From positions 8,393 through 72,392 of the forward strand of contig CAYOUG010000003.1 of the NCBI GenBank assembly GCA_964407105.1: a stretch of 64,000 bases of DNA. Direction: 5' to 3'. Under the pieces are notes generated by a model. The model searched no databases. It was not told where the DNA came from and saw only the letters and a program-made list of their open reading frames with translations. Positions 1 to 64,000 of this stretch are shown piece after piece. Every line of letters begins with the position of its first letter. The stretch's first letter is position 1. The translations under genes and the position numbers were made by a program. The DNA comes from an uncultured Candidatus Saccharibacteria bacterium. Lineage in GTDB: Bacteria; Patescibacteriota; Minisyncoccia; Phycocordibacterales; CALRHW01.

Positions 1-15
1 TCTTAAAATTTAATT

Positions 16-1275
16 TTATTTCATTGTTCCCAAAATACGCTCCAAAGCAACAATATAAGCCGCATTTCTAAATGATGTGTTGTACTTGTTTTTTGTATTT
101 TTCAAATCATTAAACGCCGAAACCATAAGTGTATCAAGTTTTTTTAAAACATCCTCTTTTGTCCATTTTTCATTGTGCATATTTTGATACCACTCAAAAT
201 AACTTGTTGCTACTCCGCCGCTGTTTGCAAGAATGTCTGGTATTACAATCACCCCATTTTTTTCAAATATTTGATCTGCGACATCTGTTGTGGGTCCGTT
301 TGCCATTTCAATAATAAGTTTTGTTTTTATTTTTTGAGCATTTGCCTCTGTAAGTACATTTTCAAGGGCTGAGGGAACAAGAATATCAACATCGAGAGTA
401 AGAAGTTCTTCATTGGTAATATTTTTTGTACCAGTTAGCCCAGAAAGTGAACCTGTGGCTTTTTTGTGATTTTCCGCAACAACAACATCAATACCCGCTT
501 CATTATAAACACCACCCTTGCTGTCTGAAAGAGCTACCACCCTAAAGCCCTGTTTCATTACACTTTGAGCAAAATATGTTGCAACATTTCCAAAACCTTG
601 TATCGCAACAGTTTTTCTTGGAAAAGCAACCACTCCTCCGTTTAAAAGTTCTCGAACAATAAAACCACCACCAAAACCAGTAGCCTCTGTGCGACCCTCA
701 CTTCCACCATTTTTTATTGTTTTTCCAGTAAAAGTAGCGGGGGCTTTTTTGCCAATAATTTTCTCATATTCATCAAGCATGTATCCCATAATTACTCCAT
801 TTGTATTCACGTCTGGGGCGGGTACATCAAATTCTGGCCCTAAAATTTTATACATTTTTTGTACATATCCACGAGAAAGTCTTTCGATTTCACTCTCGCT
901 GAGTTTTTTTGGATCAACAATGATCCCACCTTTTCCGCCACCAAAAGGAACGTTCACCACCGCACATTTAAATGTCATCCAAAAACTTAATGCGCAAACC
1001 TCATTTAAATCTACTTGGGGATGAAAACGAATTCCACCTTTATATGGTCCACGAGCATTGTTGTGTTGGCTTCTAAAACCTTGAAAAATATGTTCACTTC
1101 CGTCATCCATTTTTATAGGAATGCTAACCTCAATATATCTATCCGTGTGTTTTAAACGCTCAATAAAATTTTGATTAAATTTTACAAGTTTTGTAGATTT
1201 TTCAAGTTGCATCAAAGCGTTTTCAAAAGGATTCAAATTTGTAGACATTATTTTTTTATTAAGATAGCTATACAA
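16..1275 (-). CDS. gdhA: NAD(P)-dependent glutamate dehydrogenase. The likely true start is the ATG at 1248 (MSTNLNPF...).
   Basis: The 419-aa ORF carries the GDH signature QHNNARGPYKGGIRFHP and the glycine-rich dinucleotide loop VPFGGGKGG. Confidence 0.9.
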   Translation of the reverse strand: MYSYLNKKIMSTNLNPFENALMQLEKSTKLVKFNQNFIERLKHTDRYIEVSIPIKMDDGSEHIFQGFRSQHNNARGPYKGGIRFHPQVDLNEVCALSFWMTFKCAVVNVPFGGGKGGIIVDPKKLSESEIERLSRGYVQKMYKILGPEFDVPAPDVNTNGVIMGYMLDEYEKIIGKKAPATFTGKTIKNGGSEGRTEATGFGGGFIVRELLNGGVVAFPRKTVAIQGFGNVATYFAQSVMKQGFRVVALSDSKGGVYNEAGIDVVVAENHKKATGSLSGLTGTKNITNEELLTLDVDILVPSALENVLTEANAQKIKTKLIIEMANGPTTDVADQIFEKNGVIVIPDILANSGGVATSYFEWYQNMHNEKWTKEDVLKKLDTLMVSAFNDLKNTKNKYNTSFRNAAYIVALERILGTMK

Positions 1276-1416
1276 TTATATATCACAAGCACTAGACTAT
1301 CCACACAAGATGTTTTATTCAGATTTAATTATTGTATAATTATTATTGTGTTGAGTTGAGATCTTAAACGGGTCGATCTCGATGTTATTAAGTTAAAAAA
1401 TAATTAAAATTATTGT

Positions 1417-1809
1417 ATGGCAAAGAAACTTGGTTTGGTATTAGGAATTGTGTTTGTTCTTATAGGCCTTCTTGGGTTTTTGAAAATGTCACTTGTTGGT
1501 CCAGAGGGTCTTTTTATGACAAACACGCTTCATGATTTGGTACATCTCATCACTGGTCTTATTTTCATTTTTGTAGCCATGAAATCTGTGGACAGTTTAG
1601 GTATTGTTTTCAAGGTTTTCGGTATTATCTACTTAGTGGTTGCGATACTTGGATTTATGGTTGGCGAAGGCATGGTTTTGGGTATTCTTAACGTAAACGG
1701 TGCAGACAACGTTCTCCATCTCATTCTTGGTGTTGTTATTCTTTTCTTTGGATTCAAATTTGGAAAGAAAGAAATGTCTTCAATGCCTCCTATGGGCGGA
1801 ATGCAATAA
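1417..1809 (+). CDS. Small polytopic membrane protein with four predicted transmembrane segments, function unknown.
   Basis: A 130-aa ORF that is hydrophobic throughout (LVLGIVFVLIGLLGFL..., VVILFFGF). Two hairpin terminators follow it. Confidence 0.55.
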   Translation: MAKKLGLVLGIVFVLIGLLGFLKMSLVGPEGLFMTNTLHDLVHLITGLIFIFVAMKSVDSLGIVFKVFGIIYLVVAILGFMVGEGMVLGILNVNGADNVLHLILGVVILFFGFKFGKKEMSSMPPMGGMQ

Positions 1810-1834
1810 ATTTAAATATTAAAAATATTTATTT

Positions 1835-1860
1835 AAAACCCCCCATTTGGGGGGTTTTAA
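1835..1860 (+). terminator. Intrinsic terminator hairpin (AAAACCCCCC-ATTT-GGGGGGTTTT).
   Basis: A perfect C6/G6 stem flanked by A and T runs, 26 nt downstream of the 1417..1809 stop. Confidence 0.5.
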
Positions 1861-1888
1861 ATTGTCTAAAACTAAATTAATAAAAAAT

Positions 1889-1937
1889 GCGGCGAGATCT
1901 CACCCTGAGACCTCGCCGCGTTGTTTTTTGTGGTTTT
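1889..1937. terminator. Bidirectional intrinsic terminator (GCGGCGAG...CTCGCCGC stem).
   Basis: A roughly 10-bp G+C-rich stem. On the + strand it is followed by GTTGTTTTTTGTGGTTTT. On the - strand it is followed by ATTTTTTATTAATTT. Confidence 0.5.
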
Positions 1938-1939
1938 CA

Positions 1940-2215
1940 CCACCCGTGTCAACAACTACCTACCGTTTTTGCCGGCGTGTCGTCGTTGACAACTTTTCTT
2001 TGTAAGGTTTACCCCCTGCTGACTATCCGGCACAACGCCAGACGTGTGCACTCCCTGGAACACTGATCCGTTCAGTGTACTCAACACAGAACGATGGTTC
2101 CTTCGAGAAGTGCGCGATCGATCCCCGCCACGGCTTGGGTTGAGATGCATAAAGCTCCCACAAACCAATTTGCGACTGGATACTCACAGTCAGGACATTC
2201 CCAACTGGTTCCAAT
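1940..2215 (-). ncRNA. Candidate structured ncRNA of unknown class in a G+C-rich block with no credible ORF. Its 3' end would be the terminator at 1889..1937.
   Basis: The block 1940-2260 is much more G+C-rich than its flanks. Only short overlapping ORFs with TTG/GTG starts are present. A promoter-like TTGACC-N16-TAGCAT lies on the minus strand at 2221-2248. Internal helices include GACTG...CAGTC and GGAACCAGUUGGG/CAAAUUGGUUU. Confidence 0.3.
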
Positions 2216-2285
2216 ATGAAATGCTAACACCGTCACCAAAAACGGTCAATTAAAAACTGTTTATAAACTACTTAAATATCAGAAG

Positions 2286-3545
2286 TTATCTGCTACGAAC
2301 TGTTGTAGATTTTATGGGTGTAGGAGGTAAAAGTACATGTTCAGCTTTTACTGCAGTATCAAGACCGTTTCTAAAAAGCAAGAAGGCATCGCCATATGAT
2401 TGGGCATTAAATTTTGTATCACCATCAGCAACAAATTTTACAGCAGTATCAAGTGTAGTAGATGCAACAGTAATATCTTCAGCTTTTACTGATAGTGTGG
2501 TGGTGGCAAGAAGAGACGAAACCTTTTCGATTTGATCTGTAGCGTCTTTTCTTTTATCCTCAGCTGCTGTTTTTCTTGTGTTTGTATCAGTTAGGGTGGG
2601 TATTTTTGATTCTACTTCCTCTCGTACTTGTGCAGATACTTCAATATTTGCTTGAACAGTATTTACAATTTGTATAAGTTCATCTGTCGAATCGTTGTTG
2701 ATGATATTTTTTTCTGAATTATTTATATCATTTGATATTTCTGAAATTTCTTTTTTGTTTTCTATAACAGCACTATTTTTTGTTGACATCTCTTCTGATG
2801 TTTTTGTTGTTGTAGATAAAAAAGTCTCGTTGTCAGCAATATCAATATCGCTTGAATCAACCGGATCATTTGTCGTATTTATCTCTGTGTTTTTATTGGT
2901 TTCTTTTTGAGAGATATTATTTTTTAAGCTTTCGGCGTTGATAAGCTTTTCTTGTTCCTGATCTTGTACAATTTGTACAAGTGTTTTGCTGTGTTCTTTT
3001 AAAGATTTTTCAAAATTTTCACCTATATCAATAGCAGTTTTAAGATCATTTGCTGCTTCTACTGTAGCGATTTGTTCTTGAACTTTGTGAGCGTGTTTTT
3101 CAAAATTTTTCTTAATTATATCTTTTGATTCGGTATCAAGCTCTCCCATTACCGCAAGAGTTTTTGCTTCCTCAAGGCGATCACCTGCGCGCTTTATTTC
3201 AAAATATGCACGAGATTCTGCGCCAAAAGAAAACCAAGACTGAACTTCTTCGTTCACATTAACCTTTATAGTATAAAGTGCGTTGTTTGGAAGAGCACTT
3301 TGAGCTGCAAGAGATGTGGTTCCACCCACAACAAACACAATAGCAATAGAAAGTATCGCTAAACGTTGTGTGTGAATAAAATACGGAGACATTATGTGCA
3401 ACCAACCACGAGAAATGACTGGTTTTCTTTCTGGATTGTTATAAACATAAGCATCAACAACACTCCATAAGCTTTGCTTTTCGTCTTTCGACAAAACAAC
3501 TTCTTGTTTAAAGTCTTGTATTATTTTGTTAAATTTTTTCGTCAT
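2286..3545 (-). CDS. Membrane-anchored putative anti-sigma factor of the DUF5667-like family, with a coiled-coil, low-complexity extracytoplasmic region.
   Basis: The 419-aa ORF overlaps the 3' end of the upstream ECF sigma gene by 17 nt. It has one transmembrane segment (LAILSIAIVFVVGG) and then a segment YTIKVNVNEEVQSWFSFGAESRAYFEIKRAGDRLEEAK that resembles DUF5667 proteins found next to sigma factors. Confidence 0.55.
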   Translation of the reverse strand: MTKKFNKIIQDFKQEVVLSKDEKQSLWSVVDAYVYNNPERKPVISRGWLHIMSPYFIHTQRLAILSIAIVFVVGGTTSLAAQSALPNNALYTIKVNVNEEVQSWFSFGAESRAYFEIKRAGDRLEEAKTLAVMGELDTESKDIIKKNFEKHAHKVQEQIATVEAANDLKTAIDIGENFEKSLKEHSKTLVQIVQDQEQEKLINAESLKNNISQKETNKNTEINTTNDPVDSSDIDIADNETFLSTTTKTSEEMSTKNSAVIENKKEISEISNDINNSEKNIINNDSTDELIQIVNTVQANIEVSAQVREEVESKIPTLTDTNTRKTAAEDKRKDATDQIEKVSSLLATTTLSVKAEDITVASTTLDTAVKFVADGDTKFNAQSYGDAFLLFRNGLDTAVKAEHVLLPPTPIKSTTVRSR

Positions 3546-4047
3546 TCTTGTTGTATATTTTTTTTATTTTTTCCAAACCACGGTGAATTTTTACGGAAAC
3601 ATTGTTTGGTGATTCACCGAGTATCTCTGAAATTTCTTTTACACTTAATCCATCTACATATTGCATAAACAAAATATCACGATATGTTTCCGGAATATTG
3701 TTAAGTAATTTTAAAGCTTCGGCACCATCAATTTTGTTGTGTAAATCTTGCACTGTTTCCATTCCAATATCTGTATCAAAACCCTTTTCAAACATAATAT
3801 CGAGTGAAGTGGGTTTCTTTTTTCGATAATGATCTACTACAAGATTGTGTGCTGTGCGATATAAAAAAGCTCGCATATTGTTTATTTCTCCACCCCCCTT
3901 AATGTATTCCCATGTCTTGATGAATGTCTCTTGCACTATATCTGTAGATTCTTCTCGGTTGAGGGTTTTGAAATAGCAATACCTAAATAGGGCGTCGGTA
4001 TAGTCCTTGTATGAATTCAAAAATTGTGCTTCTTTATGTGAATCCAT
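3529..4047 (-). CDS. ECF-type RNA polymerase sigma factor of the sigma-70 family.
   Basis: A 172-aa ORF with region 2 (ESTDIVQETFIKTWEYI...YRTAHNLVVDHYRKKK) and region 4 (GLSVKEISEILGESPNNVSVKIHRGLEKIKK). Confidence 0.85.
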   Translation of the reverse strand: MDSHKEAQFLNSYKDYTDALFRYCYFKTLNREESTDIVQETFIKTWEYIKGGGEINNMRAFLYRTAHNLVVDHYRKKKPTSLDIMFEKGFDTDIGMETVQDLHNKIDGAEALKLLNNIPETYRDILFMQYVDGLSVKEISEILGESPNNVSVKIHRGLEKIKKIYNKNDEKI

Positions 4048-4137
4048 ATATATGACGCAGACAAGCTACGTTTATTACAAGCATTATACATCATTTTAGC
4101 CCTTTAGATAAGGTTAATTTTGTAGTACACTACTATC

Positions 4138-5148
4138 ATGCAAAACCTTGGTAATGAAATTTTAAAATATAGCCTCGCGATTATTCTAAGCATTATTGGT
4201 ACCTTATTTGTAATACAAGGAGGATTATCTCCAAAAGATCCTAGTTTTTCTTTAATCAAAATCGTATTTCAATCAAAAGAGATGTGTTTTTCTGTTATAG
4301 GAATATTTCTTTGTTTTTTACTTATAGGAATATTAATTACATACGCAAGCTCCATCAAAGCAAAACTTAATGAGATGCGCAGAATAAATCGCGTACTCAA
4401 AAAAAAGGATGAGATAAAAACAAGATTTTTGGCTTTTGCGGCACACAATCTAAGAACTCCAGCCACCGCTTTACGTTGGAGTTTGAATGATTTTTTAAAA
4501 AATGAATACGGTCATTTAACAAAAGAACAACAAACATCAATACAAGAGTTGTATTCTGTGTCTTTAAATATGCTCAATATTATCGAAGATTTTTTGGATA
4601 TTAGTAAACTTGAATTACAAAAATTTGAAATTGGATTAAAACCCGTTTCTTTAAAAGACTTTAAAAAAGAGATATTGGAAGTAATAGAAGAATTTAGACC
4701 GCTGGCAAAAGAACACGATGTTGCTATAAGTAACTTATTTGATATCAACGAAGATGCGCGTATCCACATTGACCTTTCTCAAATAGTGCGCGTTATAGAG
4801 AATTTAATTGAGAATGCAATCAACTACACCCTTTCAAAAGGCACTATTTTAATAGATATTTCAAACAATAAAGAAAATATATCGTTTAGCATAAAGGACA
4901 CTGGTATTGGTATTCCAAAAGCAGAGCATCCAATGATTTTTGGTGAATTTTTTAGATCATCAAACGCCAAAAGACACAAAAGTACAGGAAGTGGTATCGG
5001 TCTATACTTGGCTAGAAAAATTATTGAGGCACACGGTGGTAAAATTAAATTTATATCAGAAGAAAACGTTGGTTCAACATTTTCCTTTACTCTACCAATG
5101 ATAAAAGAAAGTGAGCGTGAGGTAACAAACGTATTTAAAAAACTATAA
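4138..5148 (+). CDS. Sensor histidine kinase with two N-terminal transmembrane segments, a HisKA domain and a HATPase_c domain.
   Basis: The H-box FLAFAAHNLRTPATAL, the N-box ENAINYT, and the G-boxes DTGIGIP and GSGIGLYLARKIIEAHGGKI are all present. It is transcribed divergently from the sigma operon. Confidence 0.85.
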   Translation: MQNLGNEILKYSLAIILSIIGTLFVIQGGLSPKDPSFSLIKIVFQSKEMCFSVIGIFLCFLLIGILITYASSIKAKLNEMRRINRVLKKKDEIKTRFLAFAAHNLRTPATALRWSLNDFLKNEYGHLTKEQQTSIQELYSVSLNMLNIIEDFLDISKLELQKFEIGLKPVSLKDFKKEILEVIEEFRPLAKEHDVAISNLFDINEDARIHIDLSQIVRVIENLIENAINYTLSKGTILIDISNNKENISFSIKDTGIGIPKAEHPMIFGEFFRSSNAKRHKSTGSGIGLYLARKIIEAHGGKIKFISEENVGSTFSFTLPMIKESEREVTNVFKKL

Positions 5149-5170
5149 GATATAGTTTTTTAAATTATAT

Positions 5171-5836
5171 CTATACTGTATTTTTAGCAAAACGACGAGC
5201 AACCAAAACTGCTAACACCAGTGTGATTGGTGTTAAAACCATAAAAAGCTTCGCAAGTGCCGTCATTCCTATTGTAATAACAATAAGATGAGTAAGAAGA
5301 CAGCAAAAAACAATACTACATCCACCACCAATACATTTTATTTTTGAAGCTGAATCATTTATCCGAAAACCCTGAAAAATCATATAAAAACCAGATAACG
5401 TTCCAGAAACAATAATCATATATATAGATGCAATATCCATCACCATCATTGGTTCGTAAGAATTTAAAAGCATAAAAGCAATCATTGCCCAACCAACCAA
5501 AAGTGCAACATAAAAAAGTGCTTTTCGCGTACCGTCATTTAAAATAGCACTAAGTGGAAATTTGAACACAAAAGCAGAACCGGTGACCGCTCCAAAAGAC
5601 CCCAAGTACATAAGTAATGGTAAATCCCAATACATGCTTGCGCCACCAAGAAGATGGAAAATAGACATACCCCCCAAAAATCCTAAAAATGCATTCATGA
5701 GTTCACTTCGGTCGTGTCGAAATGGACCGGTTAAAAGTACAACAGCCATAATAAAAAACACTATGCCAGAAAGCCACAACCAAAATATTGGCTCTGGTAA
5801 ATTTGTCATCTGCACCAAATCATTTCCGTAATTCAT
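5171..5836 (-). CDS. Polytopic membrane protein, function unknown.
   Basis: The 221-aa ORF is hydrophobic throughout, with roughly 6-7 transmembrane segments. Confidence 0.5.
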   Translation of the reverse strand: MNYGNDLVQMTNLPEPIFWLWLSGIVFFIMAVVLLTGPFRHDRSELMNAFLGFLGGMSIFHLLGGASMYWDLPLLMYLGSFGAVTGSAFVFKFPLSAILNDGTRKALFYVALLVGWAMIAFMLLNSYEPMMVMDIASIYMIIVSGTLSGFYMIFQGFRINDSASKIKCIGGGCSIVFCCLLTHLIVITIGMTALAKLFMVLTPITLVLAVLVARRFAKNTV

Positions 5837-5893
5837 AAGAATAAATTTATAACTATAATGATTTATTATAACAAAGAAATTTAATATAAAAAA

Positions 5894-6460
5894 CTATCTT
5901 GTCTCATTATTTTTAAACAATTCGCGTCGATCTTCTTCTTCAAACTTATCGTAATGCTTTTTTTCAATATTCTTATTTAAAAAAACATCCTCTTGAGATT
6001 TTTCATGATTTTCAACCAAATCACCGTTTCCATTAAACCACTCACGAATTGCACTTATACTAAAATAAAATGATAATAAAAACATGACCGACAACACAAG
6101 ATTAATAGCAAAAAATATAAGACCATAGTCGGTAAAAACATCCACAGACTGAAAACTAGAAATTAATAAACCAAACATAGATACAATTGCATCAAGAACA
6201 ATTGTCCATTTGTATTTTTTGTTTGTAAACGCAGCAAGAAACACGAGGAGTACCACACTAAAAATAGATAGCGGTCGTAAAATTGATGAAATTTCGTTTC
6301 TAAAAAATGGCAACGTAACCACAATAAGTAAAGAAACAATAAGAAAAGTTCTTGAAACATTTTCACTTAAATAACCAATAACTCCGCGTATCTTTTTTAC
6401 TCGGGCAAGAGCTCGAAGTGGATAAAAACTAGGTGGATCATAGTCATCCCTTTCTGACAT
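5894..6460 (-). CDS. Membrane protein, function unknown.
   Basis: A 188-aa ORF with 3-4 transmembrane segments and a charged C-terminal tail. Confidence 0.5.
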   Translation of the reverse strand: MSERDDYDPPSFYPLRALARVKKIRGVIGYLSENVSRTFLIVSLLIVVTLPFFRNEISSILRPLSIFSVVLLVFLAAFTNKKYKWTIVLDAIVSMFGLLISSFQSVDVFTDYGLIFFAINLVLSVMFLLSFYFSISAIREWFNGNGDLVENHEKSQEDVFLNKNIEKKHYDKFEEEDRRELFKNNETR

Positions 6461-6496
6461 AATCTCAGTATATACCTAAAAAATAATTTGTGTACA

Positions 6497-6534
6497 AAAT
6501 AAAAACGCCCCATCACTGAGGCGTTTTTATTTTA
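6497..6534. terminator. Intrinsic terminator (AACGCC...GGCGTT) flanked by T runs on both strands.
   Basis: The hairpin lies between the stop of 6548..7234 (-) and the start of 5894..6460 (-). On the - strand it is followed by TTTTTATTT. Confidence 0.5.
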
Positions 6535-6547
6535 CTTAGAGTAGCGA

Positions 6548-7234
6548 TTATTTATTAAGAGCTGCTCGAGTAATATTTCCTACAAAACCAGTGTTCCAGA
6601 TACCGTGAGCTGCCTGATATGCTTGCACTGCTGCAAACGTAATAGGACCAAAGTATCCAGTGTTTGTTGGGAATGTAAAATATCCTTCTGCACGAAGTCG
6701 CGCCTGAAGTTCTTTTACATCATCACTCTTCAAACCTTTCCAAAGGTTACTTACAAATTTATGTGTTTCAACACCAAGTACAAGTCCTGAAACATTTTTT
6801 GCTTTTCCACCTTGTTTAGAACCACCGTTTGAACCGTTGTTTCCATTATCAACAACTTCTTCATTCACATCAGTTGATACTGTTGTGTTTGTGTCAGTTA
6901 TTGAAACACCCTCATCACCACCATTTGAAACAATGACAGTTGTGTTTGTTTTTGGAATAGAATCTACAACACCCCCAGAAACAGAAGTATCTTCTGAATT
7001 TGTATTTATAACAACACCACCAATAGGAGCGTCGACTACAATTACATCTTCAGAGACAGAAACGTCTCCTGGATTTGTGTTTGTAATAATAGAAACACCA
7101 ACAGTAACATCAGCCACAGTTGTTGGTTGTGTATCTTCTGTTGTTTGAGCGAACGCTGGAACTGCAAAGAGTCCAAACGCAAGCACAGTAATAATTGCTT
7201 TCATATATTTTATATATTGGCCTTGTAGAGCCAT
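6548..7234 (-). CDS. Secreted Thr/Val-rich repeat protein with a C-terminal peptidoglycan-binding (PG_binding_1-like) domain.
   Basis: There is a signal peptide (MKAIITVLAFGLFAVPAFAQT), a low-complexity T/V/S/D-rich middle section, and a C-terminal ...LQARLRAEGYF...GYFGPITFAAVQAYQAAHGI segment typical of PG-binding domains. Confidence 0.6.
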   Translation of the reverse strand: MALQGQYIKYMKAIITVLAFGLFAVPAFAQTTEDTQPTTVADVTVGVSIITNTNPGDVSVSEDVIVVDAPIGGVVINTNSEDTSVSGGVVDSIPKTNTTVIVSNGGDEGVSITDTNTTVSTDVNEEVVDNGNNGSNGGSKQGGKAKNVSGLVLGVETHKFVSNLWKGLKSDDVKELQARLRAEGYFTFPTNTGYFGPITFAAVQAYQAAHGIWNTGFVGNITRAALNK

Positions 7235-7331
7235 ATTTACTATTAAACTACAAAGCTGGGAGATTTAATAACCTCCAAACATTGTTCGAGCACCATAACA
7301 TATTTTCATTAAAAATGCAAGGGGTTTGTTG

Positions 7332-7404
7332 TGGACCCTATCGGATTCGAACCGATGACCTCCTCATTGCAAATGAGGCGCTCTACCAACTAAGCTAAGG
7401 GCCC
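7332..7404 (-). tRNA. tRNA-Ala (anticodon UGC). CCA is not encoded.
   Basis: The reverse-complement folds as a cloverleaf: GGGCCCT-TA-GCTT-AGTTGGTA-GAGC-G-CCTCA-TTTGCAA-TGAGG-AGGTC-ATCGG-TTCGAAT-CCGAT-AGGGTCC-A. The G3:U70 alanine identity pair is present. Confidence 0.9.
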
Positions 7405-7498
7405 GCACGCGCACATATTCAACGAAAATCAATTATAGGCAAAATAGCATATAAAATCAAGGAAAAAGTCTAACAAAAAATCAGATTAATTCCCCATT

Positions 7499-8479
7499 TT
7501 AAAAACCACGCATCGCAAGCAAAATCACATGATCAAGAAAATCTGAAAAACTACAATCAGCCACAGCAAGTGCCTTTGGTAAAAGTGAATCATTGGTAAG
7601 GCCAGGTAAAGAATTTGTTTCAAGAATATACACACCCTCCGGTGTTACAATAAAATCTGAACGAGAATAATGACGCAAACCAAGCACCTTGTGAGCCTGC
7701 ACAGCTATTTTCTGAATCATTGCTGTTTCTTCTTTACTAAAATTTCCAGGACATATTTCTTGAGACACACCACTATATTTTGCACCATAATCAAAAAAAG
7801 CACTTTTTTCTGGGGCAATTATTTCTATAGGAGAAAGAGCGTAAACCTCACCCCTATTTTGTGCGCTATCTAGCACGGCACACGTAGCTTCTTTTCCTTC
7901 AACATACTCTTCAACAAGCACTATATCTGAAAATTGAAACGCCAAAGATATCGCCTCACTAAACTCGGCCCAATCTGTCACAATCGAAACACCGATAGAC
8001 GATCCTGCAGTAGCAGGCTTTACTACGAGTGGTTTTTTGAGGTTTGCATAAATACCAAAAAGTCGAGATTGCGAAGCGTTATCTCGACGGATAATTTCAT
8101 GATAGGGAGTTTTCACATCATTATCTTTGTAGATTTTTTTTGAGAGATGTTTATTCATACCCACCGCTGACGCGTAAGCTCTTGAGCCAGTATACGGCAC
8201 ACCAAAAGTATCAAGTGTTTTTTGCACGGTACCATCCTCGCCGTATGCACCATGAAGTGCATTGAAAATGACATCTACGTGTTTTAAAACTCTGTGGGGG
8301 TCGCGCGGAAGTCCATCAACATGCCACGTACCAGAATTATCAATAAAAATATCTTTACCAAAATATTTTTCAGGTAAATTTTTAAGTACGTTAGCACCCG
8401 TTTTTAAAGAAACTTCATATTCGGGAGATGGTCCTCCACGAAGTACGCCCACTGTCACTTTTCCATTAAGCAAACTCAT
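7499..8479 (-). CDS. ddl: D-alanine--D-alanine ligase. The start was chosen at MSLLNGKVTV; the six-frame ORF extends to 8584.
   Basis: ATP-grasp Ddl motifs are present: GKVTVGVLRGGPSPEYEVSL, KPATAGSSIGVSIV, NSLPGLT. An extended -10 (TGCTATAAT) lies 6 nt upstream of this ATG. Confidence 0.85.
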   Translation of the reverse strand: MSLLNGKVTVGVLRGGPSPEYEVSLKTGANVLKNLPEKYFGKDIFIDNSGTWHVDGLPRDPHRVLKHVDVIFNALHGAYGEDGTVQKTLDTFGVPYTGSRAYASAVGMNKHLSKKIYKDNDVKTPYHEIIRRDNASQSRLFGIYANLKKPLVVKPATAGSSIGVSIVTDWAEFSEAISLAFQFSDIVLVEEYVEGKEATCAVLDSAQNRGEVYALSPIEIIAPEKSAFFDYGAKYSGVSQEICPGNFSKEETAMIQKIAVQAHKVLGLRHYSRSDFIVTPEGVYILETNSLPGLTNDSLLPKALAVADCSFSDFLDHVILLAMRGF

Positions 8480-8485
8480 AAAAAT

Positions 8486-8494
8486 ATTATAGCA
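8486..8494 (-). promoter_or_regulatory. Extended -10 element (TGnTATAAT) immediately upstream of the ddl start. This implies a leaderless ddl mRNA.
   Basis: The minus strand reads TGC-TATAAT-ATTTTT-ATG, with no Shine-Dalgarno sequence. Confidence 0.35.
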
Positions 8495-9776
8495 TGGTGC
8501 GTCGACGAAGTGTGCGGTGAAATGATATTGCAAAACGATGAGCTTCATTGTTGACAAGTAACGCTTCTGGCTGATGTTTTTCAATAATTTCTCTATCCCC
8601 CATTAAATCTCTAGGTTTGTGTTTTTCGTCTTTTACTACAGAAATTACATCTATATTTAAACCATGTTTTTGTAACACCACTTGAGCGGCGTTTATTTGC
8701 GCCCGCCCTCCGTCTACTACTATAAGTTGTGGGAATGGCCATTCTGTGTGTTTTAGCCGACGATCTATGATTTCTTTGAGAGCAGAAATGTCGTTTATGC
8801 CGGGGTTTATTTTTATTTTAAATTTTCTATATTCTTGCTTTATCATTTCTCCATCTTCCATCACCGTCATAACACCCACCACATTTGTACCCGCAAGATG
8901 AGCTACGTCATAAGCTTCAATACGAAACATTTTTTTATTTTCTTTGTTATTTACATTTCGCAACATTTCTCCACCCACAGATTCACCCATTTCTATTCCC
9001 CGCTTTAACAACGCAATATCTTGAATATGGTTGAGTGCAAAAATTGTTTTTTTTATTTCTGAAGCCTTTTCAAATTCGTGTTTTTTTGCACTTAAATTCA
9101 TTTGAATTTTAAGATTTTTTAGTACTTCTTTTTTCTTTCCTTCAAAAAAAAGTTTCAAGTTTTTTATAGTCTCTGCATATTCATTTTTGTCTATCTCACC
9201 GGTACAGACTCCCGGACACAAACCAATCTGTCTGTTGAAACACGGTTTTGGTGTTTTGCCTTTTTTAATTTGTTCAGAAGACGGCACACATTTTTTATCA
9301 GAAAAAGGAAAAATTTTACGAATAATCACCACAGCTTCTTTGAGTTGCGTGCCGTGTGGGAAAGGTCCAAAAATATATTTAATATTGTCTTTTGGAAAGG
9401 TTGCGTACATTGTTCTACCACGCATTACAAGTATTTTTGGAAAAAAATCGTTCGTAAAAATAACGTAATTGTAACTTTTATTATCTTTTTCTTTTGAATT
9501 GTATATTGGTTGGTGTTTTTTAATGAGATTTGCTTCAAGTATAAGTGCCTCAAGTACAGAATCTGTTGCTATAAAATCTACCTTTGTATATTCTGTGAGC
9601 ATTTTATAAATAAGTGGCCCACGAGTTTGCATAATGTCATTTGAAAAATAACTACGCACCCTGTCGCGAAGTGATGTGGCTTTTCCTACATACAAAATAT
9701 CTCCCGCTTTATTTTTAAAAAAATAAACGCCGGGTGTTGTAGGAAGTTTTGAAATAATATTTTTTGTATTATTCAT
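8487..9776 (-). CDS. uvrC: Excinuclease ABC subunit C in a short form: it has the GIY-YIG, UvrBC-interaction and RNaseH-like endonuclease domains but no C-terminal HhH domain.
   Basis: The N-terminal GIY-YIG motif (GVYFFKNKAGDILYVGKATSLRDRVRSYF) and a Cys-rich region (CFNRQIGLCPGVC) are present. At 429 aa it is about 170 aa shorter than canonical UvrC. Confidence 0.8.
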   Translation of the reverse strand: MNNTKNIISKLPTTPGVYFFKNKAGDILYVGKATSLRDRVRSYFSNDIMQTRGPLIYKMLTEYTKVDFIATDSVLEALILEANLIKKHQPIYNSKEKDNKSYNYVIFTNDFFPKILVMRGRTMYATFPKDNIKYIFGPFPHGTQLKEAVVIIRKIFPFSDKKCVPSSEQIKKGKTPKPCFNRQIGLCPGVCTGEIDKNEYAETIKNLKLFFEGKKKEVLKNLKIQMNLSAKKHEFEKASEIKKTIFALNHIQDIALLKRGIEMGESVGGEMLRNVNNKENKKMFRIEAYDVAHLAGTNVVGVMTVMEDGEMIKQEYRKFKIKINPGINDISALKEIIDRRLKHTEWPFPQLIVVDGGRAQINAAQVVLQKHGLNIDVISVVKDEKHKPRDLMGDREIIEKHQPEALLVNNEAHRFAISFHRTLRRRTML

Positions 9777-9807
9777 TTAATTTAATCGCACAATATGGAT
9801 GCTTTTT

Positions 9808-12420
9808 TTAACCCCTTTTTAGAGATTTTTTTAAGTATGCGCCAGTATATGATTTTGGATTGTTTGCTACCTCTTCCGGAGTTCCTTTTGCCACTATTTT
9901 TCCACCACCCTCTCCACCTTCTGGTCCAATATCAATAACAAAATCTGTGCTTTTTATAATATCTATGTTGTGCTCAATCACCATTACAGTGTTGCCTTTA
10001 TCCACAAGTTTTTGCAAAATTTCAATAAGTTTTTTTACGTCTTCATAATGAAGACCAATAGTGGGTTCATCAAGTAAATAAATTGTTTTTTGCACGTGTG
10101 GTCTGTAAAGTTCTGAAGAAATTTTTACACGTTGGGCTTCTCCGCCAGAAAGTGTTGTAGCTGATTGACCAAGCTCAAGATACCCAAGCCCCACCTCGTC
10201 CATTGTTTTTAATCGATCATAAATTGCTGGAATATCTTCAAAAAAAGAAAGTGCTTCTTCAACTGTCATTTTTAACACATCATAAATACTTTTCTTTTTA
10301 TATTTAACTTCAAGGGTTTCTTTCATAAAACGTTTACCATTACATACATCACACGGTACATATACAGTAGGCAAAAAATGCATTTCAACCTCAATCATTC
10401 CATTACCCTGACACGTCTCACAACGTCCACCTTTTACATTAAATGAAAAACGATTTGCTCTCCAACCACGCGCACGAGCTTCGGCAGACTCTGCAAATAA
10501 ATCACGAATAAATGTAAAAGCACCTGTATATGTGGCTGGGTTTGATCGTGGTGTGCGACCGATTGGCGATTGATCTATTAAAATTGCACGCCCAAGATAT
10601 TCGGTGCCAGTAAATGAACCGCAATTAAAAATTTCAGCTGAACGATAGCGTCGATCAAAACGCGCTTGAAGATTTTTATGTATGATCTCGTACATAAAAG
10701 TTGATTTTCCAGAACCCGAAACACCTGTGATGCCTATAAAACGACCAAGCGGAATATCAATGTTTAGATTTTTTATATTAAAAATATTTCCACCACGAAT
10801 CTGTAGTTCTCCCTTTGGTGATTCTCGACGCTCATCTGGTGTAGCGATAATTTTGTCACCACGTAAATAATCCAACGTCACCGAGCCACTATCATTTTTC
10901 TTTGCAGTAAGAAGTTTTTCAAGATATCCAGAAACCACCACATTTCCACCATGCACACCAGCTCCAGGGCCAATATCAACGATATAATCAGAAGAATAGA
11001 TAGTGTCCTCGTCATGTTCAACCACGATTATTGTATTTCCTAAATCACGAAGATTTAGCAAAGTTTTAATTAATCTATCATTGTCTCTAGAATGTAGACC
11101 AATGGTGGGCTCATCAAGCACATACAGAGCGCCCACAAGACCCGAGCCGAGCTGAGACGCAAGACGGATACGTTGCGCTTCTCCGCCAGAAAGCGTATGT
11201 GCACGTCGACTCAAACTCAAATATTCTATTCCCACATTAATCATAAACTGTAAACGAGATTCAATTTCTTTTATTACAACCTTTGAAATACTTTTTTCTC
11301 TGTTGGTGAGTTTTAATTTTTTTATAAAAGCATCAGCATCATTAATTGAAAGTGATGTCAGATCAACAATATTTTTACCACCAATAAGTACGTGTAGTGC
11401 TTCCTCACGAAGACGAGCACCATTACATTTTGGACACGCCTCACTACCAAAAAAATGTCTCGTACCAAGACCATTACATTCAGTACATGCGCCATATGGA
11501 GAATTAAAAGAAAAAAGACGTGGCTCTATTTCTGGATAAGAATATCCATCGCGTGGACAAGAAAATTTTGATGACATCACAAATTCTTCACGAACAGAAG
11601 AGTCTTCTGTTTTTGACATATCGTGAAAAATAATTTTTACAAGACCGTCAGATTCTTCTAATGCTTTTTCAAGACTTTCACTTAAACGCTCGTTTGCATC
11701 TTTTGTGTTATTTTTAAAATCTGCAACATTGATCTGATCCACCATTACATCAATGTTGTGTTTTTTGTTTTTTGAAAGCACAATTTGTTCACGAAGTTTT
11801 TTTCTTTCTCCATCAACAAGCACTTCAGCGTATCCTTTTCCCAAAAGATCATATAAAAGCTGATAGTATTCACCTTTTCTACCACGCACAAGTGGAGAAA
11901 AAATTTCTGCGTATACTGGAAGGCCAAGTTTTTTACCAACAAGCTCTTTTTGTTTTATATCAATACGCTCAAGAATAAAATTTTTTATTTCCTCATTTGA
12001 AAGACGTTGAATTTCATTACCACACACAAGACAGTGTGGATGACCAATACGTGAATACAAAATACGCAAATAATCATAAATTTCGGTAATTGTCGCCACT
12101 GTTGAACGTGGGTTTGATGATCGAGATTTTTGATCAATAGAAATTGCTGGTGAAAGACCCACGATTTCATCTACATCAGGTTTTTGCATTTGTCGCAAAA
12201 ACTGTCTTGCATACGAAGAAAGAGACTCTACATAGCGTCTTTGTCCTTCTGCAAAAATAGTGTCGAAAGCAAGAGAAGATTTACCAGAACCAGACAAGCC
12301 TGTAAAAACCGTCATTGTATTACGGGGAATTTCAACAGTAATATCTTTGAGGTTGTGAGTACGAGCACCACGCACAATGATACTACCGTTTGTATTTTTT
12401 TGTTCTTTTTCTGATGCCAT
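9808..12420 (-). CDS. uvrA: Excinuclease ABC subunit A.
   Basis: An 870-aa ORF with duplicated ABC ATPase modules (GLSGSGKSSLAFDTIFAEGQRRY; GVSGSGKSTF) and zinc-finger cysteine clusters. Confidence 0.95.
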   Translation of the reverse strand: MASEKEQKNTNGSIIVRGARTHNLKDITVEIPRNTMTVFTGLSGSGKSSLAFDTIFAEGQRRYVESLSSYARQFLRQMQKPDVDEIVGLSPAISIDQKSRSSNPRSTVATITEIYDYLRILYSRIGHPHCLVCGNEIQRLSNEEIKNFILERIDIKQKELVGKKLGLPVYAEIFSPLVRGRKGEYYQLLYDLLGKGYAEVLVDGERKKLREQIVLSKNKKHNIDVMVDQINVADFKNNTKDANERLSESLEKALEESDGLVKIIFHDMSKTEDSSVREEFVMSSKFSCPRDGYSYPEIEPRLFSFNSPYGACTECNGLGTRHFFGSEACPKCNGARLREEALHVLIGGKNIVDLTSLSINDADAFIKKLKLTNREKSISKVVIKEIESRLQFMINVGIEYLSLSRRAHTLSGGEAQRIRLASQLGSGLVGALYVLDEPTIGLHSRDNDRLIKTLLNLRDLGNTIIVVEHDEDTIYSSDYIVDIGPGAGVHGGNVVVSGYLEKLLTAKKNDSGSVTLDYLRGDKIIATPDERRESPKGELQIRGGNIFNIKNLNIDIPLGRFIGITGVSGSGKSTFMYEIIHKNLQARFDRRYRSAEIFNCGSFTGTEYLGRAILIDQSPIGRTPRSNPATYTGAFTFIRDLFAESAEARARGWRANRFSFNVKGGRCETCQGNGMIEVEMHFLPTVYVPCDVCNGKRFMKETLEVKYKKKSIYDVLKMTVEEALSFFEDIPAIYDRLKTMDEVGLGYLELGQSATTLSGGEAQRVKISSELYRPHVQKTIYLLDEPTIGLHYEDVKKLIEILQKLVDKGNTVMVIEHNIDIIKSTDFVIDIGPEGGEGGGKIVAKGTPEEVANNPKSYTGAYLKKSLKRG

Positions 12421-12539
12421 ATATGCGCGACAGCCCTCAAGCGCGGGCTTAAGGGTTATATAAAGACACGATGAACTATATCAGGTTGTAGACTATGACA
12501 CAAGAAAACATTTCAAAAAGTTTCTTTGCCAACTTTTTA

Positions 12540-12944
12540 CTAGCTATGAGCTTTTAATACAGATTCTATTTCATCTACCATTGTACTGAGATTCATTTCA
12601 GTTTTCACATAATAACGTTCTGCGCCAAGCGCCTTACCTTTATCTATATAACTTTTCTCATCCATATTTGAAAATATAATCACTGGAATATGCCGAAGAG
12701 ACTCTATTGCTTTTATTTTTTCCAATACAGAAAAACCGTCCATACCAGGCAAAAGTACGTCAAGAATAAGCATATCTGGCATTTCTTTTTCAATAATTCT
12801 GACAGCTTCTTCACCGGTAGGAATATAAACTAAGGTACAACCGCGTTCTGAAAGTTTTTTAACAATTAAACTACCGAAAAATTCATCGTCTTCCACCCAC
12901 ATGATTTTCTTTCCGACAAAATATTTACTGTGTAAGTTGTGCAT
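12540..12944 (-). CDS. Single-domain response regulator with a CheY-like receiver domain.
   Basis: The REC motifs are KIMWVEDDEFF...DMLILDVLLPGMDG...PVIIFS...KALGAERYYVK. The likely start is MWVEDD. Confidence 0.8.
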   Translation of the reverse strand: MHNLHSKYFVGKKIMWVEDDEFFGSLIVKKLSERGCTLVYIPTGEEAVRIIEKEMPDMLILDVLLPGMDGFSVLEKIKAIESLRHIPVIIFSNMDEKSYIDKGKALGAERYYVKTEMNLSTMVDEIESVLKAHS

Positions 12945-12956
12945 ACCGATAATGAA

Positions 12957-13739
12957 TTATTTCTTTGCCGTCTCTTCCAACACCTTGCTAATTTCTTTTA
13001 TTAAATCATCAAGCACAATTGTAGCTTTTACGAGAAAACGAGCGGCACCTAGCTGTTTACCGCGATCTATCTGACTCTGTTGTGAAAAATTGGAAAGTAT
13101 AATTACTGGAATATTTTTAAGACGATCAACCGTTTTCATATGATCGTAAACATCAAAACCATTGATACCTGGAAGAAGAATGTCCAAAAGAATTATATCT
13201 GGAGTTTCTGTTTCAAGTATTCTAAGCGCGTCTTCACCGGTGCCAGCAAACATGAGTTTACATCCTTGTTTTGAAAGTTTTCTAGAAATAAGGTCACTTA
13301 AAAATTGATCGTCTTCAATCCACATCACCTTTTTACCTTCAAGTGCACCACCATTTTGTGAAGAAATGTTGTTTTTTGACAAATGTGCGTTTATTTTTAT
13401 CATTAAATCTTCAAGATTGAGTTGAGCTTTTACTAAATAATCTTTTACACCAAGATCTACTGCTCGTCTTATTTGATTTAAATCACCCGAAGGAGAAATG
13501 ATAATAAGTGGAATAGAAGCTATCGCGGGTATATCACCCTTATCATCTAAAATTTTATAAGGATCAGCACTTACAAGATCCATATCAAGTAAAACAAGGT
13601 CTGGCTTATAGAGTTTCATTTGCTCCGTAGCAACAGCCCCGTTATTTATCATAAGGGTTTGATGATTATCCTTTTTTATTCTTTGATTGATTAGATCTCC
13701 CAAAAAAACGTCTTGTTCGATAATGAGAATTTTAGCCAT
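12957..13739 (-). CDS. Response regulator made of two tandem receiver domains with no output domain.
   Basis: REC1 is MAKILIIEQD...LVLLDMDL. REC2 is KKVMWIEDDQFL...DIILLDILLPGINGFDV...PVIILS...KQLGAARFLVKA. Confidence 0.8.
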   Translation of the reverse strand: MAKILIIEQDVFLGDLINQRIKKDNHQTLMINNGAVATEQMKLYKPDLVLLDMDLVSADPYKILDDKGDIPAIASIPLIIISPSGDLNQIRRAVDLGVKDYLVKAQLNLEDLMIKINAHLSKNNISSQNGGALEGKKVMWIEDDQFLSDLISRKLSKQGCKLMFAGTGEDALRILETETPDIILLDILLPGINGFDVYDHMKTVDRLKNIPVIILSNFSQQSQIDRGKQLGAARFLVKATIVLDDLIKEISKVLEETAKK

Positions 13740-13769
13740 AGTATATGTTTACATTTTATAATAATCAGA

Positions 13770-15197
13770 CTAGTGATGCAATGGAACTGTAAACGTGAAC
13801 GTTGCACCTTTATTATCTCCACTCTTAAATTCAATCTCACCACCGTGACGTTGAATAATTGAACGAACAATAAAGAGACCGAGTCCCGAACCGTCTGGAT
13901 CTCGCTTCATCGCATTTTCAGCTCGGAAAAAACGCTTAAAAATATCTTGGTGTTGTGCATCAGGAATACCAATACCATTGTCTGAAATCACCACCTTTAT
14001 ATTTTCCCCTTCTTTTTTCAAACTTATATTAATTTCATCGGTCGTATATTTTACAGCGTTTTCAATAAGATTTTGAAAAACGGCGCGCATTTTTTGTGGA
14101 TCCACAGATACTTTTGGTATATCTGGTTCCACATTTAAATCAATACGTATGTGCCGACGTTCAATTTGAGATTGAAATTCGGCCACAATGTTATTAACCA
14201 AATCAGAAATACTAATTTCAAAAAACGATAAACCTGTGCCAGACTCAAGTCTGTCGACACCAAGCATATCACGAATAAGATTGATAATGCGTTCGTTACT
14301 TTCATAAGCTTTCATAACCAAAGCTTTTTGTTCGCTATTTAAAGAACCAGCATCTTCTTTGAGTAAAATATCAAGTGTCCATTTTATAGCAGAAAGAGGT
14401 GTACGAAGTTGGTGAGCCACAGTAGACACGAACTCTGATTTTTCTTTATCGAGAGCAGTGATTTTTTGATTTTCTTTACGAAGTTCAAGGTCACGACGTA
14501 CAAGCATGCGTGCATAACCACTGTATTCATTATTGAGTAAACGCAAACGTTCAGCTTGAAATTGCGCGCGATGTTTACCCTCAACAAGCTGACCTTCTCT
14601 ACGTTTGATTACAGAAGTAAGATAACCAGCCAGTGAACCCACAATAAAATACACTGAGGTATATGTCACCGTAGACATAAGACGCAAAATAAATTCGTCG
14701 TAACTTACAAATCCATTACCCGTATAGCCGAAAACGTGTTTTAGATATCCAGCGTAATCCAAAAGAAGTATTCCGTTTACAAACACAGCAGACACAAGGG
14801 CAACAGAAAGTGATCCAAGAACATCAAAAAGTACAATAGAAGTAACAATTGGAATAAAAAAGAAAACCGGAGAAACACTTTGATCACCTCCAGAAAAATG
14901 CAAAATAATTAAAAAGAACAGAAGTTCTGAAAATACTTGCCCAATAGCAATTTTATTGATCAAACGATCATCATTTTTTAACTCGATTCTACGAACCATC
15001 ACCCAAAACCATAAATTTACAAGAACAAAAGAGAAAAACAAAAACATCATCAACGGCACTGGGAAAAAGTTGTTCCCCAACGGATCAAGCTTTAAAACAA
15101 GCCCAATAAAAAATATTGCTGGAGCATAAAACCATCTAGCAGTAACTAGCCACTTGTTTGCCTCAAATTTATTATTATGTGTGAGACGTATAAGCAC
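13770..15197 (-). CDS. Sensor histidine kinase with a polytopic N-terminal membrane domain, HisKA and HATPase_c.
   Basis: There are about six N-terminal transmembrane segments. The H-box is VSTVAHQLRTPLSAIKW, the N-box is ENAVKYT, and the G-boxes are DNGIGIP and GSGLGLFIVRSIIQRHGGEI. Confidence 0.85.
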   Translation of the reverse strand: MLIRLTHNNKFEANKWLVTARWFYAPAIFFIGLVLKLDPLGNNFFPVPLMMFLFFSFVLVNLWFWVMVRRIELKNDDRLINKIAIGQVFSELLFFLIILHFSGGDQSVSPVFFFIPIVTSIVLFDVLGSLSVALVSAVFVNGILLLDYAGYLKHVFGYTGNGFVSYDEFILRLMSTVTYTSVYFIVGSLAGYLTSVIKRREGQLVEGKHRAQFQAERLRLLNNEYSGYARMLVRRDLELRKENQKITALDKEKSEFVSTVAHQLRTPLSAIKWTLDILLKEDAGSLNSEQKALVMKAYESNERIINLIRDMLGVDRLESGTGLSFFEISISDLVNNIVAEFQSQIERRHIRIDLNVEPDIPKVSVDPQKMRAVFQNLIENAVKYTTDEINISLKKEGENIKVVISDNGIGIPDAQHQDIFKRFFRAENAMKRDPDGSGLGLFIVRSIIQRHGGEIEFKSGDNKGATFTFTVPLHH

Positions 15198-15278
15198 AGT
15201 ACAAAAAATCTATTATTTATATAGGAAATTGTACCATGCGACATCACAACGAAGTGAAAAAATTTGTGGATAAGAAGA

Positions 15279-17366
15279 CTATACTTTTTTATTTAATTGT
15301 TTTTCAAGTTTTATTTGAAGTTCACGAATTTCATCACGTAAAATAGCCGCTGTTTCAAAATCAAGAATTTTTACAGCACCCTCCATTTGTTTTTCTTTTT
15401 GTGAAATTAATTTTTTAGGATTTTTTTCAAAAAGTTGTTTATCTACTTCTAAAAGTGCGCTCACTGTTTTTTGATGCTCACTGCGTAAATGTTCTGTAAT
15501 ATCTTGAATTTTTTTAACAATTGTTTTTGGTGTAATATTGTATTTTTTATTATATGCAATCTGAATTGCGCGACGACGGGCGGTTTCACTTATGGCGTAT
15601 TGCATTGCTGGTGTAACACTGTCGGCATAAAGTATTACGCGACCATTTATATTACGTGCCGCGCGTCCAATAATTTGCACAAGTGATGTTTCAGAACGCA
15701 AAAATCCTGCTTTATCAGAATCCAAAATACCAATAAAAGATAATTCTGGTAGATCAAGCCCTTCTCGAAGTAAATTTACACCAACAAGCACATCAAATGT
15801 GCCCTTACGAAATTCAGTTAAAATTTCAATACGTTCAAGTGTTTTTATATCACTATGTAAATATGTTGACTTGATACCTCGTCCCTTTAAATATTCACTT
15901 AAATCTTCCGCCATTTTTTTGGTAAGAGTTGTGGCTATAGCACGCTCACCATTTTTAATAACTTTTTCTGCTTCAGAAATAAAGTCAAAAATCTGCCCCT
16001 TATAATTACCTTTTTCTATTACAGGTCGCACCAAAACCTCTGGGTCAATGAGGCCTGTAGGACGTATCACTTGTTCTACCACTTTTTTACTATTTTCTTT
16101 TTCATAAACACCCGGTGTTGCTGATGTATAAATTACTTGTCCAACACGCTTTGTAAATTCATCAAATGTTAAGGGTCGATTATCCTTTGCTGAAGGCAAA
16201 CGAAAACCATAATCCACAAGCATTTCTTTTCGGGATCGATCACCAGCATACATTCCACGTATCTGTGGCACAGTCACGTGTGATTCATCAATAATTGTTA
16301 AAAAATCTGGTGTTCCGTCAGTTTTGTGAGGAAAATATGAAAGAAGAGATTCTGGCGGTTCACCCTCGTTTTTCCCCGCAAAATGACGAGAATAATTTTC
16401 AATACCATTGCAATAACCTATCTCGCGAATAAGTGCAAGATCATATGAGGTACGACGCTTTAAACGTTCCGCTTCAAGATTTTTTCCTTGTTTTTTTAAT
16501 TCTTCAAGACGCACATCAAGCTCTTTTTTAATTAATTTAAATGCACGTTTTACTTGATCATCTTCTGTAATAAAATGCTTTGCGGGAAACAAAAAGAATA
16601 CTTCAACGTCTTCCACAATACGTCGTGTGGTAGCATCAATTTTTTGAATCTTTGAAACCTCTCCACCCTCAATATCTACTTTAAAAATAATTTTTTCTGA
16701 AACTGGCATTATTTCAAGAGAATTACCAAGTGCACGAAATTGACCTGGAGAAAGATCGGCTGGTGTACGCTCAAAATGCAAATCTATAAGTTTGCGTATA
16801 ATTTCAGTACGAGATATTTTAATTCCCTTTCCGATACGCATATTTACCTTTTCATATTCCACAGGACTACCAAGATTGTAAATACAAGAAACAGAAGCAA
16901 CAATAATTACATCATCACGCGTCAAAAGCGCTTGTGTAGAAGCATGGCGCAAACGATCAATTTCTTCATTGATCTGTGCTTCTTTCTCTATATATGTATC
17001 AGTCACGGGCATGTACGCTTCTGGCTGATAATAATCGTAATAAGAAACAAAATAGTGTACAGCGTTATTTGGAAAAAACTCTCGATATTCTTGAGCAAGT
17101 TGTGCGGCAAGTGTTTTGTTGTGCGCAATCACAAGAGTTGGTTTGCCTATTTGCGCAATAACATTTGCCATAGTAAATGTTTTTCCAGAACCAGTAACGC
17201 CCAAAAGAGTTTGGTGGTCCAAACCTTTTTTCACACCAGAAACAAGCTCTTCAATAGCTTTTGGCTGATCGCCCGCCGGTTTGAATTCGTTATTGATTTG
17301 AAATAGTGGTTTCGCCATAATGGTACGCACGTAAAAATGCATTTTTAAAATCTTCAAACTGATCAT
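15279..17366 (-). CDS. uvrB: Excinuclease ABC subunit B. The start may be at 17318 (MAKPLFQ).
   Basis: The helicase motifs GVTGSGKTFTMANVI and DESHVT are present, along with the C-terminal UVR domain (ILRDEIRELQIKL). Confidence 0.95.
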   Translation of the reverse strand: MISLKILKMHFYVRTIMAKPLFQINNEFKPAGDQPKAIEELVSGVKKGLDHQTLLGVTGSGKTFTMANVIAQIGKPTLVIAHNKTLAAQLAQEYREFFPNNAVHYFVSYYDYYQPEAYMPVTDTYIEKEAQINEEIDRLRHASTQALLTRDDVIIVASVSCIYNLGSPVEYEKVNMRIGKGIKISRTEIIRKLIDLHFERTPADLSPGQFRALGNSLEIMPVSEKIIFKVDIEGGEVSKIQKIDATTRRIVEDVEVFFLFPAKHFITEDDQVKRAFKLIKKELDVRLEELKKQGKNLEAERLKRRTSYDLALIREIGYCNGIENYSRHFAGKNEGEPPESLLSYFPHKTDGTPDFLTIIDESHVTVPQIRGMYAGDRSRKEMLVDYGFRLPSAKDNRPLTFDEFTKRVGQVIYTSATPGVYEKENSKKVVEQVIRPTGLIDPEVLVRPVIEKGNYKGQIFDFISEAEKVIKNGERAIATTLTKKMAEDLSEYLKGRGIKSTYLHSDIKTLERIEILTEFRKGTFDVLVGVNLLREGLDLPELSFIGILDSDKAGFLRSETSLVQIIGRAARNINGRVILYADSVTPAMQYAISETARRRAIQIAYNKKYNITPKTIVKKIQDITEHLRSEHQKTVSALLEVDKQLFEKNPKKLISQKEKQMEGAVKILDFETAAILRDEIRELQIKLEKQLNKKV

Positions 17367-18543
17367 TTAAAATCGCCACACGCATACTGTGAACAAGATT
17401 TATTATAAAATATAAATTATGAATTGAAGCGAGCACTCCCGCAAGCATTTCTTTTGATCGGAAAAGATGTGAAATGTATGCGCATGAATAGTTGGTGCAA
17501 GTATAACATCCACAACCCTCGTCGATTGGAGAAAATTTTTCTATAAACTCTGAATTTGTAAGATGAACCTTTCCTCTTTTTGTATAAACGGTTCCGTTGC
17601 GTCCGTTTCGCGTTGGTGCAACACAATCAAAAAGATCAACACCATTTTCCACCCCCATAAATAGATCTTCGGGCTCACCGATACCAAGCAGGTGACGTGG
17701 TTTTTTTTCTGGTAAAATTTCGTTGACCCACTGCACCGCGGTCGTCATATCTTCTTTTGCAAATGACCCACCAATACCAAAACCATCAAAATCCATCGCT
17801 TTAATAATCTCAGCACTTTCTTTTCTAAGCGTTTCAGAACGACCGCCCTGCACAATACCAAAAAGCGCCTGACGTTCGCTGTTTTCTTTTGATTTATGAT
17901 AATCAACACAGCGCTTGGCCCAACGGTGTGTACGATCTAATGCTTCACGCTGATAATGGTCTGATTCAAGTGGTGATGTGCATTCATCGAACGCAAAAAT
18001 AATATCAGCACCAAGATTGTGTTGAATTTCAATTGATTTTTCTGGGGTGATGTAATGCATTGCTCCATCAAGATGAGATTTAAATGTCACACCGTCGTGA
18101 TCAATGGTCGCAATTTTTGGTTTGTCTGGATCAGGAACAGCTTCAGCAATAAGAAGTTGTGGATCGATTATTTTTGTTACCTTACTAATTCCTTTTCCAT
18201 AAGCTGCGCCAAGAGAAAATACCTGAAAACCCCCAGAATCGGTCATGGTGGGTCCTTGCCAATTCATAAAACCTTGTAATCCTCCAGCTTTTTTTACGAT
18301 GTCATCTCCTGGTTGTAGATACAAATGATATGTGTTTGCAAGCACAACCTGAGCTCCAGCATCACGTACAGAATCTGGTGTAAGCCCTTTTACCGTACCT
18401 TTTGTACCCACAGTAACAAAAGCTGGCGTTTCTATAACGCCATGTGGGGTGGTAAGTAAACCAGCCCTACCAAGCTTTCCTTCAAGCTTTTTCTGAATTT
18501 TGAAATTAATCGGCGAAGCCATAATAGGGAGACATAATACCAC
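17290..18543 (-). CDS. tgt: Queuine tRNA-ribosyltransferase. The start is probably MASPINFK at 18522.
   Basis: TGT motifs are present: LLTTPHGVIETPAFVTVGT and the zinc site CGCYTC...H. Confidence 0.9.
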   Translation of the reverse strand: MVLCLPIMASPINFKIQKKLEGKLGRAGLLTTPHGVIETPAFVTVGTKGTVKGLTPDSVRDAGAQVVLANTYHLYLQPGDDIVKKAGGLQGFMNWQGPTMTDSGGFQVFSLGAAYGKGISKVTKIIDPQLLIAEAVPDPDKPKIATIDHDGVTFKSHLDGAMHYITPEKSIEIQHNLGADIIFAFDECTSPLESDHYQREALDRTHRWAKRCVDYHKSKENSERQALFGIVQGGRSETLRKESAEIIKAMDFDGFGIGGSFAKEDMTTAVQWVNEILPEKKPRHLLGIGEPEDLFMGVENGVDLFDCVAPTRNGRNGTVYTKRGKVHLTNSEFIEKFSPIDEGCGCYTCTNYSCAYISHLFRSKEMLAGVLASIHNLYFIINLVHSMRVAILNDQFEDFKNAFLRAYHYGETTISNQ

Positions 18544-18644
18544 AAAAACATTAACGTGTCATTGCTCGAATAAACAAAATAAAAACAGCCCTGATAAATG
18601 AAAGCGTTTTGCTAACTCATTTACGAGCTGTTTTTATTTTATTT

Positions 18645-19145
18645 TTATTTCACTTCCAACAATTCTACCTCAAACACAAGTGTTGAATTTCCTGGTATTA
18701 CAACATTACCAGCACCATCTTTCATGTCTACAGTTCCATAACCCAATTCAGGAGAAATCGTAAGTCGTCGTTTACCACCCACTCTCATTCCTTCAATTCC
18801 CTTTTCCCAACCCTGAATCACCAAACCTTGTCCAAGAGGAAATGTGAATGGTTGTCGTCCTATAGACGTATCAAACACTCGTCCATCTTGAAGCATCCCC
18901 TTATAGTGTGTGGTTACCAATTTTCCTGCCACCGCCACATCTCCCGTACCCACAACAATATCTTCTATTACTAATCCGGGCACAGATACATTAGCTTGAT
19001 TTCCAATTATACTATTATTTGTCATTGCAACGTTTTCTCCACCACTAAACAAAGATGTAATGGTGTCGCCTAGTGTTAAAAACAAAACCACCACAACAAG
19101 CGACACCACAACTGCTATCCATTGTTTTGAAGAGAGTTTTTTCAT
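18645..19145 (-). CDS. FKBP-type peptidyl-prolyl cis-trans isomerase, membrane-anchored.
   Basis: An N-terminal transmembrane segment is followed by an FKBP domain (VTTHYKGMLQDGRVFDTS...FPLGQGLVIQGWEKGIEGMRVGGKRRL...LVFEVELLEV). Confidence 0.85.
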   Translation of the reverse strand: MKKLSSKQWIAVVVSLVVVVLFLTLGDTITSLFSGGENVAMTNNSIIGNQANVSVPGLVIEDIVVGTGDVAVAGKLVTTHYKGMLQDGRVFDTSIGRQPFTFPLGQGLVIQGWEKGIEGMRVGGKRRLTISPELGYGTVDMKDGAGNVVIPGNSTLVFEVELLEVK

Positions 19146-19158
19146 TATGTTATACTAA

Positions 19159-19926
19159 ATGTTAATATCATTAAGTATAATATGTAGCATAATACATGTA
19201 AACATGAACGATCATTCACAAACAAAAAAACTTCCCACAAAACCACTTACACTTCATGAGCTTCATCAGTCTACAATCGACCGCGTTTCTCATATTCGCG
19301 AAGAATTTGAAAAAGGTTTTGAATTTCTTACTCACTTTCCAAAATCTGTCACCGTTTTTGGTTCAGCGCGTTTTCAAGATGGTCATCCGTATTACGAAAA
19401 AGCCCATGATATTTGCAATAAAATAGCAAAAGAACTCGGGTATTCTATTCTTTCAGGTGGTGGTCCGGGCATTATGGAAGCAGCAAACAAGGGCGCACAT
19501 GAGGGCGGTGTACCCTCGATAGGAATAACCATTCAACTACCACACGAACAAAGAACAAATCCCTATCTATCAAATCATCTAGATCTTTATTATTTCTTTG
19601 TTCGAAAGGTGTGTTTATCTTTTTCTGCAGAAGCATATCTATTTTTCCCTGGTGGTTTTGGTACACTGGATGAATTTTTTGAAATACTAACACTTGTTCA
19701 AACAAAAAAAATAAATAAAGTTCCGCTCATTTTGGTGGGTATGGAATTTTGGAAATCACTTGAAGATTTTATTGTAAGAAACCTTATTGATCTTGGTACG
19801 ATAGAAAGATCTGATTTAAATTTATACACAATCACCGATGATGAAAATGAAATAATTGAAATCATTCGAAACGCACCTATTCGAAATGGCATAAAACACA
19901 ACCACAATGGAAGCGAATCTGAATAA
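19159..19926 (+). CDS. LOG-family protein (cytokinin riboside 5'-monophosphate phosphoribohydrolase-like, TIGR00730). The start may be MNDHSQ at 19204.
   Basis: LOG motifs are present: VFGSARF...SGGGPGIMEAANKGA...PGGFGTLDEFFE. Confidence 0.85.
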   Translation: MLISLSIICSIIHVNMNDHSQTKKLPTKPLTLHELHQSTIDRVSHIREEFEKGFEFLTHFPKSVTVFGSARFQDGHPYYEKAHDICNKIAKELGYSILSGGGPGIMEAANKGAHEGGVPSIGITIQLPHEQRTNPYLSNHLDLYYFFVRKVCLSFSAEAYLFFPGGFGTLDEFFEILTLVQTKKINKVPLILVGMEFWKSLEDFIVRNLIDLGTIERSDLNLYTITDDENEIIEIIRNAPIRNGIKHNHNGSESE

Positions 19927-20278
19927 TGACACACAAAAAAGTTCAAATAATTTAGTTCACAAAGAATGCTCACCGTGTGAGAAAAAGAGTGGAAAAATGC
20001 TCCCTGATATCGTTCAAAATTTTAAAGAAAAAATTGACGAATGGAGTATTATAGAAGATAAACGTATTGAAAAAACACTAAAATTTGCAGATTTTAAAAG
20101 TGTGCTTGATTTTGTAAATAAAGTTGGAAAAATAGCTGAACAAGAAAAACATCATCCAAATATTTTTATTCATGATTGGAACAAGGTTACTTTTACACTT
20201 TTTACTCACTCTATAAACGGTCTATCTGAAAATGATTTTATATTAGCTTCTAAAATTGACGAAATCTCACGAATATAA
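19907..20278 (+). CDS. Pterin-4a-carbinolamine dehydratase (PCD/DCoH family).
   Basis: The 123-aa ORF has the conserved EQEKHHPNIFIHDWNKVTFTLFTH segment. It overlaps the upstream gene by 20 nt. Confidence 0.8.
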   Translation: MEANLNNDTQKSSNNLVHKECSPCEKKSGKMLPDIVQNFKEKIDEWSIIEDKRIEKTLKFADFKSVLDFVNKVGKIAEQEKHHPNIFIHDWNKVTFTLFTHSINGLSENDFILASKIDEISRI

Positions 20279-20284
20279 AAAGAA

Positions 20285-20322
20285 ACCCGAGGGGTGCTAA
20301 AAGCGCCCCCCGGGTATTGTTT
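20285..20322. terminator. G+C-rich hairpin terminator (ACCCGAGGGGTGC...GCGCCCCCCGGGT) shared by two convergent genes.
   Basis: An imperfect stem of about 11 bp. It is followed by TATTGTTT on the + strand and sits 20 nt beyond the stop of the minus-strand islet ORF. Confidence 0.45.
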
Positions 20323-20340
20323 ACAAAATCACCCACGATC

Positions 20341-20898
20341 TCAAGCCACTGTCACCGCCACCGTCTTTGCACTCGACCGTTTGGTCAAGTTTAAAGAAAT
20401 TGGATCTGGTTGCCACTGATCCGGCAAGTTTCTTGCTTTTCTCGCCAGAGCGTCATCCTTACCAAGAAGGTGTCGAATAACAGCGACCATTGGTGGATCA
20501 CCGGTCTTCCAACTATTAACATCGCCGTTGACAACGATGTCGACGCGCTGATTCTTGTACATCTCCCCAGCTTCGGTTGGTGCACCGTTCGCGCTCTGGC
20601 GAAAAGCGAATCGGCCACACACCGATACCCAAGCTTCTTCCTGAGCAATTCGACGGTCCCGAGGTTTGTCCACCAAACCAAACACCGACGAATTCAGATT
20701 TGCGGGCCTAACCTCCACTCCGTGAAAAACAGTAGGACGAGGCACCTCAACTTCCTCCACTGGGAGTTCGGCGTTCTTTTTGCCAGACTTCTTTCTGTGG
20801 TACTCCGCTCGTGCACGAGCCCCCATTACTGCTCTCTCGTACTCGGTCTGCGCAAACTGTTGTGCAAAAGACAAACCGGATAAATTACGACTGGTCAC
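20341..20898 (-). CDS. Orphan hypothetical protein on a G+C-rich islet, with a GTG start. An alternative ATG start lies at 20826 (MGARARAEY).
   Basis: A 185-aa open frame spans a roughly 0.65-kb block that is far more G+C-rich than its flanks. I see no recognisable domain. A candidate SD (GGTGGTG) lies 6 nt before the GTG. A promoter-like TTGCGT-N17-TACATT lies upstream. Confidence 0.5.
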   Translation of the reverse strand: MTSRNLSGLSFAQQFAQTEYERAVMGARARAEYHRKKSGKKNAELPVEEVEVPRPTVFHGVEVRPANLNSSVFGLVDKPRDRRIAQEEAWVSVCGRFAFRQSANGAPTEAGEMYKNQRVDIVVNGDVNSWKTGDPPMVAVIRHLLGKDDALARKARNLPDQWQPDPISLNLTKRSSAKTVAVTVA

Positions 20899-21113
20899 TA
20901 TACACCACCCCTTGAAAAACCACCCGTTTACTGTCGGGAATCAGTCACCCTCATTGGGTAAAAAGGTGTTTCTACCAAAGAAACCTTCCACAAAAAATGT
21001 ACCATAAAAAAGAGATACACGCAACATTTTTACACAACAACCCACTAATCTTCATTTATTGAATAAAAAATGGTAGTATAAAATCTCCTTGGTCTTTATA
21101 GAGACTGATAAAA

Positions 21114-22637
21114 ATGGCTAAAAAACTACATATTGTACACATTGCATCTGAGGTTGAACCTTTTTCTAAAAGTGGCGGTCTAGCAAATGTTACCAGCTCA
21201 TTACCTCGTGCGCACAGAGAACTTGGGCACAACGTCATTGTTATCACCCCATATTATGAAGAACTCACAAAAAGTGACGGTCACACACTTGAAATAATTG
21301 CTGAAAACGAACAAATAAAAATAAGTGAAGGTAAATTTTTTAATGCTACCTTTTTAAAAAGCACTCTTCCTTATAGTGATGTGGTGGTATATTTTATAGC
21401 AAGCAAAGATTTTTTTGGTCCACGAGAAAAACTCTACGGTGCAACAAATGAAAATGCTCGTTTTTTCTTTTTTGATGTCGCCGCACTTACATTGCTCAAA
21501 AAAATAGAATGGAAACCCGACCTAATACATTGTCACGATTGGCACTCTGGTCTTATTCCTTATTTTTTAAAAAATAGATATAAAAAAGATGAATTTTGGA
21601 AAAATACCGCAACCCTATTTACAATTCATAATCTTGCATTTCAATTAGGTCATGATTGGTGGAATATTAAAGAAGAAGATCGCGATGATGGACGCTCAAA
21701 ACTTCCACATTTTGATGATGTAAACGGAGTTGAAAAAATAAATTTTGCAAAAAGGGCGATTTTGCATGCCGATGCCATAAACGCTGTTTCTGAAACATAC
21801 CGTGAAGAAATCATGACGGCTGATTTTGGACAAGAGTTACACCGTATATTAAAAAATCGAGAAAATATTTTTTTTGGTATCGTCAACGGAATAAACTATG
21901 ACGACTACAATCCCCTTACCGACCCCGGTCTTCAAAAACACTATAGCGACAAATCTGCACATCTCAAAAAAAATAATAAAAAATATCTTCAAAAATATTG
22001 TGAATTAGAACAAAATGACGATGTTCCTCTTTTGTGTATGACTTCACGTATTACCGAACAAAAAGGGTTTAAATTGCTAATTCAAATTTCGCGCACACTT
22101 TTACGTCTTGATATGCAAATAATTATTATGGGTGATGGTGAGTCCGCCCTACAAGAATCTCTTATTAAAATACAGAAGGAATTTCCAAAACGTTTTGTGC
22201 TCATAACACCCATGGACCATAAAATAGAAACTTCTCTTTATGCTGGATCAGATGTTTTTTTATTACCATCACGTTTTGAACCTTGTGGTCTAAATCAAAT
22301 GATAGCTTTGCGTTATGGTTGTATTCCTGTGGTACATCATATCGGCGGACTAGCAGATACAATTGTTGATTTTGATATAAGTACACAAGAAGGAAATGGT
22401 TTTACATTTACTCGTTATGACGCGGATCATTTTTTTGTAGCTATTATTCGTGCTATAGAAATCTATAAACATAAAGAATTATGGCACAACCTTGTGGTGA
22501 AAAGTCTCCAACAAGCAAACTCTTGGATTATTCCAGCAAAAAAATATGTGGATCTTTATAAAAAAACAATGCTTCTTAAAAAACGCTACGACCGTATAAA
22601 CAAAAACGGTAATGGCAACGGTAACAATCATTCATAA
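21114..22637 (+). CDS. glgA: Glycogen/starch synthase (GT5).
   Basis: The N-terminal motif EVEPFSKSGGLANV is present. The length (507 aa) and overall architecture fit GlgA. The protein ends in a low-complexity NGNGNGNN tail. Confidence 0.9.
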   Translation: MAKKLHIVHIASEVEPFSKSGGLANVTSSLPRAHRELGHNVIVITPYYEELTKSDGHTLEIIAENEQIKISEGKFFNATFLKSTLPYSDVVVYFIASKDFFGPREKLYGATNENARFFFFDVAALTLLKKIEWKPDLIHCHDWHSGLIPYFLKNRYKKDEFWKNTATLFTIHNLAFQLGHDWWNIKEEDRDDGRSKLPHFDDVNGVEKINFAKRAILHADAINAVSETYREEIMTADFGQELHRILKNRENIFFGIVNGINYDDYNPLTDPGLQKHYSDKSAHLKKNNKKYLQKYCELEQNDDVPLLCMTSRITEQKGFKLLIQISRTLLRLDMQIIIMGDGESALQESLIKIQKEFPKRFVLITPMDHKIETSLYAGSDVFLLPSRFEPCGLNQMIALRYGCIPVVHHIGGLADTIVDFDISTQEGNGFTFTRYDADHFFVAIIRAIEIYKHKELWHNLVVKSLQQANSWIIPAKKYVDLYKKTMLLKKRYDRINKNGNGNGNNHS

Positions 22638-22644
22638 AACTTTT

Positions 22645-23817
22645 ATGCTTAAATGGATTAATGTTCTTCATATATATCAACCCCCAACTCAAACAAAAGA
22701 TATAATAGATACTGTGGTACATCAAAGTTATTCACGTATTATTTCTCTTCTCGAAACATATCCCAAACTTAAACTTACACTAAATATTCCCGGATCACTT
22801 TTAGAACTTCTTGATCGCAACGGGCACAAAAAAATAATTGATGATATCGGCCGATTTGCAAAAGATGGTCGCATAGAGCTGTTGGGCACAGCAATGTATC
22901 ATCCCATTTTACCACTCATTCCTCCACAAGAAGTAGTGAGACAAATTGAACTTCACACAAATACCAGTAAAAAATATTTTTCTGACGTATACAATCCGCG
23001 AGGTTTTTATCTTCCCGAGATGGCTTATAGCAACGAAGTTGGTTTAATAATAAAAAAAGCTGGTTTTGATTGGGTATTACTTGATGAAATTCATGCTAAT
23101 GGAGAAAAAATTGATACTCTTACAAAAAATATAAGCGAAGAAACTGGTCTAATAGCAGTATTTAGAAATAGAGCCATGTCACAAACATTTCCTCCGGAAC
23201 AAATTTTTATAGTGTGGGACAACATTAAAAATAACACCCTAATTACTGTCCATGATGGTGAAATGTATGGCCATAGACACGAAGATGATCATGGTTTTTA
23301 TAAAAAAGCTTTTGAAAATCCAGAAATTCAGATGCAAACCGTATCAGAATATCTTTCAACACTCACAAACACACAAAAAATATCTTTGATAAACGCAAGC
23401 TGGGAAAGTACAACAGAAGAACTTTTACAAAACATACCTTTTGCGGTGTGGGATTCACCAGATAATAAAATTCACAAACAATTGTGGCATCTAGCAAACA
23501 CAGTGCTACAACTAGTTCCAAAACATTCTAAAGATCCACATTTCAAAGAGGCACAAACAAATTTAGACAAAGGTATCGCCAGCTGTTATTGGTGGTGGGC
23601 CAGCGAACGTAAACTCGGCGTTTTTTCTCCTACATCTTGGAATCCTAGTGAAATAGAAAAGGGTGCAACATTTCTTCTTGATGCTAGTAGAGCACTTTCC
23701 AAACTACCAAAAGAAAAACACGAAGAAATAGAAAAAATTTTTTCAGAACTTCGTGATGCGGTATGGAAAAGACATTGGGAAATAATGGGCAGTGATAACA
23801 CCCAACATTTAAATTAA
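22645..23817 (+). CDS. Glycoside hydrolase family 57 protein (alpha-glucan branching or amylase-like). The six-frame ORF starts at 22612.
   Basis: GH57-type N-terminus INVLHIYQPP plus the conserved ...GTAMYHPILPL segment. Confidence 0.65.
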   Translation: MLKWINVLHIYQPPTQTKDIIDTVVHQSYSRIISLLETYPKLKLTLNIPGSLLELLDRNGHKKIIDDIGRFAKDGRIELLGTAMYHPILPLIPPQEVVRQIELHTNTSKKYFSDVYNPRGFYLPEMAYSNEVGLIIKKAGFDWVLLDEIHANGEKIDTLTKNISEETGLIAVFRNRAMSQTFPPEQIFIVWDNIKNNTLITVHDGEMYGHRHEDDHGFYKKAFENPEIQMQTVSEYLSTLTNTQKISLINASWESTTEELLQNIPFAVWDSPDNKIHKQLWHLANTVLQLVPKHSKDPHFKEAQTNLDKGIASCYWWWASERKLGVFSPTSWNPSEIEKGATFLLDASRALSKLPKEKHEEIEKIFSELRDAVWKRHWEIMGSDNTQHLN

Positions 23818-23822
23818 ATTAT

Positions 23823-24893
23823 ATGCGCATTGCTCAAGTCGTTTCTCTCTGTGAAAGTATTCCTCCACATTCTCGTAACGGACTTGAATTTGTGGTGTCT
23901 TGGCTTACCGAAGAACTTGTAAAAAGAGGTCATGAAGTAACACTTTTCACCACAGCAGATTCTAAAACTTCTGCGCGCAAAGTATCTTTACTACCAAAAA
24001 GTATTAATGATTTTCACCAAATCCATTGGGAACAACCATTTTTTAGCATATGGAATACAATAATCGCCGGCACGAAAGCACACGATTTTGATATTATTCA
24101 CTGCCACAACGACAACGGCTCACTTATTGCGCCGTTTGTTGATATTCCAATTATTGAAACAATACATCATCCATACAATGATGATTTACGTTTAAAATAT
24201 TTAACCAATAGCGAATATCGCAAGTGTATTAAACCAATTATGGAAGAATATAAAAAAGTACACTATGTAACCGTGAGCGAAAAACAAAGAAAATTTTTCA
24301 AAATATGTGAACCGTATTATTTTAAAAAACACAGCACAATACACAACGGCATTCCTGTAAAAAAGTTTTCATTTAATCCAAAACCAAAAGATTACTTGCT
24401 TTTTATTGGTTATATAAATGAAGAAAAGGGTGCGGATATTGCTATACAAGTAGCGCGTAAAGCTGGTAAAAAATTAATCATCGCTGGACACAACAGAGGA
24501 ACAGAACTTTTTTTTAAAGAAAAAATTAAGCCGTTTTTAAACGATGATATAAAATATATTGGCCCTGTAGATTTTGCACAAAAAAATGAACTTTACAGAA
24601 ATGCACTCGCCACCCTTGCGCCACTGCGTTGGCACGAACCCTTTGGACTTACACTAATAGAATCGCAAGCTTGTGGAACACCGGTTATTGCCTTTGATCG
24701 TGGGGCTACACGCGAAGTTATTAATCACAAAAAAACTGGTTTTATTGTGAAAAATGAGAAAGAGATGGTCGCCGCTATCAAACTTATTCACAAAATAAAC
24801 AGAAAAGATTGTAGAGATTGGGTTGAAAAAAATTTTAGTGTAGAAAAAATGACAGATGAATACGAAAAACTTTATAGTACAATAAAGAGGTAA
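23823..24893 (+). CDS. Glycosyltransferase family 4 (GT-B, retaining), likely an alpha-glucan or trehalose-type synthase.
   Basis: The C-terminal GT4 signature EPFGLTLIESQACGTPVIAFDRGATREVI (E-x7-E) is present. Confidence 0.8.
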   Translation: MRIAQVVSLCESIPPHSRNGLEFVVSWLTEELVKRGHEVTLFTTADSKTSARKVSLLPKSINDFHQIHWEQPFFSIWNTIIAGTKAHDFDIIHCHNDNGSLIAPFVDIPIIETIHHPYNDDLRLKYLTNSEYRKCIKPIMEEYKKVHYVTVSEKQRKFFKICEPYYFKKHSTIHNGIPVKKFSFNPKPKDYLLFIGYINEEKGADIAIQVARKAGKKLIIAGHNRGTELFFKEKIKPFLNDDIKYIGPVDFAQKNELYRNALATLAPLRWHEPFGLTLIESQACGTPVIAFDRGATREVINHKKTGFIVKNEKEMVAAIKLIHKINRKDCRDWVEKNFSVEKMTDEYEKLYSTIKR

Positions 24894-26527
24894 TGTTTTT
24901 ATCTTTATTTAAAAAACAATCCAACACCTCCGATATACCATCTTCTGCGTGGTATCGCAATGCAGTGGTATATCAAATATATCCAAGAAGTTTTCAAGAC
25001 TCAAACGGCGACGGTGTGGGTGATCTGCGCGGTATTATAAAACGTCTTCCCTATCTTGAATCTTTGGGTATTGGCGCTGTGTGGATTTCACCTATTTACA
25101 CATCACCGATGAAAGATTTCGGTTATGATATTTCTAACTTTTATAATATCGATCCACTTTTTGGAACACTTGCAGATTTTGATGAACTTGTTGTAGAAAT
25201 GCACAAACGTGGCATAAAAATAATTATGGATTTAGTGATCAATCACACCTCCTCAGAACATCCATGGTTTAAAGAGTCGTGTTCGTCTCTAGAAAACCCA
25301 AAACGTGATTGGTATATATGGCAAGATCCACAAAAAGACGGATCACCACCAAATAATTGGTTAAGTGTTTCTGGCGGCTCGGCATGGACATTTGATGAAA
25401 AAACCAATCAATACTATCTTCATCACTTTCTAAAAGAACAACCCGATCTAAACTGGCGCAACACAGATGTAAAAGATGAAATAAGACGTATTGCTGAGTT
25501 TTGGATTGCACGCGGTGTAGATGGTTTTCGTGTTGATGCAATGAGTCATCTTGTGGAAGATGGACTTTTTAGAGATGATCCAAAAAATACTGAATTTATT
25601 TTAAATAAAAATAATCAGTACAACAAATACATACACACGTTTAGCACCAATCGTCCCCAACTTGAAAATGTGATTAAATTTCTCTGTGAAAGTATAAATT
25701 CATATCCAAACAAATTTATAGTTTTTGAAACATATCTTCCTCTTACTGATACTCTTGCCATATACAACATGCATCCAGATGAGCATCACGCTCCGTTTAA
25801 TTTTAATTTTTTCAATCTTGAGTGGGGTGCAAAAACCTATAAAGATTTTGTTGATAATTTTAATAATGCCCTATCCTTAAAACAAATACCGACTTATGTT
25901 TTTGGCAATCACGATCAACCACGACTTGTTTCTAGGTTTGGTGAGGGACAAGCCAGACTATGCGCAATGCTTTTACTTACATTACGCGGTTTACCATTTA
26001 TATATTATGGTGAAGAAATCGGTATGAAAAATGTAGATATTCCAAAAGAAAAAATAAAAGATGGGTTTGCACACGATTCTGTGAATATTGGTTTGAGTCG
26101 TGATCCAGCACGTACACCAATGCAGTGGGATAATTCGTCTTACGCTGGTTTTTCTACAAACGAACCGTGGCTTCCTATATCACCTGAATACGAAAAAATA
26201 AATGTGTCAGCAGAAACATCCGACCCAAAATCTATATTTAATTTATATTGCTCACTTATCGGTTATCGAAATAAATCAGATATTTTAAAACATGGATCTT
26301 ATAAATCAATAAATACTAATAATAACGATGTTTTTGGTTATATCCGCTCATACAAGAAAAAAGAAATCCTTATATTGCTTAATTTTTCAAATACTTCACA
26401 AATAATTTCTATAAAAGAAAGTGGTATTGTGATATTTTCAACACACCTCGACACACCACCAAACACACCAGTCGCCAACACAATAGAGATGCGACCGTTT
26501 GAGGGTTATGTTATTGAATTACAGTAA
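24893..26527 (+). CDS. GH13 alpha-amylase-family enzyme, resembling oligo-1,6-glucosidase or trehalose synthase.
   Basis: GH13 regions are present: YQIYPRSFQDSNGDGVGDLRG, DLVINHTS, GVDGFRVDA, YYGEEIGM, FGNHDQPR. Its ATG overlaps the upstream stop (TAATG). Confidence 0.9.
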   Translation: MFLSLFKKQSNTSDIPSSAWYRNAVVYQIYPRSFQDSNGDGVGDLRGIIKRLPYLESLGIGAVWISPIYTSPMKDFGYDISNFYNIDPLFGTLADFDELVVEMHKRGIKIIMDLVINHTSSEHPWFKESCSSLENPKRDWYIWQDPQKDGSPPNNWLSVSGGSAWTFDEKTNQYYLHHFLKEQPDLNWRNTDVKDEIRRIAEFWIARGVDGFRVDAMSHLVEDGLFRDDPKNTEFILNKNNQYNKYIHTFSTNRPQLENVIKFLCESINSYPNKFIVFETYLPLTDTLAIYNMHPDEHHAPFNFNFFNLEWGAKTYKDFVDNFNNALSLKQIPTYVFGNHDQPRLVSRFGEGQARLCAMLLLTLRGLPFIYYGEEIGMKNVDIPKEKIKDGFAHDSVNIGLSRDPARTPMQWDNSSYAGFSTNEPWLPISPEYEKINVSAETSDPKSIFNLYCSLIGYRNKSDILKHGSYKSINTNNNDVFGYIRSYKKKEILILLNFSNTSQIISIKESGIVIFSTHLDTPPNTPVANTIEMRPFEGYVIELQ

Positions 26528-26533
26528 ATAATT

Positions 26534-26983
26534 ATGAAAAACATAGATTATATTGATCGCGCCATTATTCATTTCGCAAAAATCGTTCAGCCAACATTTG
26601 GTAGGATCGCACTTTTTATTGTGTTTTTTTGGTTTGGTTTCTTGAAAATCATAGGAATGAGTCCTGCAAGCGGACTTGTAAAACAACTCTTTGAACAAAC
26701 CGTGCCGTTTATGACCTTTGACACTTTTATTGTTTTATTTGGTGTCTTTGAGTGTGTTATTGGTATTTTATTTCTCATACCAAAGACGACACGGTTGGTA
26801 ATTTTATTTTTATGTATACACATGATCACCACACTTGGTCCTCTTGTTTTACTGCCGCAAGAAACATGGCAATCTTTTTTAGTACCAACACTCGAAGGTC
26901 AATATATTATTAAAAATTTGGTAATTATCGCTTTGGCACTTGGCATTACTGCACACCTAGCACCAATGAGACATCGAAAATAA
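26534..26983 (+). CDS. Small polytopic membrane protein, function unknown.
   Basis: A 149-aa ORF with four hydrophobic segments, followed by a strong terminator. Confidence 0.5.
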   Translation: MKNIDYIDRAIIHFAKIVQPTFGRIALFIVFFWFGFLKIIGMSPASGLVKQLFEQTVPFMTFDTFIVLFGVFECVIGILFLIPKTTRLVILFLCIHMITTLGPLVLLPQETWQSFLVPTLEGQYIIKNLVIIALALGITAHLAPMRHRK

Positions 26984-26995
26984 TTATAAACAAAA

Positions 26996-27040
26996 ACAGC
27001 TCTCGAGCAGTTTAGCAAGAGAGCTGTTTTTTATTTTTTA
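26996..27040. terminator. Bidirectional intrinsic terminator (ACAGCTCTC...GAGAGCTGT followed by TTTTTTATTTTTT).
   Basis: A perfect 9-bp stem with a 14-nt loop, between convergent genes 26534..26983 (+) and rplU (-). Confidence 0.6.
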
Positions 27041-27355
27041 TTTAATAGACTCAATCTTTATCTTAAAGAAAGGTTGTCGGTGCCCGTTTTTCTTGAAATA
27101 TCGGCTTTTCTGTTTGTATTTAATCACATTAATTTTTGGAGCGCGACCAGCATTTTCAAAACTAGCAACAACCTTTGCTCCATCAATAAAAGGAGTTCCA
27201 ATGGTTGTGTCTTTGCCGTTATCTACAAGCAAAACCTTATCAAAAGTGATTTTGTCACCAGTTTTAAAATCGCCAGGAAGCTTCTCAATATTGAGAGTAT
27301 CCCCCGCTTTTACTTGATATTGCTTTCCACCTGTTTGTATAACCGCAAATTCCAT
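27038..27355 (-). CDS. rplU: 50S ribosomal protein L21.
   Basis: MEFAVIQTGGKQYQVKAGDTLNIEKL... is a typical L21 sequence, at 105 aa. Confidence 0.9.
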   Translation of the reverse strand: MEFAVIQTGGKQYQVKAGDTLNIEKLPGDFKTGDKITFDKVLLVDNGKDTTIGTPFIDGAKVVASFENAGRAPKINVIKYKQKSRYFKKNGHRQPFFKIKIESIK

Positions 27356-27401
27356 AATTGATATATTCTACATAAACCCCTCAAAAATGCAAGAAACGCC
27401 T

Positions 27402-28472
27402 CTATTCATTTCCCTCTGGTTTTTCTATGAGTTCCATCTCCACCCCCACCGCCTGCCCTGTAATACGAAGCACATCTTTGTCTAGTTTTTTAAATTCTTT
27501 AGAGCTTGAATTGAAATGATTTACAACGGTACCAATCGCATTCCCCATTTTTCCATGATAATCCTCATAACTTTTTAAATGCTTACCAAGCTCATCTACA
27601 CGCTTTATGATGTCTTTTGCGGTTTCTTCTATTTGCATAGCTTTTAGTCCTTGAAGTACCGTTTGTAAATATGCCAAAAATGACGTGGGAGATACAATAA
27701 TAACTTTGTATTTTCCAGCCGCACGTTGAATGAGATTTTCAGTATCATCTGTCACTGCGCCAATTTTGTTGATAAGTAAATCATAATATATTGCTTCATG
27801 CGGAATAAACATAAAAGCAAAATCCATAGTATTTTCGTTTGGACGAATATATTTAGCTGTTTCTTGAATACGAAGTTTTAAATCATTAACAAACACTTTT
27901 TCGAGTCGATCGCGTTCGGCTGGATTTTTTTCATCAATAATTCTGTTGTAGTTTTCAAGTGAAAACTTTGAATCTACAGGAATTATTTTATCTTTCACAA
28001 ACACAGCACAATCTACAATATCACCATCAGCAAAAGCATATTGCATTTGATACGAACCCGGCGGAAGTACATTTTTAAGAAGTGTTTCAAGATAATATTC
28101 TCCCAAAATACCGCGTTGTTTTGGATTTTTTAAAATATCTTGCAAAGATTGAAGCTGATCAGTAAAAGACATCACTTGTTTATTTTGCTCCTCAAGCCGC
28201 ACAAGTTTTTCTGTAAGATCACGGTGAATTTTAAAAGACTCGCCCGCCTGATACTTCATCGAATCAAACATGTTTTTTGATGTCTCACCCATTTTTGAAT
28301 CAACGGTGCGCGTAAGCTCATTCATTTGTTGAAGGAGAAGATTAAAACCAGTATCGTTTTTTTGTTCAGATTCACCCACCGGCATCTTAAGCCGTTTAAA
28401 CATAAGCCAAAAAAAGATACTGTTTCCCACAACAAGCACTGCGATAATAATAATTAAAAACTGTATAGACAT
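27402..28472 (-). CDS. rmuC: DNA recombination protein RmuC.
   Basis: An N-terminal transmembrane segment, a long coiled coil and the C-terminal RmuC core (...DFAFMFIPHEAIYYDLL...). Confidence 0.75.
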   Translation of the reverse strand: MSIQFLIIIIAVLVVGNSIFFWLMFKRLKMPVGESEQKNDTGFNLLLQQMNELTRTVDSKMGETSKNMFDSMKYQAGESFKIHRDLTEKLVRLEEQNKQVMSFTDQLQSLQDILKNPKQRGILGEYYLETLLKNVLPPGSYQMQYAFADGDIVDCAVFVKDKIIPVDSKFSLENYNRIIDEKNPAERDRLEKVFVNDLKLRIQETAKYIRPNENTMDFAFMFIPHEAIYYDLLINKIGAVTDDTENLIQRAAGKYKVIIVSPTSFLAYLQTVLQGLKAMQIEETAKDIIKRVDELGKHLKSYEDYHGKMGNAIGTVVNHFNSSSKEFKKLDKDVLRITGQAVGVEMELIEKPEGNE

Positions 28473-28523
28473 AGAAAAAGTATACCAAATTGCTATACTG
28501 TTCGTATACCTAACAAAATCAAT

Positions 28524-28979
28524 ATGACATTACATCAAACAATCAAAGAAGGCATCAAAGAGGCAATGAAATCAAAAGATGCTATTCGCCTTAGTGTGCT
28601 TCGTGGTCTACTTTCAGCATTCACAAACGAACTTGTGGCAAAAGGTCAAAAACCGCAAGAAGAGCTCGGTGATGAAGGCGCCATTGCAGTAATAAAACGT
28701 GCGATCAAACAACGAAAAGATTCTATCGAACAATTTACTGCTGGAGGAAGAAAGGATTTGGCGGACTCAGAAGAAAGTGAACTTGTTATTTTACAAACAT
28801 TTGTGCCAGTCACAATGAGCAAAGAAGAAATTCTAAAAATAGCCATAGCAAAAAAAGAAGAAATGGGTTTCACTGACAAATCTAAGCTTGGTGTGTTTGT
28901 GGGAGTTGTTATGAAAGAACTAAAAGGAAAAGCTGATGGTGCTGATGTAAAAGAGGTGGTGGATGGTTTGTTTGTATAA
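28524..28979 (+). CDS. GatB/YqeY domain protein.
   Basis: The 151-aa ORF has the YqeY-type N-terminus (IKEAMKSKDAIRLSVLRGLLSAF). Confidence 0.8.
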   Translation: MTLHQTIKEGIKEAMKSKDAIRLSVLRGLLSAFTNELVAKGQKPQEELGDEGAIAVIKRAIKQRKDSIEQFTAGGRKDLADSEESELVILQTFVPVTMSKEEILKIAIAKKEEMGFTDKSKLGVFVGVVMKELKGKADGADVKEVVDGLFV

Positions 28980-29100
28980 AAAATGTACTAAAAATATTTT
29001 TGCTTTTTCTACTGCTTTGTGGTCAAATGGAAGCAAATAGTTCTTCGTGTATCTTGTGATCCACGAACATCTCCACCAACGCCCACAAAAGGAGGACAGT

Positions 29101-29457
29101 ATGCGAAGCGTTGAAGCAGGGGAAATCGAAACCATTAGGGGGCAAATTATTTTCTGTTATCACACCCAAAGAGAACGTGGTGTTCGTGTAAATATGCCGA
29201 GTATTATTCGGCAAACACTTAGAGAACACGGTCTTAGTGATGATCAAGACCTATATCACCAGCTTTGTGCTGCGATGGGAAAACTAAGTCACCTGAAGAC
29301 TGGGAGTGGTAAAACAAAAAAAATCCCCAACGGAACTAGGTCAATAGTTTCGATATCGAGTCGAGGTATTGTCATAACCCCCCACCCCGTGACACCCTCC
29401 ACAAAAGACGATTTTCTCTTCCCAGAAATGGGAAGGCCCCAAACTGGACACCGCTGA
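29101..29457 (+). CDS. Orphan hypothetical protein on a G+C-rich islet. The six-frame ORF begins at 29047.
   Basis: A strong SD, AAAGGAGGA, lies 8 nt upstream of the ATG at 29101. The ORF is 118 aa, has no recognisable domain, and its stop codon sits in the loop of a strong terminator. Confidence 0.5.
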   Translation: MRSVEAGEIETIRGQIIFCYHTQRERGVRVNMPSIIRQTLREHGLSDDQDLYHQLCAAMGKLSHLKTGSGKTKKIPNGTRSIVSISSRGIVITPHPVTPSTKDDFLFPEMGRPQTGHR

Positions 29458-29486
29458 AAAAGCGGGTCCGGTTTTTTCTTTTTTTA
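29446..29486 (+). terminator. Intrinsic terminator (GGACACCGC-TGAAAAA-GCGGGTCC followed by GGTTTTTTCTTTTTTT).
   Basis: An 8/9-bp G+C stem followed by a long T tract. Confidence 0.65.
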
Positions 29487-29536
29487 GATAAAAAAATACC
29501 CCCCAGAGCAAGCGCCTAAGCACATACTTGGGGGGC
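29487..29536 (-). terminator. Minus-strand intrinsic terminator (CCCCCC...GGGGGG stem followed by TATTTTTTTATCT). It sits about 240 nt downstream of the pyrD stop.
   Basis: A C6/G6 stem with a roughly 24-nt loop and a T-rich tail on the minus strand. The 240 nt between it and the pyrD stop are G+C-rich and contain only a Cys-rich 87-aa ORF of doubtful validity. Confidence 0.35.
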
Positions 29537-29777
29537 ACGGCGAACCGAGAAAGGTGGTCATCCCATCACAAACCGGAGACGCGCAGCAAGACACGTAACA
29601 AGAAGCAACAGACACCTTCGACGGCACACAACGATTGCCTAAACTCATTTTGTGTGTTTTCGCCAATGAATTTAGTTCAGCCTTCCAATTCTTCCATTCC
29701 AAGAGCCTTGCAGCCATGATCGACTGATGAATCATCTGCACCAACATACTAGCGCAAAGATGTTATGGAAGTCAACA

Positions 29778-30860
29778 CTAATACATATCCACACCCACCG
29801 CTTCTTTTATATTATTAAAACCATCTCTTTTTAAAAATTTAACCAGATCTTTATTTATTTGCCCAATCACTTGAGGTCCTTCAAAAATCATTCCGGTAAT
29901 CATTTGTATGAGTGAGGCGCCGAGTCTGATTTTTTTATAAGCATCTTCGGCATTAAACACACCGCCACAACCAACAAGAATAAATCTATTTTTTTCTTTT
30001 TTAAAAATGTATGAAAGTAAATTATCTGAAATATTCTGAACCGGCTTACCACTAATTCCACCTTTTTTAGAAACATTGTCGTCAACAATTTTATCGTTTT
30101 GACGATTTTTTGTAAGATTTGAACACACAATACCGTGTATACGATGTCGTCGTACCACATCAAGAATATCGTCAATTTGTTTTTGACTCATGTCTGGGGA
30201 AAGTTTTATAAAAATCGGTTTATCAGTATGAATACGGTCAAGCGATTGAAATAGTAAATCAAGATTAATCGGGTCCATAAAGGGTTGCCCACCATCTGTA
30301 TTTGGACAACTAATATTCACCGTAAAAAAACTTCCTATATTTGTAAATGTTTTAAATCCTTCACCGTAATCATCAATTGCATTTTGAATATCAAGATTTT
30401 TTTTACAATTTGTCATGGCGATACTAGTAGAAACAGGAATTTCAAAATATTTTTCTTTTAAGCGTTCGAAAATATTTTTTGCTCCATCGTTTGCAAGACC
30501 ATAATTTACCACGGTGCCTTTTGATTTTTTTAATCGCCAAAGTCGTGGTTTTGGATTGCCTTCGCAAGGCAAATTTGTGATCGAACCAATTTCCATGTGT
30601 CCAAAACCGACAGATGGAATAATATCTGTTAATTGGGCATTTTTATCAAATCCAGCCGCAAGACCTATGGGATTTTTAAAATTAATTCCTAAAATATTTT
30701 GTTCAAGGGTTTTGTTTTCGTAATTAAAAAGAAATGATGTAATTTTTTTTGTTATAAAAAATTTGCCCAAAAAATTGCCTGAAAAAATAGCAAAATCATG
30801 CACATGTTCTGGATCTATCTTAAAAAGTATTGGTTTTATAAACAGGGTGTAAACGTTCAT
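29778..30860 (-). CDS. pyrD: Dihydroorotate dehydrogenase, quinone-dependent class 2.
   Basis: Aligns along its length with class-2 PyrD (GLAAGFDKN..., NISCPNT, GGISGKP, GCGGV...GASLIQMITGMIF). Confidence 0.85.
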   Translation of the reverse strand: MNVYTLFIKPILFKIDPEHVHDFAIFSGNFLGKFFITKKITSFLFNYENKTLEQNILGINFKNPIGLAAGFDKNAQLTDIIPSVGFGHMEIGSITNLPCEGNPKPRLWRLKKSKGTVVNYGLANDGAKNIFERLKEKYFEIPVSTSIAMTNCKKNLDIQNAIDDYGEGFKTFTNIGSFFTVNISCPNTDGGQPFMDPINLDLLFQSLDRIHTDKPIFIKLSPDMSQKQIDDILDVVRRHRIHGIVCSNLTKNRQNDKIVDDNVSKKGGISGKPVQNISDNLLSYIFKKEKNRFILVGCGGVFNAEDAYKKIRLGASLIQMITGMIFEGPQVIGQINKDLVKFLKRDGFNNIKEAVGVDMY

Positions 30861-30867
30861 AATTTGT

Positions 30868-30939
30868 GACCTTACGGGGAATCGAACCCCGATTCCGAGC
30901 TTGAGAAGCTCGTGTCCTAACCGTTAGACGATAAGGCCA
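30868..30939 (-). tRNA. tRNA-Glu (anticodon CUC). CCA is not encoded.
   Basis: The reverse-complement folds as GGCCTTA-TC-GTC-TAACGGTT-AGGAC-ACGAGC-TTCTCAA-GCTCG-GAAT-CGGGG-TTCGATT-CCCCG-TAAGGTC-A. The D-loop is of the Glu type. Confidence 0.85.
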
Positions 30940-31017
30940 TTTATTTGACAATGATGCACTCACAGCGCAATTATACGCATTTTAGAGCCAAAATCCAGCC
31001 GTACCAAAAAATTAATG

Positions 31018-32388
31018 CTATCTTTTAAGCCAATCCTCCTCTTGACGCACCAAAAATTCATGTGCTTTATTGGGCTCAGCCATCATCATTTTTACTGCTC
31101 GTTCCATGCGCATAGATTGTGATCCTTTCACAAGAATAATATCTCCTCTTTTAATAATTTTTGAAAGATAATCTCCGGCTTTAATAGAATCTTCGAAACG
31201 CACAATTTTCTTTTCTTTCATTCCAGCTTCTAGAGCACCCTCAGCGATAAAGCGCGCGCGTATACCCACAGTCACGAGTAAGTCTGCGTGCTCGGCCACG
31301 CGCGCGCCAGCCTTTTTGTGCTCTTCTGTAGAATATTTTCCAAGTTCAAGCATGTCACCGAGCACAGCAATCTTTCTTTTGCCTTGCACAAAACCAAGCG
31401 TTTCAAGGGCAAGTGAAAGTGCTATTGGAGATGAGTTGTAAGTGTCATCAATAATTGTTGTATGCTTAAGACCATCAATAAGCTTCATACGACCCGGAGG
31501 TGTATCGTATTGAGAAAGTGCCTCAACAAGTTTATTCAGATCTAAATTTTGTGAAAGACCCACAGAGAGCGCAGCAAGACATGTTTGAATATGTTGATAA
31601 CCAAGTGAGTTTTTTATATTAATATGTAAACTTTGACCACTATGATCCAAACGAAATCTGATACCTGTTGGTCTTTCGTTATTTGTAGAACTTGAAGTAG
31701 CTACTTCACCCTCGTATATTACAGAATATTCCGAAGCCACAAGATCTGCATGACCTTGTGTAGAAAAAAGTATTGTATTTGCTGAAGTGATATTTTTGTA
31801 AGCCAAAACGTCTTCATCGTCAGCATTCAAAATTACCACACCGTTTGGCTTTACCGCTTTTACAAGTTTACCCTTTTCTTCAAATACAGATTGTACAGAT
31901 GGAAAAAATTCCACATGAACGGGTATTTTACTCAAACGTGTCACCACTACCACATCAGACTTAAGCCAAGAAGTAATAAAATCCATATCGCCGGGTTTAT
32001 CTACGCCCACCTCCAAAACAAGCCACTCTGGATATTTGTTTGGTAAAATAATAAGTGCCAAACCTTCAAAAATATTTTTCAACCATTTTGATGGACTACT
32101 CCAAGCGTTTGCACAGCCAAGTATTGTGAGGGGTACACCTATTTCACTATTAAAACTCTTACTACTTTTTCTAATAAAATAAAATTTTGATAACACAGTA
32201 TAAATTGCGTCTTTTGTAGATGTTTTGCCAACACTACCCGTCACAGCCACAATTTTGGGCTTATATTTTTTAAGCACAAGTCGTGCCTCTAAAAGAATTA
32301 TCGCTGTTATTATTTTTTTTATAATTTTTTTAAACATGAATTTATCTGTCGGGCGGAATTTCGTAATAATTGATAAGGTATTTTGCAA
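31018..32388 (-). CDS. murF: UDP-N-acetylmuramoyl-tripeptide--D-alanyl-D-alanine ligase (Mur ligase family). Assigning it as MurF rather than MurE is tentative.
   Basis: Mur ligase motifs are present: VAVTGSVGKTSTKDAIYTVLS and SFNSEIGVPLTILG (MurF-like NNxIGVPLTLL). It occupies the dcw cluster position downstream of ftsI. Confidence 0.65.
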   Translation of the reverse strand: MQNTLSIITKFRPTDKFMFKKIIKKIITAIILLEARLVLKKYKPKIVAVTGSVGKTSTKDAIYTVLSKFYFIRKSSKSFNSEIGVPLTILGCANAWSSPSKWLKNIFEGLALIILPNKYPEWLVLEVGVDKPGDMDFITSWLKSDVVVVTRLSKIPVHVEFFPSVQSVFEEKGKLVKAVKPNGVVILNADDEDVLAYKNITSANTILFSTQGHADLVASEYSVIYEGEVATSSSTNNERPTGIRFRLDHSGQSLHINIKNSLGYQHIQTCLAALSVGLSQNLDLNKLVEALSQYDTPPGRMKLIDGLKHTTIIDDTYNSSPIALSLALETLGFVQGKRKIAVLGDMLELGKYSTEEHKKAGARVAEHADLLVTVGIRARFIAEGALEAGMKEKKIVRFEDSIKAGDYLSKIIKRGDIILVKGSQSMRMERAVKMMMAEPNKAHEFLVRQEEDWLKR

Positions 32389-34051
32389 TATTCATAAATG
32401 GTATCGGCAACGTTTCGGAAGAAAAACGAATGTTTTTTGGATAATACATAAACAAAAAAACCAAAAAACGTGGATTATATGCAGGAAAATACCCAAAAAA
32501 TGAATGCAAAAACCTATCTTCATAATATCCGCCACCGTTTGGATTTGCAATCTGAGCAGTTCCAGTCTTTGCGGCCACACTATAATTTGGAATTTTTATT
32601 TTTCCTTCGATAATAGATGCATCTACCGTTTGCACCAACATTTTAGAAATCGTTTCCGATGTTTTTTCACTAATCACCCGCCTACCATCATCAAAAGAAA
32701 TGGTTTTTGATGTGCCAGAATTAAAATATATTTTTTTTACTAAATGTGGTGTGACAAGTGTACCACCATTTGCAAGAGAAGAAAGTGCACGGACCATAGC
32801 TATGGGGGTTACAGCAATACCCTGACCAAAAGAAGCTGTGGCGTGTTCAATGTCTCGCGAACTTTTTAAATTTTGTACCAGCGGAGCAGCTTCGTTTGGT
32901 AAATCAACACCTGTCTTTTCACCCAAACCAAAATTAATCATGTATTGAGAAAATTTATCTTTACCTAATTGTTGCATAACAAATGTGGCGCCAGTATTTA
33001 ATGATTGATTAAGCACTTCTTGCATAGATATCACGCCACGACCTTTACCGTCATAGTTTGAAATCGTTTTACCGTTCAGGGTCACAGAACCCGTGTCATT
33101 GTAAGTGGTTTGTGGAGTTATAACCCCAGCATCAAGACCAGAGGCCACAGTAAGTGGTTTTACAATTGATCCCATTTCATAAACATTTTCCACCAATGGA
33201 TTTGAAAAAATAGCGGGATTTTTTTCTTCTTGAAATGAGTTTGGATTAAATGATGGATACATCGCCATCGCCACAATCTCCCCCGTTTTTGGATCTATCA
33301 CAATGCCACCCGTATAATCTGCAGACCATTTTTTATTTACTTGTGTAATCTCACGTTCCAAAAATGCCTGAACTGATGGTTCTATTGTTGTTACAATATC
33401 TCCGTGAGATTTTGAATGATTTGAAACTGAATCTTTAATATTCAAAAAAACATCTACGAAAAAGTTTGCATAAGAAGCTGAATTATCTTTTTTGAGTAAC
33501 TCATCATATGAACGTTCAAGTCCATAACGTCCACCAAAATCATTACCTTTATACGCCATAATACCAAGCACATGTGCAGCCATTTCTTCTCCTGGATAAA
33601 ATCTCCATTTCTCTTTAAAAATATTAAGACCAGTGATACCAAGTGCTTCTATTTTTTCACCAATTTCTGTATTTACGTGTTTCAACACCTCTTCATATGG
33701 ATCAGTTATTTTGTTTGCACGCGCAAAAAAAGTATCTCGATCAAGAGTCGACACAAGAGCTACAAGCTTTGTAAAAACTTCTTCTGGATTTTTTAAAACC
33801 TGTGGGTTTATTGCAACAATATAACCAGATTGTAGTGTGGCAGCAGATACCTGACCACCATCTTTTTTTTGAAAAAAAATCGTACCACGATTGAACACGT
33901 TAGAACCCGGTCTTTTGTGTTGCTGATCAGCGATATCTGAATATTTTTCTGCATTCACCACCTGTATACTGTACAAACGAAAAATAAGCACACAGGCACA
34001 CAACACTATACAAGAGAAAATAAACCTAATTCTTGAAATGTTGGGTCTCAT
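32342..34051 (-). CDS. ftsI: Penicillin-binding protein 3 / FtsI transpeptidase.
   Basis: An N-terminal transmembrane segment and the transpeptidase motifs SxxK (GSIVKP), SxN and KTG (AAKTGTAQ), in dcw cluster context. Confidence 0.85.
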   Translation of the reverse strand: MRPNISRIRFIFSCIVLCACVLIFRLYSIQVVNAEKYSDIADQQHKRPGSNVFNRGTIFFQKKDGGQVSAATLQSGYIVAINPQVLKNPEEVFTKLVALVSTLDRDTFFARANKITDPYEEVLKHVNTEIGEKIEALGITGLNIFKEKWRFYPGEEMAAHVLGIMAYKGNDFGGRYGLERSYDELLKKDNSASYANFFVDVFLNIKDSVSNHSKSHGDIVTTIEPSVQAFLEREITQVNKKWSADYTGGIVIDPKTGEIVAMAMYPSFNPNSFQEEKNPAIFSNPLVENVYEMGSIVKPLTVASGLDAGVITPQTTYNDTGSVTLNGKTISNYDGKGRGVISMQEVLNQSLNTGATFVMQQLGKDKFSQYMINFGLGEKTGVDLPNEAAPLVQNLKSSRDIEHATASFGQGIAVTPIAMVRALSSLANGGTLVTPHLVKKIYFNSGTSKTISFDDGRRVISEKTSETISKMLVQTVDASIIEGKIKIPNYSVAAKTGTAQIANPNGGGYYEDRFLHSFFGYFPAYNPRFLVFLFMYYPKNIRFSSETLPIPFMNIAKYLINYYEIPPDR

Positions 34052-34072
34052 ACACTATGACTATAACAGGTA

Positions 34073-34390
34073 TTACTGAATAGTATTAAATGAAACGAGC
34101 GCCGTAACAGGAGTTTTTGAAATATATTTTGGAGATTGTATGTCTTGATAACCAAGAGAATACGCAAGATCAATATCTATGTCGTTGCGCAATGATATAT
34201 ATTTAAATTCAAGATCACTTATTTCTGATACATGCACAGCAATTTCTTGTTCAAGAACTGCTCTTTTTGCTACATTAAACACCGTTTCATTCATAAAAAA
34301 GATGTAGAGAACACACAACGCAACACACATCCAACCAAAAACCCACACAAGTGTCCTTTCGTCTTTTAATACTGCAATTTTTGATGTCAT
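34073..34390 (-). CDS. ftsL: Small bitopic cell-division protein, FtsL-like.
   Basis: A 105-aa ORF with a single transmembrane segment, located between rsmH and ftsI. Confidence 0.45.
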   Translation of the reverse strand: MTSKIAVLKDERTLVWVFGWMCVALCVLYIFFMNETVFNVAKRAVLEQEIAVHVSEISDLEFKYISLRNDIDIDLAYSLGYQDIQSPKYISKTPVTALVSFNTIQ

Positions 34391-34414
34391 GTTTATTTGT
34401 ACTATGTTCTACTA

Positions 34415-35347
34415 CTAAATTTTTGAAATTATTCTGAGTTTTGCACTTCGTGATCGAGGATTTTTTTCTACTTCGTCATCAGTGGGTGTTATTGGTTTTT
34501 TTGTAATTTTTTGTGCTTTACCGTCGACTATTAATTGTTTAAAAAAAAGTTTTACGATTCGATCTTCTATGCTATGAAAAGAAATAACTGCGATACGCCC
34601 AGATGCTGTGAGGTGATCAAATGCTTTCTGTAAACCGTCTTTAAGTGCTCCCACCTCATCATTAACCGTCATACGCAAAGCTTGAAATGTGCGAGTGGCT
34701 GGATGAAGTTTCATGCGATGATACGAGCTGGGCGTCGCATTTTTAATTATCTCGACAAGATCAAATGTGGTTTCGATTGGTTTTTGTTTGCGCTCTTGAG
34801 CAATTTTTTTTGCAATGCGCCACGCATACCTTTCTTCACCATAATTTTTAATGATCGTCGCGATATTTTCTTCATCCCACATATTCACAATCTCTCGCGC
34901 AGTAAGTGTTTCTTCGGTAATTTCGCTTGCAAATGTCATGAGTAGTGGTTCATTTCTTTTAAATGAAAAACCTCTTCCCGACTCTTCTATTTCTTGCGAG
35001 CTAAGTCCGAGATCAAACATCACCTTGTTCACCTGCTCTATGCCGATTTTCTTGAGCACCACATCTATATATCTAAAATTTGATTGCTCAAGAATAATTT
35101 TTGCTCCAGTTTTTTCTTTCACTTTTGCAAGACGTTCTGCTGATCGCTCTAAAGCTTTTGCGTCTGCATCAAGTGCAATTACTGTGCCGTGCACACCCAC
35201 AAGCTCAGCTATTGCTTGCGTATGTCCACCACCACCGAGCGTGGCATCGAGCACGATTTCACCTTCGTGAATATCTAGCCCTTCTATGACTTCTTGTAAA
35301 AGAACACTCACATGAACAACGGAAGACTGTAAAGCGGTATTTGTCAT
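34415..35347 (-). CDS. rsmH: 16S rRNA (cytosine1402-N4)-methyltransferase RsmH/MraW.
   Basis: VLLQEVIEGLDIHEGEIVLDATLGGGGHT... is the characteristic N-terminus, in dcw context. Confidence 0.9.
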   Translation of the reverse strand: MTNTALQSSVVHVSVLLQEVIEGLDIHEGEIVLDATLGGGGHTQAIAELVGVHGTVIALDADAKALERSAERLAKVKEKTGAKIILEQSNFRYIDVVLKKIGIEQVNKVMFDLGLSSQEIEESGRGFSFKRNEPLLMTFASEITEETLTAREIVNMWDEENIATIIKNYGEERYAWRIAKKIAQERKQKPIETTFDLVEIIKNATPSSYHRMKLHPATRTFQALRMTVNDEVGALKDGLQKAFDHLTASGRIAVISFHSIEDRIVKLFFKQLIVDGKAQKITKKPITPTDDEVEKNPRSRSAKLRIISKI

Positions 35348-35353
35348 GTGGGT

Positions 35354-35809
35354 TTAAAATACTCCTATCTCACCGAGCTTTTCTGCCATGGTGTCAGCTT
35401 GCTTCTCAATTTTTCTCTTGTACTCTTTCCAAGCTTTTTCATTCCAGATCTCCACTCTGTTATGAACGCCAGTAAAAACTACACGATTTTTGAGCTCTGC
35501 AAACTCACGATGGAAGTCAGCTATGAGGATTCGGCCGATTGCATCGACATCCGTTTCCACTGCTCCTGCGAGCATAAAACGATTGAATCCTCGAGTGTCT
35601 GCTTGTCCCATACCAAGCTCGGCGAGTTTTGCGGAAATTTTTTCCCACTCAGCGAGCGGATATAAAAACAAACAGTTGTCTAAACCGTGGGTGATCACAA
35701 CTTTCTTTCCAACTTCTTTTCGAAACTTTGATGGCAAAGAGATTCTGTTTTTTTCATCTACTGTATGTGTGTATTCTCCGAGAAGCATTGTGATTGGTGA
35801 AATTACCAC
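35354..35809 (-). CDS. mraZ: Transcriptional regulator MraZ.
   Basis: MLLGEYTHTVDEKNRISLPSKFR and duplicated MraZ half-domains are present. It is the first gene of the dcw cluster. Confidence 0.9.
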   Translation of the reverse strand: MVISPITMLLGEYTHTVDEKNRISLPSKFRKEVGKKVVITHGLDNCLFLYPLAEWEKISAKLAELGMGQADTRGFNRFMLAGAVETDVDAIGRILIADFHREFAELKNRVVFTGVHNRVEIWNEKAWKEYKRKIEKQADTMAEKLGEIGVF

Positions 35810-35895
35810 TTTCTCCCACTTGGTTAATAGTATATAACACTCTATCCCACAGTACTACATTGTTATCCACATTTTTGCACGGCAAAAAAGAAGAA

Positions 35896-35969
35896 AAAAC
35901 GAGAGAAACCTACTCTTTCACTAAAGCGCTTCGCTAACCCGTTCAAGAGTAGGTTTCTCTCGTTTTTTT
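35896..35969. terminator. Strong bidirectional terminator-like hairpin with a perfect 18-bp stem (CGAGAGAAACCTACTCTT / AAGAGTAGGTTTCTCTCG) and a 27-nt loop, flanked by A and T runs.
   Basis: On the minus strand it is followed by TTTTTTCTTCTTTTTT and on the plus strand by TTTTTTT. It lies between the G+C-rich islet at 36.0-36.85 kb and the mraZ promoter region. Confidence 0.5.
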
Positions 35970-36058
35970 AACTTGACTTTGTGTATAAAATATGCTAGTA
36001 TTACAAGCAGATTGGGAGTAACGTATTCCCTTCGCACACTGTCAGTAGAGGAGCACAC

Positions 36059-36262
36059 ATGATACAGGTAAAGCCCCTTGGGTGGATCGCCAAAATTGGT
36101 GATCTTCTCATGCTTCCGGTGATGTGGCTACTCACCGGTATCGGAGAGTCTCCACAAAAAACTCACCGATGGAACAACACGAAGCTGTCTTACGGAGACG
36201 TCGTATTGATGCGACACGACCAAATGGTAGAGTGTGAAGGAATCAAAGGAGAAAAAAGCTGA
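36059..36262 (+). CDS. Small ORF (67 aa) of unknown function on a G+C-rich islet. Coding status is uncertain because a 147-aa ORF runs antisense to it.
   Basis: An SD, AGGAG, lies 5 nt upstream of the ATG. A promoter-like TTGACT-N17-TAGTAT lies at about 35975-36003. Confidence 0.3.
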   Translation: MIQVKPLGWIAKIGDLLMLPVMWLLTGIGESPQKTHRWNNTKLSYGDVVLMRHDQMVECEGIKGEKS

Positions 36263-36571
36263 TGGTTTGGCTTTCTCCCGATTTTCCACATTCCGTTGTT
36301 GGGTTGGCGTCACTATGTGGTGATTAAACCACCATCGTGGAGTGGAGAGTGGCACATCGGTTGGATCAGCGAGGACGTCATTGGCGTAAGTCAAATCAAA
36401 CTTCGTGGTCCAGTTCCGCGTCCTTGTTGGTCCAACAAATGTGAAGTTTTTTGGCATCATCGCTGGTAGCACCACGCAAACACTCCTGAACAAAGAAGGT
36501 TTTGGAAAACTTGGCGATGGAGGGCCATTTACAAGAGTGCCGCTACTTTGAGGGGGGATGCAAAAAAACAA
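36128..36571 (-). CDS. Alternative 147-aa ORF on the same G+C-rich islet. It has a TTG start and no clear SD.
   Basis: This is the longest open frame across the islet and is followed on the minus strand by the 18-bp hairpin terminator. It overlaps the plus-strand small ORF by about 135 nt, so at most one of the two is likely real. Confidence 0.3.
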   Translation of the reverse strand: MFFCIPPQSSGTLVNGPPSPSFPKPSLFRSVCVVLPAMMPKNFTFVGPTRTRNWTTKFDLTYANDVLADPTDVPLSTPRWWFNHHIVTPTQQRNVENREKAKPSAFFSFDSFTLYHLVVSHQYDVSVRQLRVVPSVSFLWRLSDTGE

Positions 36572-36619
36572 ACCAACCCGCGGCAGTCTTTTTCATTCAT
36601 TCACAATTGGAGACAAAAC

Positions 36620-36814
36620 ATGCCTAGCACTTCTCGCACAGTGATCATTGTGAGAGGAATCGGGAGTATGATGTTCCTTCTCGGTTTCTTTGTTCTTCTG
36701 TCCGTCTTCTTGTTTCCACACCGCCATGTCTATGCAATAGGAGGTTTACTTTTGTTGTTTGGTGGTATGTTAGCATCAATGGATGCTCCACCACAAACAA
36801 GTTGCCGATGTTAG
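36620..36814 (+). CDS. Small hydrophobic protein of 64 aa with two predicted transmembrane segments.
   Basis: An SD, TGGAGA, lies 6 nt upstream of the ATG. The product is MPSTSRTVIIVRGIGSMMFLLGFFVLLSVFLFPHRHVYAIGGLLLLFGGMLASM..., and it is followed by a terminator. Confidence 0.35.
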   Translation: MPSTSRTVIIVRGIGSMMFLLGFFVLLSVFLFPHRHVYAIGGLLLLFGGMLASMDAPPQTSCRC

Positions 36815-36828
36815 ACAAAAAGCTAACC

Positions 36829-36877
36829 CGACCACCAACCCGCGCAGTCTTTACTGACTGAGGCGGGTTTTTTTAAT
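36829..36877 (+). terminator. Intrinsic terminator (CCCGC-G-CAGTC...GACTG-AG-GCGGG followed by TTTTTTT).
   Basis: A two-part G+C stem followed by seven T residues, directly after the 36620..36814 ORF. Confidence 0.5.
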
Positions 36878-36891
36878 ACTCTAAAGATAAA

Positions 36892-37003
36892 CAAAACAAA
36901 AACAATACTTTTTCCGGGTACGGAATTTTTGAAGCTTAAAAATTCCTGAAACTCTCGCGCCGTCGCGCTCGAGACCTCCTCCAAAAGTATTGTTTTTGTT
37001 TTG
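36892..37003. repeat. Perfect 21-bp inverted repeat (CAAAACAAAAACAATACTTTT / AAAAGTATTGTTTTTGTTTTG) enclosing a 70-nt G+C-rich spacer that has its own internal hairpins.
   Basis: The arms are at 36892-36912 and 36983-37003. The spacer contains GGAATTTTT-GAAGCTT-AAAAATTCC. The right arm begins 13 nt beyond the lysS stop codon. Confidence 0.6.
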
Positions 37004-37015
37004 CTGCTCTTTCAC

Positions 37016-38482
37016 CTACTTATGCCTCATCGTCGGAAACAAAATCACTTCTTTAATATTTTTTGTGTTGGTGAGCACCATAATGAGTCGGTCGATACCA
37101 ATTCCCACACCTCCTGCTGGTGGCATACCATATTCCATTGCTTCGATAAAATCCTCGTCAGTACTTTGAGCTTCTGTGTCCCCCTTTTGTTTATTTTCTT
37201 CTTGTTTTGCAAAACGTTCTCGTTGATCAAGCGGATCATTAAGTTCTGAAAATGCTTTTACAAGTTCTACCCCACCTATCACAAGCTGAAATACATCTAC
37301 AAGAGCATTATTATTTTCTTTCTTTTTAGCGAGCGGAAGATAGTCGGCAGGATAATCTACAATAAAAGTGGGTTGAATAAGTTTTGGTCGACAGGTTTTT
37401 TTATAAATATTATCGATAATTTTTTGCACAGGATCACTTGGATCTACTTTTACACCAAGTTGTTGTGCTTTATTGCGCGCCTCATCGAGCGTCATTGATT
37501 CGGGATTTGAAATGAGTGCGTAACGTTTTAGTAAATCGAGATACGAAATAACTGAAAACTTTTTTGAAAAATCGATTACGTTTCCATCAAATTCTATCTC
37601 CGTTTTCTTAAAAATTTTCTTTACAATAGTCTTGATCATTTTTTCAACGAGTTTCATTTGGCCACTTTTATCACTGTAGCTTTCGTAAAACTCAAGCATC
37701 GTAAACTCAGGATTGTGAGTCATATCGATACCTTCATTACGGAAATTACGATTGATTTCATACACTTTTGGAAAACCGCCGATAAGTAGCTTTTTTAAAT
37801 AAAGCTCTGGAGCAACACGCAAAAAGAGATCCATATCGAGCGCATTGTGATGTGTTTTAAAAGGCTCAGCACTTGCTCCCCCAGGAAGAGGCTGAAGCAT
37901 TGGTGTTTCTACTTCGAGAAAATCTGCTTTATCTAAAAACGTTCGAAGTTCGCGCACAAGATTTGAACGTAGTACAAAACGTTCTTTTACCTCCGGAGAC
38001 ATGAGGGTATCTAGATATCGACGACGAAAACGTTCGTCGGGATCTTGCAAACCACTCCATTTTTCTGGAAGCGGTCGAAGTCCTTTTGAAAGCATGGTCC
38101 AACCAAAAACTTGTAATGTTTTTTCTCCGCGCGCCGTAGTGAAAAGCGGACCATTCATTTGTACAAAATCTCCCACATCTGTAGTGTTTATAAAAAGATC
38201 AAATTGATCGTCTGGAAGCTCGCCCTTTTTAATGAGACCTTGAAAACGACCAGTACCATCGTCAAGTGTAAAAAAAGCAAGCGCCCCCTGAAGTCGCAAA
38301 GACATTATGCGTCCACACAAAGCAATGTTTTTTTTATTTCTTGCTAACGTTTCAAACTTTTTTGAAACATCTGCGAGAGAATAATCGTACTGTGAATTTA
38401 TTGGATATGGATTAACACCGGCTTTTTTTAAAGCATCTAATTTTCCTATTCTTATGTTTCGTATCTCTTCAAATGAAGACAT
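37016..38482 (-). CDS. lysS: Lysyl-tRNA synthetase, class II.
   Basis: A 488-aa ORF with an N-terminal anticodon-binding OB fold and class II motifs (…FLEVETPMLQ…, …GGVGIGIDRLIMVL…). Confidence 0.95.
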   Translation of the reverse strand: MSSFEEIRNIRIGKLDALKKAGVNPYPINSQYDYSLADVSKKFETLARNKKNIALCGRIMSLRLQGALAFFTLDDGTGRFQGLIKKGELPDDQFDLFINTTDVGDFVQMNGPLFTTARGEKTLQVFGWTMLSKGLRPLPEKWSGLQDPDERFRRRYLDTLMSPEVKERFVLRSNLVRELRTFLDKADFLEVETPMLQPLPGGASAEPFKTHHNALDMDLFLRVAPELYLKKLLIGGFPKVYEINRNFRNEGIDMTHNPEFTMLEFYESYSDKSGQMKLVEKMIKTIVKKIFKKTEIEFDGNVIDFSKKFSVISYLDLLKRYALISNPESMTLDEARNKAQQLGVKVDPSDPVQKIIDNIYKKTCRPKLIQPTFIVDYPADYLPLAKKKENNNALVDVFQLVIGGVELVKAFSELNDPLDQRERFAKQEENKQKGDTEAQSTDEDFIEAMEYGMPPAGGVGIGIDRLIMVLTNTKNIKEVILFPTMRHK

Positions 38483-38503
38483 TTGGAGAATTGATTAGTG
38501 AGT

Positions 38504-38971
38504 TTATTTAATCTCGACTACCTTATACTTTATCACACCTCCGGGAGTAGAGACAGAAAAGATTTCGTCTTTTTTGCGACCAATAAGCGCAGCGCCTAGT
38601 GGAGATGTCATGGATATTTTTTTTAAAGACATATCTGCTTCTTCAGAACCGACGATAGTATAAACCTGAGACTCTTTTTCTTTATCTTTTTGTATCACAA
38701 CAACCGAACCAACATCAACAGAACTTGTATCGTGAGTTTTTACAATTACCGATGTCTTTAAAATTGCTTCGAGTTTTGAAATACGATCTTCAATATTTGC
38801 TTGCATGTCTCGCGCTTCGTGATATTCGGCATTTTCAGAAAGATCACCGAGAGATTTTGCGTACTCAAGACTCTCGGCGACTTCTTTACGACGCGTAGTT
38901 TTGAGTTCTACAAGTTCATCTTTGAACTGTTCGAATTTCTCTTGTGTTAAATAATGTTTCTCGTCTTTCAT
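38504..38971 (-). CDS. greA: Transcription elongation factor GreA.
   Basis: A 155-aa ORF with an N-terminal coiled coil and a C-terminal FKBP-like domain (...PLGAALIGRKKDEIFSVSTPGG...). Confidence 0.9.
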   Translation of the reverse strand: MKDEKHYLTQEKFEQFKDELVELKTTRRKEVAESLEYAKSLGDLSENAEYHEARDMQANIEDRISKLEAILKTSVIVKTHDTSSVDVGSVVVIQKDKEKESQVYTIVGSEEADMSLKKISMTSPLGAALIGRKKDEIFSVSTPGGVIKYKVVEIK

Positions 38972-39059
38972 AGCTGTGTGTTCGTACTTAATGCAAAGTA
39001 TTGTATAGGGTTAGAGCACCAAAGTCAATTATCTTGTCACTCTCTGTGTTGTATAGTTT

Positions 39060-40781
39060 TTAATTTGATATACCGAGATATTCTGGCGAATTTATTTTCA
39101 TCCAATCAAGGAGTTGACGCATCACATAAGTGGCACCGAGCTGATTTGTACGAGCACCTTTTTCAAGAATAATAGCGAAAGAATATTTAGGATTATCATA
39201 AGGAAAAAAACCGGTTACCCAAGAATTAACGAGAAGTTTTGAAACACCGAGCTCAGCAGTACCAGTCTTTGCCGCCACCGCCACATAAGGCAAATTAAGT
39301 GCTCCTGCGGTCACAGTAAAAACCGCTTCACGCATTCCCTCTTGTACTATTTTAAAATACCCATCATCTATCGTAACCTCTCTTACTGAGGTTTTTGTGG
39401 GATGTGTTTTTTTGTCTAAAATTGTTGGTGTGAGCAATGTTCCTTTATTTGCAATCGCCGCAACACTGCGCGCCTCCTGAATGGGTGTGAGTTGAAAACC
39501 ATATTGACCGATAGATGTGTGGTATGTATCTCCAAGTCTCCAATCATCACCGTCAAACACTTTTTTCTTCCACTCTGGATTTGGAATAATTCCTTCTATT
39601 TCATTTGGCACATCGATACCAGTTTTTTCACCCAAGCCCATCATTCGTACATATTTTTCAATGTTTGTAATACCAAGACCTTTTTGATTTTCAAAACCCC
39701 CTCCGATAGTGTAAAAATATACGTCTGAAGAAAGTGCGAGCGCCTCCCGCATATCCACCCAACCGTGTGCCTTCCAATCTTTAAAAACAGTCTTTTGTGT
39801 TGGGTCATACGGATTAACAAGCTCGAGTGCACCAGTACTTAAAATCTTTTTTTGTGGGTCAATAATTTTTTCAACCAATGCGCCAAGCGCTATAAATGGT
39901 TTAACAATAGAACCGGGTGTATACAAACCAGAAACCGCTCGGTTTAAAAATGGATTATTTGTATCTTTTTGGTATCCCGCAATAATCGCCGAATCTTTTC
40001 CTTGTGTCATAACATTAGAGCTGTATTCTGGAAAACTTGTAAGCGCAAGAATTTCACCTGTGTGTACATCCATTATTACTCCAGCACCACCACGAAAACC
40101 ATATTCTTCAGATGCGTGTTGTATAGCACGATAAAGTTCTTGTTGCACATTAGAATCGATAGACAGCGTAACATTTTTTCCATCAACGGGCGGCTCCACA
40201 ACATTTTGAGATTTTAATTCTCCAAGAGCATTTGTTTCAACTATTCTCACACCATTTTTACCAGAAAGAATATCGTTAAATGTTTTTTCTGCTCCATCTT
40301 TTCCAACATATTCTGTACGATAATAAAAACCAGAATTATCTTTGTCCGGATATTTTAAATAACCAACTATATGTGAGATACCTTGTATTGAAGCAAAAGA
40401 ACGTAATGCAAAATCAGGTTCATCTGGGTTAATAGTATTAAAAGCGAGCTCTACACCATTTCTATCATAAATAATTCCTCGATTTGAAAAAATTGATGTG
40501 TGTTGAAGACGATTATTTTCACTTTGTTCAGCAAAAGCTTCACCACGATGAACCTGAAGAACCCAAATACGCGATAAAAATAAAATGGCAACCAGCATAA
40601 AACATGATCCCAACAACACCATAGTTTTTTTTGATATGGGTTTTTCAAGACGACCCTCAAATTGATAAACATCAAACTGCGGTAAATTACGTGCATCAAT
40701 AAAGATCTCATCTGGGTATATTTCAGAATCAGAGTAAGAACGTCTATGCCTAAATAATTTTATAAATTTTCTCCAAGACAT
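39060..40781 (-). CDS. mrdA: Penicillin-binding protein 2, the elongasome transpeptidase.
   Basis: An N-terminal transmembrane segment and the motifs SxxK (GSIVKPF) and KTG (AAKTGTAE). It lies immediately downstream of mreBCD. Confidence 0.85.
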   Translation of the reverse strand: MSWRKFIKLFRHRRSYSDSEIYPDEIFIDARNLPQFDVYQFEGRLEKPISKKTMVLLGSCFMLVAILFLSRIWVLQVHRGEAFAEQSENNRLQHTSIFSNRGIIYDRNGVELAFNTINPDEPDFALRSFASIQGISHIVGYLKYPDKDNSGFYYRTEYVGKDGAEKTFNDILSGKNGVRIVETNALGELKSQNVVEPPVDGKNVTLSIDSNVQQELYRAIQHASEEYGFRGGAGVIMDVHTGEILALTSFPEYSSNVMTQGKDSAIIAGYQKDTNNPFLNRAVSGLYTPGSIVKPFIALGALVEKIIDPQKKILSTGALELVNPYDPTQKTVFKDWKAHGWVDMREALALSSDVYFYTIGGGFENQKGLGITNIEKYVRMMGLGEKTGIDVPNEIEGIIPNPEWKKKVFDGDDWRLGDTYHTSIGQYGFQLTPIQEARSVAAIANKGTLLTPTILDKKTHPTKTSVREVTIDDGYFKIVQEGMREAVFTVTAGALNLPYVAVAAKTGTAELGVSKLLVNSWVTGFFPYDNPKYSFAIILEKGARTNQLGATYVMRQLLDWMKINSPEYLGISN

Positions 40782-40784
40782 ATT

Positions 40785-41042
40785 TTAAGAATAAAAAGAA
40801 AGTCTTTTTTTCAAATACAATGATACCAAAAAAACAAGTGACGCATATAAAAGAAAAGGAATTCCCCACCAATGATCGGCAACACCATATAATGCATCAA
40901 AAATGACAGCAAAAAACAATATTTCATAATATGAAGCAAAATAAAAAACAAGAATCGGTACAAGAATACAAAACAACCACCATGGCGCAAAAAAAACAGC
41001 AACACACATGCACAAATCTATAAATATGCGCAATAAACTCAT
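40785..41042 (-). CDS. mreD: Small hydrophobic protein in the position of MreD.
   Basis: An 85-aa ORF with 2-3 transmembrane segments, located between mreC and the PBP2 gene. Confidence 0.45.
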   Translation of the reverse strand: MSLLRIFIDLCMCVAVFFAPWWLFCILVPILVFYFASYYEILFFAVIFDALYGVADHWWGIPFLLYASLVFLVSLYLKKRLSFYS

Positions 41043-41046
41043 TTTA

Positions 41047-41844
41047 TTATTTTAAAATTGAAACCAAACGAAGTTCGCCTATGTGTACGGGTGTTTTACA
41101 AAATATTCTTTTAAAAGAATCCGTAGGTACTGATTCGATCGCTTCTACTATAGCCAAAATGTGTGGTACAATGCCCGGCAATATAATTTTATCTCCCTCT
41201 ATAACATCAACATCTTGAGGTACACGTATTTCAAAATTTCCACCCCCAGTACCAACAAGTTCAACCGACAAACTATTTCTATCAACAAGTGCGTCTGTGT
41301 GAGTATCAACGCTTGAAAAAAGCTTAGCTCTAGATGTTTTTTCAAACACCTGATCAATTACACCCAAAACAACTGTATCACTTGCAAACACCATATTACC
41401 AATCGTAACAGCCGAATCCAACCCCACATCAAGTATAAATGTGTCATACGCTGAGTGTGGTGGGCGCACAAGTACGGCAGAAAGTATTGCGGAAATATTT
41501 GTATTACGACCCCAAGATTGTTTAAATTCTTTATTTTCTTGCTCAACCACCGACTGTGCCAATAATTTAATACGAATATCCACCAATTCTTGTTCAAGTG
41601 CCTTATTTTTTTCAACAAGTTTTATGCGCGATAAAAAAAATCCACGAATTGCGCTTGTGTGCTCCATAATAAAATTACCAGAAACCCACAGCGGTCTTCC
41701 TATACCCTGAGACATTTTTGGAAAAAATAATGGCGAAAAAACAGTAAAACATACCACAACAAAAATAACCACACCGATTACTAAAAACGGCATCAAATGT
41801 TTTTTACCTTTTCTATTATTTTGAAGTGGGAAGTTCATCTTCAT
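41047..41844 (-). CDS. mreC: Rod shape-determining protein MreC.
   Basis: An N-terminal transmembrane segment, a coiled coil (LEQELVDIRIKLLAQ) and the beta-rich MreC core, in operon context. Confidence 0.8.
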   Translation of the reverse strand: MKMNFPLQNNRKGKKHLMPFLVIGVVIFVVVCFTVFSPLFFPKMSQGIGRPLWVSGNFIMEHTSAIRGFFLSRIKLVEKNKALEQELVDIRIKLLAQSVVEQENKEFKQSWGRNTNISAILSAVLVRPPHSAYDTFILDVGLDSAVTIGNMVFASDTVVLGVIDQVFEKTSRAKLFSSVDTHTDALVDRNSLSVELVGTGGGNFEIRVPQDVDVIEGDKIILPGIVPHILAIVEAIESVPTDSFKRIFCKTPVHIGELRLVSILK

Positions 41845-42892
41845 GAATAATAAGTACCTCTTTAAAACCCTCCAAGTCTTCTAAAATCATACCTGTACCA
41901 CGAGCTACAGCAGTAAGAGGATCTTCCGCAATATATACAGGAATTTTAATATATTCATGAAGCAAAGCATCAAGACCCTTTATAAGTGCACCTCCACCGG
42001 TCAAATAAAGACCTCGATGCATTACGTCAGCAAGAATTTCTGGAGGGGTCGTTTCAAGAACTTCGCGCACCGATTCTACAAGTGTGTCTATAGACTGTGA
42101 AATAGCTTCGCGAATATCTGCATCAGTAATTACAACCTCTTTTGGAAGACCAGTAATAAGATCTCGTCCTTTAATAATTGCCTCCATAGGTACATCCCCA
42201 GGAATTACCGAACCAATCGCGATTTTTACACTCTCTGCGGTTTTTTCACCAATTAAAATTTTAAATTCACTACGAATATAAGAAATTATATCGCTATTAA
42301 GTTTGTCTCCTGCGATTCGCAAATTTTTTGAACACACCACACCCCCAAGAGAAATGACAGCGATGTCTGAGGTGCCTCCACCGATATCTAAAACCATACT
42401 TCCCACCGGATCCATCACCGGCAAACGAATACCAATAGCCGCCGCCACTGGCTCCTCTACAATATGCACCTCGCGAGCGCCAGCATTTTTTGTAGCATCA
42501 CGCACTGCACGTATTTCAACACTTGTAATACCAGACGGCACTCCCACCACAACGCGAGGACCAAAAAAAGTTCGGGTGTCTTTTTGCGCTTGATTTAATA
42601 AATACGCGATCATTTCTTCGGTTATTTCAAAATCAGAAATAACACCGTCAACTAAGGGACGCACCGCTACAATATGTCCAGGCGTACGACCAAGCATTTG
42701 TTTTGCTTGATTGCCTATCGCCACAACACGCCCAGTTTTTTGATTAACCGCAACCACAGATGGTTCATTGAGCACGACACCTCTACCCTTCATATAAACA
42801 AGAGTATTTGCCGTACCCAAATCAATTCCAATATCGTTGGAAAAGAGTGTATAGAATCTTTCTATCTTTTTTTTCAGTCGTGACAGCCACAT
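41816..42892 (-). CDS. mreB: Rod shape-determining protein MreB (actin-like ATPase).
   Basis: The phosphate-1 motif GIDLGTANTLVY and other actin-fold motifs are present. Confidence 0.9.
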   Translation of the reverse strand: MWLSRLKKKIERFYTLFSNDIGIDLGTANTLVYMKGRGVVLNEPSVVAVNQKTGRVVAIGNQAKQMLGRTPGHIVAVRPLVDGVISDFEITEEMIAYLLNQAQKDTRTFFGPRVVVGVPSGITSVEIRAVRDATKNAGAREVHIVEEPVAAAIGIRLPVMDPVGSMVLDIGGGTSDIAVISLGGVVCSKNLRIAGDKLNSDIISYIRSEFKILIGEKTAESVKIAIGSVIPGDVPMEAIIKGRDLITGLPKEVVITDADIREAISQSIDTLVESVREVLETTPPEILADVMHRGLYLTGGGALIKGLDALLHEYIKIPVYIAEDPLTAVARGTGMILEDLEGFKEVLIIHEDELPTSK

Positions 42893-42898
42893 ATATGT

Positions 42899-44164
42899 TT
42901 AGAATTTCTGCAATACCGCACGTGCATTACTCTCCTCAATATCTTTAAGAGCACACATTTCTGTTTTATTTGTTTTTCGTATTTTTACTTCAACAGAATT
43001 TTTTTCAAGAGTTTTTTCACTAATCACAAGACGAAATGGTATACCGATTAAATCCGAATCAGCAAATTTTTCTCCAGCACGCACATTGCGATCATCAAAA
43101 AGAACTTCAACGCCTTGGGTTTGAAGTGTATTGTAAAGAGAAAGTGCTTTTTCTTTAACTTCTTCGCTTTCACCCACCGCCACAAGATGCACCAAAAATG
43201 GCGCAACACATTCTGGCCAAATAATACCCGCTTCATCTCCAAGCACTTCTGCGATAGTGCCCATAAGACGACCGATACCTATACCATAGCTTCCCATAAC
43301 AACCGGCTGTGGTTTGCCCTGTTCATCTAAGTAAGTAAGTTCAAACGCATCGGAAAAACGCGTACCCAAATTAAAAATATTTCCGACTTCAATGGCTGTT
43401 TTTTCTTCAAGTTTTGAATTACCACATTCTGGACACACAGAGTGTTCTTGAATAATTTCCTTATTTACTGCCACCCTACACTTTTCACAGACAAAAATAG
43501 TATCTTCGCCAGATTGAGTTATTGTTTGAAACTCATGAGAATATTTACTAAAACTACCACCAGAAGCAAAAGTTAGATATGTAAAATCACCAAGACCAAC
43601 TGTGTTAAAAATATTTTTATATACCTCTTTCATTTTTTCATAAAACACCAATCGATCATCTTCATTTTTTGAAAATGAATAAAGATCTTTCATTAAAAAT
43701 TCTCGCCCACGAAGCATGCCACTCTTAGAACGTGCTTCATTTCTAAATTTTGTTTGAAATTGATAAGGGTAACATGGCAAATCACGATATGAATGAATGT
43801 AGTTTTTCATAAGTGCAGTAAGTGGTTCTTCGTGTGTTGTGGCGAGTCCAATCTCGCTACCATTTTTAAGTTGTGTTTTAAACCACACATCAAGCACCTC
43901 ATCATTCCATCGGCCACTTTTTTGCCACACCTCTTTGTCTTGTAGTGCTGTTAAAAATATTTCTTGCCCACCAACCTTATTCATTTCATCACGCACCACC
44001 TGCGTAATTTTTTGCATCACACGCACACCGAGCGGAAGAAGAGAATACACTCCTGCCATTTCTTTATGAATAAATCCTGCACGAATGAGAAGTTCTGCGT
44101 TTTTTGACACCTCATCTTTTGGCGCTTCTTTTCGTGTTTTTGTAAAAAGTAAAGACTGTAACAT
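42899..44164 (-). CDS. proS: Prolyl-tRNA synthetase, a short bacterial form without the editing insertion.
   Basis: Aligns with ProRS (TRKEAPKDEV...LIRAGFI...GVYSLLPLGVRV...WQKSGRW; class II motifs). At 421 aa it is consistent with loss of the INS domain. Confidence 0.85.
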   Translation of the reverse strand: MLQSLLFTKTRKEAPKDEVSKNAELLIRAGFIHKEMAGVYSLLPLGVRVMQKITQVVRDEMNKVGGQEIFLTALQDKEVWQKSGRWNDEVLDVWFKTQLKNGSEIGLATTHEEPLTALMKNYIHSYRDLPCYPYQFQTKFRNEARSKSGMLRGREFLMKDLYSFSKNEDDRLVFYEKMKEVYKNIFNTVGLGDFTYLTFASGGSFSKYSHEFQTITQSGEDTIFVCEKCRVAVNKEIIQEHSVCPECGNSKLEEKTAIEVGNIFNLGTRFSDAFELTYLDEQGKPQPVVMGSYGIGIGRLMGTIAEVLGDEAGIIWPECVAPFLVHLVAVGESEEVKEKALSLYNTLQTQGVEVLFDDRNVRAGEKFADSDLIGIPFRLVISEKTLEKNSVEVKIRKTNKTEMCALKDIEESNARAVLQKF

Positions 44165-44170
44165 GCATAG

Positions 44171-44200
44171 ATAGTATCACTAAAGGAGGTGGTGGGTCAA
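44171..44200 (-). promoter_or_regulatory. Sigma-70-like promoter TTGACC-N18-TACTAT placed 6 nt upstream of the proS ATG, implying a leaderless mRNA.
   Basis: The minus strand reads TTGACC-caccacctcctttagtga-TACTAT-ctatgc-ATG. No Shine-Dalgarno sequence is present. Confidence 0.4.
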
Positions 44201-44215
44201 AAAAAGATTTTTATT

Positions 44216-45577
44216 TTATTTCTCTGGCACATCAAAAATAGAGGGGTGCAAATCATTACCAGCCACTAGATTAGCGATACGCCGACCACCATATATAGAG
44301 GGCAAAATACCAATACCATTGCAACCGAGGTTATACATCAACACTGGATTTTTTGGCTCTACACCAATCAGTCGAACATAGTTTTTGGTATAACCCATGA
44401 GTCCGTGCCACGTAAACTCATACTCAACTTTTTTGTTTGGATCAGTATCGTAAACACGTTTTACAAATTCGTCTATTTTTTCTGCCATTTCGTCTGGAAA
44501 ATTTGTATCAAATGAATAAAGATTACTGTCGTCTAAATCAAGTTCTGGACCACCTATTGAAATAATATTGTGATGATTGTTTGCCTCCATCTCGTACGCT
44601 CGACGTGTAAGATAAAAATACGGATCAGTGGGTGTTTGATCTGAATTAAAATAACTAATAGCAATTGGTGATTTGTTCATTTTCTCCAAATACCCAGACA
44701 TGTATCCCACCGTACCACTCACGAGATGATGAAATTTTGTATCAATATCAAGGCCAGATTCATTTAAAATAGTGATACTTTCAAAACCGTTGGTACAAAA
44801 AACTACACGGTGTGTGGTAATAGTACATATACCAGCGTCTAAAATAGCTTCGTCTTTTTTTAATACCACCTTATTTATCGTTGTGTGCTCGTATAATGAA
44901 AAACGATCTGGAAATTTTTGAAGTAAATAAAGCACAACCTCTTCACAAAACAAAGCGCTGTTTACACAGCCTTTTTGATCAGACAAAACCGCAATAAAAT
45001 CTGTGGATTCTGTTTCGAGTTTAGAAAGAATTTCTTTTTTGGGTACGGTTGTATATAAACCATCGTATTCATCAGAAATATTGTGCAAAAAATCAGCATC
45101 ATCCGCAATCAATATTTGTTCAGCATAAAGCCCGGCTTCTCTACGATAATAATTATTTTTTAAATTAAATATAACTTGATCACTTGTGGAAAGACCCGCA
45201 TGACCCAAAAAACGAGAAAATGGAATATTTAAATGTGCATCCGTATACATTTCATCAATAAGTTCCCATGCACTTTCTACAGCACGTTGACCATCTCTAG
45301 CAAGTTCAAGACCAAACTCTTCTACCAAACTCGCAAAACCTCGTTCAAAATAACTCACAACCTGTCCAGCGTTGTGTCCCGTGGCACCGTGGGCGAGTTT
45401 AAAACGATCTACCATCGTTACTTTTTTATCTGTGTATTTAAGAATAAAAAAAGCGGTTGATACACCAGCGATGCCAGCACCTATCACTGCAACATCTGTT
45501 TCAATATCAGCGTGAAGTGTCGTGCTTTGTCTATCTTTTCGAAGTTGATGGATCCACGGCGATCGATTTTTTTTCAT
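44216..45577 (-). CDS. FAD-dependent oxidoreductase of the DAO (glycine/D-amino-acid oxidase-like) family.
   Basis: The N-terminal Rossmann motif DVAVIGAGIAGVSTAF is present, in a 453-aa ORF. Confidence 0.65.
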   Translation of the reverse strand: MKKNRSPWIHQLRKDRQSTTLHADIETDVAVIGAGIAGVSTAFFILKYTDKKVTMVDRFKLAHGATGHNAGQVVSYFERGFASLVEEFGLELARDGQRAVESAWELIDEMYTDAHLNIPFSRFLGHAGLSTSDQVIFNLKNNYYRREAGLYAEQILIADDADFLHNISDEYDGLYTTVPKKEILSKLETESTDFIAVLSDQKGCVNSALFCEEVVLYLLQKFPDRFSLYEHTTINKVVLKKDEAILDAGICTITTHRVVFCTNGFESITILNESGLDIDTKFHHLVSGTVGYMSGYLEKMNKSPIAISYFNSDQTPTDPYFYLTRRAYEMEANNHHNIISIGGPELDLDDSNLYSFDTNFPDEMAEKIDEFVKRVYDTDPNKKVEYEFTWHGLMGYTKNYVRLIGVEPKNPVLMYNLGCNGIGILPSIYGGRRIANLVAGNDLHPSIFDVPEK

Positions 45578-45604
45578 GAAATACTTCTTAAAAACTTTTA
45601 AAAA

Positions 45605-46699
45605 TTAAAATAATTTAATAATGTCGTGAAGAGTTACTACCGCCATAAGAATAAGTAGAAGTAAAAAACCAATACCGTTTGCAGTATTAAGTATTTTAGC
45701 ACTGATTGGTTTTCCTTTTATTTTTTCAACAAGTACAAAAAGGAGTCGTCCACCATCTAGTGCTGGAAAAGGAAGAAGATTAATAACAGCAAGATTGATT
45801 GAAATAAATGCTGTAAAAGAAAGAAGTGTAATAAAACCAAGCGCTGACGCATCACCCACCATTCCTACAATTCCCACAGGACCGGTCACTTGAGAAAAAT
45901 CTCCTCTTCCTGTAACGGCGTCATACAAAAATGAAGCCAAACCAACCGTAATAGCTTTTGTAAGATTTGTTGTGCTTTTGGCACCTTCCCAAAGTGCAAG
46001 ATGTATAGGCAAACGCAACGTACCAATCATATCCATGGACACACCTATAGCTTTTCTGTCTTGCACAATTCCATCCGCAGGAGTCACCGCAGACTCAAAT
46101 TTTTCTTCACCACGCAAATGATCAATGGTTATTTTTTCATTTTCATGATTTTTAATAAATTCAGAAACAGTATCCGGAGTAATATTTGAAAGTTCAAGTG
46201 TACCAGCACTCACCGCCACAATAGCGTCACCTGTTTTTATATTTGACTGAGATGCAGGAGAATTTTCCGCAACACTCGTTATCACCACCCGAGCATTTTC
46301 TACCGTTCCCACGCTAGTAGATCCTACCGGTGTCGGCAAACCAGACATAAAACCAATCGAGATAAGAAGCCAAGCAAAAATAACATTAAAAGAAACACCC
46401 GCCACAAGCACAAGCGCTTGTATCCATTTTGGTTTATTTACAAAACTTCTTTTACTTTCTGGGCCTTGTGTCGATTCTTCATCTGGATTTTCCCCAAAAA
46501 TTTTAACGAAACCACCAAAAGGAATTGCGTTCAATGTAAAATCAGTTTCTTTCCAGCGAAAAAGTGTGGCAATTTTTGGAGGAAAACCGATACCAAACTC
46601 AGTTACTTTTATCCCCGATTTTACCGCCACAATAAAATGACCAAATTCATGCACCAAAATAAGAAGGGCTAAAATAACAATAAAAATAATGACAGACAT
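45605..46699 (-). CDS. rseP: Regulated intramembrane proteolysis (site-2) zinc metalloprotease RseP, M50 family.
   Basis: There is an N-terminal HEFGHF zinc motif, a central PDZ domain and multiple transmembrane segments. Confidence 0.85.
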   Translation of the reverse strand: MSVIIFIVILALLILVHEFGHFIVAVKSGIKVTEFGIGFPPKIATLFRWKETDFTLNAIPFGGFVKIFGENPDEESTQGPESKRSFVNKPKWIQALVLVAGVSFNVIFAWLLISIGFMSGLPTPVGSTSVGTVENARVVITSVAENSPASQSNIKTGDAIVAVSAGTLELSNITPDTVSEFIKNHENEKITIDHLRGEEKFESAVTPADGIVQDRKAIGVSMDMIGTLRLPIHLALWEGAKSTTNLTKAITVGLASFLYDAVTGRGDFSQVTGPVGIVGMVGDASALGFITLLSFTAFISINLAVINLLPFPALDGGRLLFVLVEKIKGKPISAKILNTANGIGFLLLLILMAVVTLHDIIKLF

Positions 46700-46730
46700 A
46701 TATTGGTGTACAAATTAGCCCGTGAGGGCT

Positions 46731-47282
46731 TTAGCTCATAATTTCTTTTTCTTTTGCTTCTGCAAACTCTTCAAGTTTTTTGTTGGCATCGTCAACAATT
46801 TTTTGCATTTCATTTTTTAAACGAAATTTTTCATCCTCACCCATTCCGCCAGCTTTTTCGGCGTTTTGAATATCTGCCCACACCTTTTCTCGTTCGGTAC
46901 GCAATGTGACACGTGCTTCTTCAAGTTTTTGTTTTGCCATTTTTACAAAAGCATTACGACTTTCGGTGGTAAGCTCTGGAAAAGTTACGCGTAAACCCTT
47001 GTCGTCTACCGCCACAGACAAACCAAGATTTGATGTGATAATCGCCTTTTCAACCGCTTTTGCTTGTGACATATCCCATGGAGTAATACGCAAACTACGT
47101 GCGCCCTCAATAGAAACACTCCCCACCTGACTAATAGGACTTCTTGCGCCATATACTTCTACAAAAACACCATCAAGAATGTTTGGAGTGGCTCTTCCTG
47201 TGCGTATCGAAGAAAACTCTTTTTTAAGCCACTCTTCGAGATCTTTTATACCCTGTTTAAATGATGCAAAGTTGTATGCCAT
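46731..47282 (-). CDS. frr: Ribosome recycling factor.
   Basis: A typical 183-aa RRF sequence (…RTGRATPNILDGVFVEVYG…). Confidence 0.9.
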   Translation of the reverse strand: MAYNFASFKQGIKDLEEWLKKEFSSIRTGRATPNILDGVFVEVYGARSPISQVGSVSIEGARSLRITPWDMSQAKAVEKAIITSNLGLSVAVDDKGLRVTFPELTTESRNAFVKMAKQKLEEARVTLRTEREKVWADIQNAEKAGGMGEDEKFRLKNEMQKIVDDANKKLEEFAEAKEKEIMS

Positions 47283-47319
47283 ATGGTTTTAAAGATGTTT
47301 TTCTAGTAATACAAAGATT

Positions 47320-48030
47320 TTAACAGATTGGGGTGATAAGCGCTATATGTTCCATAAGCATTTTTACCGATGGAGCTCTATCATAAAGATACTCTCTGAT
47401 CTGAGCAACTTGTTTTAATGCAAAAATTTTTTCTTTATCTAAATTTTTATTCCATTTTGTGTATAAAACAAATTCAAGATTATTTAAAAAATTAATCGCA
47501 CCAATTTTGTCTTTTTCTTCAATAATTTTTTCAAACATAGAAAGTCTAGACGCTTTGGATGCCGAAATAAATTTGGTTACAAGTGTTTTTTGTGTGTCGT
47601 TTTTAGAAAATGAATCGTTGTTTTTAGATAAATGAGAAATCACCATTACGCGAGATAAAACGGTGGGCAATAAAATATCAACAGATGGTACAATAATAAA
47701 AAAGTGTGTATTTTTCGTAGGCTCTTCAAGTATTTTTAAAAGAGAGTTTTGAGCTTCGTGAGTAATAAAATTAAGTGAAATAACAAATATTTTTCGACCG
47801 TTTTCTTCAAAAGATTTACGCGACTGCATATCTTTTAATAAACGTCCATCGTCAATTCCAAAAGACTCATAAGAAATGTGAACAAAATCGGGGTTGCTTT
47901 GGGTTTTATATTGAACATTAGAATTCAAAAAAACAACAAGAGCTTTGTGCACTTCCCCACTTTCACCTTCCAAAACATATGCATGATGAAGATTTTTGGT
48001 TCGCGTGTACACGTCTATCAGATTTTCCAT
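47320..48030 (-). CDS. DNA polymerase III delta-prime-like (clamp-loader AAA+) protein with a degenerate P-loop. The six-frame ORF extends into the G+C-rich block up to 48138.
   Basis: NLHHAYVLEGESGEVHKAL resembles the HolB N-terminal motif (HAYLF-G-GxGK) but lacks the conserved lysine. TATACT lies 7 nt upstream of the ATG at 48030. Confidence 0.45.
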   Translation of the reverse strand: MENLIDVYTRTKNLHHAYVLEGESGEVHKALVVFLNSNVQYKTQSNPDFVHISYESFGIDDGRLLKDMQSRKSFEENGRKIFVISLNFITHEAQNSLLKILEEPTKNTHFFIIVPSVDILLPTVLSRVMVISHLSKNNDSFSKNDTQKTLVTKFISASKASRLSMFEKIIEEKDKIGAINFLNNLEFVLYTKWNKNLDKEKIFALKQVAQIREYLYDRAPSVKMLMEHIALITPIC

Positions 48031-48044
48031 AAACATCAGTATAC

Positions 48045-48372
48045 ACCAAAGAAAAACCCCCACCTTTTCGTCCATACTACTCGGACAAGAAAGGAGGGGG
48101 CTGGGCAAGGTCTTTTCGATGTGTGTGTTCTCTCTCAATCAACATGGACCCGACATAGATGGAGAGGCACCAACGGTCTGCGCCGTCGATGACTTACGAC
48201 CAAGAAATGTTTCAATAAGGTGGCACAACCATCAGAAAGATTCCCCAAACTCGGAGGCACACCAGAATCAACGAGATCTTGGATAACACCAACGCTCAGA
48301 GGGACCCCGACAAAGAAGTTCCGAGCATTGTCACACCAAAAAGAACTGCTTAATATCAAGATATCACCCCCA
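48045..48372 (-). ncRNA. Candidate structured ncRNA of unknown class on the minus strand, ending in an intrinsic terminator at 48045..48100.
   Basis: The block between the second mreB paralogue and the delta-prime-like gene is G+C-rich and has no credible ORF; the 96-aa ORF at 48135..48425 overlaps the mreB paralogue. At the 3' end on the minus strand, the hairpin CCCCCUCCUUU...AAAGGUGGGGG is followed by UUUUUCUUU. Confidence 0.3.
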
Positions 48373-49386
48373 TTACCTTTTTGCAATAATAGTCTTTTTG
48401 TAAACGTCCAAATGTTCAAGAGCAATTCCAGTACCTTTTGCTACACAAAAAAGAGCGTCATCGGCAAGTTTTGCCTTCACACCCGTGCGACGATAAATAA
48501 GGTCTGGTAAATTGCGAAGCTGAGAAGATCCACCCGTCATAATAATGCCGTTGTCGATAATATCTGAGGCAAGCTCTGGTGGAGTATCCTGAAACACATC
48601 TTTAATTGCTTTTACAATTTCCCGAAGCTCTTTGTTTATTGCTTTTACAATTTCGTTTGTTTTAATTTCAATAGAACGAGGAAGGCCGGTGACGAAGTCA
48701 CGACCCTTAATAGTAACTGAGAGTTCCTCATCAAGCGGAATCGCTGAACCCACTTTTATTTTTATATCCTCAGCGGTTTTATCTCCAATACCAAGATTAA
48801 ATTGTTTTTTAATATAATCAGTAATCGCATAATCAATTTTATTGCCAGCGCATTTTACAGAAGTAGCTGCCACAATTCCGCCAAGAGAAATTACTGCCAC
48901 GTCTGTAGTACCACCACCAATATCTACAACCATATGCCCGAGTGCTTCTTGAATAGAAATGCCAGCACCAATAGCTGCGAGAATTGGTTCTTTCACCACG
49001 TACGCATTTTTTGCACCAGCACGTATCGCGGCCTCCACCACCGCACGACGCTCAGTAGATGTCACACCAGCAGGTACAGACACAAGCACTTCGGGTTTAA
49101 TAAGATTCCACTTTCCAAGCGCTTTGTTTATATAGTATCGAAGCATCGCTTCGGTTACGCGATAATCTGCAATCACCCCGTCTTTCATAGGACGATATGC
49201 AATGATGTTGTCTGGAGTGCGACCGATCATTGCTTTTGCTTCCAAACCAATCGCCATAATTTTATTGTCTTCCTCAGACACCGCCACCACAGACGGCTCG
49301 TTTAGCACAATTCCCTTACCCGGCACAAATACGAGCGTGCTTGTGGTGCCCAAATCAATTCCAAGTTTTTTTGAAAAAAATGCCAT
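48373..49386 (-). CDS. Second MreB/Mbl-family actin-like protein, a stand-alone paralogue.
   Basis: GIDLGTTSTLVFV and a full actin-fold motif set are present, in a 337-aa ORF. It is not linked to mreC or mreD. Confidence 0.85.
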   Translation of the reverse strand: MAFFSKKLGIDLGTTSTLVFVPGKGIVLNEPSVVAVSEEDNKIMAIGLEAKAMIGRTPDNIIAYRPMKDGVIADYRVTEAMLRYYINKALGKWNLIKPEVLVSVPAGVTSTERRAVVEAAIRAGAKNAYVVKEPILAAIGAGISIQEALGHMVVDIGGGTTDVAVISLGGIVAATSVKCAGNKIDYAITDYIKKQFNLGIGDKTAEDIKIKVGSAIPLDEELSVTIKGRDFVTGLPRSIEIKTNEIVKAINKELREIVKAIKDVFQDTPPELASDIIDNGIIMTGGSSQLRNLPDLIYRRTGVKAKLADDALFCVAKGTGIALEHLDVYKKTIIAKR

Positions 49387-49434
49387 AGTGATGGCACTAT
49401 CATAAGGGTTTTAATGGAGTTTTACAAATATATA

Positions 49435-49468
49435 GAAAAGAAAAAGCCGCACCTTTTTAAAGCGCGGC
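49435..49468 (-). terminator. Intrinsic terminator for the G+C-rich islet gene (GCCGCGC...GTGCGGC followed by TTTTTCTTTTC on the minus strand).
   Basis: A 6/7-bp G+C stem with a T-rich tail on the minus strand, 30 nt after the stop at 49498. Confidence 0.5.
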
Positions 49469-49497
49469 AAAATGAGTACGGAAACCAGTGTCAGTAG

Positions 49498-50022
49498 TCA
49501 GAGTAAACGACGGTTTGAGAAGTCTGTTCCTTCGTAACGCTCGAGAGAAACTTCTTCGGCATCATGAAGCCTTCTCCTGGACACATCGATATATCTCAAG
49601 GGCCCATCGACCAAATAAGTCCACATGGCAAGATAGCCACATCTCTCAATCACGAAGGTGCTCAGAGGAGAGCCATCAGTGGGAAACCAAACATTGCCTT
49701 GAGGCAAACTGTTTTGGATTTGTCGACAAAGAACTTTTCCAGAGAATGGTGCGACAATCCCATGCCTGTTGCCATCAAGCACATACTGACCGTGAATATC
49801 AGTCCAAACCTCTTTCACAAAACAACCACCAATTTCCCAGAAGAAACTCCTCGCCTTACGATCAGACTTAACAGTAAGATCTATGAAATCGATTCGTTTT
49901 CCAAGAACAATCTCGATAACTCGACGAGACGCCTCAATAGCAGCAGTTGCAGACGACACAATTTCAACTTTCGGCATTTCTATCTCCTGTCTCAGGAAAT
50001 CATGAGGAACAATTTCACTCAT
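49498..50022 (-). CDS. Orphan hypothetical protein on a G+C-rich islet. The start was chosen at MSEIVPHD; the six-frame ORF extends to 50079 and is partly G+C-poor.
   Basis: It is G+C-rich, starting at about 174 aa and open for 193 codons. A consensus promoter (TTGACA-N17-TATTAT) places the transcription start near 50044, and a GGTGG lies just upstream of the ATG at 50022. I see no recognisable domain. Confidence 0.5.
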   Translation of the reverse strand: MSEIVPHDFLRQEIEMPKVEIVSSATAAIEASRRVIEIVLGKRIDFIDLTVKSDRKARSFFWEIGGCFVKEVWTDIHGQYVLDGNRHGIVAPFSGKVLCRQIQNSLPQGNVWFPTDGSPLSTFVIERCGYLAMWTYLVDGPLRYIDVSRRRLHDAEEVSLERYEGTDFSNRRLL

Positions 50023-50050
50023 GGCCACCGTCACAGTGGCATTAAAAATA

Positions 50051-50079
50051 ATAATACAGTATAAAATTATATTTGTCAA
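50051..50079 (-). promoter_or_regulatory. Near-consensus sigma-70 promoter on the minus strand, TTGACA-N17-TATTAT with TG adjacent.
   Basis: The minus strand reads TTGACAaatataattttatacTGTATTAT. It drives the islet ORF 49498..50022. Confidence 0.5.
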
Positions 50080-50087
50080 AATTAGAA

Positions 50088-50196
50088 AATCTCAAAACCA
50101 TGTTGAGAAAAGCATCGCGCAGGGGCGACGGCCCCGAGCGTAGCAGCAATCGCAACAGCGATTGACGCGTGGTTTTCGAAACACGGTTTTGAGATT
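50088..50196. repeat. A 15-bp imperfect inverted repeat (AATCTCAAAACCATG / CACGGTTTTGAGATT, one mismatch) bracketing a 79-nt G+C-rich segment between two divergent promoters.
   Basis: The arms are at 50088-50102 and 50182-50196. The interior contains GGGGC-GACG-GCCCC and ATCGC-AACA-GCGAT hairpins. It could be a MITE-like element or an operator for the adjacent XRE-HTH protein. Confidence 0.45.
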
Positions 50197-50203
50197 GACA
50201 ACA

Positions 50204-50231
50204 TTGAACAACATAGCACATATGCTATACT
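50204..50231 (+). promoter_or_regulatory. Promoter TTGAAC-N16-TATACT placed 6 nt upstream of the HTH-murA ATG, implying a leaderless mRNA.
   Basis: The plus strand reads TTGAAC-aacatagcacatatgc-TATACT-ttcctc-ATG. An additional TTGACA lies at 50195-50200. Confidence 0.4.
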
Positions 50232-50237
50232 TTCCTC

Positions 50238-51749
50238 ATGTCTACATCATCAAACCCACTCGCCAAACTTATTGCCAATCTTCGTGAGGAAAGAGGAATT
50301 ACTCAAGAACAATTTGCCAAAAAACTTGGCACCACACAAAGCGCCATTGCTCGCATTGAAAAAGGAGAGCAAAACCTTACCACCGAAATGATCGCAAAGA
50401 TTAGTGAAGCGCTCAATCATGATATTGTTCAACTTTCTACTGGAGCTATAAACATAGAAATAGAGGGTGGCAAAAAACTATCTGGAGAAATTATTACAAA
50501 AACTTCAAAAAATGGCGCAATGGGAATTCTTTGTGCTTCCCTTCTAAATAAAAACACCACCCTCATAAAAAATGTTCCAAAAATAGAAGAGGTGCATCGT
50601 ATGATAGAAGTACTACAAAGTATTGGTGTACATGTATTATGGCGAGGTAATGATTTAGAAATCGCACCCCCAGAAAAACTTTCACTTGAAAAAATCGACA
50701 TTGCTGCTGCAGAAAAAACCCGAAGCATTATCATGCTTATTGGGCCACTCATTCACCTCCTCTCTTCATTTTCACTACCCCAGCCGGGTGGATGCAAACT
50801 CGGCTCACGCACAGTACGCCCACATTTTTTTGCCCTTGAAAAACTTGGTGTAAAAATAAAAACAACATCAGAACACTACGAAGTAAAAGTACCAAAACTT
50901 AAAGCAAACGAAATTGTACTTTACGAAAGTGGAGACACGGTAACAGAAAACGTACTTATGGCAGCGGCGCGCATAGACGGTGTGACCACCATTAAATTTG
51001 CTTCAGCCAATTACATGGGGCAAGAGCTTTGTTTTTTTCTTGAAAAACTTGGCGTAAAAGTAGAAGGTATAGGCACCACAACACTTGTCGTGCATGGAAA
51101 AAAAGATATCGATGTGCCGGTTACATATTATTTAAGTGAAGATCCTATCGAATCAATGTTTTTCATTACGGTAGCTATTGTTACCAATTCTTCTATTACC
51201 ATCAAACGTTGCCCTATCGACTTTTTAGAAATCGAACTTTTGAAGCTTGAAAAAATGGGATTTAAATATAAAATTTTAAAAAAATACAAAGCAGAAAATG
51301 GTCATACAAATCTTGTAGATATAAAAACAGCGCCTTCAAAACTCACAGCACTCGAAGAAAAAATAGAATGCCGACCATACCCCGGTCTAAATATAGACAA
51401 CCTTCCTTTTTTTGCAGTTATTGCAACCCAAACAAAAGGTACCACATTTATTCATGATTGGGTTTATGAAAAACGTGCGGTGCACTACAAAGAACTCGAC
51501 AAACTTGGAGCTGATACACTTCTTGCCGATCCACACCGCATGTATATCACCGGTCCCACCAAACTTAAGCCAGCAGAAGTGATATGTCCACCCGCCCTTC
51601 GTCCTGCCGCAATCATTCTTATAGGCATGCTTGGTGCTCAAGGTCGTTCGGTTTTACGCAATATTTACAGTATTAATCGAGGTTATGAAGATATTATTGT
51701 GCGTCTAAATAGTATTGGTGCAAAAATAAAAATATTGCGAGAGTTGTAA
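50238..51749 (+). CDS. murA: Fusion protein made of an N-terminal XRE-family helix-turn-helix domain joined to UDP-N-acetylglucosamine 1-carboxyvinyltransferase (MurA).
   Basis: Residues about 1-70 are LIANLREERGITQEQFAKKLGTTQSAIARIEKGEQNLTTEMIAKISEALN (HTH_XRE). Residues about 75-503 are a full-length EPSP-synthase-fold MurA (…KLSGEIITKTSKNGAMGILCASLL…GGCKLGSRTVRPHFFALEKLGVK…). Confidence 0.8.
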   Translation: MSTSSNPLAKLIANLREERGITQEQFAKKLGTTQSAIARIEKGEQNLTTEMIAKISEALNHDIVQLSTGAINIEIEGGKKLSGEIITKTSKNGAMGILCASLLNKNTTLIKNVPKIEEVHRMIEVLQSIGVHVLWRGNDLEIAPPEKLSLEKIDIAAAEKTRSIIMLIGPLIHLLSSFSLPQPGGCKLGSRTVRPHFFALEKLGVKIKTTSEHYEVKVPKLKANEIVLYESGDTVTENVLMAAARIDGVTTIKFASANYMGQELCFFLEKLGVKVEGIGTTTLVVHGKKDIDVPVTYYLSEDPIESMFFITVAIVTNSSITIKRCPIDFLEIELLKLEKMGFKYKILKKYKAENGHTNLVDIKTAPSKLTALEEKIECRPYPGLNIDNLPFFAVIATQTKGTTFIHDWVYEKRAVHYKELDKLGADTLLADPHRMYITGPTKLKPAEVICPPALRPAAIILIGMLGAQGRSVLRNIYSINRGYEDIIVRLNSIGAKIKILREL

Positions 51750-51762
51750 GTAACCATTAGTA

Positions 51763-53700
51763 TTGAGGATAATGAAAGTCGTCCATGTAATTCCAATTTC
51801 CAAAGGCATTCTCTCAGAACGTTTGTCATATTTTACTTCTCAAGACGTACCGCTTGGAAGTACGGTTTCTGTTCCTTTGCGCAAAAAAATTGTGCACGCA
51901 ATAGTTGTTGAAAAAGAAGATGTGAGTGATATAAAATCAAACTTAAAATCTTCGACTTTCGCCTTACGAAAAATGGAGAATGTAGAAAGTCATGAACTTT
52001 TAAGTGAAGAGTTTATTGAGAGCGTAAAAGAAACCGCTGATTATTACGCTTCTTCCACGGGTAGTTTGCTTCACACACTTGTTCCAAAAATTCTTCTTTC
52101 AAATTTAAATAGTATTAAAAATTTAAGTAACGATAAGAAAGAAAATATAGAAAAAGGGGGCGCGAGCGAAGCGAGCGCCGAACAACTCGTATTACAAGCA
52201 GACGATGAAGAACGTTTTGCAAATTACAAAAGTCTAATTCGAGAAGAATTTGCTCAACACACATCTGTGTTTGTTTGTGTACCCACAATAGAAGATGTAA
52301 AAAAAGCACAAACTGCACTTGAAAAAGGTATCGAAAAATACACCTATACATTTCACAGCGGTCTCACAAAAAAAGAGTTTATTGAATCTTGGAACAAACT
52401 TTTCGAAGAAACACACCCCGTACTTATTGTTGCCACAGGACAATATATTTGCATACCACGTAAAGATGTAAAAACAATTATTGTTGAGCGTGAAGGTTCG
52501 CGCGCATACAAAACACCCGCTAAACCATTTATAGATATTCGTACATTTGTTGGTATTTATGCAAAAAAAACACATGCCAAGCTTTTACTTGGCGACATGC
52601 TTTTACGTGCCGAAACAATTTGGAAACTAAAAAACGATGAGTTTGTAGAATTTTCACCACTTAAATTTAGATCGGTTACAAGCGCTGAGCAAATAATTGT
52701 CGATACAAGAAAAAGTGACAAAGAAGACGATCAAAAAAACAAATCATTCACAGTATTATCTGAAGAAATAAAAAAACTTATAGAGTGGAACAAAGAACGC
52801 AGTGAAAATTTATTTATTTTTTGTGTACGCAAAGGACTTGCACCACTCACAATATGTGGTGATTGTGGAATGGTCGCTACGTGTAGTGTGTGTAGTGCTC
52901 CTGTGGTACTACATGGTGGTGCAAACGCTGAGGAGGAGAGATATTTTGAATGTCATACGTGTGGCAAAAGACGAAGCACAAAGGAACTCTGTAAAAATTG
53001 TCAGAGCTGGAAACTCACCACACTTGGTGTTGGTATTGAACTTATTGAACATGAAATAAAAGCTCTTTTTCCTGGGGTTAAAGTATTTCGTCTCGACACA
53101 CAAATAGCAACCACGCATAAAAAAGCAACCGACATTGTAAATAAATTTTATAATACACCCGGAAGTGTTTTACTTGGCACCGAAATGGCCCTTTTGTATT
53201 TAAATAAATCAATTGAAAACACGGCGGTAGCCTCAATCGATTCCCTATTTTCTCTTCCAGACTTTCGTGTTGGAGAAAAAATTCTTTCAATCTTATTAAA
53301 AATCCGTTCCATTGCAAAAGAAAATTTTGTACTTCAAACACGCAATCCTGAAGAAAAAATTTTTGATTATGCAATAAAAGGCAACCTCGCTGATTTTTAT
53401 CGCGATGAAATAGAGGAAAGAAAAGCGTTTGGTTATCCCCCATTTTCAGTGTTTATAAAAATCACCCTACAAGGAGAAGAAAAAACCGTCGAAACAGAAA
53501 TGAAAAGAGTGGCAGCTCTTTGTGCACCATACGAAACAGATATTTTTACGGCACTTACATCACGTATAAAAAATAAACATGTCATGCACGCTCTAATAAA
53601 AATACCACGCGAAGATTGGGTAGATCAAAAACTTTTAGCAACACTTCGCAAATTACCACCACAATATATGATAAAGGTTGATCCAGAGAGTATTTTGTAG
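51763..53700 (+). CDS. priA: Primosomal protein N' (PriA)-like, with an intact Cys-rich zinc-binding region but degenerate Walker A and B motifs.
   Basis: There is an N-terminal 3'-DNA-binding-like region. The CxxC clusters are CGDCGMVATCSVCSAPV...CHTCGKRRSTKELCKNCQ. Where DEEH is expected the sequence reads IIVEREGSRAYK, and no GxGKT P-loop is evident. The gene is followed by def-fmt as in canonical priA operons. Confidence 0.7.
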   Translation: MRIMKVVHVIPISKGILSERLSYFTSQDVPLGSTVSVPLRKKIVHAIVVEKEDVSDIKSNLKSSTFALRKMENVESHELLSEEFIESVKETADYYASSTGSLLHTLVPKILLSNLNSIKNLSNDKKENIEKGGASEASAEQLVLQADDEERFANYKSLIREEFAQHTSVFVCVPTIEDVKKAQTALEKGIEKYTYTFHSGLTKKEFIESWNKLFEETHPVLIVATGQYICIPRKDVKTIIVEREGSRAYKTPAKPFIDIRTFVGIYAKKTHAKLLLGDMLLRAETIWKLKNDEFVEFSPLKFRSVTSAEQIIVDTRKSDKEDDQKNKSFTVLSEEIKKLIEWNKERSENLFIFCVRKGLAPLTICGDCGMVATCSVCSAPVVLHGGANAEEERYFECHTCGKRRSTKELCKNCQSWKLTTLGVGIELIEHEIKALFPGVKVFRLDTQIATTHKKATDIVNKFYNTPGSVLLGTEMALLYLNKSIENTAVASIDSLFSLPDFRVGEKILSILLKIRSIAKENFVLQTRNPEEKIFDYAIKGNLADFYRDEIEERKAFGYPPFSVFIKITLQGEEKTVETEMKRVAALCAPYETDIFTALTSRIKNKHVMHALIKIPREDWVDQKLLATLRKLPPQYMIKVDPESIL

Positions 53701-53707
53701 TATATAA

Positions 53708-54232
53708 TTGAACAACATGAATATAATTGTCCAAAAAAATGATCCCGTATTGCGAGCAAAGGTGTCTCTTGTGCCAACAAAAGACATTACTTCAGATCGT
53801 ATTAAAAGTGTGATTGCTCAAATGAAAGAGGCCCTTTTGTCTCAAGATGATGGTGTAGCTATAGCCGCACCACAAATTGGCGAGTCTCTAGCAATATTTG
53901 TCGTATCCCATAAAGTTTTTGCTATGGAAAAAGATGATGAGAAAAACCTAAACAAATACAGTGATATGATTTTTATAAATCCAGAAATAAAAAAACTTTC
54001 AAAAACCACAAAAATGCTCGAAGAAGGTTGTTTGAGTGTTAGATATCTATATGGAAAAGTAAGACGTTCAACAAAAGCAATGATAGAGGCCTACGACGAA
54101 AATGGAAAAAAATTTACAAAGGGCGCAAGCGGGATTCTTGCACAAATATTTCAACACGAAACAGATCATTTAAATGGGGTGCTTTTTACCGATAAAGCTG
54201 TTGCACTTGAAGAAATTCCACCAAAAAATTAA
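53708..54232 (+). CDS. def: Peptide deformylase.
   Basis: All three motifs are present: GVAIAAPQIG, EGCLS, QHETDHLNG. Confidence 0.9.
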   Translation: MNNMNIIVQKNDPVLRAKVSLVPTKDITSDRIKSVIAQMKEALLSQDDGVAIAAPQIGESLAIFVVSHKVFAMEKDDEKNLNKYSDMIFINPEIKKLSKTTKMLEEGCLSVRYLYGKVRRSTKAMIEAYDENGKKFTKGASGILAQIFQHETDHLNGVLFTDKAVALEEIPPKN

Positions 54233-54268
54233 TACTGGTTTGATTTTTATACACCTTTTTATAAACCA

Positions 54269-55165
54269 ATGAATAATCCAAAAAAAAATATAGATATTAA
54301 ATTTACATTTTTTGGAACATCTAATTTTTCCGTATATGTTCTTGATGCTCTTAAAGAAAAAGGATTAATACCATCAAACATAGTAACCACACCAGACAAA
54401 CCACAAGGTCGCAATTTAATACTTACACCATCACCAGTAAAAGTATGGGCAATGGAACACAACATTCCTTTTATTCAACCAGAAAAACTTCGCGAAAAAC
54501 CACAAAATACAATCCCAAAAGAATTATTTGAAACATTACAAAGTTATAAAAGCGATGTTTTTATCGTAGCTTCATATGGAAATATTATTCCACAAGAAAT
54601 ACTTGATATTCCCTCACACAAAACACTCAATGTTCATCCATCTTTATTGCCAAAACTTCGTGGAGCATCACCCTTGCAAAGTGCAATTTTACACGAAGAA
54701 AAAACAGGTGTCACCATTATGCGTTTAGACGACAAAATGGATCATGGGCCTATAGTGGCACAAGAAAATGTAGAGGTGTCACCGTGGCCACCACACTACG
54801 GAACACTTGAAAAGCTTCTTGGCGTGAGTGGTGGCCACCTTCTTGCTAACACACTTCCAGCATGGATTGCCGGAGAGGTTGTTGAACAAGAACAAAATCA
54901 TAACATTGCCACTTACACCAAAAAAATTGAAAAAATCGATGGAGAGATAAATCTTGCCGACGATCCACAAACAAATCTTCGAAAAATCTATGCTTTTGAA
55001 CAGTGGCCTAATACATATTTTTTTGTAGAAAAACAAAACAACACAAAGGTCCGCGTCATCATTAAAGACGCTCGTATCAACGAAAAAGGAGAACTAGAAA
55101 TCACACGGATTATACCTGAGGGGAAAAAAGAAATGAATTATCGAGATTTTCTAAAAGGATTATAA
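54269..55165 (+). CDS. fmt: Methionyl-tRNA formyltransferase.
   Basis: FFGTSNFSV... is the N-terminal start of the formyltransferase domain, and HPSLLPKLRGASPLQ is the catalytic loop. The gene lies downstream of def. Confidence 0.9.
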   Translation: MNNPKKNIDIKFTFFGTSNFSVYVLDALKEKGLIPSNIVTTPDKPQGRNLILTPSPVKVWAMEHNIPFIQPEKLREKPQNTIPKELFETLQSYKSDVFIVASYGNIIPQEILDIPSHKTLNVHPSLLPKLRGASPLQSAILHEEKTGVTIMRLDDKMDHGPIVAQENVEVSPWPPHYGTLEKLLGVSGGHLLANTLPAWIAGEVVEQEQNHNIATYTKKIEKIDGEINLADDPQTNLRKIYAFEQWPNTYFFVEKQNNTKVRVIIKDARINEKGELEITRIIPEGKKEMNYRDFLKGL

Positions 55166-55515
55166 AAACCCTTAATAATATTTTTTATTGTTGCACCGCC
55201 GCGACGCAAAAGTGTTTGGCGTTTTGTTTTATGAGATTTCATAGCTGCCATTATTTCATCTTTCACCTCATCAATAGAAGCGTGCAATGAATTGGTTTCT
55301 GAAACAGCGCGAAAATCTTTACCCTTTGTATTACAATTTATTTCTGCACGAAAAATATCTCCGCCGGTGTGATGATTGGTTGTACGTCCAAGTTCTATTT
55401 CACAAAACATCTGATCATCGTTTACAATTTTTTCAAGAGCTACAAGTTTTTTGTCCAAATAATCTGATGTCTCTGGCGCAATAACGATATTTGTTGCTTT
55501 GATATTTGTTTTCAT
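55138..55515 (-). CDS. hpf: Ribosome hibernation promoting factor (RaiA/HPF, S30EA family).
   Basis: A 125-aa ORF with a typical HPF fold sequence (MKTNIKATNIVIAPETSDYLDKKL...). Confidence 0.8.
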   Translation of the reverse strand: MKTNIKATNIVIAPETSDYLDKKLVALEKIVNDDQMFCEIELGRTTNHHTGGDIFRAEINCNTKGKDFRAVSETNSLHASIDEVKDEIMAAMKSHKTKRQTLLRRGGATIKNIIKGFYNPFRKSR

Positions 55516-55537
55516 ACTTCAAGTATAACAACAAGGA

Positions 55538-55762
55538 TTAGTCTAAATCAACTGACACAATTTTACTTGGTGAATGGTGGCCAGAAATAATGCGTATTTT
55601 GCCTATGGGTAAAGAAAAGTGGTTTGCTACAAGCTCACGAATACGCACATTAGCCATATTTTGCTTTGCTTTTTCTCTTACTGAAATTTTAAAATGATCG
55701 GTAGATATTTTTTCTAATAATTCTTTTTTCGCACCAGCTAAGGCACGTATTTTTACATACAT
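55538..55762 (-). CDS. DUF167/YggU-family small protein.
   Basis: A 74-aa ORF (MYVKIRALAGAKKELLEKI...VRIRELVANHFSLPIGKIRIISGHHSPSKIVSV) matching the UPF0235 pattern. Confidence 0.55.
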   Translation of the reverse strand: MYVKIRALAGAKKELLEKISTDHFKISVREKAKQNMANVRIRELVANHFSLPIGKIRIISGHHSPSKIVSVDLD

Positions 55763-55765
55763 ACT

Positions 55766-56662
55766 TTAATCAAAAATACTTACAAGATATTTGTCGATAT
55801 CTCGCTGATCCATATCATAGAAAAACATATCTTTTTTATGCAAATAACGTGCTAAATCTTCGCCAACAAAACGCCAATGCCAAGGTTCAAATTGATAATA
55901 TGCATTATTTTTTGGATATGAAAGTACAAAACCATATTTATAAGCATTTTTAGTCAGCCACTTATACTCAGCCGTGACATCAAAACCAACAAAGGGCGTA
56001 CCTGTGGCAGAAACAAAATCAACGGTTGTACCGAGCTGATGTTCAGAATATCCCTGATCTGCTGAAAATTGATTTGCTGTACCAACACCATAAATAACTT
56101 TGTAATTTGTTTTCAAATTCACCTGATCACCAAAAGAACGATACGCCGAAGCAATTTTAAGATTAACATTGTCTTCGATTGAAGTTTCCAACAAATCTTC
56201 TAGATGTGGCAATACTTCTGTGTGAATTTGTTCTGGCTTTTTTTTATCATACAAATATTTCTCATCTATATCTTCTGGATTTTTAGGAGCGTAATGTTCA
56301 TTTAGAAAAAAGACTTTAGAATATTTCTTCAAAAGTTCTGGATCTAATTTACTTAGTTTTTCAAGTGTACCAACAGTTTTTGAGATGTCTTCAATTTCTT
56401 GACCAAAATCGCCGATTTTTGCTTTTTCGGCTGCAAGCGCATCAGAAAGTTCTGAATTGTCATGTTGTGCTTGAGAAAGTAAACCTTCAAGTTCTATGGT
56501 TTTTATTTGAGCCATTTCGGTTGTGCTTGCAAGTTTTGTTTGTGTTTCTTTCAAAAGAGACACATTTTCTATAAATTTCCAACCACCAAAAGCACCCAGA
56601 ACAACAAACAAAATAATAACAATGTATGGTATATAGTTTTTTGTATTATTTATATTTTGCAT
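55766..56662 (-). CDS. D-alanyl-D-alanine carboxypeptidase of the VanY/M15B family, membrane-anchored.
   Basis: An N-terminal transmembrane segment and coiled coil are followed by the M15 zinc motifs SEHQLGTTVD and EPWHW. Confidence 0.75.
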   Translation of the reverse strand: MQNINNTKNYIPYIVIILFVVLGAFGGWKFIENVSLLKETQTKLASTTEMAQIKTIELEGLLSQAQHDNSELSDALAAEKAKIGDFGQEIEDISKTVGTLEKLSKLDPELLKKYSKVFFLNEHYAPKNPEDIDEKYLYDKKKPEQIHTEVLPHLEDLLETSIEDNVNLKIASAYRSFGDQVNLKTNYKVIYGVGTANQFSADQGYSEHQLGTTVDFVSATGTPFVGFDVTAEYKWLTKNAYKYGFVLSYPKNNAYYQFEPWHWRFVGEDLARYLHKKDMFFYDMDQRDIDKYLVSIFD

Positions 56663-56671
56663 TTTTATATA

Positions 56672-57262
56672 TTATAGTTCTTCACCCACATCAACCGCAT
56701 TTGTCAAAACTCTTTTTATAAATCTAGAAATAACATTTATCAGTATAATAACAGCAACTATACACACTGCCAAAAGAAGTTCATAACGCCTAAAACGACC
56801 GAGCATTGATTCTAATACACCACCAACAAAATAACCAGCAGTACCAAAAATACTTACCCACACAAGGGCGCCCAAAGAATTCCAAAAAAAGAATATTTTT
56901 GCGGAAGTTTTAGACATTCCAAGACTAAAAGGAATAATATGCCTAAAACCATACATAAATCTCATCAAAAAAGAGAGGGTGGCTGGTTTTTTGGCCACAA
57001 TGGCTATAGGTTTACCAAGAAATTTTTTCAACCACCCAACGTGTCCAAAAATAAATTCCCCCCGATATCGCCCAATCAAAAACCATCCCCAATCATTACA
57101 AAGAGTGGCAAGCAGTGCATAAAAAATAATCCATGGAAAAGATAAGTAATCTTGATTAGACAAAAAACCAGAAAGCAAAACCACCGTCTCACCCTCAACA
57201 ATAGAGCCCAAGAAAATAGCTAAATACCCATAAGTATCAACAAATACAGAAAGACTGTGCAT
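56672..57262 (-). CDS. DedA/SNARE-associated family membrane protein.
   Basis: GYLAIFLGSIVEGETVVLLSGFL is the DedA signature. The protein is polytopic. Confidence 0.8.
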   Translation of the reverse strand: MHSLSVFVDTYGYLAIFLGSIVEGETVVLLSGFLSNQDYLSFPWIIFYALLATLCNDWGWFLIGRYRGEFIFGHVGWLKKFLGKPIAIVAKKPATLSFLMRFMYGFRHIIPFSLGMSKTSAKIFFFWNSLGALVWVSIFGTAGYFVGGVLESMLGRFRRYELLLAVCIVAVIILINVISRFIKRVLTNAVDVGEEL

Positions 57263-57290
57263 TGCGATATTGTATCAAATAAAACCATTC

Positions 57291-57321
57291 TAAACAAAAA
57301 CAGCCCCATGGGCTGTTTTTT
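57291..57321. terminator. Bidirectional intrinsic terminator (ACAGCCC-CAT-GGGCTGT flanked by T runs).
   Basis: A 7-bp stem. On the minus strand it is followed by TTTTTGTTT, downstream of 57343..58281. Confidence 0.55.
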
Positions 57322-57342
57322 AGCTAAACACTTAAGATTTTA

Positions 57343-58281
57343 TTAGTTTCCACCACCATTATCATCTTCACCATCATCATTGTCATCTTCATTATCACCC
57401 TGAGAATCGTCAGAGCTATTGTCTGTACTTAAATTTTCATCAGATTCAAATTTTGTCACAGCTCTTATCGCATCCTTAGAAAGACCTAGTTTTTCACTAA
57501 GTTTTGCAATAATCATTTCTTTACTCGTAACACTAAATAAGAATTTTTGTGATTTTCCAGCATTTTCCACCTCAACCTTTGAAATGCTTGATTTTATTTC
57601 AACTTTAATTTTAAGGCCATCTTTTGAGTCATCATTTTTACACATATTTCCGGTGCCACTCTTATCACATTCAACACGAATCATTCGTTCAAGTTTTCCG
57701 TTATTATTTTTCCACTCAATTTTTATGCGATCTCGCAGACCCGGTTTCATTAAAAACATTGACGGCACATCACCTGTCGCATTTTCTGATTCAAGAATTT
57801 TATTTATAAGATCACGAGTTTCCTCATTCATTGTGCCGGTTACCTCAAGACCAAATTTTGTCTGAAAACGAGAAAGTGCTTTGCTTGTAAGATCACCGAA
57901 AAAGCCGGTTGCTTTACCTTCTGGATATATGGTTTTATCAGAAGCAAGAATGCGTTGAAGTATTTTTATTTCTTCGCCCTCACCGCCCTTTTTTAATTCC
58001 CCTTTTATTTCAATTCTTCTCGCTACAGTTGGAGCAAATGAAGATGTACCCAACATAGTATTTTTTCCATCACTTGTCTTTTTCTCTGCAAGCATCGCTT
58101 GAAGCTTTGCCACCAGCTCTTGAAGCTGTGTGATTGTCATATTACTTGTGTTAGAGACACTACTAGATGTCTGCGCAGAAGTCATTTCTGTTTCCGATAC
58201 TTCAGTAGCAGAAACAAAAAAGGTTGTTCCAAAAAACATAGCAAACGCCACAAAACCCGCAATTATTATTTTTGTTTTCAT
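57343..58281 (-). CDS. Secreted protein with a peptidoglycan-binding domain and an acidic C-terminal tail.
   Basis: There is a signal peptide, a PG_binding_1-like segment (ILQRILASDKTIYPEGKATGFFGDLTSKALSRFQTKFGL) and a tail of DDSQGDNEDDNDDGEDDNGGGN. Confidence 0.6.
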   Translation of the reverse strand: MKTKIIIAGFVAFAMFFGTTFFVSATEVSETEMTSAQTSSSVSNTSNMTITQLQELVAKLQAMLAEKKTSDGKNTMLGTSSFAPTVARRIEIKGELKKGGEGEEIKILQRILASDKTIYPEGKATGFFGDLTSKALSRFQTKFGLEVTGTMNEETRDLINKILESENATGDVPSMFLMKPGLRDRIKIEWKNNNGKLERMIRVECDKSGTGNMCKNDDSKDGLKIKVEIKSSISKVEVENAGKSQKFLFSVTSKEMIIAKLSEKLGLSKDAIRAVTKFESDENLSTDNSSDDSQGDNEDDNDDGEDDNGGGN

Positions 58282-58425
58282 TTATTTAATTAATACTTTC
58301 AATATGATGTAGTTTCGACCTACACCAAATATTGTACACTAAAAAAATTCTACTAGCTATAATAATCTTGCACAATACTTCGTCCAAAACATTTGCCAAA
58401 ATAAAATTGCAAATATTTTAAAAAA

Positions 58426-58848
58426 CTATTGGTTTTCTGCTTTTGAAGCAACAAGAGCTAACACTAAAATATAAACAAGATGATCATCAATAATCGGATT
58501 ATTTTCTGGTAAAAGTACTGCCAAATACATGAGTAAAAGCATTACGCTTCCAGCTAAACATCCCCACCTTACAAATCTATTAAACAAGAGTGTGGCACCA
58601 ACAAAAAGAAGACCTAGCATAAAAAGCCAATCAACTAAAGCAACACCAGCCATACTGTGAAAAATATCTACAAAAGGACCCTTTGTAGCAAAACTCAAAA
58701 AACCAAGAGTTGGTGATCCCCCATTAATCCACGCCTTTTCCGCTGTTGTAGCAAAACCAAAACCAAAAAGTTTATCAAAAAACGCCCAAATAAAAATAAA
58801 ACCCAAAAACAAACGAAGCCAAGTAACAATAATTTTTTCTTTTATCAT
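58426..58848 (-). CDS. DoxX-family membrane protein.
   Basis: A 140-aa ORF with four transmembrane segments and a DoxX-like N-terminus (VTWLRLFLGFIFIWAFFDKLFGFGFATT). Confidence 0.65.
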   Translation of the reverse strand: MIKEKIIVTWLRLFLGFIFIWAFFDKLFGFGFATTAEKAWINGGSPTLGFLSFATKGPFVDIFHSMAGVALVDWLFMLGLLFVGATLLFNRFVRWGCLAGSVMLLLMYLAVLLPENNPIIDDHLVYILVLALVASKAENQ

Positions 58849-59034
58849 TTTTATTTTCTACTAAATTTATTTAGTTCCTAATGTTTAAATTATACAACAA
58901 AAAATATAATGAGTAATACACACATGCGACAAATTTTAAAAATATCTCGTGTGCATTATTAATACATTGGTGCTATTGTAAAAAAAGAATTCGTCTTGAA
59001 TCGAATCAAAAATCTTCAGCACAAGGAGCTCTCC

Positions 59035-60432
59035 ATGGAAACTAAATGGTCACCCGAAATTATTCAGGGTGGTATGGGAATGTTTGTCTCTGGCCCACGT
59101 TTGGCCAGAGCCGTATCGATGTGTGGTCAACAAGGCACGTTGTCTGGTGTTTGTTTAGAAAGGGCGATGACTCACATTCTTCAGTTGGGAGATCAGGGTG
59201 GACACTTAAGGCGTGCTCTTTCACATTTTCCATTCCCCGATGATGCACAGAAGGTCTTAAAACTTTTCTTTGTGCAGGGTGGAATTCCAAAAGGCAAGGC
59301 GTTTAGAGATGCGCCGATTTTCAATGTAAATCCATCCAAACTTCTAATCACCCTCACGGTTTGTGCCAATTTTGCGTTTGTTTGGCTTGCAAAAGAAGGT
59401 CATAGTGGTCGCATAAGCATCAATTATCTGGAAAAGATAGCGATGCCACATGTGTACAGTATCACGGGCGCAATCCTTGCCGGCGTAGACTTCATCACAA
59501 TGGGAGCGGGAATCCCCCTTCAAATTCCATCAGTAATTGATGCAATCGTAGAAGGAAAAACAGCAACTTATCGCATACCCGTTGAGGGCACCGATCTCAC
59601 GAGTCATACGATGAGTTTCAATCCGGAGCAATTTTTTGGGGGCAAATTACCCTCAATGAAAAAACCCGGATTCATTCCCATAATTGCGTCAAACCTTCTG
59701 GCTCGTGTTTTTGTAGACAAACTGCCTGCAAACCAACAGGTTTCTGGGTTCGTGGTGGAAGAGCCAACCGCAGGCGGACACAATGCTCCACCCAGAAGAC
59801 CACCGGATTATGGACCAAAAGACATGGTGGATTATTCCAAACTCGTTGAGCTTGGAATACCGTTTTGGATAGGTGGTTCTTACGCTTCTCCAGAAAAACT
59901 TGCCTTCGCAAAATCTGTGGGCGCACAAGGTGTGCAGGTTGGTTCTATTTTTGCACTCTGCGAAGAGTCAGAACTAGATCCAAACATCAAAACAGAAATT
60001 AGAAGACAGGGGTTTTTGGGTGAGTTGCAAATCAAAACCGACACGAGAATATCCCCAACAGGATTTCCGTTTAAGGTGGTGGTGTTGCCTGGAACAATTT
60101 CTGAAAGAAGTGTTCTAGACGCCAGACCACGTGTCTGTGACAAGGGCGCGCTCGTTGTTCTCTATGAAAGGCCAGACGGATCGGTGGGATATAAATGTCC
60201 TAGTGAGCCGACAGAAAAATATCTGGCTAAGGGTGGAAAGGTTGAGGACACAGAACACAGGGGGTGCATTTGCAACGGACTGCTTTGCGCTGTTGGATTA
60301 AACTACAGTCGCGAACCAGCCGTTGTTACACTTGGAGATGATGTGGGTTTTCTTCATCACTTGATGCGAAACGAGGGTGACTCATACACCGCAGCCAAGG
60401 CGGTAGCCTACATGTTGGGTCCTCAAAAATAG
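59035..60432 (+). CDS. Nitronate monooxygenase / 2-nitropropane dioxygenase (NMO) family flavoenzyme on a G+C-rich islet. The start was chosen at METKW with an SD; the six-frame ORF begins at 58996.
   Basis: The NMO N-terminal motif IIQGGMGMFVSGPRLARAVSMCGQQGTLSG is present, along with ...VVEEPTAGGHN. An SD, AAGGAG, lies 6 nt upstream. G+C content is visibly elevated, and a perfect 10-bp terminator follows. Confidence 0.75.
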   Translation: METKWSPEIIQGGMGMFVSGPRLARAVSMCGQQGTLSGVCLERAMTHILQLGDQGGHLRRALSHFPFPDDAQKVLKLFFVQGGIPKGKAFRDAPIFNVNPSKLLITLTVCANFAFVWLAKEGHSGRISINYLEKIAMPHVYSITGAILAGVDFITMGAGIPLQIPSVIDAIVEGKTATYRIPVEGTDLTSHTMSFNPEQFFGGKLPSMKKPGFIPIIASNLLARVFVDKLPANQQVSGFVVEEPTAGGHNAPPRRPPDYGPKDMVDYSKLVELGIPFWIGGSYASPEKLAFAKSVGAQGVQVGSIFALCEESELDPNIKTEIRRQGFLGELQIKTDTRISPTGFPFKVVVLPGTISERSVLDARPRVCDKGALVVLYERPDGSVGYKCPSEPTEKYLAKGGKVEDTEHRGCICNGLLCAVGLNYSREPAVVTLGDDVGFLHHLMRNEGDSYTAAKAVAYMLGPQK

Positions 60433-60452
60433 GAGAAAAAACTTTGGTCTAT

Positions 60453-60484
60453 CCCCGCGACATGCTGTCGCGGGGATTTTTTTC
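60453..60484 (+). terminator. Intrinsic terminator with a perfect 10-bp stem (CCCCGCGACA-TGC-TGTCGCGGGG followed by ATTTTTTT).
   Basis: Seen directly, 20 nt after the NMO stop. Confidence 0.7.
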
Positions 60485-60539
60485 TACCCCGTTTTCTTGT
60501 CTGAACAAATTTAGAACTCTTAATTTTAATAAAATAAGG

Positions 60540-60917
60540 TTAAGATTTTTTTGTAGCGGCTTTCTTTTTAAGAGAAGTTTTTGATTTTACTGCTTTATTA
60601 AGATTTTTCCATTGCTTTTTTAAGTCATCTACAATTTCGGCCATATCTCCTTGGCTATTTTTTATTTTTTTCTTGTAGTCTGCGGCAACTGTGTCTATGA
60701 TGGCATGATAAATTGGTTCTGTAACTTCCTTTGCTGATTCTAATTTTTCGACAATATCACCCTTCATTTTAATTACCCAAGCTTTGGCGTGCTTTTGGTG
60801 TTTTTTACCTTTTGGTCCAAAGAAAAAATAAGCTCCAGCAGCAAGACTAGCCAAACTTACTCCAATTGTCGTATATTTTAATATATTTGATGTTTCTTTT
60901 GTTTTTTGATTTACCAT
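60540..60917 (-). CDS. Small protein with one N-terminal transmembrane segment and a Lys-rich tail, function unknown.
   Basis: A 125-aa ORF with a hydrophobic segment TIGVSLASLAAGAYFFF. Confidence 0.45.
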   Translation of the reverse strand: MVNQKTKETSNILKYTTIGVSLASLAAGAYFFFGPKGKKHQKHAKAWVIKMKGDIVEKLESAKEVTEPIYHAIIDTVAADYKKKIKNSQGDMAEIVDDLKKQWKNLNKAVKSKTSLKKKAATKKS

Positions 60918-60957
60918 ATTGTTTTATTTTAATTTAGTATAAATTAGTAAATATTTT

Positions 60958-61239
60958 TTAATCTATATCTTTTACAGAACCCTTTTTCATTAACTTTTTC
61001 TTTTTACGTATTGGAGGAAAAAAGAATCGAAAGACAAAATTATTTTCGAGTCGTTCTTTTAAATCCTCAATAAATTCTTCTGATTCCTTAAACTCACTTT
61101 TCAAAGCTTCGGATAATTTATATAAATTTTTTCCAGCTTTTATTAAATAAAACAAAAGAAAAGAAATTAGTGTTGTTAACACTACGGTTGCAATACAAGC
61201 AATAAAGAAAAAAATGTCTGCTTTTACTAGTGTTTCCAC
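60958..61239 (-). CDS. Small membrane protein, function unknown.
   Basis: A 93-aa ORF with one or two transmembrane segments. Confidence 0.4.
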   Translation of the reverse strand: METLVKADIFFFIACIATVVLTTLISFLLFYLIKAGKNLYKLSEALKSEFKESEEFIEDLKERLENNFVFRFFFPPIRKKKKLMKKGSVKDID

Positions 61240-61414
61240 ATTCAGATTATAACACTTTCATAGAAAAAATTCAAACTAAAAATCACCTCGTATAATTCTT
61301 GAGATTGATTGATTTTACGCACTTTTTCAGTTAAGGTTTTATCGGAATCAGCTCATCGAACAAAATAGTACCGTCCTTAATCACAGCTCAAATTTAGAAA
61401 GGATATCAATGCAA

Positions 61415-61455
61415 GAAAAAACAGCCCCGTATTTCATCAATACGCGGGTTGTTTT
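61415..61455 (-). terminator. Intrinsic terminator downstream of 61467..61871 (CCCGCGTATT-GATGA-AATACGGGG followed by CTGTTTTTTCTT on the minus strand).
   Basis: An imperfect stem of about 9 bp with a T tract on the minus strand. Confidence 0.45.
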
Positions 61456-61466
61456 TTTAGATTAAT

Positions 61467-61871
61467 TTACACGGTACTTTTCTGCACAAGCTCTCGATAC
61501 TGTGCACGATTTCGCCACAAGAAATATATATTGAGTAGGAAAAGAATGTTTGCCATAATCGCGCCGGTTGTAAATATTCCCCCATCTAAAAACATATGGA
61601 ATGAAAAGATATTGATAGTAATCGGAGCAAGAAGCACTGCCGCAAATGCCATGCGGTTTGTAATAATAAGAAAAAGGCACACCACAAATACAATCGTCAT
61701 GATGTAAGTGATGTATCCTGCCGCCGTCATGAGTACTGTAATAAATGCAAACGCTTCCAAAGTATTGTACATATCTGCAGTGGGTGCTGGGAAAATTCCA
61801 AATGATCCTAAAATAGGAGCGACTAAAAGCAAACCCAGAACGACGCGAAAAATAATATTAAGTACTTTCAT
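61467..61871 (-). CDS. Polytopic membrane protein, function unknown.
   Basis: A 134-aa ORF with four hydrophobic segments. Confidence 0.5.
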   Translation of the reverse strand: MKVLNIIFRVVLGLLLVAPILGSFGIFPAPTADMYNTLEAFAFITVLMTAAGYITYIMTIVFVVCLFLIITNRMAFAAVLLAPITINIFSFHMFLDGGIFTTGAIMANILFLLNIYFLWRNRAQYRELVQKSTV

Positions 61872-61957
61872 GAGATTAAAATATTACGAACAAATTAATA
61901 AACGACATATTTAGTGTATCACAGCAAAAAATGTATATAAAAGAAATTTACATCTAT

Positions 61958-62467
61958 TTATTTTAAATAACTATCAAAATAAATAGCGTGGCAAGTATAT
62001 CCGCCAGGATTCTTTTGCAAATAATCCTGATGATAATCTTCAGCTAAATAAAATTTTTCCAAAGGTTCAAGCGTTGTGACCACTGGATCTTTCCAGCGTC
62101 CCGATTCATTGACGATTTTTATAAAATTTTCAGCTTCTTTTTTCTCTTCCTCATTTCCATAAAAAATTGCCGAGCGATACGAAGTACCACGGTCATTGCC
62201 CTGTTGATTTAGAGTAGTTGGATTATGGATTTGAAAGAAAAAATCTAATAGTTTTTTATAAGAAGTTTTATTTTCATCATATTCAATTTCTACCGCTTCG
62301 GCATGACCTTCGTGATTTTCATAAGTTGGATTTGTAACCTTACCCCCAGTATATCCAACCTCCGTATTTATCACGCCGGGCTGTTGTCTAATCAAATCTT
62401 CAAGCCCCCAAAAACAACCCCCCGCTAATATTATTTTTTTAATCATAAAATTATTTTTCCGAAACAC
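61958..62467 (-). CDS. msrA: Peptide methionine sulfoxide reductase A.
   Basis: The GCFWG active-site motif is present ([20 protein letters not shown]). Confidence 0.9.
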
Positions 62468-62485
62468 CAGTCGGTAAAGCTAAGC

Positions 62486-62848
62486 TCACTTGCCCGGCAG
62501 GAATTTCATTGAAATTGAATTGACGCAATAGCGTTGATTCTTCTCAGTTAATTTTTCACCAGTAAATAGATGCCCTAAATGCCCGCCACATTTCGCGCAA
62601 GTTATTTCGGTACGCCGACCGTCTTTATCCAGACTTTTATAAATCGCCCCCGATATTTCATCATCAAAACTCGGCCAACCACAATCAGACTCAAATTTAT
62701 CTTTTGAATTATAAAGAGGTGCTTCGCATTGTCGGCAGACATAAACACCTGTTTCTTTATTGTTCACATATTCCCCAGTAAACGGCGCTTCCGTGCCCTT
62801 ATCAATTATCACTCGCCCCTCTTCTTCTGTTAGTTTATTTAAATTCAT
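62486..62848 (-). CDS. msrB: Peptide methionine sulfoxide reductase B.
   Basis: Zinc-binding CxxC pairs (CRQCEAPL...[12 protein letters not shown]) and RYCVNS are present. Confidence 0.9.
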
Positions 62849-62906
62849 AATTCCATTTTATCATTTTTTCTAAAAATTTCCTTTTGGTTTTTTCATAAAG
62901 TTCATT

Positions 62907-62933
62907 TTAATTTTTACGCATCATTTTTACGCA
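62907..62933. repeat. Tandem direct repeat of 12 bp (ATTTTTACGCAT, two copies) in the msrB upstream region.
   Basis: The sequence reads aATTTTTACGCATcATTTTTACGCATgg. It could be a regulator-binding site. Confidence 0.3.
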
Positions 62934-63123
62934 TGGAAATAAAATGCCAGACATAAATATATACTTGCTTTTCGTGTTTACGTATTCAAACAAAAATCTA
63001 TTTTTTGCTTTTGATTGGGTGGCGAGGGTGGTTTAGTTTTTTGAAAAAAGAAAGAGCCCTGAGCGAAATAAGTTTCGCAAAGGGCCCTGATGCTGGACTT
63101 TCCAGTCTCGCTTAGGTCTCGCT

Positions 63124-63738
63124 TTAGGCGGCGACCAGTGCACAGCCGAACTTCGGCGCGCTCAGCATCTCGCAGAGCTCCGGCGGAAATTCATACGACC
63201 CGCTGCTCGTCATGCCGATCGAGGTCGAAACACCATCAATGGCCATCGGACCTCTGCCACGAAGCATCTCGCCCCGCATACCATTGTTGCTGTCGCGAGT
63301 CTGCGGATTGTCGTAGAAGCTGAGCACGAACTCCACAATAACCGAGAAGAAGAACTTGTACTCCTCATTCGTGAGCTCGACAATCGTGTTGCCACGCTTC
63401 ACCGTGATCTGAAAGAGGCGCTGGACCTCGCTATCGTCCTTGGTCAGCGGTAAGCTGTCAAGTTGGTTGATCGGAAATCCAAACACCAACTCATAGTCGA
63501 AACTGGTGCCGGCGACCTTGACATGGCCCTTGTAGCGGACACCGTCTTGAACCTGCTCGACGTACTGTTCAATCGAGATTTTTCTCGTTTTGATCTTGGG
63601 CTTCTTCTTGGTCTTCTTCTTGGGCTTCTCGACGGTCTCCATGTCACGGTTGTAATTCGCCAACATGTCATCCGTCGACTGCCCCCGATCATCGGGGGTA
63701 CAATCGCACATCACTCGACCACAGATTGGGCAAGGCAT
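63124..63738 (-). CDS. Orphan hypothetical protein with an N-terminal zinc-ribbon-like CxxC...CxC motif, on a G+C-rich islet next to tRNA-Asn. The start was chosen at MPCPICG; the six-frame ORF extends to a GTG at 63792.
   Basis: An SD, AAGGAGA, lies 6 nt upstream of the ATG at 63738. The product is MPCPICGRVMCDC followed by a Lys-rich linker (KKKTKKKPKIKTRK) and a roughly 150-aa domain I do not recognise. A sampled 60 nt is about 68% G+C. Confidence 0.55.
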   Translation of the reverse strand: MPCPICGRVMCDCTPDDRGQSTDDMLANYNRDMETVEKPKKKTKKKPKIKTRKISIEQYVEQVQDGVRYKGHVKVAGTSFDYELVFGFPINQLDSLPLTKDDSEVQRLFQITVKRGNTIVELTNEEYKFFFSVIVEFVLSFYDNPQTRDSNNGMRGEMLRGRGPMAIDGVSTSIGMTSSGSYEFPPELCEMLSAPKFGCALVAA

Positions 63739-63811
63739 TTTCGTCTCCTTCTGAAAGCCGTTTATTCGTCTTTGAGGGCAGTAACACACCACCCTTAACG
63801 ATCCACTTTAA

Positions 63812-63840
63812 ATTATACACCTAAATGATATAATTGTCAA
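63812..63840 (-). promoter_or_regulatory. Perfect-consensus sigma-70 promoter TTGACA-N17-TATAAT on the minus strand.
   Basis: The minus strand reads TTGACAattatatcatttaggtgTATAAT. It sits about 65 nt upstream of the islet ORF start. Confidence 0.6.
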
Positions 63841-63869
63841 GTATTACCTCGAACCTCAAAAACATCAAG

Positions 63870-63903
63870 CAATAAAAGACAAAACCCCACAAATTGTGAG
63901 GTT
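63870..63903 (-). terminator. Intrinsic terminator just downstream of tRNA-Asn (AAACCUCACA-AUU-UGUGGGGUUU followed by UGUCUUUUAUU).
   Basis: A 10-bp stem with one G:U pair and a T-rich tail on the minus strand. Confidence 0.45.
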
Positions 63904-63915
63904 TCGTCACTAGGG

Positions 63916-63988
63916 CTCCGCGGCTAGGGATCGAACCTAGGACCTAGCGATTAACAGTCGCTTGCTCTACCAGCTGAGCTACCGCGGA
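63916..63988 (-). tRNA. tRNA-Asn (anticodon GUU). Only CC of the CCA end is encoded.
   Basis: The reverse-complement folds as TCCGCGG-TA-GCTC-AGCTGGTAGA-GC-A-AGCGA-CTGTTAA-TCGCT-AGGTC-CTAGG-TTCGATC-CCTAG-CCGCGGA-G. U1:A72 is present, as in E. coli tRNA-Asn. Confidence 0.85.
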
Positions 63989-64000
63989 ATGAATTTCTTT

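Follow-up and report, generated by a model that had tools for sequence, protein, structure and literature searches.

The question raised by this locus is how eight short G+C-rich islets came to lie between the genes of an otherwise AT-rich Parcubacteria chromosome. The window, i.e., the whole 64,000-nt stretch analysed here, has 36.9% G+C; its eight blocks have 44.4–51.9% over their full lengths, against 35.8% in the remainder, and backbone genes flank every block. The highest 60-nt values in the blocks are 0.58–0.72, and a 60-nt sample of 68% G+C in the original prediction falls at about 50110, within copy Hb of a three-helix element (Table 1). Besides the blocks, a scan with a 330-nt window and a threshold of at least 47% G+C flags only two native MreB-family genes (42.3–42.7 kb and 48.8–49.4 kb). 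By the same criterion, related loci carry about 3.6 islets per 64 kb, at other places, compared with 10 flagged segments in the window, a count that includes the two in the MreB-family genes and takes in some blocks as several pieces. About half of the window's intergenic DNA is islet. The eight blocks are real, as originally predicted, and they differ in kind, comprising ORFans, a pseudogene, a rare CPR family, a common Parcubacteria gene and ORF-less stretches; no sequence common to the islets was found when they were compared with each other, in keeping with the predicted dissimilarity of their proteins.

Table 1. Coordinates of the islets and associated features in the window.
Feature	Position	Strand	Description
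I1	1880–2260	−	Non-coding, 50% G+C; promoter-like TTGACC-N17-TAGCAT 2249–2221; 14-bp-stem terminator 1919–1889
I2	20285–20960	−	ORFan ORF 20341–20826 (161 aa, Logan call) or up to GTG 20898 (185 aa)
I2 bidirectional terminator hairpin	20286–20314		Common to I2 and native pterin dehydratase gene
I3a	29040–29480	+	ORFan ORF 29101–29457 (118 aa); SD AAAGGAGG 5 nt upstream; terminator 29445–29477
I3b	29484–29777	−	46% G+C, between DHODH stop codon and terminator 29541–29500
I3b box TTGACT-N18-TAGTAT	29775–29746	−	
I4	35973–36875	+	Promoter TTGACT-N17-TAGTAT 35973–36001; terminator 36839–36875
I4 apparent pseudogene	36059–36551	+	SD-led; in-frame TGA 36260; one frameshift near 36410–36420
I4b	36620–36814	+	Second SD-led ORFan, 64 aa, hydrophobic
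Ha	36890–37003	+	Directly right of I4, abuts lysS stop codon; covariance model R1, 95 bits
Empty site	44197–44206		Strain L177 carries an 870-bp single-gene cassette here
I5	48045–48372	−	48% G+C spacer from mreB stop codon to terminator 48095–48050 ahead of holB
I6	49435–50080	−	Promoter TTGACA-N17-TATTAT 50079–50051; ORFan ORF 49498–50022 (174 aa); terminator 49468–49446
Hb	50085–50198	−	Directly upstream of I6 promoter; covariance model R1, 85 bits
I7	58990–60490	+	SD-led monocistronic gene 59035–60432 (465 aa); terminator 60451–60477
I8	63040–63847	−	Perfect TTGACA-N17-TATAAT 63840–63812; terminator 63089–63044
I8 ORF	63124–63738	−	204 aa, GC3 0.73; 70-nt 5′ UTR, SD AAGGAG
Recombinase-end remnant	63848–63912	−	65 nt between I8 and tRNA-Asn 3′ end
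tRNA-Asn(GTT)	63913–63989	−	Adjoins I8 region

Composition, codon usage and the mode of translation initiation separate the islets from the backbone. In the proposed G+C and codon-usage check against 60 native CDS, the islet ORFs were outliers in G+C (z +2.7 to +5.7), GC3 (z +2.8 to +11.1) and codon usage (z −2.9 to −10.2), and non-coding islet DNA has 44–52% G+C versus 29.3% in native intergenic DNA. Anti-SD pairing of −6 kcal/mol or better was found at 7/7 islet ORF starts scored (from I2, I3, I4, I6, I7 and I8, leaving out the ORF-less blocks; I2 passes when read from the alternative GTG but not from the ATG, which reaches −4.3) versus 5/60 native genes, and is as strong as −11.6 kcal/mol in I3a. 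In 9/60 native genes the distance from the end of a −10 hexamer to the start codon is exactly 6 nt, and since this is a signature of leaderless transcripts, many native mRNAs can be read as leaderless; the SD may have been kept in islet genes because these would be translated from a real 5′ UTR. Of the E. coli-like expression signals originally predicted for the islets, this SD contrast stood, while the perfect TTGACA-N17-TATAAT promoter is confined to I8 (that of I6 has one mismatch) and promoters and terminators proved not to be foreign. Native genes and tRNAs, too, use sigma-70-like boxes and G+C-rich intrinsic terminators (e.g., 1831–1862 and 63878–63908), both of which are native features.

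The coding islets range from ORFans to members of a large family. ORFs longer than expected by chance (P ≤ 0.001) are found only in I2 (P = 0.001; 52% G+C, GC3 0.51, z = 5.8), I3a (P < 0.001), I6 and I8; I1 and I5 have none, I3b is borderline and the main ORF of I4 is disrupted. Among 1.84 billion representative proteins, I2, I3a and I6 retrieved only themselves and I4b, whose product is putatively membrane-like, had no homologue; in addition, I2 had no match in Pfam, PHROG or NCBIfam, and an AlphaFold2 single-sequence model of I6 was uninformative, with a pLDDT of 32. Significant ORFs without homologues are typical of flexible-genome ORFans. The orphan status predicted for the ORF of each block is thereby retained for I2, I3a, I6 and I4b and lost for I4, I7 and I8, which have homologues. 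The main ORF of I4, as judged from its sequence, is a decaying pseudogene, with both disruptions known from a single assembly in a region that Logan does not cover; after repair, it aligns end to end with the intact protein of L045:3633-4187 (38% identity, E = 2e-38). This family counts 46 representatives of about 165 aa, and its intact member in L045, a Paceibacteria-like MAG and the sole I4 homologue with context examined, lies inside a G+C-rich islet at another place.

I7 encodes an NMO/‘2-nitropropane dioxygenase’/FabK-like FMN oxidoreductase (Pfam NMO, E = 6e-9; FabK structure 4IQL, E = 2e-6) and was ruled out as an orphan, since it belongs to a very large Parcubacteria family. It has more than 8000 homologues, the best at 74% identity and all named ones from Parcubacteria, and the family spans Paceibacterota, Taylor-, Zambryski-, Jorgensen-, Nomura- and Falkowbacteria. 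In the relative L089, MsrA is 89% identical and yet the I7 homologue only 51%, compared with 74% in other Paceibacterota; the window copy therefore appears to have been exchanged within the phylum. The I8 family is rare, with 62 matches among 5.8 billion clusters, and its named members are all CPR. The 65-nt segment between I8 and tRNA-Asn has a homologue in L048, where it forms the 3′ end of a gene for a large serine recombinase together with the tRNA flank (83% identity to L048 1998-2060), whereas other loci have only the tRNA in common. The L048 ORF 422-2092 matches Resolvase, Recombinase and Zn_ribbon_recom, and the L048 element is itself G+C-elevated; tRNA-Asn(GTT) is a probable integration target next to I8. 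Scans of viral contigs for I8 and I2 found nothing.

Whether a given locus carries an islet differs from one relative to another, and also between two strains of a single species. The lysS–mraZ gap holding I4 measures 330 bp in L038 versus 1209 bp in the window, and the murA–mreB gap holding I6 measures 130–210 bp in L002–L005 versus 840 bp in the window. Conversely, strain L177, 98.1% identical and from a different sample, carries a cassette at a site that is empty in the window; it has 46% G+C, encodes a 229-aa phosphoribosyltransferase-like protein with its own promoter and terminator, and is flanked by a 10-bp direct repeat, CTTTTTTTGA, of which the window has one copy.

Taken together, the islets are probably, with appreciable room for doubt, moron-like cassettes drawn from a G+C-richer CPR gene pool into a Parcubacteria chromosome and lost again by decay. 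This acquisition reading is based on the outlying composition of both islet ORFs and non-coding islet parts, the SD at all scored islet starts (for I2, at GTG only), the empty sites of I4 and I6, the L177 cassette of like build, the I4 pseudogene and the lack of homologues for I2, I3a and I6, the position of I8 beside tRNA-Asn and a recombinase remnant, the purely CPR membership of the named I8 family and the identities suggesting exchange of I7. Most islets would be autonomous units, each with a promoter, an SD-bearing 5′ UTR, a single ORF and a terminator, which might have entered intergenic gaps from a pool circulating within CPR and been lost through point decay and deletion. Entry may have followed at least two routes, namely site-specific integration at a tRNA (I8), and, for I4, I6 and the L177 cassette, uptake of DNA that then recombined, illegitimately or with the help of microhomology, where a terminator and a promoter meet; I1, I3b and I5 might be small RNA genes or remnants at a late stage of decay. 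The originally predicted repeated foreign acquisition is partly supported, namely by composition and signals, empty sites, the L177 cassette, the I8 remnant and I4 decay, but not as regards an orphan I7. E. coli-like donors find no support either: in the proposed protein search, the homologues that bear a source name (those of I7 and I8) are all CPR or Parcubacteria. The suggested unknown family of small mobile cargo elements is likewise unsupported, as no common ends, inverted repeats, target duplications or recombinase were found among the islets.

Other explanations bear on these data to different degrees. That foreign G+C-rich fragments were joined into an AT-rich contig during assembly or binning is extremely improbable. 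It is true that the window is metagenomic, that one run (SRR12487045) supplies every exact match except one, that a Logan contig stops just before the tRNA-Asn beside I8, and that I4 is not among the islets covered. However, five Logan contigs, which were built with another assembler, run across both edges of I1, I2, I3, I5, I6 and I7 and across the left edge of I8 at 100% identity to the window (_7415, for instance, over window 1–7360 and _170688 over 27801–30892), so that the original refutation test revealed no chimerism; sample DRR783867 contains I5 with its flanks at 98% identity, islets have terminators and promoter regions in common with native neighbours (e.g., 20286–20314), and homologues of I7, I8 and I4 are located on long CPR contigs. 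A rather unlikely alternative is that the coding islets, I7 and I8 in particular, are old, long-resident Parcubacteria genes under expression selection, with G+C-rich codons, promoter, SD and terminator kept, e.g., for high or specially regulated leadered expression. The wide spread of the I7 family across Paceibacterota and other lineages fits such residence, as does the I7 gene of L169, L171, L173 and L089, which is 4–16 G+C points above its genome, monocistronic and always provided with SD and terminator; likewise, I8 homologues in genomes of 46% G+C keep a GC3 of 0.67–0.71, a TTGACA promoter and a strong SD. Being G+C-richer than their own genomes and SD-led in every genome examined, the I7 and I8 homologues fit gene-intrinsic selection as well as repeated transfer. 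Against acquisition, moreover, empty sites were obtained only for I4 and I6 among the eight blocks, the I5 position is filled by a spacer of similar length in the four closest relatives, no donor was found for any islet, and the window showed no integrase, transposase or common end. Long residence is in turn opposed by the G+C-richness of non-coding islet parts, the lack of any relatives of I2, I3a and I6, the broken I4, the absence of I4 and I6 at the same loci in relatives, the 51% identity of I7 to a close relative’s copy, far under that of flanking genes, and the rarity of the I8 family.

The ORF-less islets might instead be genes for structured or regulatory RNAs, which we regard as improbable, even if a raised G+C content between genes is a classic sign of ncRNAs in an AT-rich genome. 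I1, whose best ORF is not significant (P = 0.19), combines a promoter-like box and a strong terminator with a fold signal specific to one strand (z = −3.4 for the minus strand without the terminator, 0/200 shuffles being as good, versus −0.65 for the plus strand); I1, I3b and I5 are each closed by a terminator lying on the same strand as the upstream gene, and a second strain keeps I5, including an invariant core of 152 nt. But this core has no fold signal (z = +0.35) and, by estimate, is not significant against a genome-wide divergence of 1.9%, and the fold z of about −2.4 in both I3b and I5 takes in their terminators. I5 (best ORF P = 0.10) has 6.4% mismatches in strain L177 versus 1.1% in mreB, and the mreB–holB spacers of all four closest relatives, similar in length and G+C-rich in L003 and L004, are unalignable. 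I3b may hold a Cys-rich ORF of 83–87 aa (borderline, P = 0.012) without a family match in Pfam, PHROG, NCBIfam or Rfam. For the three ORF-less islets, Rfam gave no match even at E ≤ 5, and 2.2 Mb of sequence from related loci held no homologue; none of the eight blocks is a known RNA. Beside I4 and I6, a covarying three-helix repeat of about 110 nt (Ha, Hb) was observed, with homologues at 10 other Parcubacteria loci and no match in Rfam; its interior (two hairpins, a CGUC loop and a GUACGG motif) is kept while the terminal stem covaries freely, and the 3′ arm of Hb overlaps an alternative −35 box. By analogy with attC, this element could be a structure-defined recombination site of a dedicated single-gene cassette system, an idea we hold to be highly doubtful. 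Both window copies directly abut islets, on the right of I4 and the left of I6, L002 carries the element in opposite orientation at the I6 intergenic site without any cassette, and a conserved structure with a variable outer stem resembles attC sites. Yet only 2/8 islets have the element, the L177 cassette lacks it, copies at other loci do not adjoin those loci’s flagged islets in a comparison of coordinates, no integrase lies near it, and two adjacencies are weak evidence because islets occupy so much of the intergenic space.

Several known systems resemble parts of this picture. G+C-rich intergenic regions have reportedly been used to find ncRNA genes in AT-rich genomes by Klein, Misulovin and Eddy in 2002 and in the GC-IGR approach of the Breaker lab; I1, I3b and I5 are similarly G+C-rich, ORF-poor and terminator-bounded, and I1 folds strand-specifically above shuffles, but they have no homologues, covariation or Rfam family. 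ERIC, Correia, BOX and RUP are small intergenic palindromic repeats or MITE-like elements, and Ha and Hb are like them in size (about 110–140 nt), multicopy intergenic occurrence, long terminal inverted repeats, RNA folding and a possible supply of promoter or terminator function to neighbours; they differ in the pattern of conserved interior and free terminal stem and in that no target-site duplication was seen. Integron gene cassettes are likewise single-gene units, and two islets lie beside an imperfect-palindrome element conserved more in structure than in stem sequence, whereas the window has no IntI integrase, array or recognised R′/R″ core sites, the islets have their own promoters, and most are element-free. 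I8 also recalls integrative elements that use a large serine recombinase to target tRNA genes: it is found on the 3′ side of a tRNA, where 65 nt match the recombinase-proximal end of the L048 element; the window differs in having neither a recombinase gene nor a second att repeat, with at most 0.9 kb left.

In build, the islets resemble the morons of lambdoid phages, reportedly described by Hendrix/Juhala et al. in 2000 as autonomous promoter–gene–terminator units of atypical composition between two genes. Islets share with them a single ORF with its own sigma-70 promoter and intrinsic terminator, a base composition off that of the neighbours, a position exactly between two conserved genes, and an occurrence that varies between close relatives (seen for I4, I6 and the L177 cassette). 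Their host, in contrast, is a chromosomal housekeeping backbone rather than a prophage, with no phage genes nearby and no PHROG matches, and the islets are G+C-richer than this host, while most mobile DNA is richer in A+T than its host. In Patescibacteria, horizontal transfer at scale has already been reported for these ‘minimal’ genomes, with many islands and transfers of single genes, for the most part between members of the phylum (PMC12455944). The islets of the window resemble the genomic islets, individually transferred genes and flexible-genome ORFans reported there: their G+C and codon usage are atypical, their distribution is patchy, their donors would mostly belong to the same phylum, I8 lies next to a tRNA with remains of a recombinase, and I4 is an apparent pseudogene. 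Compared with them, the present islets are very small one-gene units (0.3–1.5 kb), eight in 64 kb, and show a switch in translation initiation, SD-led against leaderless or SD-less; they would represent ordinary gene gain and loss in unusually clean form, in a small-genome, AT-rich member of the Parcubacteria.

The window has a G+C content of 36.9%, and its backbone carries an ordinary bacterial gene set, including UvrA, UvrB, the dcw cluster (MraZ, MraW and a PBP), two MreB paralogues, LysRS, starch synthase with GH57, DHODH and MsrA/MsrB. Its MreB is 93-95% identical to that of metagenome-assembled genomes labelled Parcubacteria or Paceibacterota, and the organism therefore belongs within the candidate phyla radiation (CPR), near Zambryski/Taylorbacteria. 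As originally predicted, eight short blocks (islets I1 to I8) stand out from this backbone, at 44.4-51.9% G+C against 35.8% in the remainder and with peak 60-nt values of 0.58-0.72; at a 330-nt scale, other segments of like G+C occur only inside two conserved MreB-family genes. Relative to 60 native coding sequences (G+C 0.358 +/- 0.032; GC3 0.258 +/- 0.043), the islet ORFs are raised by 2.7 to 5.7 sd in G+C and by 2.8 to 11.1 sd in GC3, and their codon scores deviate from the native ones with z = -2.9 to -10.2. Untranslated islet DNA is likewise at 44-52% G+C, compared with 29.3% in native intergenic DNA. The islets thus show the deviant composition and codon usage of genomic islets; the same measure flags 10 segments in the window, two of them the interior of native MreB-family genes, and about 3.6 per 64 kb in the loci of relatives, where they are placed elsewhere. 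A check for chimeric assembly found five contigs of the independent Logan assemblies, in which the window sequence is also present (run SRR12487045), to be 100% identical across I1, I2, I3, I5, I6, I7 and the left edge of I8, the I8 contig stopping just short of tRNA-Asn and I4 lying outside this coverage. Over this coverage, the islets are not artefacts of assembly.

The sharpest feature of the islets is the contrast in Shine-Dalgarno (SD) sites, which had also been foreseen. Anti-SD pairing of -6 kcal/mol or stronger was found at all seven scored islet ORF starts, I2 reaching this value solely at an alternative GTG start, and at only 5 of the 60 native genes, for which the median pairing is -0.4 kcal/mol. 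Nine of the 60 native genes have a TATAAT-like hexamer (5-6 of 6 positions) whose end lies exactly 6 nt upstream of the start codon, against a background of about one gene per position. With such spacing in 9-14 native genes, many of the native transcripts are probably leaderless; this would account for the scarcity of native SD sites. The predicted TTGACA-N17-TATAAT promoters held in part: one perfect example precedes I8 and one matching at 11 of 12 positions precedes I6, but similar boxes lie at native genes and at tRNA-Ala, and promoter-like matches in total show no excess over shuffles. Similarly, G+C-rich terminators do occur at the islets, with predicted stems of 10 bp at I6 and 12 bp at I7, although they also follow native genes and tRNA-Asn. 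The perfect promoter of I8 is predicted to be paired with a terminator, while I3a and I4 have weaker predicted boxes and terminators. In addition, a sequence resembling a bidirectional terminator lies between I4 and the promoter region of mraZ; its inverted repeat is perfect over 24 bp, has a loop of 27 nt and is flanked by A and T runs. A counterpart occurs at a second position.

The ORFs of I2, I3a, I6 and I8 exceed chance length (P <= 0.001), the candidate ORF of I3b, the second part of I3, is borderline, and I1 and I5 hold no ORF beyond chance length. When 1.84 billion representative proteins were searched exhaustively with HMMER, I2, I3a and I6 matched only themselves and I4b, the second ORF of I4, matched nothing; by this search, the four are true ORFans. 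Pfam, PHROGs and NCBIfam gave zero matches for I2, I3a, I3b, I4a, I4b, I6 and I8, scans of viral contigs with I8 and I2 were negative, and the AlphaFold2 model of I6 made without an alignment was uninformative (pLDDT 32). The first ORF of I4 has 46 protein matches of about 165 aa each, and its reading frame continues beyond an in-frame TGA and then shifts. After repair, a full-length alignment with an intact ORF of 184 aa in the related locus L045 is obtained (38% identity, E = 2e-38), and I4 is therefore a pseudogene. Recoding of the TGA was rejected, as a frameshift is present too and Parcubacteria use the standard genetic code. The L045 homologue is placed at another locus, partly inside a G+C-rich patch, in a genome of 39% G+C.

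The original prediction of orphan ORFs fails for I7, which encodes an NMO/FabK-like oxidoreductase with thousands of homologues, all the named ones from Parcubacteria. This protein scores 36.2 bits against Pfam PF03060 (cut-off 28) and matches the FabK structure 4IQL with E = 2e-6, and its Parcubacteria homologues bear NMO, 2-nitropropane dioxygenase or FabK-like annotations; against the FabK equivalog it reaches 24.7 bits, under the 453-bit cut-off, and the assignment therefore holds for the family of FMN oxidoreductases and not for one enzyme specificity. In the related locus L089, MsrA is 89% identical to that of the window and the I7 homologue, itself a G+C islet (55% vs 39%), just 51%, while the best database match for I7 is at 74% (Paceibacterota), an indirect hint that at least one of the two copies was exchanged. 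The close relative L004 also has a G+C-rich islet (56% vs 39% G+C), whose gene appears by eye to be cytidylate-kinase-like; if it truly is, the islets of this clade would not be confined to orphan genes. The I8 family (the window copy and the homologues P0002-P0062) is characterized by a near-invariant C-terminus, ...SIGMTSSGSYDFPPELCEMLSAPKFGCAL(V)A, and its predicted fold has no relative in the PDB; only the window copy is extended at the N-terminus, by 50 aa that include a CxxC...CxC motif and a lysine-rich stretch. In every genome examined, the homologues of I7 and I8 are above their own genome's G+C, SD-led and terminator-bounded, so that the islet signal may in part be a property of these gene families themselves.

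Gain and loss could be followed at several sites. The murA-mreB gap measures 840 bp in the window and 130-210 bp in the four closest relatives (L002-L005), the surplus being I6 together with a hairpin element, and the lysS-mraZ gap measures 1209 bp against 330 bp in the related locus L038, the surplus being I4. Absence at the same locus was thus seen for I6 and I4, with syntenic relatives covering I4, I5 and I6 only; in the MsrA-centred metagenome loci used for an empty-site comparison of I7 and I8, synteny is lost past msrAB. Moreover, a strain from another sample (L177, DRR783867) matches 11.5 kb of the window at 98.1% identity and has, between the gene for a DAO-family oxidoreductase and hisS, an additional unit of 870 bp and 46% G+C. 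With its predicted promoter, 229-aa phosphoribosyltransferase-like ORF and terminator, this cassette is, as far as sequence can tell, the islet architecture caught as a within-species polymorphism. It is bounded by a 10-bp direct repeat, CTTTTTTTGA, and the window represents the empty site with a single copy. This repeat coincides with the T-tail of two terminators, a hint that such tails would provide the microhomology for cassette insertion or deletion.

Association with a tRNA, an integrase remnant or a direct repeat was found for this cassette and for I8, and at none of the other islets. I8 sits at the 3' side of tRNA-Asn, separated from it by 65 nt with 83% identity to the related locus L048. 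There, this stretch is the end of a gene for a large serine recombinase of 556 aa (with domains of the Resolvase, Recombinase and Zn-ribbon types), placed in a G+C-elevated block adjoining tRNA-Asn; in about twenty other loci, likeness is limited to the tRNA-Asn alone. On this similarity, the 65 nt are a remnant of a serine-recombinase element. In some Parcubacteria, tRNA-Asn is interrupted by a group I intron; that of L048 scores 86.5 bits against Rfam RF00028 and is overlapped by a 79-aa Cys/His-rich ORF that by eye looks like an HNH-type homing endonuclease. Split tRNA-Asn matches occur in L043, L020, L019 and L042 as well, and the window tRNA-Asn is intron-free.

The ORF-less islets I1 and I5 raise the question of conserved RNA. 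At gathering score, Rfam finds three tRNAs only in the window, and at E <= 5 Rfam 15 gives zero family matches over I1, I2, I3, I5, I7 and I8; the sole in-islet match at that level, 23 nt of Mu-gpT-DE within the I6 ORF (24 bits vs a gathering score of 49), was taken as chance. The best ncRNA candidate among the islets, judged by folding, is I1, whose minus strand has z = -3.4 against -0.65 for the plus strand, together with a promoter-like box and a strong terminator; no homologue of I1 was found in 2.2 Mb of related loci. At the I5 site, all close relatives have a spacer of like length that cannot be aligned, and I5 differs from L177 by 6.4%, compared with 1.1% for mreB. The differences fall in the flanks, terminator included (15 of 88 and 6 of 69 positions), and none among the 152 nt of the core, an invariance that is not significant given the genome-average divergence of 1.9%; the fold signal is absent from this core. 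I5 looks like fast-evolving or decaying DNA and not like a conserved RNA. It was also considered as a degenerate copy of the element described below, which follows mreB in three other loci; this reading was dropped, as the covariance model finds nothing there.

The two longest inverted repeats of the window, Ha and Hb, represent a single three-helix element about 110 nt long. Its outer stem is long and covarying; of its two hairpins, one is AT-rich and follows a GUACGG motif, and the other is G+C-rich and has CGUC as its loop. At E <= 0.001, the covariance model recovers 12 distinct copies of about 110-140 nt, two in the window and the others in about eight Parcubacteria loci, with two weaker matches. 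Copies lie directly behind mreB in L069, L054 and L009 (the last a weaker match), contexts being otherwise varied, and in L002 the element stands alone, with no cassette, at the I6 site. Paired cells make up 89.7% of the alignment (62% in shuffles), compensatory changes affect 19 of 22 pairs, and the covariation score of 0.67 exceeds those of shuffles (0.21) and of slid controls (0.09-0.27), the structure being somewhat favoured because the alignment was fitted to the model. The element has no Rfam family. As short, multicopy, intergenic sequences with terminal inverted repeats and conserved structure, Ha and Hb fit a MITE-like or structured intergenic repeat, and no target-site duplication was seen around the copies. 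One exact match to their core in a viral contig was rejected by the covariance model as a chance match in a G+C-rich phage. Beside Hb, MurA has an N-terminal Cro/C1-type HTH domain, and a palindrome, TATAGCATAT(G/A)(T/C)GCTAT(A), over the murA -10 region and kept in L002-L005, may be an autoregulatory operator.

Features of the window and of related loci
Feature	Locus	Position (strand)	Remark
Element Ha	window	36890-37003 (+)	E <= 0.001
Element Hb	window	50085-50198 (-)	E <= 0.001
Element copy	L002	5239-5348	E <= 0.001
Element copy	L069	11014-11125	E <= 0.001
Element copy	L093	64-171	E <= 0.001
Element copies	L032	13199-13280; 16974-17112	E <= 0.001
Element copy	L009	20886-21005	E <= 0.001
Second element copy	L009	11014-11131	E ~0.03
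Element copy	L042	7134-7240	E <= 0.001
Element copy	L019	4805-4927	E <= 0.001
Element copy	L054	11037-11146	E <= 0.001
Element copy	L017	9439-9559	E <= 0.001
Element copy	L030	13175-13256	E ~0.03
Leaderless-type -10 spacing	window	50238; 27402-28472 (-); 55766-56662 (-); 60958-61239 (-)	examples
murA	window	50238-51749
Palindrome	window	~50205-50232	putative operator
Terminator after native gene	window	1831-1862
Terminator behind tRNA-Asn	window	63878-63908
24-bp inverted repeat	window	35894-35968
Its counterpart		18572-18644
I5 compared with L177	window	48045-48372	core 48151-48302
Mu-gpT-DE match	window	49975-49997	chance
I8 ORF	window	63124-63738 (-)
Break of split tRNA-Asn matches	window	63953/63954
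DAO-family gene	window	44216-45577
Single CTTTTTTTGA copy	window	44197-44206	empty site
Extra unit	L177	4964-5837
G+C-rich islet	L004	1253-1984
Group I intron	L048	2111-2404 (-)
79-aa ORF	L048	2323-2562 (-)

Both window copies touch islets, while by comparison of coordinates those in other loci are not beside the G+C islets flagged there, and the link between element and islets is unproven. It is most improbable that Ha/Hb form a structure-defined insertion or recombination site with the islets as cargo, that is, CPR-specific self-expressed cassettes moved by a recombinase encoded elsewhere; such a system would share the logic of integrons and differ in that its cassettes are self-expressed. 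In a weaker version, Ha/Hb could be a new class of small structured RNA, multicopy in Parcubacteria; of all items here, this three-helix element alone may be new in kind.

CPR bacteria have very small genomes that are assumed to be streamlined, and about 9% of this window (6 kb of 64 kb) consists of turnover-prone single-gene inserts, with gain, decay and loss visible inside one window and between two strains. Where native genes are leaderless or SD-less, a leadered SD gene of higher G+C cleanly flags the flexible genes, a flag that could be used for annotation of the CPR mobilome. Against the usual rule, the flexible pool of this window is G+C-richer than its host, a hint of exchange between CPR lineages that differ in G+C.

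With respect to known systems, the suggestion that the islets form a single family of mobile elements is not supported, as no sequence is common to them or to their flanks. No integrase or transposase was found among about 30 window ORFs scanned against Pfam, and the islets do not resemble an IS, transposon or MITE, as they share no ends and the inverted repeats near them are terminators or Ha/Hb. Unlike integron cassettes, they have their own promoters and no integrase was found, and only two of the eight adjoin a palindromic element. They share with phage morons a predicted promoter and a factor-independent terminator around one ORF, but differ in that their flanks are housekeeping genes, PHROG matches are lacking and the viral-contig scans were negative. 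Single-gene transfers, islands and horizontal gene transfer in Patescibacteria have already been published (PMC12455944), and current concepts are unchanged by the present results. In their working, the islet units resemble phage morons as well as the islets and single-gene transfers of Patescibacteria, and the window offers a genuine and clear case of a process known before and already described from this lineage.

Follow-up and report, generated by a model that had tools for sequence, protein, structure and literature searches.

The window, by which we mean the whole 64,000-nt stretch of DNA that was analysed, contains an orphan gene cassette wedged between two divergent genes at 49.3-50.3 kb. 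To its left lies mreB (48373-49386, minus strand; Pfam MreB_Mbl, E = 5e-132), preceded by a promoter, TTGTAA-17-TATGAT at 49399..49427 (minus strand), that was located by promoter scan and recurs as the same block in relatives L004-L008. A second mreB paralogue, 44% identical, is found at 41849-42847 (minus strand). To the right, 50238..51749 (plus strand) encodes a 503-aa fusion of an XRE-HTH domain to MurA (HTH_3 and EPSP_synthase; the NCBIfam assignment is MurA). Its promoter, TTGAAC-16-TGcTATACT with an extended -10 at 50204..50231 (plus strand), also came from the promoter scan, and its spacing is conserved in relatives. A 16-bp palindrome, ATAGCACATATGCTAT, overlaps the spacer and -10 of this promoter at 50213..50228 and is a candidate XRE-HTH operator.

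Between these two promoters are the parts of the cassette, all on the minus strand. The orphan ORF (49498-50022, 174 aa from its ATG) has two overlapping sigma-70-like promoters upstream, TTGACA-17-TATTAT at 50079..50051 and TTGAGA-18-TATAAT at 50095..50066, each matching the consensus at 11 of 12 positions. An intrinsic terminator, a GCCGCGC...GTGCGGC stem followed by TTTTTCTTTT, lies 30 nt past the ORF stop codon (49436..49468; 10 pairs, six of them G-C). Separating the cassette from the murA promoter is a structured 110-nt hairpin element (50089..50198, plus strand), in which a long outer stem encloses two conserved G+C-rich hairpins. A diverged second copy of this element lies at 36892..37000 (minus strand), separated by 16 nt from the stop codon of a preceding class II aminoacyl-tRNA synthetase gene.

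The first-pass annotation had described this region as a self-contained, G+C-rich cassette of promoter, orphan ORF and terminator, positioned between mreB and an XRE-HTH-fused murA and divergent from the latter. All the parts it named were found where it had placed them, including the TTGACA-N17-TATTAT promoter and the dedicated terminator with its 10-bp stem and T-run, and both the position of the cassette and its divergence from the fusion gene held up; in silico, the region does read as a complete unit. The description as G+C-rich needs tempering: at 43.8% the region exceeds the mean of same-size segments of the window (36.9 ± 3.7%; 5% of them reach that value), but the excess is modest, the adjacent mreB having a GC content of 42.3%.

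Only four sites in the 64-kb window match the promoter consensus at 11 or more of 12 positions (simulated expectation, 2.1 ± 1.3), and two of the four are the ORF promoters. From such a near-consensus, sigma-70-type promoter, transcription would start near 50044-50059 and yield a monocistronic unit. The strong intrinsic terminator would end the transcript before the mreB promoter, which we expect it to shield from read-through. The upstream boundary of the unit would be the 110-nt hairpin, which belongs to a dispersed repeat family; because a T-rich run follows the hairpin on the minus strand, it could also block incoming transcription.

Coding signal of an orphan reading frame

The ORF is a true orphan. 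Its protein had no match in Pfam, NCBIfam, PHROGs or PADLOC and no significant one among PDB sequences, in agreement with the earlier statement that it has no recognisable domain. A word-indexed search of 5.8 billion clustered proteins and a full HMMER scan of 1.84 billion representatives each returned the ORF itself only. Searches by tblastn against phages and plasmids and against viral contigs gave nothing significant (the sole plasmid match had E = 0.5), and no relative was present in any of the 128 loci that we fetched. A housekeeping family, which would have refuted the first-pass view, was looked for in the profile and sequence databases, and none was found. The structure prediction proposed at the same time was run with AlphaFold2 on the single sequence without an alignment; at a pLDDT of 32.6 it was uninformative and yielded no usable fold.

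Does the ORF encode a protein at all? Using codon frequencies trained on the long genes of the window, the ORF frame scored -0.02 and the other five frames -0.39 to -0.86; host genes scored 0.33 ± 0.13. Against a stop-free null the ORF reached z = 3.0 and the antisense ORFs about 0, with shadow ORFs reaching up to z = 3.85. Two plus-strand ORFs of 166 and 127 aa carried no coding signal (z = 0.27 and -0.14). A low codon score cannot be used to reject an atypical gene, since a GC-rich gene at 63124-63738 with 50 homologues in Patescibacteria scored below the ORF (z = 0.33 only, on the same null). The GC content of the ORF is 44.6%, distributed over the three codon positions as 0.54/0.40/0.39, consistent with a coding sequence whose source genome has a GC content near 45%.

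The most serious competing account is that the insert is non-functional DNA, its ORF, promoter and terminator being remnants or products of chance that make no useful protein. The lack of a homologue anywhere searched, a weak codon-usage signal within the reach of shadow ORFs, and the very low AlphaFold confidence all fit such an account. So does another GC-rich orphan ORF at 20341-20826, as ORFs of this kind may be a by-product of foreign DNA. Several observations point the other way. By a calculation from composition, an insert of 770 nt at 44.6% GC should contain 193 codons in a row without a stop about 5e-4 times; the order GC1>GC2~GC3 and the frame-specific score fit coding; two of the best four promoter matches of the window stand directly upstream and a strong terminator directly downstream; and the ORF sequence is identical in two samples, this window and DRR274965. 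We consider non-functional DNA unlikely, at something like one chance in four. The coding statistics and the placement of promoter and terminator suggest that the ORF is a real gene, a claim we hold with fair though not high confidence.

In AT-rich genomes, a GC-rich island with a strong promoter often turns out to be an RNA gene, and the segment could likewise be a structured non-coding RNA rather than a protein gene. The predicted 605-nt transcript does fold better than shuffled sequences, with z = -2.7 from 20 shuffles only. Rfam, however, gave no match besides a 23-nt hairpin containing a Shine-Dalgarno motif (49975-49997), which was a sub-threshold match to Mu-gpT-DE; ARAGORN found no tmRNA; related loci contained no homologous DNA; and a single frame stays free of stops for 193 codons while keeping a codon-position GC pattern. 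An RNA gene is thus extremely unlikely.

The start codon of the ORF is less certain than its frame. A longer reading of 193 aa begins at a TTG at 50079, which sits upstream of the predicted transcription start. A shorter reading of 159 aa begins at an ATG at 49977, preceded by an AGGAG Shine-Dalgarno motif and 6 nt. Such sites are found in 6 of 47 host genes, compared with 7% of random positions, and the start remains uncertain because the host seldom uses them. The predicted transcript would encode a soluble protein, 159-174 aa long, for which no relative was detected. By analogy with orphans usual in such hotspots, its product may be a dispensable accessory or conflict-type protein, a suggestion we offer tentatively and at well below even odds.

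The gap between mreB and murA in related genomes

To place the cassette in context, we scanned a genome collection with the HTH::MurA protein and fetched and inspected 80 related loci. For the majority of about 65 loci, mreB and HTH-murA are divergent neighbours with 53-270 nt, normally 90-270 nt, between them. The gap measures 139 nt in L002, whose MurA is 88% identical, and 133 nt in L003, the closest relatives; here it measures 851 nt. Co-occurrence of the ORF with HTH-murA fusions in other genomes, which the first-pass annotation had raised as a point to check, did not materialize: the orphan ORF was in none of the 80 Patescibacteria loci.

The gap is often occupied by something else. About 20 loci have other ORFs there, in gaps of 350-2400 nt, and none of these is similar to the orphan ORF. 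Families are shared only between L017 and L020, L036 and L039, and L043 and L052; otherwise the gap ORFs are unrelated to one another. Six of the ten that were tested lack a Pfam domain, and the others include PQ-loop, PP-binding and PaaX-like proteins. Long hairpin or inverted-repeat inserts occupy the gap in nine loci. Because some 20 relatives carry unrelated ORFs or hairpin inserts at the same place, the mreB/HTH-murA gap is an insertion hotspot. The hotspot is a spacer of about 25 nt between two back-to-back -35 boxes, which has been filled recurrently. The mreB promoter, conserved in relatives, then marks the apparent left edge of the inserted DNA, and 49431-50200 would be a strain-specific insertion of about 770 nt between the mreB and HTH::murA promoters. 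We infer a gain here and not repeated loss elsewhere, on grounds of parsimony alone.

The ORF was also present in a second sample, DRR274965 (locus L129), and comparison of the two samples bears on how the cassette moved. The sequencing runs SRR12487045 and DRR274965 both contain the cassette. Over 49044-51066 the window and DRR274965 differ at 16 positions, unevenly distributed: 13 fall in the 377 nt left of 49421 and 3 in the 1646 nt to the right (Fisher p = 9e-8). On the left, mreB has 11 changes in 343 nt (3.2%), all synonymous, and the mreB promoter has two, at 49415 and 49420. The ORF and its promoter (591 nt) have none. Of the three on the right, one falls within the hairpin element and the other two within 829 nt of murA. 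This contrast around 49421 locates a recombination breakpoint at the insert's left edge. Since the cassette-murA side is near-identical while mreB is 3.2% apart, the cassette probably spread recently by homologous recombination through its conserved flanks. Its composition (44.6% GC) would be consistent with import from a donor of roughly 45% GC, and we infer this to have been the route of acquisition. As judged from these comparisons, the cassette is best described as one lineage-specific occupant of the gap that was recently inserted.

The hairpin element and the candidate murA operator

The first-pass annotation had also pointed to a structured element between the divergent promoters, and the structure is real: 50089-50198 folds at -63.6 kcal/mol, with z = -8.2 against shuffled sequence. 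A covariance model, R1, scores it at 103.7 bits and the diverged copy at 36892-37000 (minus strand) at 31.3 bits (E about 2e-6). Relative L008 carries a homologous element at the same site, with compensatory changes in its inner hairpins and an outer stem that bears no resemblance; L006 carries one at the same gap site in inverted orientation; and the gap hairpin of L004 resembles the diverged copy of the window. Members also occur elsewhere. In L011 (two copies) and L072 the element directly follows the murA stop codon, and a second copy in L104 brings the total, together with L090, to three on one 474-kb contig. A metagenome scan with the core pattern returned 47 stretches, of which inspection retained eight as true members and set aside the rest as chance matches in GC-rich DNA; the same pattern found nothing in viral contigs. 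The gap hairpins of L026, L029, L044, L045 and L052 were considered for membership and rejected as unrelated inverted-repeat inserts.

In the alignment of 16 hairpin sequences, 92.4% of cells pair and both partners change in 36 of 39 pairs, figures that are favoured by the fitting of the alignment to the covariance model. None of 500 shuffles reached the observed values, and slid controls paired at 33-51%. The conserved core of about 62 nt consists of YGCGCAGGCGCG-loop-GCGCCGAGCRGAGCAG, a 7-bp stem with an ARCA loop, and then ACGCGUG. The outer arms are wholly different between copies; they often pair without a mismatch over 19-36 bp, and A-tracts and T-tracts flank them in the manner of an oversized bidirectional terminator. 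A hand tally of a 10-sequence table, with two core pairs excluded, gave about 9 G-U and 10 A-C pairs in the outer stem, a rough balance that fits an RNA and a DNA role alike. Rfam 15 offered RtT as its best match at 16.4 bits, against a gathering threshold of 45, and nothing consistent on five homologues. A TIGR-array or box C/D stem-loop (PMC12045711) was considered and rejected, the hairpin having no box C/D motifs and forming no array.

Every copy of the element is intergenic, and its orientation with respect to the adjoining genes varies. Although L006 and L008 share about 91% identity over 9 kb, no alignment is possible between their element segments, whose cores point in opposite directions; this argues for turnover of the hairpin rather than slow divergence. 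The element belongs to a covariation-supported, dispersed hairpin family that is unlisted in Rfam. Our working reading is that it is a dispersed repeat that may act as a transcriptional insulator or terminator and is possibly mobile; its distribution indicates that it is not a murA-specific regulatory structure.

Could the hairpin have delivered the cassette, the two forming one mobile unit in the manner of an attC site or a MITE? The hairpin abuts the cassette, its family is multi-copy, L004, L006 and L008 have it at the very same place in the promoter gap, and the unalignable arms and inverted core of L006 and L008 suggest turnover or mobility. Yet L006 and L008 have the hairpin without any ORF, other gap ORFs stand without the hairpin, and no recombinase is linked to it. 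By inspection the stem bases, TCTCAAAACC and GGTTTTGAGA, contain no integron-type GTTRRRY core, and the supported ORF reads away from the element, unlike an integron cassette, which reads towards its attC. Nor does the element have the conserved terminal inverted repeats of a MITE; its arms differ and its inner core is conserved. A joint mobile unit is therefore very improbable. A broader idea, that an undescribed class of mobile or DNA-level-regenerated hairpins prefers the mreB/HTH-murA gap and helps to make it a landing pad for orphan cassettes, is somewhat less so, but still doubtful.

Turning to the fusion protein, its HTH_3 domain is recognized by Pfam at E = 1e-16. The MurA domain is intact, aligning end to end with solved MurA structures and retaining the active-site cysteine in its PGGC motif; the first ~70 residues, the HTH region, are not covered by any solved MurA chain that it matched. 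The fusion was found at no fewer than 212 related loci (at least 212), all in Patescibacteria (Parcubacteria/Paceibacteria-type MAGs), and nearly all of these matches include the HTH, as the alignments begin at residues 1-12. A literature search found no paper on an HTH::MurA fusion.

Upstream of murA, the perfect 16-bp palindrome ATAGCATATATGCTAT forms the extended -10 with its right end (TGCTATAAT or TGCTATACT). With up to two mismatches it lies upstream of HTH-murA in 60 of 80 loci, and across 672 kb of loci every one of the 47 copies with at most one mismatch is found upstream of murA. Its variants co-vary symmetrically (for example, ATATCATATATGATAT and ATCTCATATATGAGAT). Where MurA lacks the HTH, the left half-site is degenerate: it has 7 mismatches in L051, 4 in L073 and 3 in L081. 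With only 6 nt between the end of the murA -10 and the ATG, a leaderless mRNA is probable; a spacing of 6-8 nt is kept in about half of the relatives, which makes the earlier description of murA as leaderless plausible. An HTH_3 domain together with a dyad-symmetric site on its own promoter is the arrangement expected of an XRE-type autorepressor. Because the palindrome overlaps the -10 of murA itself and is conserved in relatives without the cassette, the HTH domain likely binds it and represses its own promoter.

These data also bear on the proposal of the first-pass annotation that the cassette or the structured element is under the control of the HTH domain, acting in the divergent region that the two units share. 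The ORF and murA promoters are only about 150 nt apart, and XRE-type regulators often control divergent genes. However, the sole operator-like palindrome of the window is the copy at 50213-50228 on the murA -10, with no other within three mismatches, either in the 64 kb or near the ORF promoter, about 135 nt away. A single copy gives no sequence support for control of the cassette. Nor did the HTH evolve for it, to judge from a fusion present at 212 or more loci and an ORF present in 0 of the 80 inspected; fusion and palindrome alike are conserved in relatives that lack the cassette. As for the structured element, it is dispersed over unrelated loci, after gene ends and in both orientations. 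Neither half of the proposal was borne out, and we consider HTH control very unlikely.

The best explanation of the whole, to which we assign a probability of roughly 0.6, is a recent insertion of an autonomous orphan unit into a permissive spacer, with HTH::MurA not its controller.

Comparison with known systems

Strain-specific ORFan genes in integration hotspots between core genes are known from bacterial pangenomes, and the cassette is an ordinary strain-specific orphan gene in such an insertion hotspot. As in those hotspots, the site lies between two syntenic core genes and is occupied by different, unrelated small genes from lineage to lineage, and the insert is of atypical composition, lacks homologues and appears to be exchanged through homologous flanks. 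It differs in that the site is only a ~25-nt spacer between back-to-back -35 boxes, each insert is one gene of 0.3-2 kb with neither an integrase nor a tRNA anchor, and the host has a reduced Patescibacteria genome. Genomes of this group are typically around 1 Mb, and our results suggest that, reduced as they are, they keep a defined permissive site where foreign genes enter and are exchanged.

More interesting than the cassette are the HTH::MurA fusion with its candidate operator and the unlisted hairpin family. PutA, BirA and NadR are bifunctional enzyme-repressors ('trigger enzymes'). Like them, HTH::MurA combines an enzyme with a DNA-binding domain, and a palindrome overlaps its own promoter; unlike them, the enzyme is MurA and the domain is XRE-type, and DNA binding and ligand control are putative. 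MurA catalyses the first committed step of peptidoglycan synthesis. If the fusion represses itself, Paceibacteria-type Patescibacteria would tie transcription of the first peptidoglycan step to the enzyme itself.

To our knowledge, the non-coding repertoire of Patescibacteria has been little studied. Dispersed intergenic hairpin repeats in other bacteria include REP/BIME/REPIN, ERIC and Correia elements; integron attC sites are a further comparison. The hairpin family described here resembles these elements in being multi-copy, strictly intergenic, found in either orientation and often located after gene ends, and in forming long hairpins with A-tracts and T-tracts that look like bidirectional terminators. 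It differs from MITEs, REPINs and attC sites in what is conserved: in those elements the ends are conserved, whereas in this family it is the inner core of ~62 nt, and the arms vary. Its strong covariation and the lack of an Rfam match make the family a candidate for a new RNA or DNA element in Patescibacteria.

A palindrome at the HTH::murA promoter

Upstream of the gene for HTH::MurA, an XRE-HTH domain fused to MurA, a 16-bp perfect palindrome, ATAGCATATATGCTAT (window 50213-50228), overlaps the gene's extended -10. It is kept upstream of murA in 60 of the 80 Patescibacteria loci compared (L002-L081), and its variants among relatives are symmetric. We saw the palindrome only at sites upstream of murA, and in loci whose MurA lacks the HTH it is degenerate. 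This conserved, murA-specific placement at the gene's own -10, together with the degeneration where the HTH is missing, suggests that HTH::MurA is a putative autoregulated enzyme-repressor fusion; we found no description of this fusion in the literature.

Hairpin elements and other occupants of the mreB/murA gap

The hairpin element beside the orphan-ORF cassette (50089-50198, plus strand) has a second copy in the window (36892-37000, minus strand) and relatives in L006, L008, L011, L072, L089, L090, L094, L096, L102, L104, L105 and L115; one 474-kb metagenomic contig holds at least three copies. These intergenic elements share a conserved 62-nt core of two hairpins, flanked by arms that differ from copy to copy and often pair perfectly. 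Covariation in the family is strong, and no Rfam family matched it. Two related genomes, ~91% identical over 9 kb, carry elements at the same site in the mreB/murA promoter gap (L006:3803-3939 and L008:3779-3910). Despite that identity, their cores lie in opposite orientation and their arms cannot be aligned, implying that the elements were probably replaced or re-inserted rather than gradually diverged.

The gap has other occupants in relatives. Five inserts (L026:894-982, L029:3770-3913, L044:3843-3916, L045:3748-3858 and L052:3731-3883) are bounded by perfect inverted repeats of 11-16 bp around interiors of 52-121 nt, and show no kinship with the hairpin core family. ORFs of 168-170 aa, co-directional with murA, occur at L017:3292-3798(+) and L020:3193-3705(+); they are 73% identical to each other and have no Pfam domain. 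Two more small ORF families occupy the gap, one common to L036 and L039, the other to L043 and L052.

Between window positions 49044 and 51066, divergence from L129, the same cassette in sample DRR274965, is mosaic. Within mreB it is 3.2%, in synonymous changes only, whereas rightwards from 49421 it is 0.18%, which indicates a recombination breakpoint at the insert's left edge.

Translation initiation and other GC-rich ORFs

Only 6 of 47 long genes in the window have a Shine-Dalgarno-like motif. For mreB (start 49386), the 12 nt between the end of the -10 and the ATG imply a predicted leader of ~5 nt. Near-leaderless initiation may be widespread in the source genome.

A 161-aa ORF at 20341-20826 (minus strand, GC 53%), with no Pfam domain and only a self-match in a search of 5.8 billion proteins, is a further orphan within the same 64 kb. 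The window's sole 12/12 consensus promoter (63840..63812, minus strand) precedes a GC-rich ORF (63124-63738, minus strand, GC 54%) of very atypical codon usage and without a Pfam domain. Its 50 homologues in Patescibacteria (~155 aa), listed as hypothetical proteins from Moraniibacteriota and Minisyncoccia, place the ORF in a conserved family of unknown function.

Follow-up and report, generated by a model that had tools for sequence, protein, structure and literature searches.

A predicted MurA enzyme with a fused XRE-type helix-turn-helix domain and a candidate operator at its own promoter

How the flux into peptidoglycan synthesis is set is an active question, and the controls known to us act post-translationally, through proteolysis of MurAA in Firmicutes, which is degraded by ReoM/ReoY-ClpCP, and through feedback by UDP-MurNAc. 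MurA itself is generally described as a monomer. A helix-turn-helix (HTH) of the XRE type is found in RodZ, a membrane-spanning cell-wall morphogenesis protein with a periplasmic domain, whose N-terminal HTH binds MreB, not DNA. In the trigger enzymes BirA, PutA, NadR and archaeal RbkR (PMC5397151), an N-terminal DNA-binding domain precedes a pathway enzyme, and the operator lies at the promoter of the enzyme's own gene or pathway; in Francisella, the roles are divided between two paralogues, BirA and BplA (PMC4462617). XRE regulators, in turn, are typically autoregulatory dimers on palindromes (PMC12565409), and the 434 repressor/Cro and XRE-cupin proteins such as PsdR combine an N-terminal Cro/C1 HTH, which recognizes half-sites one helical turn apart, with a small sensor or dimerisation domain that is possibly metabolite-sensing (PMC12565409, PMC10965056).

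One of the two such transferases of Streptomyces is SCO5998, and the proximity of SCO5998/SCO5999 to aconitase has been published (PMC12161575). The gene murA2 is a sporulation-stage target of BldM-WhiI (PMC4125116) and has a SigB-dependent promoter with a nearby predicted DmdR1 site (PMC8346170, PMC12161575). The published work on murA2 treats the product as a plain MurA, and we found no mention in it of an HTH or of autoregulation. As described below, the fused Streptomyces proteins, which appear on sequence grounds to be the products of this gene (SCO5998 / sven5810 / vnz_28735), have a homologue in an uncultured Candidatus Saccharibacteria bacterium, encoded in the 64-kb stretch of DNA analysed here (the window).

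The fused protein and its catalytic residues

The gene, HTH-murA, encodes an XRE-type HTH in frame with a full-length MurA, an arrangement that had been read from the sequence in an earlier note and is borne out by the open reading frame, Pfam, NCBIfam, the homologues and an AlphaFold2 model:

50238-51749, plus strand: HTH-murA coding sequence, 503 aa plus stop (open reading frame list, Pfam, NCBIfam)
50256-50411, plus strand: XRE/Cro-C1 HTH, aa 7-58 (Pfam HTH_3, AlphaFold2)
50412-50450, plus strand: flexible linker, aa 59-71 (AlphaFold2, conservation)
50451-51746, plus strand: complete MurA (enolpyruvyl transferase) domain, aa 72-503 (NF006873, PDB, Foldseek)
50793-50795, plus strand: TGC codon of the catalytic Cys186, in the loop PGGCKLGSR

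The reading frame has no internal stop and opens at the first start codon available 3' of an in-frame upstream stop. The N-terminal region is a real HTH, as the note had supposed: Pfam HTH_3 (PF01381) matches aa 12-60 with 61 bits (cut-off 23, E 1.1e-16), the cut-offs of HTH_19 and HTH_31 are also passed, and the AlphaFold2 model (mean pLDDT 92.1 for the whole protein) contains four helices, at residues 7-18, 23-30, 34-41 and 49-58, with pLDDT 81-92. The recognition helix lies within the motif TTQSAIARIEKGEQNLT (aa 32-48). In the same model the HTH is joined to the MurA fold directly through the 13-residue linker; confidence drops there to a pLDDT of about 58 for aa 61-70 and to less than 50 for aa 65-67. 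In a comparison of 32 close homologues the linker is the least conserved part after the N-terminal tail (mean identity 57%), and the HTH is conserved to 72.5% versus 75.5% for the enzyme; 16 of the 38 columns that are invariant among 12 diverse fused proteins fall in the HTH (aa 12-59). Judged by these alignments, both domains are under purifying selection.

The two-domain enolpyruvyl transferase fold is complete according to Pfam, AlphaFold2 and Foldseek. EPSP_synthase matches aa 76-487 (169 bits, model positions 2-414 of 417) and NF006873, the NCBIfam model of a MurA subfamily, covers aa 72-500 (321.4 bits, cut-off 297; positions 3-417 of 419), PDB sequence matches to MurA extend down to E 1e-54, and the TM-scores of the model against solved MurA structures are 0.92-0.94. 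Canonical MurA of E. coli (PDB 1UAE) has the same fold (TM-score 0.94, rmsd 2.2 Å); it is about 27% identical to the window protein, from which it differs by the lack of the approximately 70 extra N-terminal residues that form the HTH and by Asp369, replaced in the window protein by Ala. None of the solved MurA structures among the PDB sequence and Foldseek matches has an HTH. The cut-offs of the murA equivalog model TIGR01072 (315 versus 392.7 bits) and of NF009470 (213 versus 552) are missed, and canonical unfused MurAs of other Patescibacteria show the same score behaviour on the MurA family models.

The loop PGGCKLGSR aligns with PGGCAIGQR of Campylobacter jejuni MurA (5ujs) and has the lowered pLDDT of a mobile loop; we take Cys186 to be the equivalent of E. 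coli Cys115, and the loop Arg that of Arg120. With GGC kept in all 80 fused loci examined, the catalytic Cys and flexible loop prove intact, a point on which the note had asked for an alignment. The motifs SKN, K-x-R-S, PGGC...R, N-I-D, L-R-P and RGYE are likewise present in the window protein and in 80/80 fused loci. In the window protein SKN, KTRS, NID, LRP and RGYE align with the matching motifs of solved MurAs, which makes the residues concerned the substrate-binding equivalents, in E. coli numbering, of Lys22, Asn23, Arg91, Asp305, Arg371 and Arg397. The Ala at the Asp369 position (TDLRA motif) is part of PPALRPA, which characterises almost the entire fused clade. Taken together, the residues and the model predict a catalytically competent MurA. 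The window also encodes MraW, two PBPs, a Mur ligase, two MreB proteins, VanY and a PG_binding_1 protein, and by this gene content the organism makes peptidoglycan; no second murA or other EPT gene is present within the 64 kb, nor does one adjoin the intact fused genes at the loci examined.

Compared with the trigger enzymes, HTH-MurA has the same order of domains and differs in being an enolpyruvyl transferase of the cell-wall pathway with an XRE rather than a winged-helix or ribbon-helix-helix domain. Compared with XRE regulators such as the 434 repressor and PsdR, it has the same N-terminal HTH and a similar palindrome (see below), and its C-terminal part is an apparently competent enzyme of about 430 aa. 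With RodZ it shares the N-terminal position of an XRE-type HTH in a cell-wall protein linked to MreB; unlike RodZ, it lacks HTH_25 (PF13413) and a membrane segment, and its gene comes with a conserved palindrome.

A candidate operator and the spread of the fusion

The region upstream of HTH-murA and its neighbours contain the following features:

50213-50228, no strand: candidate operator, the perfect 16-bp palindrome ATAGCA-CATA-TGCTAT (comparative statistics)
50204-50231, plus strand: sigma-70-like promoter, with -35 TTGAAC at 50204-50209, a 16-nt spacer and -10 at 50223-50231
48373-49386, minus strand: mreB paralogue (Pfam MreB_Mbl, 440 bits), a conserved divergent neighbour in the lineage
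51763-53700, plus strand: priA-like gene (Pfam PriA_3primeBD), 13 nt 3' of HTH-murA

The promoter scores 9/12 matches plus the TG extension in a promoter scan. Since the last base of the extended -10, TGcTATACT (50223-50231), is only 6 nt from the ATG and no Shine-Dalgarno sequence precedes this start codon, the transcript is probably leaderless. The palindrome has the general form AT-xy-CA-N4-TG-y'x'-AT, with half-site centres 10 bp apart, and its copy in the window is ATAGCACATATGCTAT. It overlaps the -10 and ends 9-13 nt from the start codon in most loci, and the same promoter/operator geometry is seen in Saccharibacteria and Streptomyces loci. A perfect palindrome occurs in 48 of 84 loci (57%) against 0.012% of 17,083 background windows, and a score of at least 9/10 at the same position in 62 of the 84 (74%) against 0.15%, figures that are optimistic because the pattern was defined after viewing the same upstream regions, and that come from a set in which many Streptomyces loci are closely related. 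Counted by lineage, each a 70%-identity cluster, the palindrome is present in 15 of 17. It occurs as AG/CT, AT/AT and CT/AG dyad variants in which both arms change and symmetry is kept: the window has ATAGCA/TGCTAT where Streptomyces has ATCTCA/TGAGAT, and the Streptomyces palindrome, ATCTCATATCTGAGAT, is conspicuous in DNA of about 71% GC. Recognition helices with TTQSA..A go with an AG/CT operator in 10 of 12 loci, those with TSQSA in 0 of 65; in this comparison the operator variant follows the recognition-helix sequence. The only perfect match in the window is that at 50213-50228. No second operator was found in the 64 kb, where matches with two mismatches are at chance level, so no wider regulon is visible there; five further perfect sites in approximately 1 Mb of related loci are patternless.

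Relatives with the HTH motif are encoded at no fewer than 503 loci in GTDB species-representative genomes; the best 80 of them match along the full length, and both domains are present in 120/120 best database matches (70-88% identity, 487-538 aa). The fused architecture, which at least 503 GTDB species possess, is found in Paceibacteria-type Patescibacteria, Saccharibacteria and Actinobacteria, in orthologues from different projects and phyla that include complete genomes of cultured Streptomyces; on this comparative evidence the fusion is real and ancient. In a bootstrap tree computed from Kimura distances, a clade of the intact fused proteins and a few unfused relatives excludes canonical MurAs in 83 of 100 replicates, and the actinobacterial genes nest inside the Saccharibacteria clade, which makes them candidates for gene exchange between the epibionts and the phylum of their hosts. 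The domain-architecture check proposed in the earlier note thus yields a widespread arrangement rather than a rare or unique one. The suggestion that it is undescribed holds in so far as we found no description of a MurA-HTH fusion, or of an HTH on MurA, in the literature, including that on Patescibacteria and Saccharibacteria; it does not hold for the proteins themselves, which are annotated as MurA and apparently include the named murA2/SCO5998 (PMC4125116, PMC12161575). The architecture is unremarked rather than unknown, and annotation pipelines now call all such proteins plain MurA, the probable pseudo-enzymes included. A further literature lead, PMC8066302, was dropped, as it concerns an unrelated fosfomycin-resistant MurA with a Cys-to-Asp change.

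The Streptomyces homologue has the same HTH_3 and EPSP_synthase domains, is 54-57% identical to the window protein over the full length, and has PPALRPA in common with it; its gene carries the palindrome equally far upstream of a start that is probably leaderless. The fused gene of Streptomyces is located near aconitase, which fits the published setting of SCO5998/SCO5999 (PMC12161575). The genes differ in context: murA2 is a second paralogue under developmental and stress control, whereas that of the window is surrounded by the housekeeping genes mreB, priA, def and fmt. The priA-like gene is probably co-transcribed with HTH-murA, as suggested by the short spacing, in which no terminator-like site was found, and priA lies 3' of the fused gene in 13 related loci.

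Upstream of the unfused relatives within the fused clade the palindrome was found in 0 of 4 cases; in the syntenic orthologue L105, with the same divergent mreB, the -10 half is kept and the left half-site has decayed. Across the loci compared, the palindrome accompanies the fused gene in Paceibacteria-type Patescibacteria, Saccharibacteria and Actinobacteria and decays where the HTH is lost. These comparisons, with the dyad placed over the extended -10, point to control of the gene's own leaderless promoter, one of the possibilities raised in the note.

Other Patescibacteria encode HTH-MurA-like paralogues that have lost the catalytic motifs and score 135-235 bits on the MurA model, under the cut-off of 297; their HTH is still 51-61% identical, with the enzyme domain down to 29-40%. 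Four of five such degenerate paralogues keep the palindrome, and three of five are head-to-head with operons of canonical murA and murB or a Mur ligase. In two of these (L081, L084) the palindrome is in the short region common to the divergent murA-murB operon, and in L087 it is 9 nt 5' of the fused gene, the divergent operon including a Mur ligase and murA. Since the dead paralogues keep HTH and operator, the scaffold has a function without need for catalysis. Their position beside canonical murA-murB is that of an enzyme becoming a regulator in stages, and the pairs mirror the split between Francisella BirA and BplA.

Proposed self-repression and its rivals

The reading that we prefer, with a probability of roughly 70%, is that HTH-MurA is catalytically active and at the same time represses the (probably leaderless) promoter of its own gene, as a trigger enzyme like BirA, PutA and RbkR. 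Two HTH domains, presumably from a protein dimer, would bind the palindrome ATAGCA-N4-TGCTAT (50213-50228) and occlude RNA polymerase at the overlapping extended -10, so that the enzyme would repress its own gene and probably priA-def-fmt downstream. We infer the DNA binding, repression rather than activation, and the dimerisation of HTH-MurA. We also infer that the open or closed state of MurA, with UDP-GlcNAc, PEP or UDP-MurNAc bound, modulates DNA binding, a type of ligand-dependent switching that is proven for BirA and PutA; if so, HTH-MurA would be a metabolite-responsive trigger enzyme. The target would be the same as that of ReoM/ReoY-ClpCP, namely how much of the first committed enzyme of peptidoglycan synthesis is present, with the difference that the Firmicutes route is proteolysis via separate proteins and the proposed one transcriptional self-repression within the enzyme.

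An unlikely alternative is that the protein is mainly a transcription factor whose MurA-like domain serves as a ligand sensor, with catalysis left to a separate canonical MurA elsewhere. Roles are indeed split in this way where an HTH-pseudo-MurA is found beside a canonical MurA in other Patescibacteria, Streptomyces has a second transferase gene besides murA2 (PMC12161575), and the window protein is under the TIGR01072 cut-off and without Asp369. However, the catalytic and PEP-binding motifs are all kept in the window protein and in 80/80 fused loci, whereas paralogues of the true sensor type lose them fast; no second EPT gene accompanies the intact fused genes or is found within the window; and the canonical MurAs next to the pseudo-enzymes (438-452 aa) score no higher on the MurA model than the window protein (311-329 versus 321 bits).

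The adjacency of mreB raises another explanation, in which the HTH is a RodZ-like protein-protein module that docks MurA on MreB filaments and does not bind DNA. In the Paceibacteria-type lineage the fused gene and an mreB paralogue form a conserved head-to-head pair, the RodZ HTH provides a precedent for binding to MreB, and MreB of Streptomyces works in spore-wall synthesis. Streptomyces murA2 is, moreover, a sporulation-stage BldM-WhiI target (PMC4125116). We nevertheless regard this explanation as improbable: a positioned, co-varying palindrome whose loss goes with that of the HTH is expected of a DNA-binding rather than a docking domain, Pfam gives no match to the RodZ-type HTH_25 at E <= 0.01, and in Saccharibacteria and Streptomyces mreB is not adjacent, yet HTH and palindrome are kept. 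Docking on MreB and DNA binding by the HTH could coexist.

Equally hard to sustain is the notion that the palindrome is an ordinary promoter or another regulator's site, the HTH being inert or acting elsewhere. The right half-site coincides with an extended -10 (TGnTATAAT), so that the promoter alone explains part of its conservation, and murA2 of Streptomyces has BldM-WhiI, SigB and predicted DmdR1 inputs (PMC4125116, PMC8346170, PMC12161575). A promoter does not account for a left half that mirrors the right as its reverse complement and varies in step with it, nor for the loss of the site together with the HTH; the site follows the gene between phyla that do not have such regulators in common; and an inert HTH is at odds with its 51-61% identity in paralogues whose enzyme domain has dropped to 29-40%. 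The HTH could also merely tether MurA to DNA, a reading over which the specific, positioned operator favours gene regulation. A sequencing, assembly or gene-calling artefact joining two genes, such as the missed stop considered in the earlier note, has a negligible probability and is ruled out by the intact frame without stop or frameshift, the identical protein in an independent assembly (Logan SRR12487045) and the hundreds of orthologues that are fused.

Self-repression can be extended into a broader scenario, which we put forward as tentative. In this scenario, closure of the MurA domain around UDP-GlcNAc and PEP, or around UDP-MurNAc as feedback ligand, would alter the contact of two HTHs with the palindrome, and the peptidoglycan-precursor pool would directly set murA transcription. 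Control may reach the divergent mreB in compact loci of the Paceibacteria type and mur and ddl operons in other Patescibacteria. Together, gene and operator would make up an independent regulatory cassette transferred between Saccharibacteria and the actinobacterial lineage of their hosts, in which it would have given rise to the sporulation-stage MurA2, and in some Patescibacteria it may have turned into a pseudo-enzyme that solely regulates genes for cell-wall precursors. If true, a MurA acting on its own promoter would represent a novel and highly economical form of flux control. Patescibacteria have small genomes and few regulators, and few specific transcriptional circuits have been proposed for them, of which this would be one. 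As Streptomyces has a homologous protein with a homologous operator, apparently at murA2, the hypothesis is testable in a tractable organism.

The insertion between mreB and HTH-murA

In eight relatives (L001, L002, L003, L007, L009, L012, L013 and L088) the start codons of mreB and HTH-murA are 84-130 nt apart and the operator is located between them. In the window this intergenic region is split by an insertion:

49387-50203, no strand: lineage-specific insertion, found among the relatives only in L083, the same organism's second assembly
49498-50022, minus strand: ORF174, within the insertion
50085-50200: 116-nt structured element, within the insertion

ORF174 matches no Pfam or PHROG family, and its relatives are confined to the organism's other assembly. 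Both parts are richer in GC than the window (36.9%): ORF174 has 44.6%, the 116-nt element 51.7%. For the element, Rfam yields nothing at gathering level, the matches to RtT (16 bits) and mir-5729 being at chance level, and the 13 hits of its 20-nt core in metagenome contigs are likewise attributable to chance (20-25 nt, unrelated contigs of 51-71% GC). It has a predicted fold of -57.6 kcal/mol (z = -8.9), and the 12-mer of its outer stem occurs solely in the two arms of the element.

The fused enzyme and a candidate operator

The gene HTH-murA encodes a helix-turn-helix (HTH) domain followed by MurA:

50238-51749, plus strand, HTH-murA, an uninterrupted 503-aa open reading frame

The earliest possible start codon after the upstream stop is 50238. 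Pfam places HTH_3 at aa 12-60 (61 bits, cut-off 23) and EPSP_synthase, the enolpyruvyl transferase (EPT) domain, at aa 76-487, and positions 3-417 of 419 of the NCBIfam MurA subfamily model match aa 72-500 (321 bits versus a cut-off of 297); the score on the TIGR01072 equivalog, 315 bits, lies below its stricter cut-off of 392.7. The closest solved structures are all MurA enzymes (C. jejuni 5ujs, E 1e-54). In the AlphaFold2 model (mean pLDDT 92.1), four HTH helices (aa 7-18, 23-30, 34-41 and 49-58) are joined by a low-confidence linker (aa 59-71, below 50 at 65-67) to a complete MurA fold that matches E. coli MurA 1uae with a TM-score of 0.94 and an rmsd of 2.2 Å; in this comparison the HTH portion was covered by no solved chain. 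Reading frame, Pfam, NCBIfam and AlphaFold2 agree on what the earlier note had read from the sequence alone, an XRE-type HTH fused in frame to a full-length MurA.

The catalytic and substrate-binding motifs SKN, KTRS, PGGCKLGSR (the intact catalytic Cys loop), NID, LRP and RGYE align to solved MurAs; their E. coli equivalents are Lys22/Asn23, Arg91, Cys115/Arg120, Asp305, Arg371 and Arg397. The sole exception among the motif residues is Asp369, replaced by Ala (PPALRPA). We predict, with good confidence, that the protein keeps MurA activity.

Comparison of the upstream regions of all loci revealed, directly before the start codon, a 16-bp palindrome, AT-xy-CA-N4-TG-y'x'-AT, with half-site centres spaced 10 bp apart. 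Its inner dinucleotides vary on both arms, so that the dyad is preserved.

Forms of the palindrome
Paceibacteria-type loci, ATAGCA-N4-TGCTAT
Saccharibacteria, ATATCA-N4-TGATAT
Streptomyces (about 71% GC), ATCTCA-N4-TGAGAT

A perfect palindrome lies within 60 nt upstream of the start in 48 of 84 loci, against 0.012% of 17,083 background windows drawn from the same DNA, and 62 of the 84 score at least 9/10, against 0.15% of those windows, figures that are optimistic because the pattern was defined on the same sequences and the -10 element partly explains the right half-site. In 54 of these 62 loci, 9-13 nt separate the palindrome from the start codon, several apparent misses have the site slightly farther upstream, and the palindrome is found in 15 of 17 lineages (dereplicated at 70% protein identity).

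Candidate operator and promoter of HTH-murA
50213-50228, candidate operator ATAGCACATATGCTAT, the sole perfect instance in the 64-kb window
50223-50231, extended -10 (TGcTATACT) of the promoter TTGAAC-16-TATACT, overlapped by the candidate operator

Since the -10 stops 6 nt short of the ATG and the start has no Shine-Dalgarno sequence, the mRNA is probably leaderless; the overlapping arrangement of right half-site, -10 and start codon recurs in Saccharibacteria and Streptomyces. The protein is predicted, again with high probability, to bind the palindrome specifically. A second perfect palindrome, ATATCAGCCTTGATAT, lies inside the fused gene, 142 nt past the start, in two Saccharibacteria loci (L018, 6125-6140; L023, 6131-6146), where it may serve as a secondary operator or have arisen by chance.

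The reading with most support is that of a bifunctional MurA and self-repressor, in which the active enzyme would bind the palindrome over its own -10 through paired HTHs and so repress transcription. This supports, and sharpens, the earlier suggestion that the protein controls its own leaderless promoter. Its XRE domain would behave like other autoregulatory XRE dimers (PMC12565409) and the whole protein like the trigger enzymes BirA, PutA, NadR and RbkR (PMC5397151); that a ligand controls DNA binding is a tentative and purely inferential extension. Enzyme-repressors are already known; this probable one is widespread and hidden under a plain "MurA" annotation.

Degenerate relatives, neighbouring genes and competing readings

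The strongest competitor, an unlikely one, is a regulator in which the MurA domain serves only as a sensor. In the distant fused proteins P0129, P0130, P0143, P0149, P0156, P0191 and P0197 the Cys loop and several of the residues that bind PEP are gone. Five degenerate paralogues scanned reach 135-235 bits on MurA models, short of the 297-bit cut-off, and their HTH is 51-61% identical, versus 29-40% for the enzyme domain; among the five with genomic context examined, four keep the palindrome.

Degenerate HTH-MurA-like loci of other Patescibacteria, with the palindrome in a short upstream region
L081, 8598-11477
L084, 3768-6740
L087, 95-5003

P0129, P0143 and P0130 stand head-to-head with operons of a canonical unfused MurA (311-329 bits) and murB or a Mur ligase, with a Mur ligase or ddl behind each of the three; P0191 comes after murB-relA, and P0149 after a NUDIX hydrolase and a nucleotidyl-transferase. 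This layout is that of a pathway regulator and shows that the HTH-EPT scaffold has a function independent of catalysis. These paralogues look like an enzyme turned pathway regulator and are probably inactive proteins that would be annotated MurA. The opposite decay is seen in P0124 (529 aa; alignment A1), whose HTH is 24% identical and lacks the TSQSA..RIE motif and whose enzyme domain is 50% identical and intact, with the catalytic-loop Cys kept (PSGC for PGGC); this lineage may be losing the regulatory function. On the side of catalysis for HTH-murA itself, the catalytic Cys is kept in all of the best 80 of at least 503 related loci, nearly all with the PPALRPA signature. No second murA lies within the 64-kb window, and no second EPT gene beside the intact fused gene in the intact fused loci examined.

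Docking on MreB in the manner of RodZ, a less favoured reading, draws on the neighbourhood. The window holds two MreB paralogues, mutually 44% identical:

41816-42892, minus strand, mreB paralogue beside a PBP2-like gene (39060-40781)
48373-49386, minus strand, mreB paralogue that relatives carry immediately beside HTH-murA, in divergent orientation

In relatives 84-130 nt lie between the mreB and HTH-murA start codons; this stretch contains the palindrome, 58-82 nt from the start of the 48373-49386 homologue in compact loci, and co-regulation of mreB through the operator is possible there. In 13 related loci the gene downstream of the fused one is priA; in the window the HTH-murA stop and the priA-like start lie 13 nt apart (51749-51763), with no terminator-like site in between, so the autoregulated promoter may also drive priA, def and fmt. 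Other peptidoglycan genes in the window encode MraW, an FtsI-like PBP, a Mur ligase, the PBP2-like protein, VanY and a PG_binding_1 protein. A four-gene glycogen or starch cluster (21114-26527, plus strand) comprises a GT5 starch-synthase-like protein, GH57, a GT1-family glycosyltransferase and an alpha-amylase-family protein.

The palindrome might also be bound by something else; the sporulation heterodimer BldM-WhiI, for instance, directly targets the Streptomyces gene murA2 (PMC4125116, PMC11005364). Three supports, counted as independent, favour the palindrome as an operator: protein-DNA co-variation, negative controls and co-inheritance. The recognition helix TTQSA..A pairs with the AG/CT operator in 10 of 12 loci and TSQSA in none of 65, a co-variation that points in the expected direction, though confounded by phylogeny. 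Four unfused MurAs nested within the fused clade (P0121, P0125, P0128 and P0131) have no palindrome upstream, their best scores being 7-8. At locus L105, a gene 64% identical to the window's HTH-murA lacks the HTH; its divergent mreB is the same as the window's (70/82 residues identical), and upstream the -10 half TGCTATACT is kept and the left half, decayed, reads ATGCAA. Finally, the palindrome travels with the fused gene between phyla that have no regulators such as BldM and WhiI in common, which makes the gene's own product the simplest binder.

Spread and descent of the fusion

An artefact, such as the assembly error or missed stop raised in the earlier note, is rejected, and the fusion is virtually certain to be real: an independent second assembly encodes the identical protein, both domains occur in 120 of 120 best matches (487-538 aa) among 5.8 billion proteins, and at least 503 loci in GTDB species-representative genomes encode a relative by an HTH-motif scan. 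An exhaustive search of 50%-identity representatives recovered full-length fused proteins down to 32% identity. The best 80 of the at least 503 loci match HTH-murA over its full length and show how far the architecture has spread: they belong to Paceibacteria-type Patescibacteria, Saccharibacteria (including Nanosynbacter) and cultured Actinobacteria; this last group, 54-57% identical, takes in some 35 Streptomyces, Knoellia, Actinopolymorpha and Marinitenerispora. Cultured Actinobacteria were unexpected among the carriers.

Neighbour-joining tree of enzyme domains (a simple method; 100 bootstrap replicates)
Clade of the intact fused proteins and a few unfused relatives, to the exclusion of canonical MurAs, 83%
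Actinobacterial genes (loci L039-L080) monophyletic, 100%
Actinobacteria with the Nanosynbacter-containing Saccharibacteria subclade, 100%
Saccharibacteria (L016-L060) alone monophyletic, 0%

By these groupings the actinobacterial fused genes, presumed to be murA2, nest within Saccharibacteria, which suggests gene transfer, in one direction or the other, between epibiont Saccharibacteria and the phylum of their hosts, the operator having moved with the gene.

In Pfam architecture the fused Streptomyces gene matches HTH-murA, and it lies near aconitase. S. coelicolor has two such transferases, one of them murA2/SCO5998, which adjoins acnA/SCO5999 (PMC12161575), and the shared aconitase neighbourhood leads us to presume that the fused gene is murA2. 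A SigB-dependent promoter is known at SCO5998 (PMC8346170). The HTH is unmentioned in the murA2/SCO5998 papers (PMC12161575, PMC4125116, PMC11005364, PMC8346170) and in a wider literature search; the earlier note was not aware of the architecture as a described one, and what stands is that no functional description was found; databases already contain the architecture, tied to a named gene. The hypothesis is directly testable in Streptomyces.

An insertion upstream of HTH-murA

An insertion of ~0.8 kb in the window splits the otherwise compact divergent region between mreB and HTH-murA:

49498-50022, minus strand, ORF174 (174 aa), 44.6% GC
50085-50200, structured element of 116 nt, 51.7% GC versus 36.9% for the window

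The insertion is confined to this organism, being seen also in L083. ORF174 has no Pfam or PHROG match; for the structured element, Rfam gave no convincing match, and neither metagenome contigs nor related loci yielded relatives. The element, with inverted-repeat arms at 50073-50114 and 50170-50211, ends 2 nt before the operator, and its predicted fold is a long stem that encloses two hairpins (-57.6 kcal/mol, z = -8.9), the minus-strand fold being similarly stable. It lies between the divergent promoters and may represent a small RNA gene, the remnant of a mobile element or a DNA cruciform.
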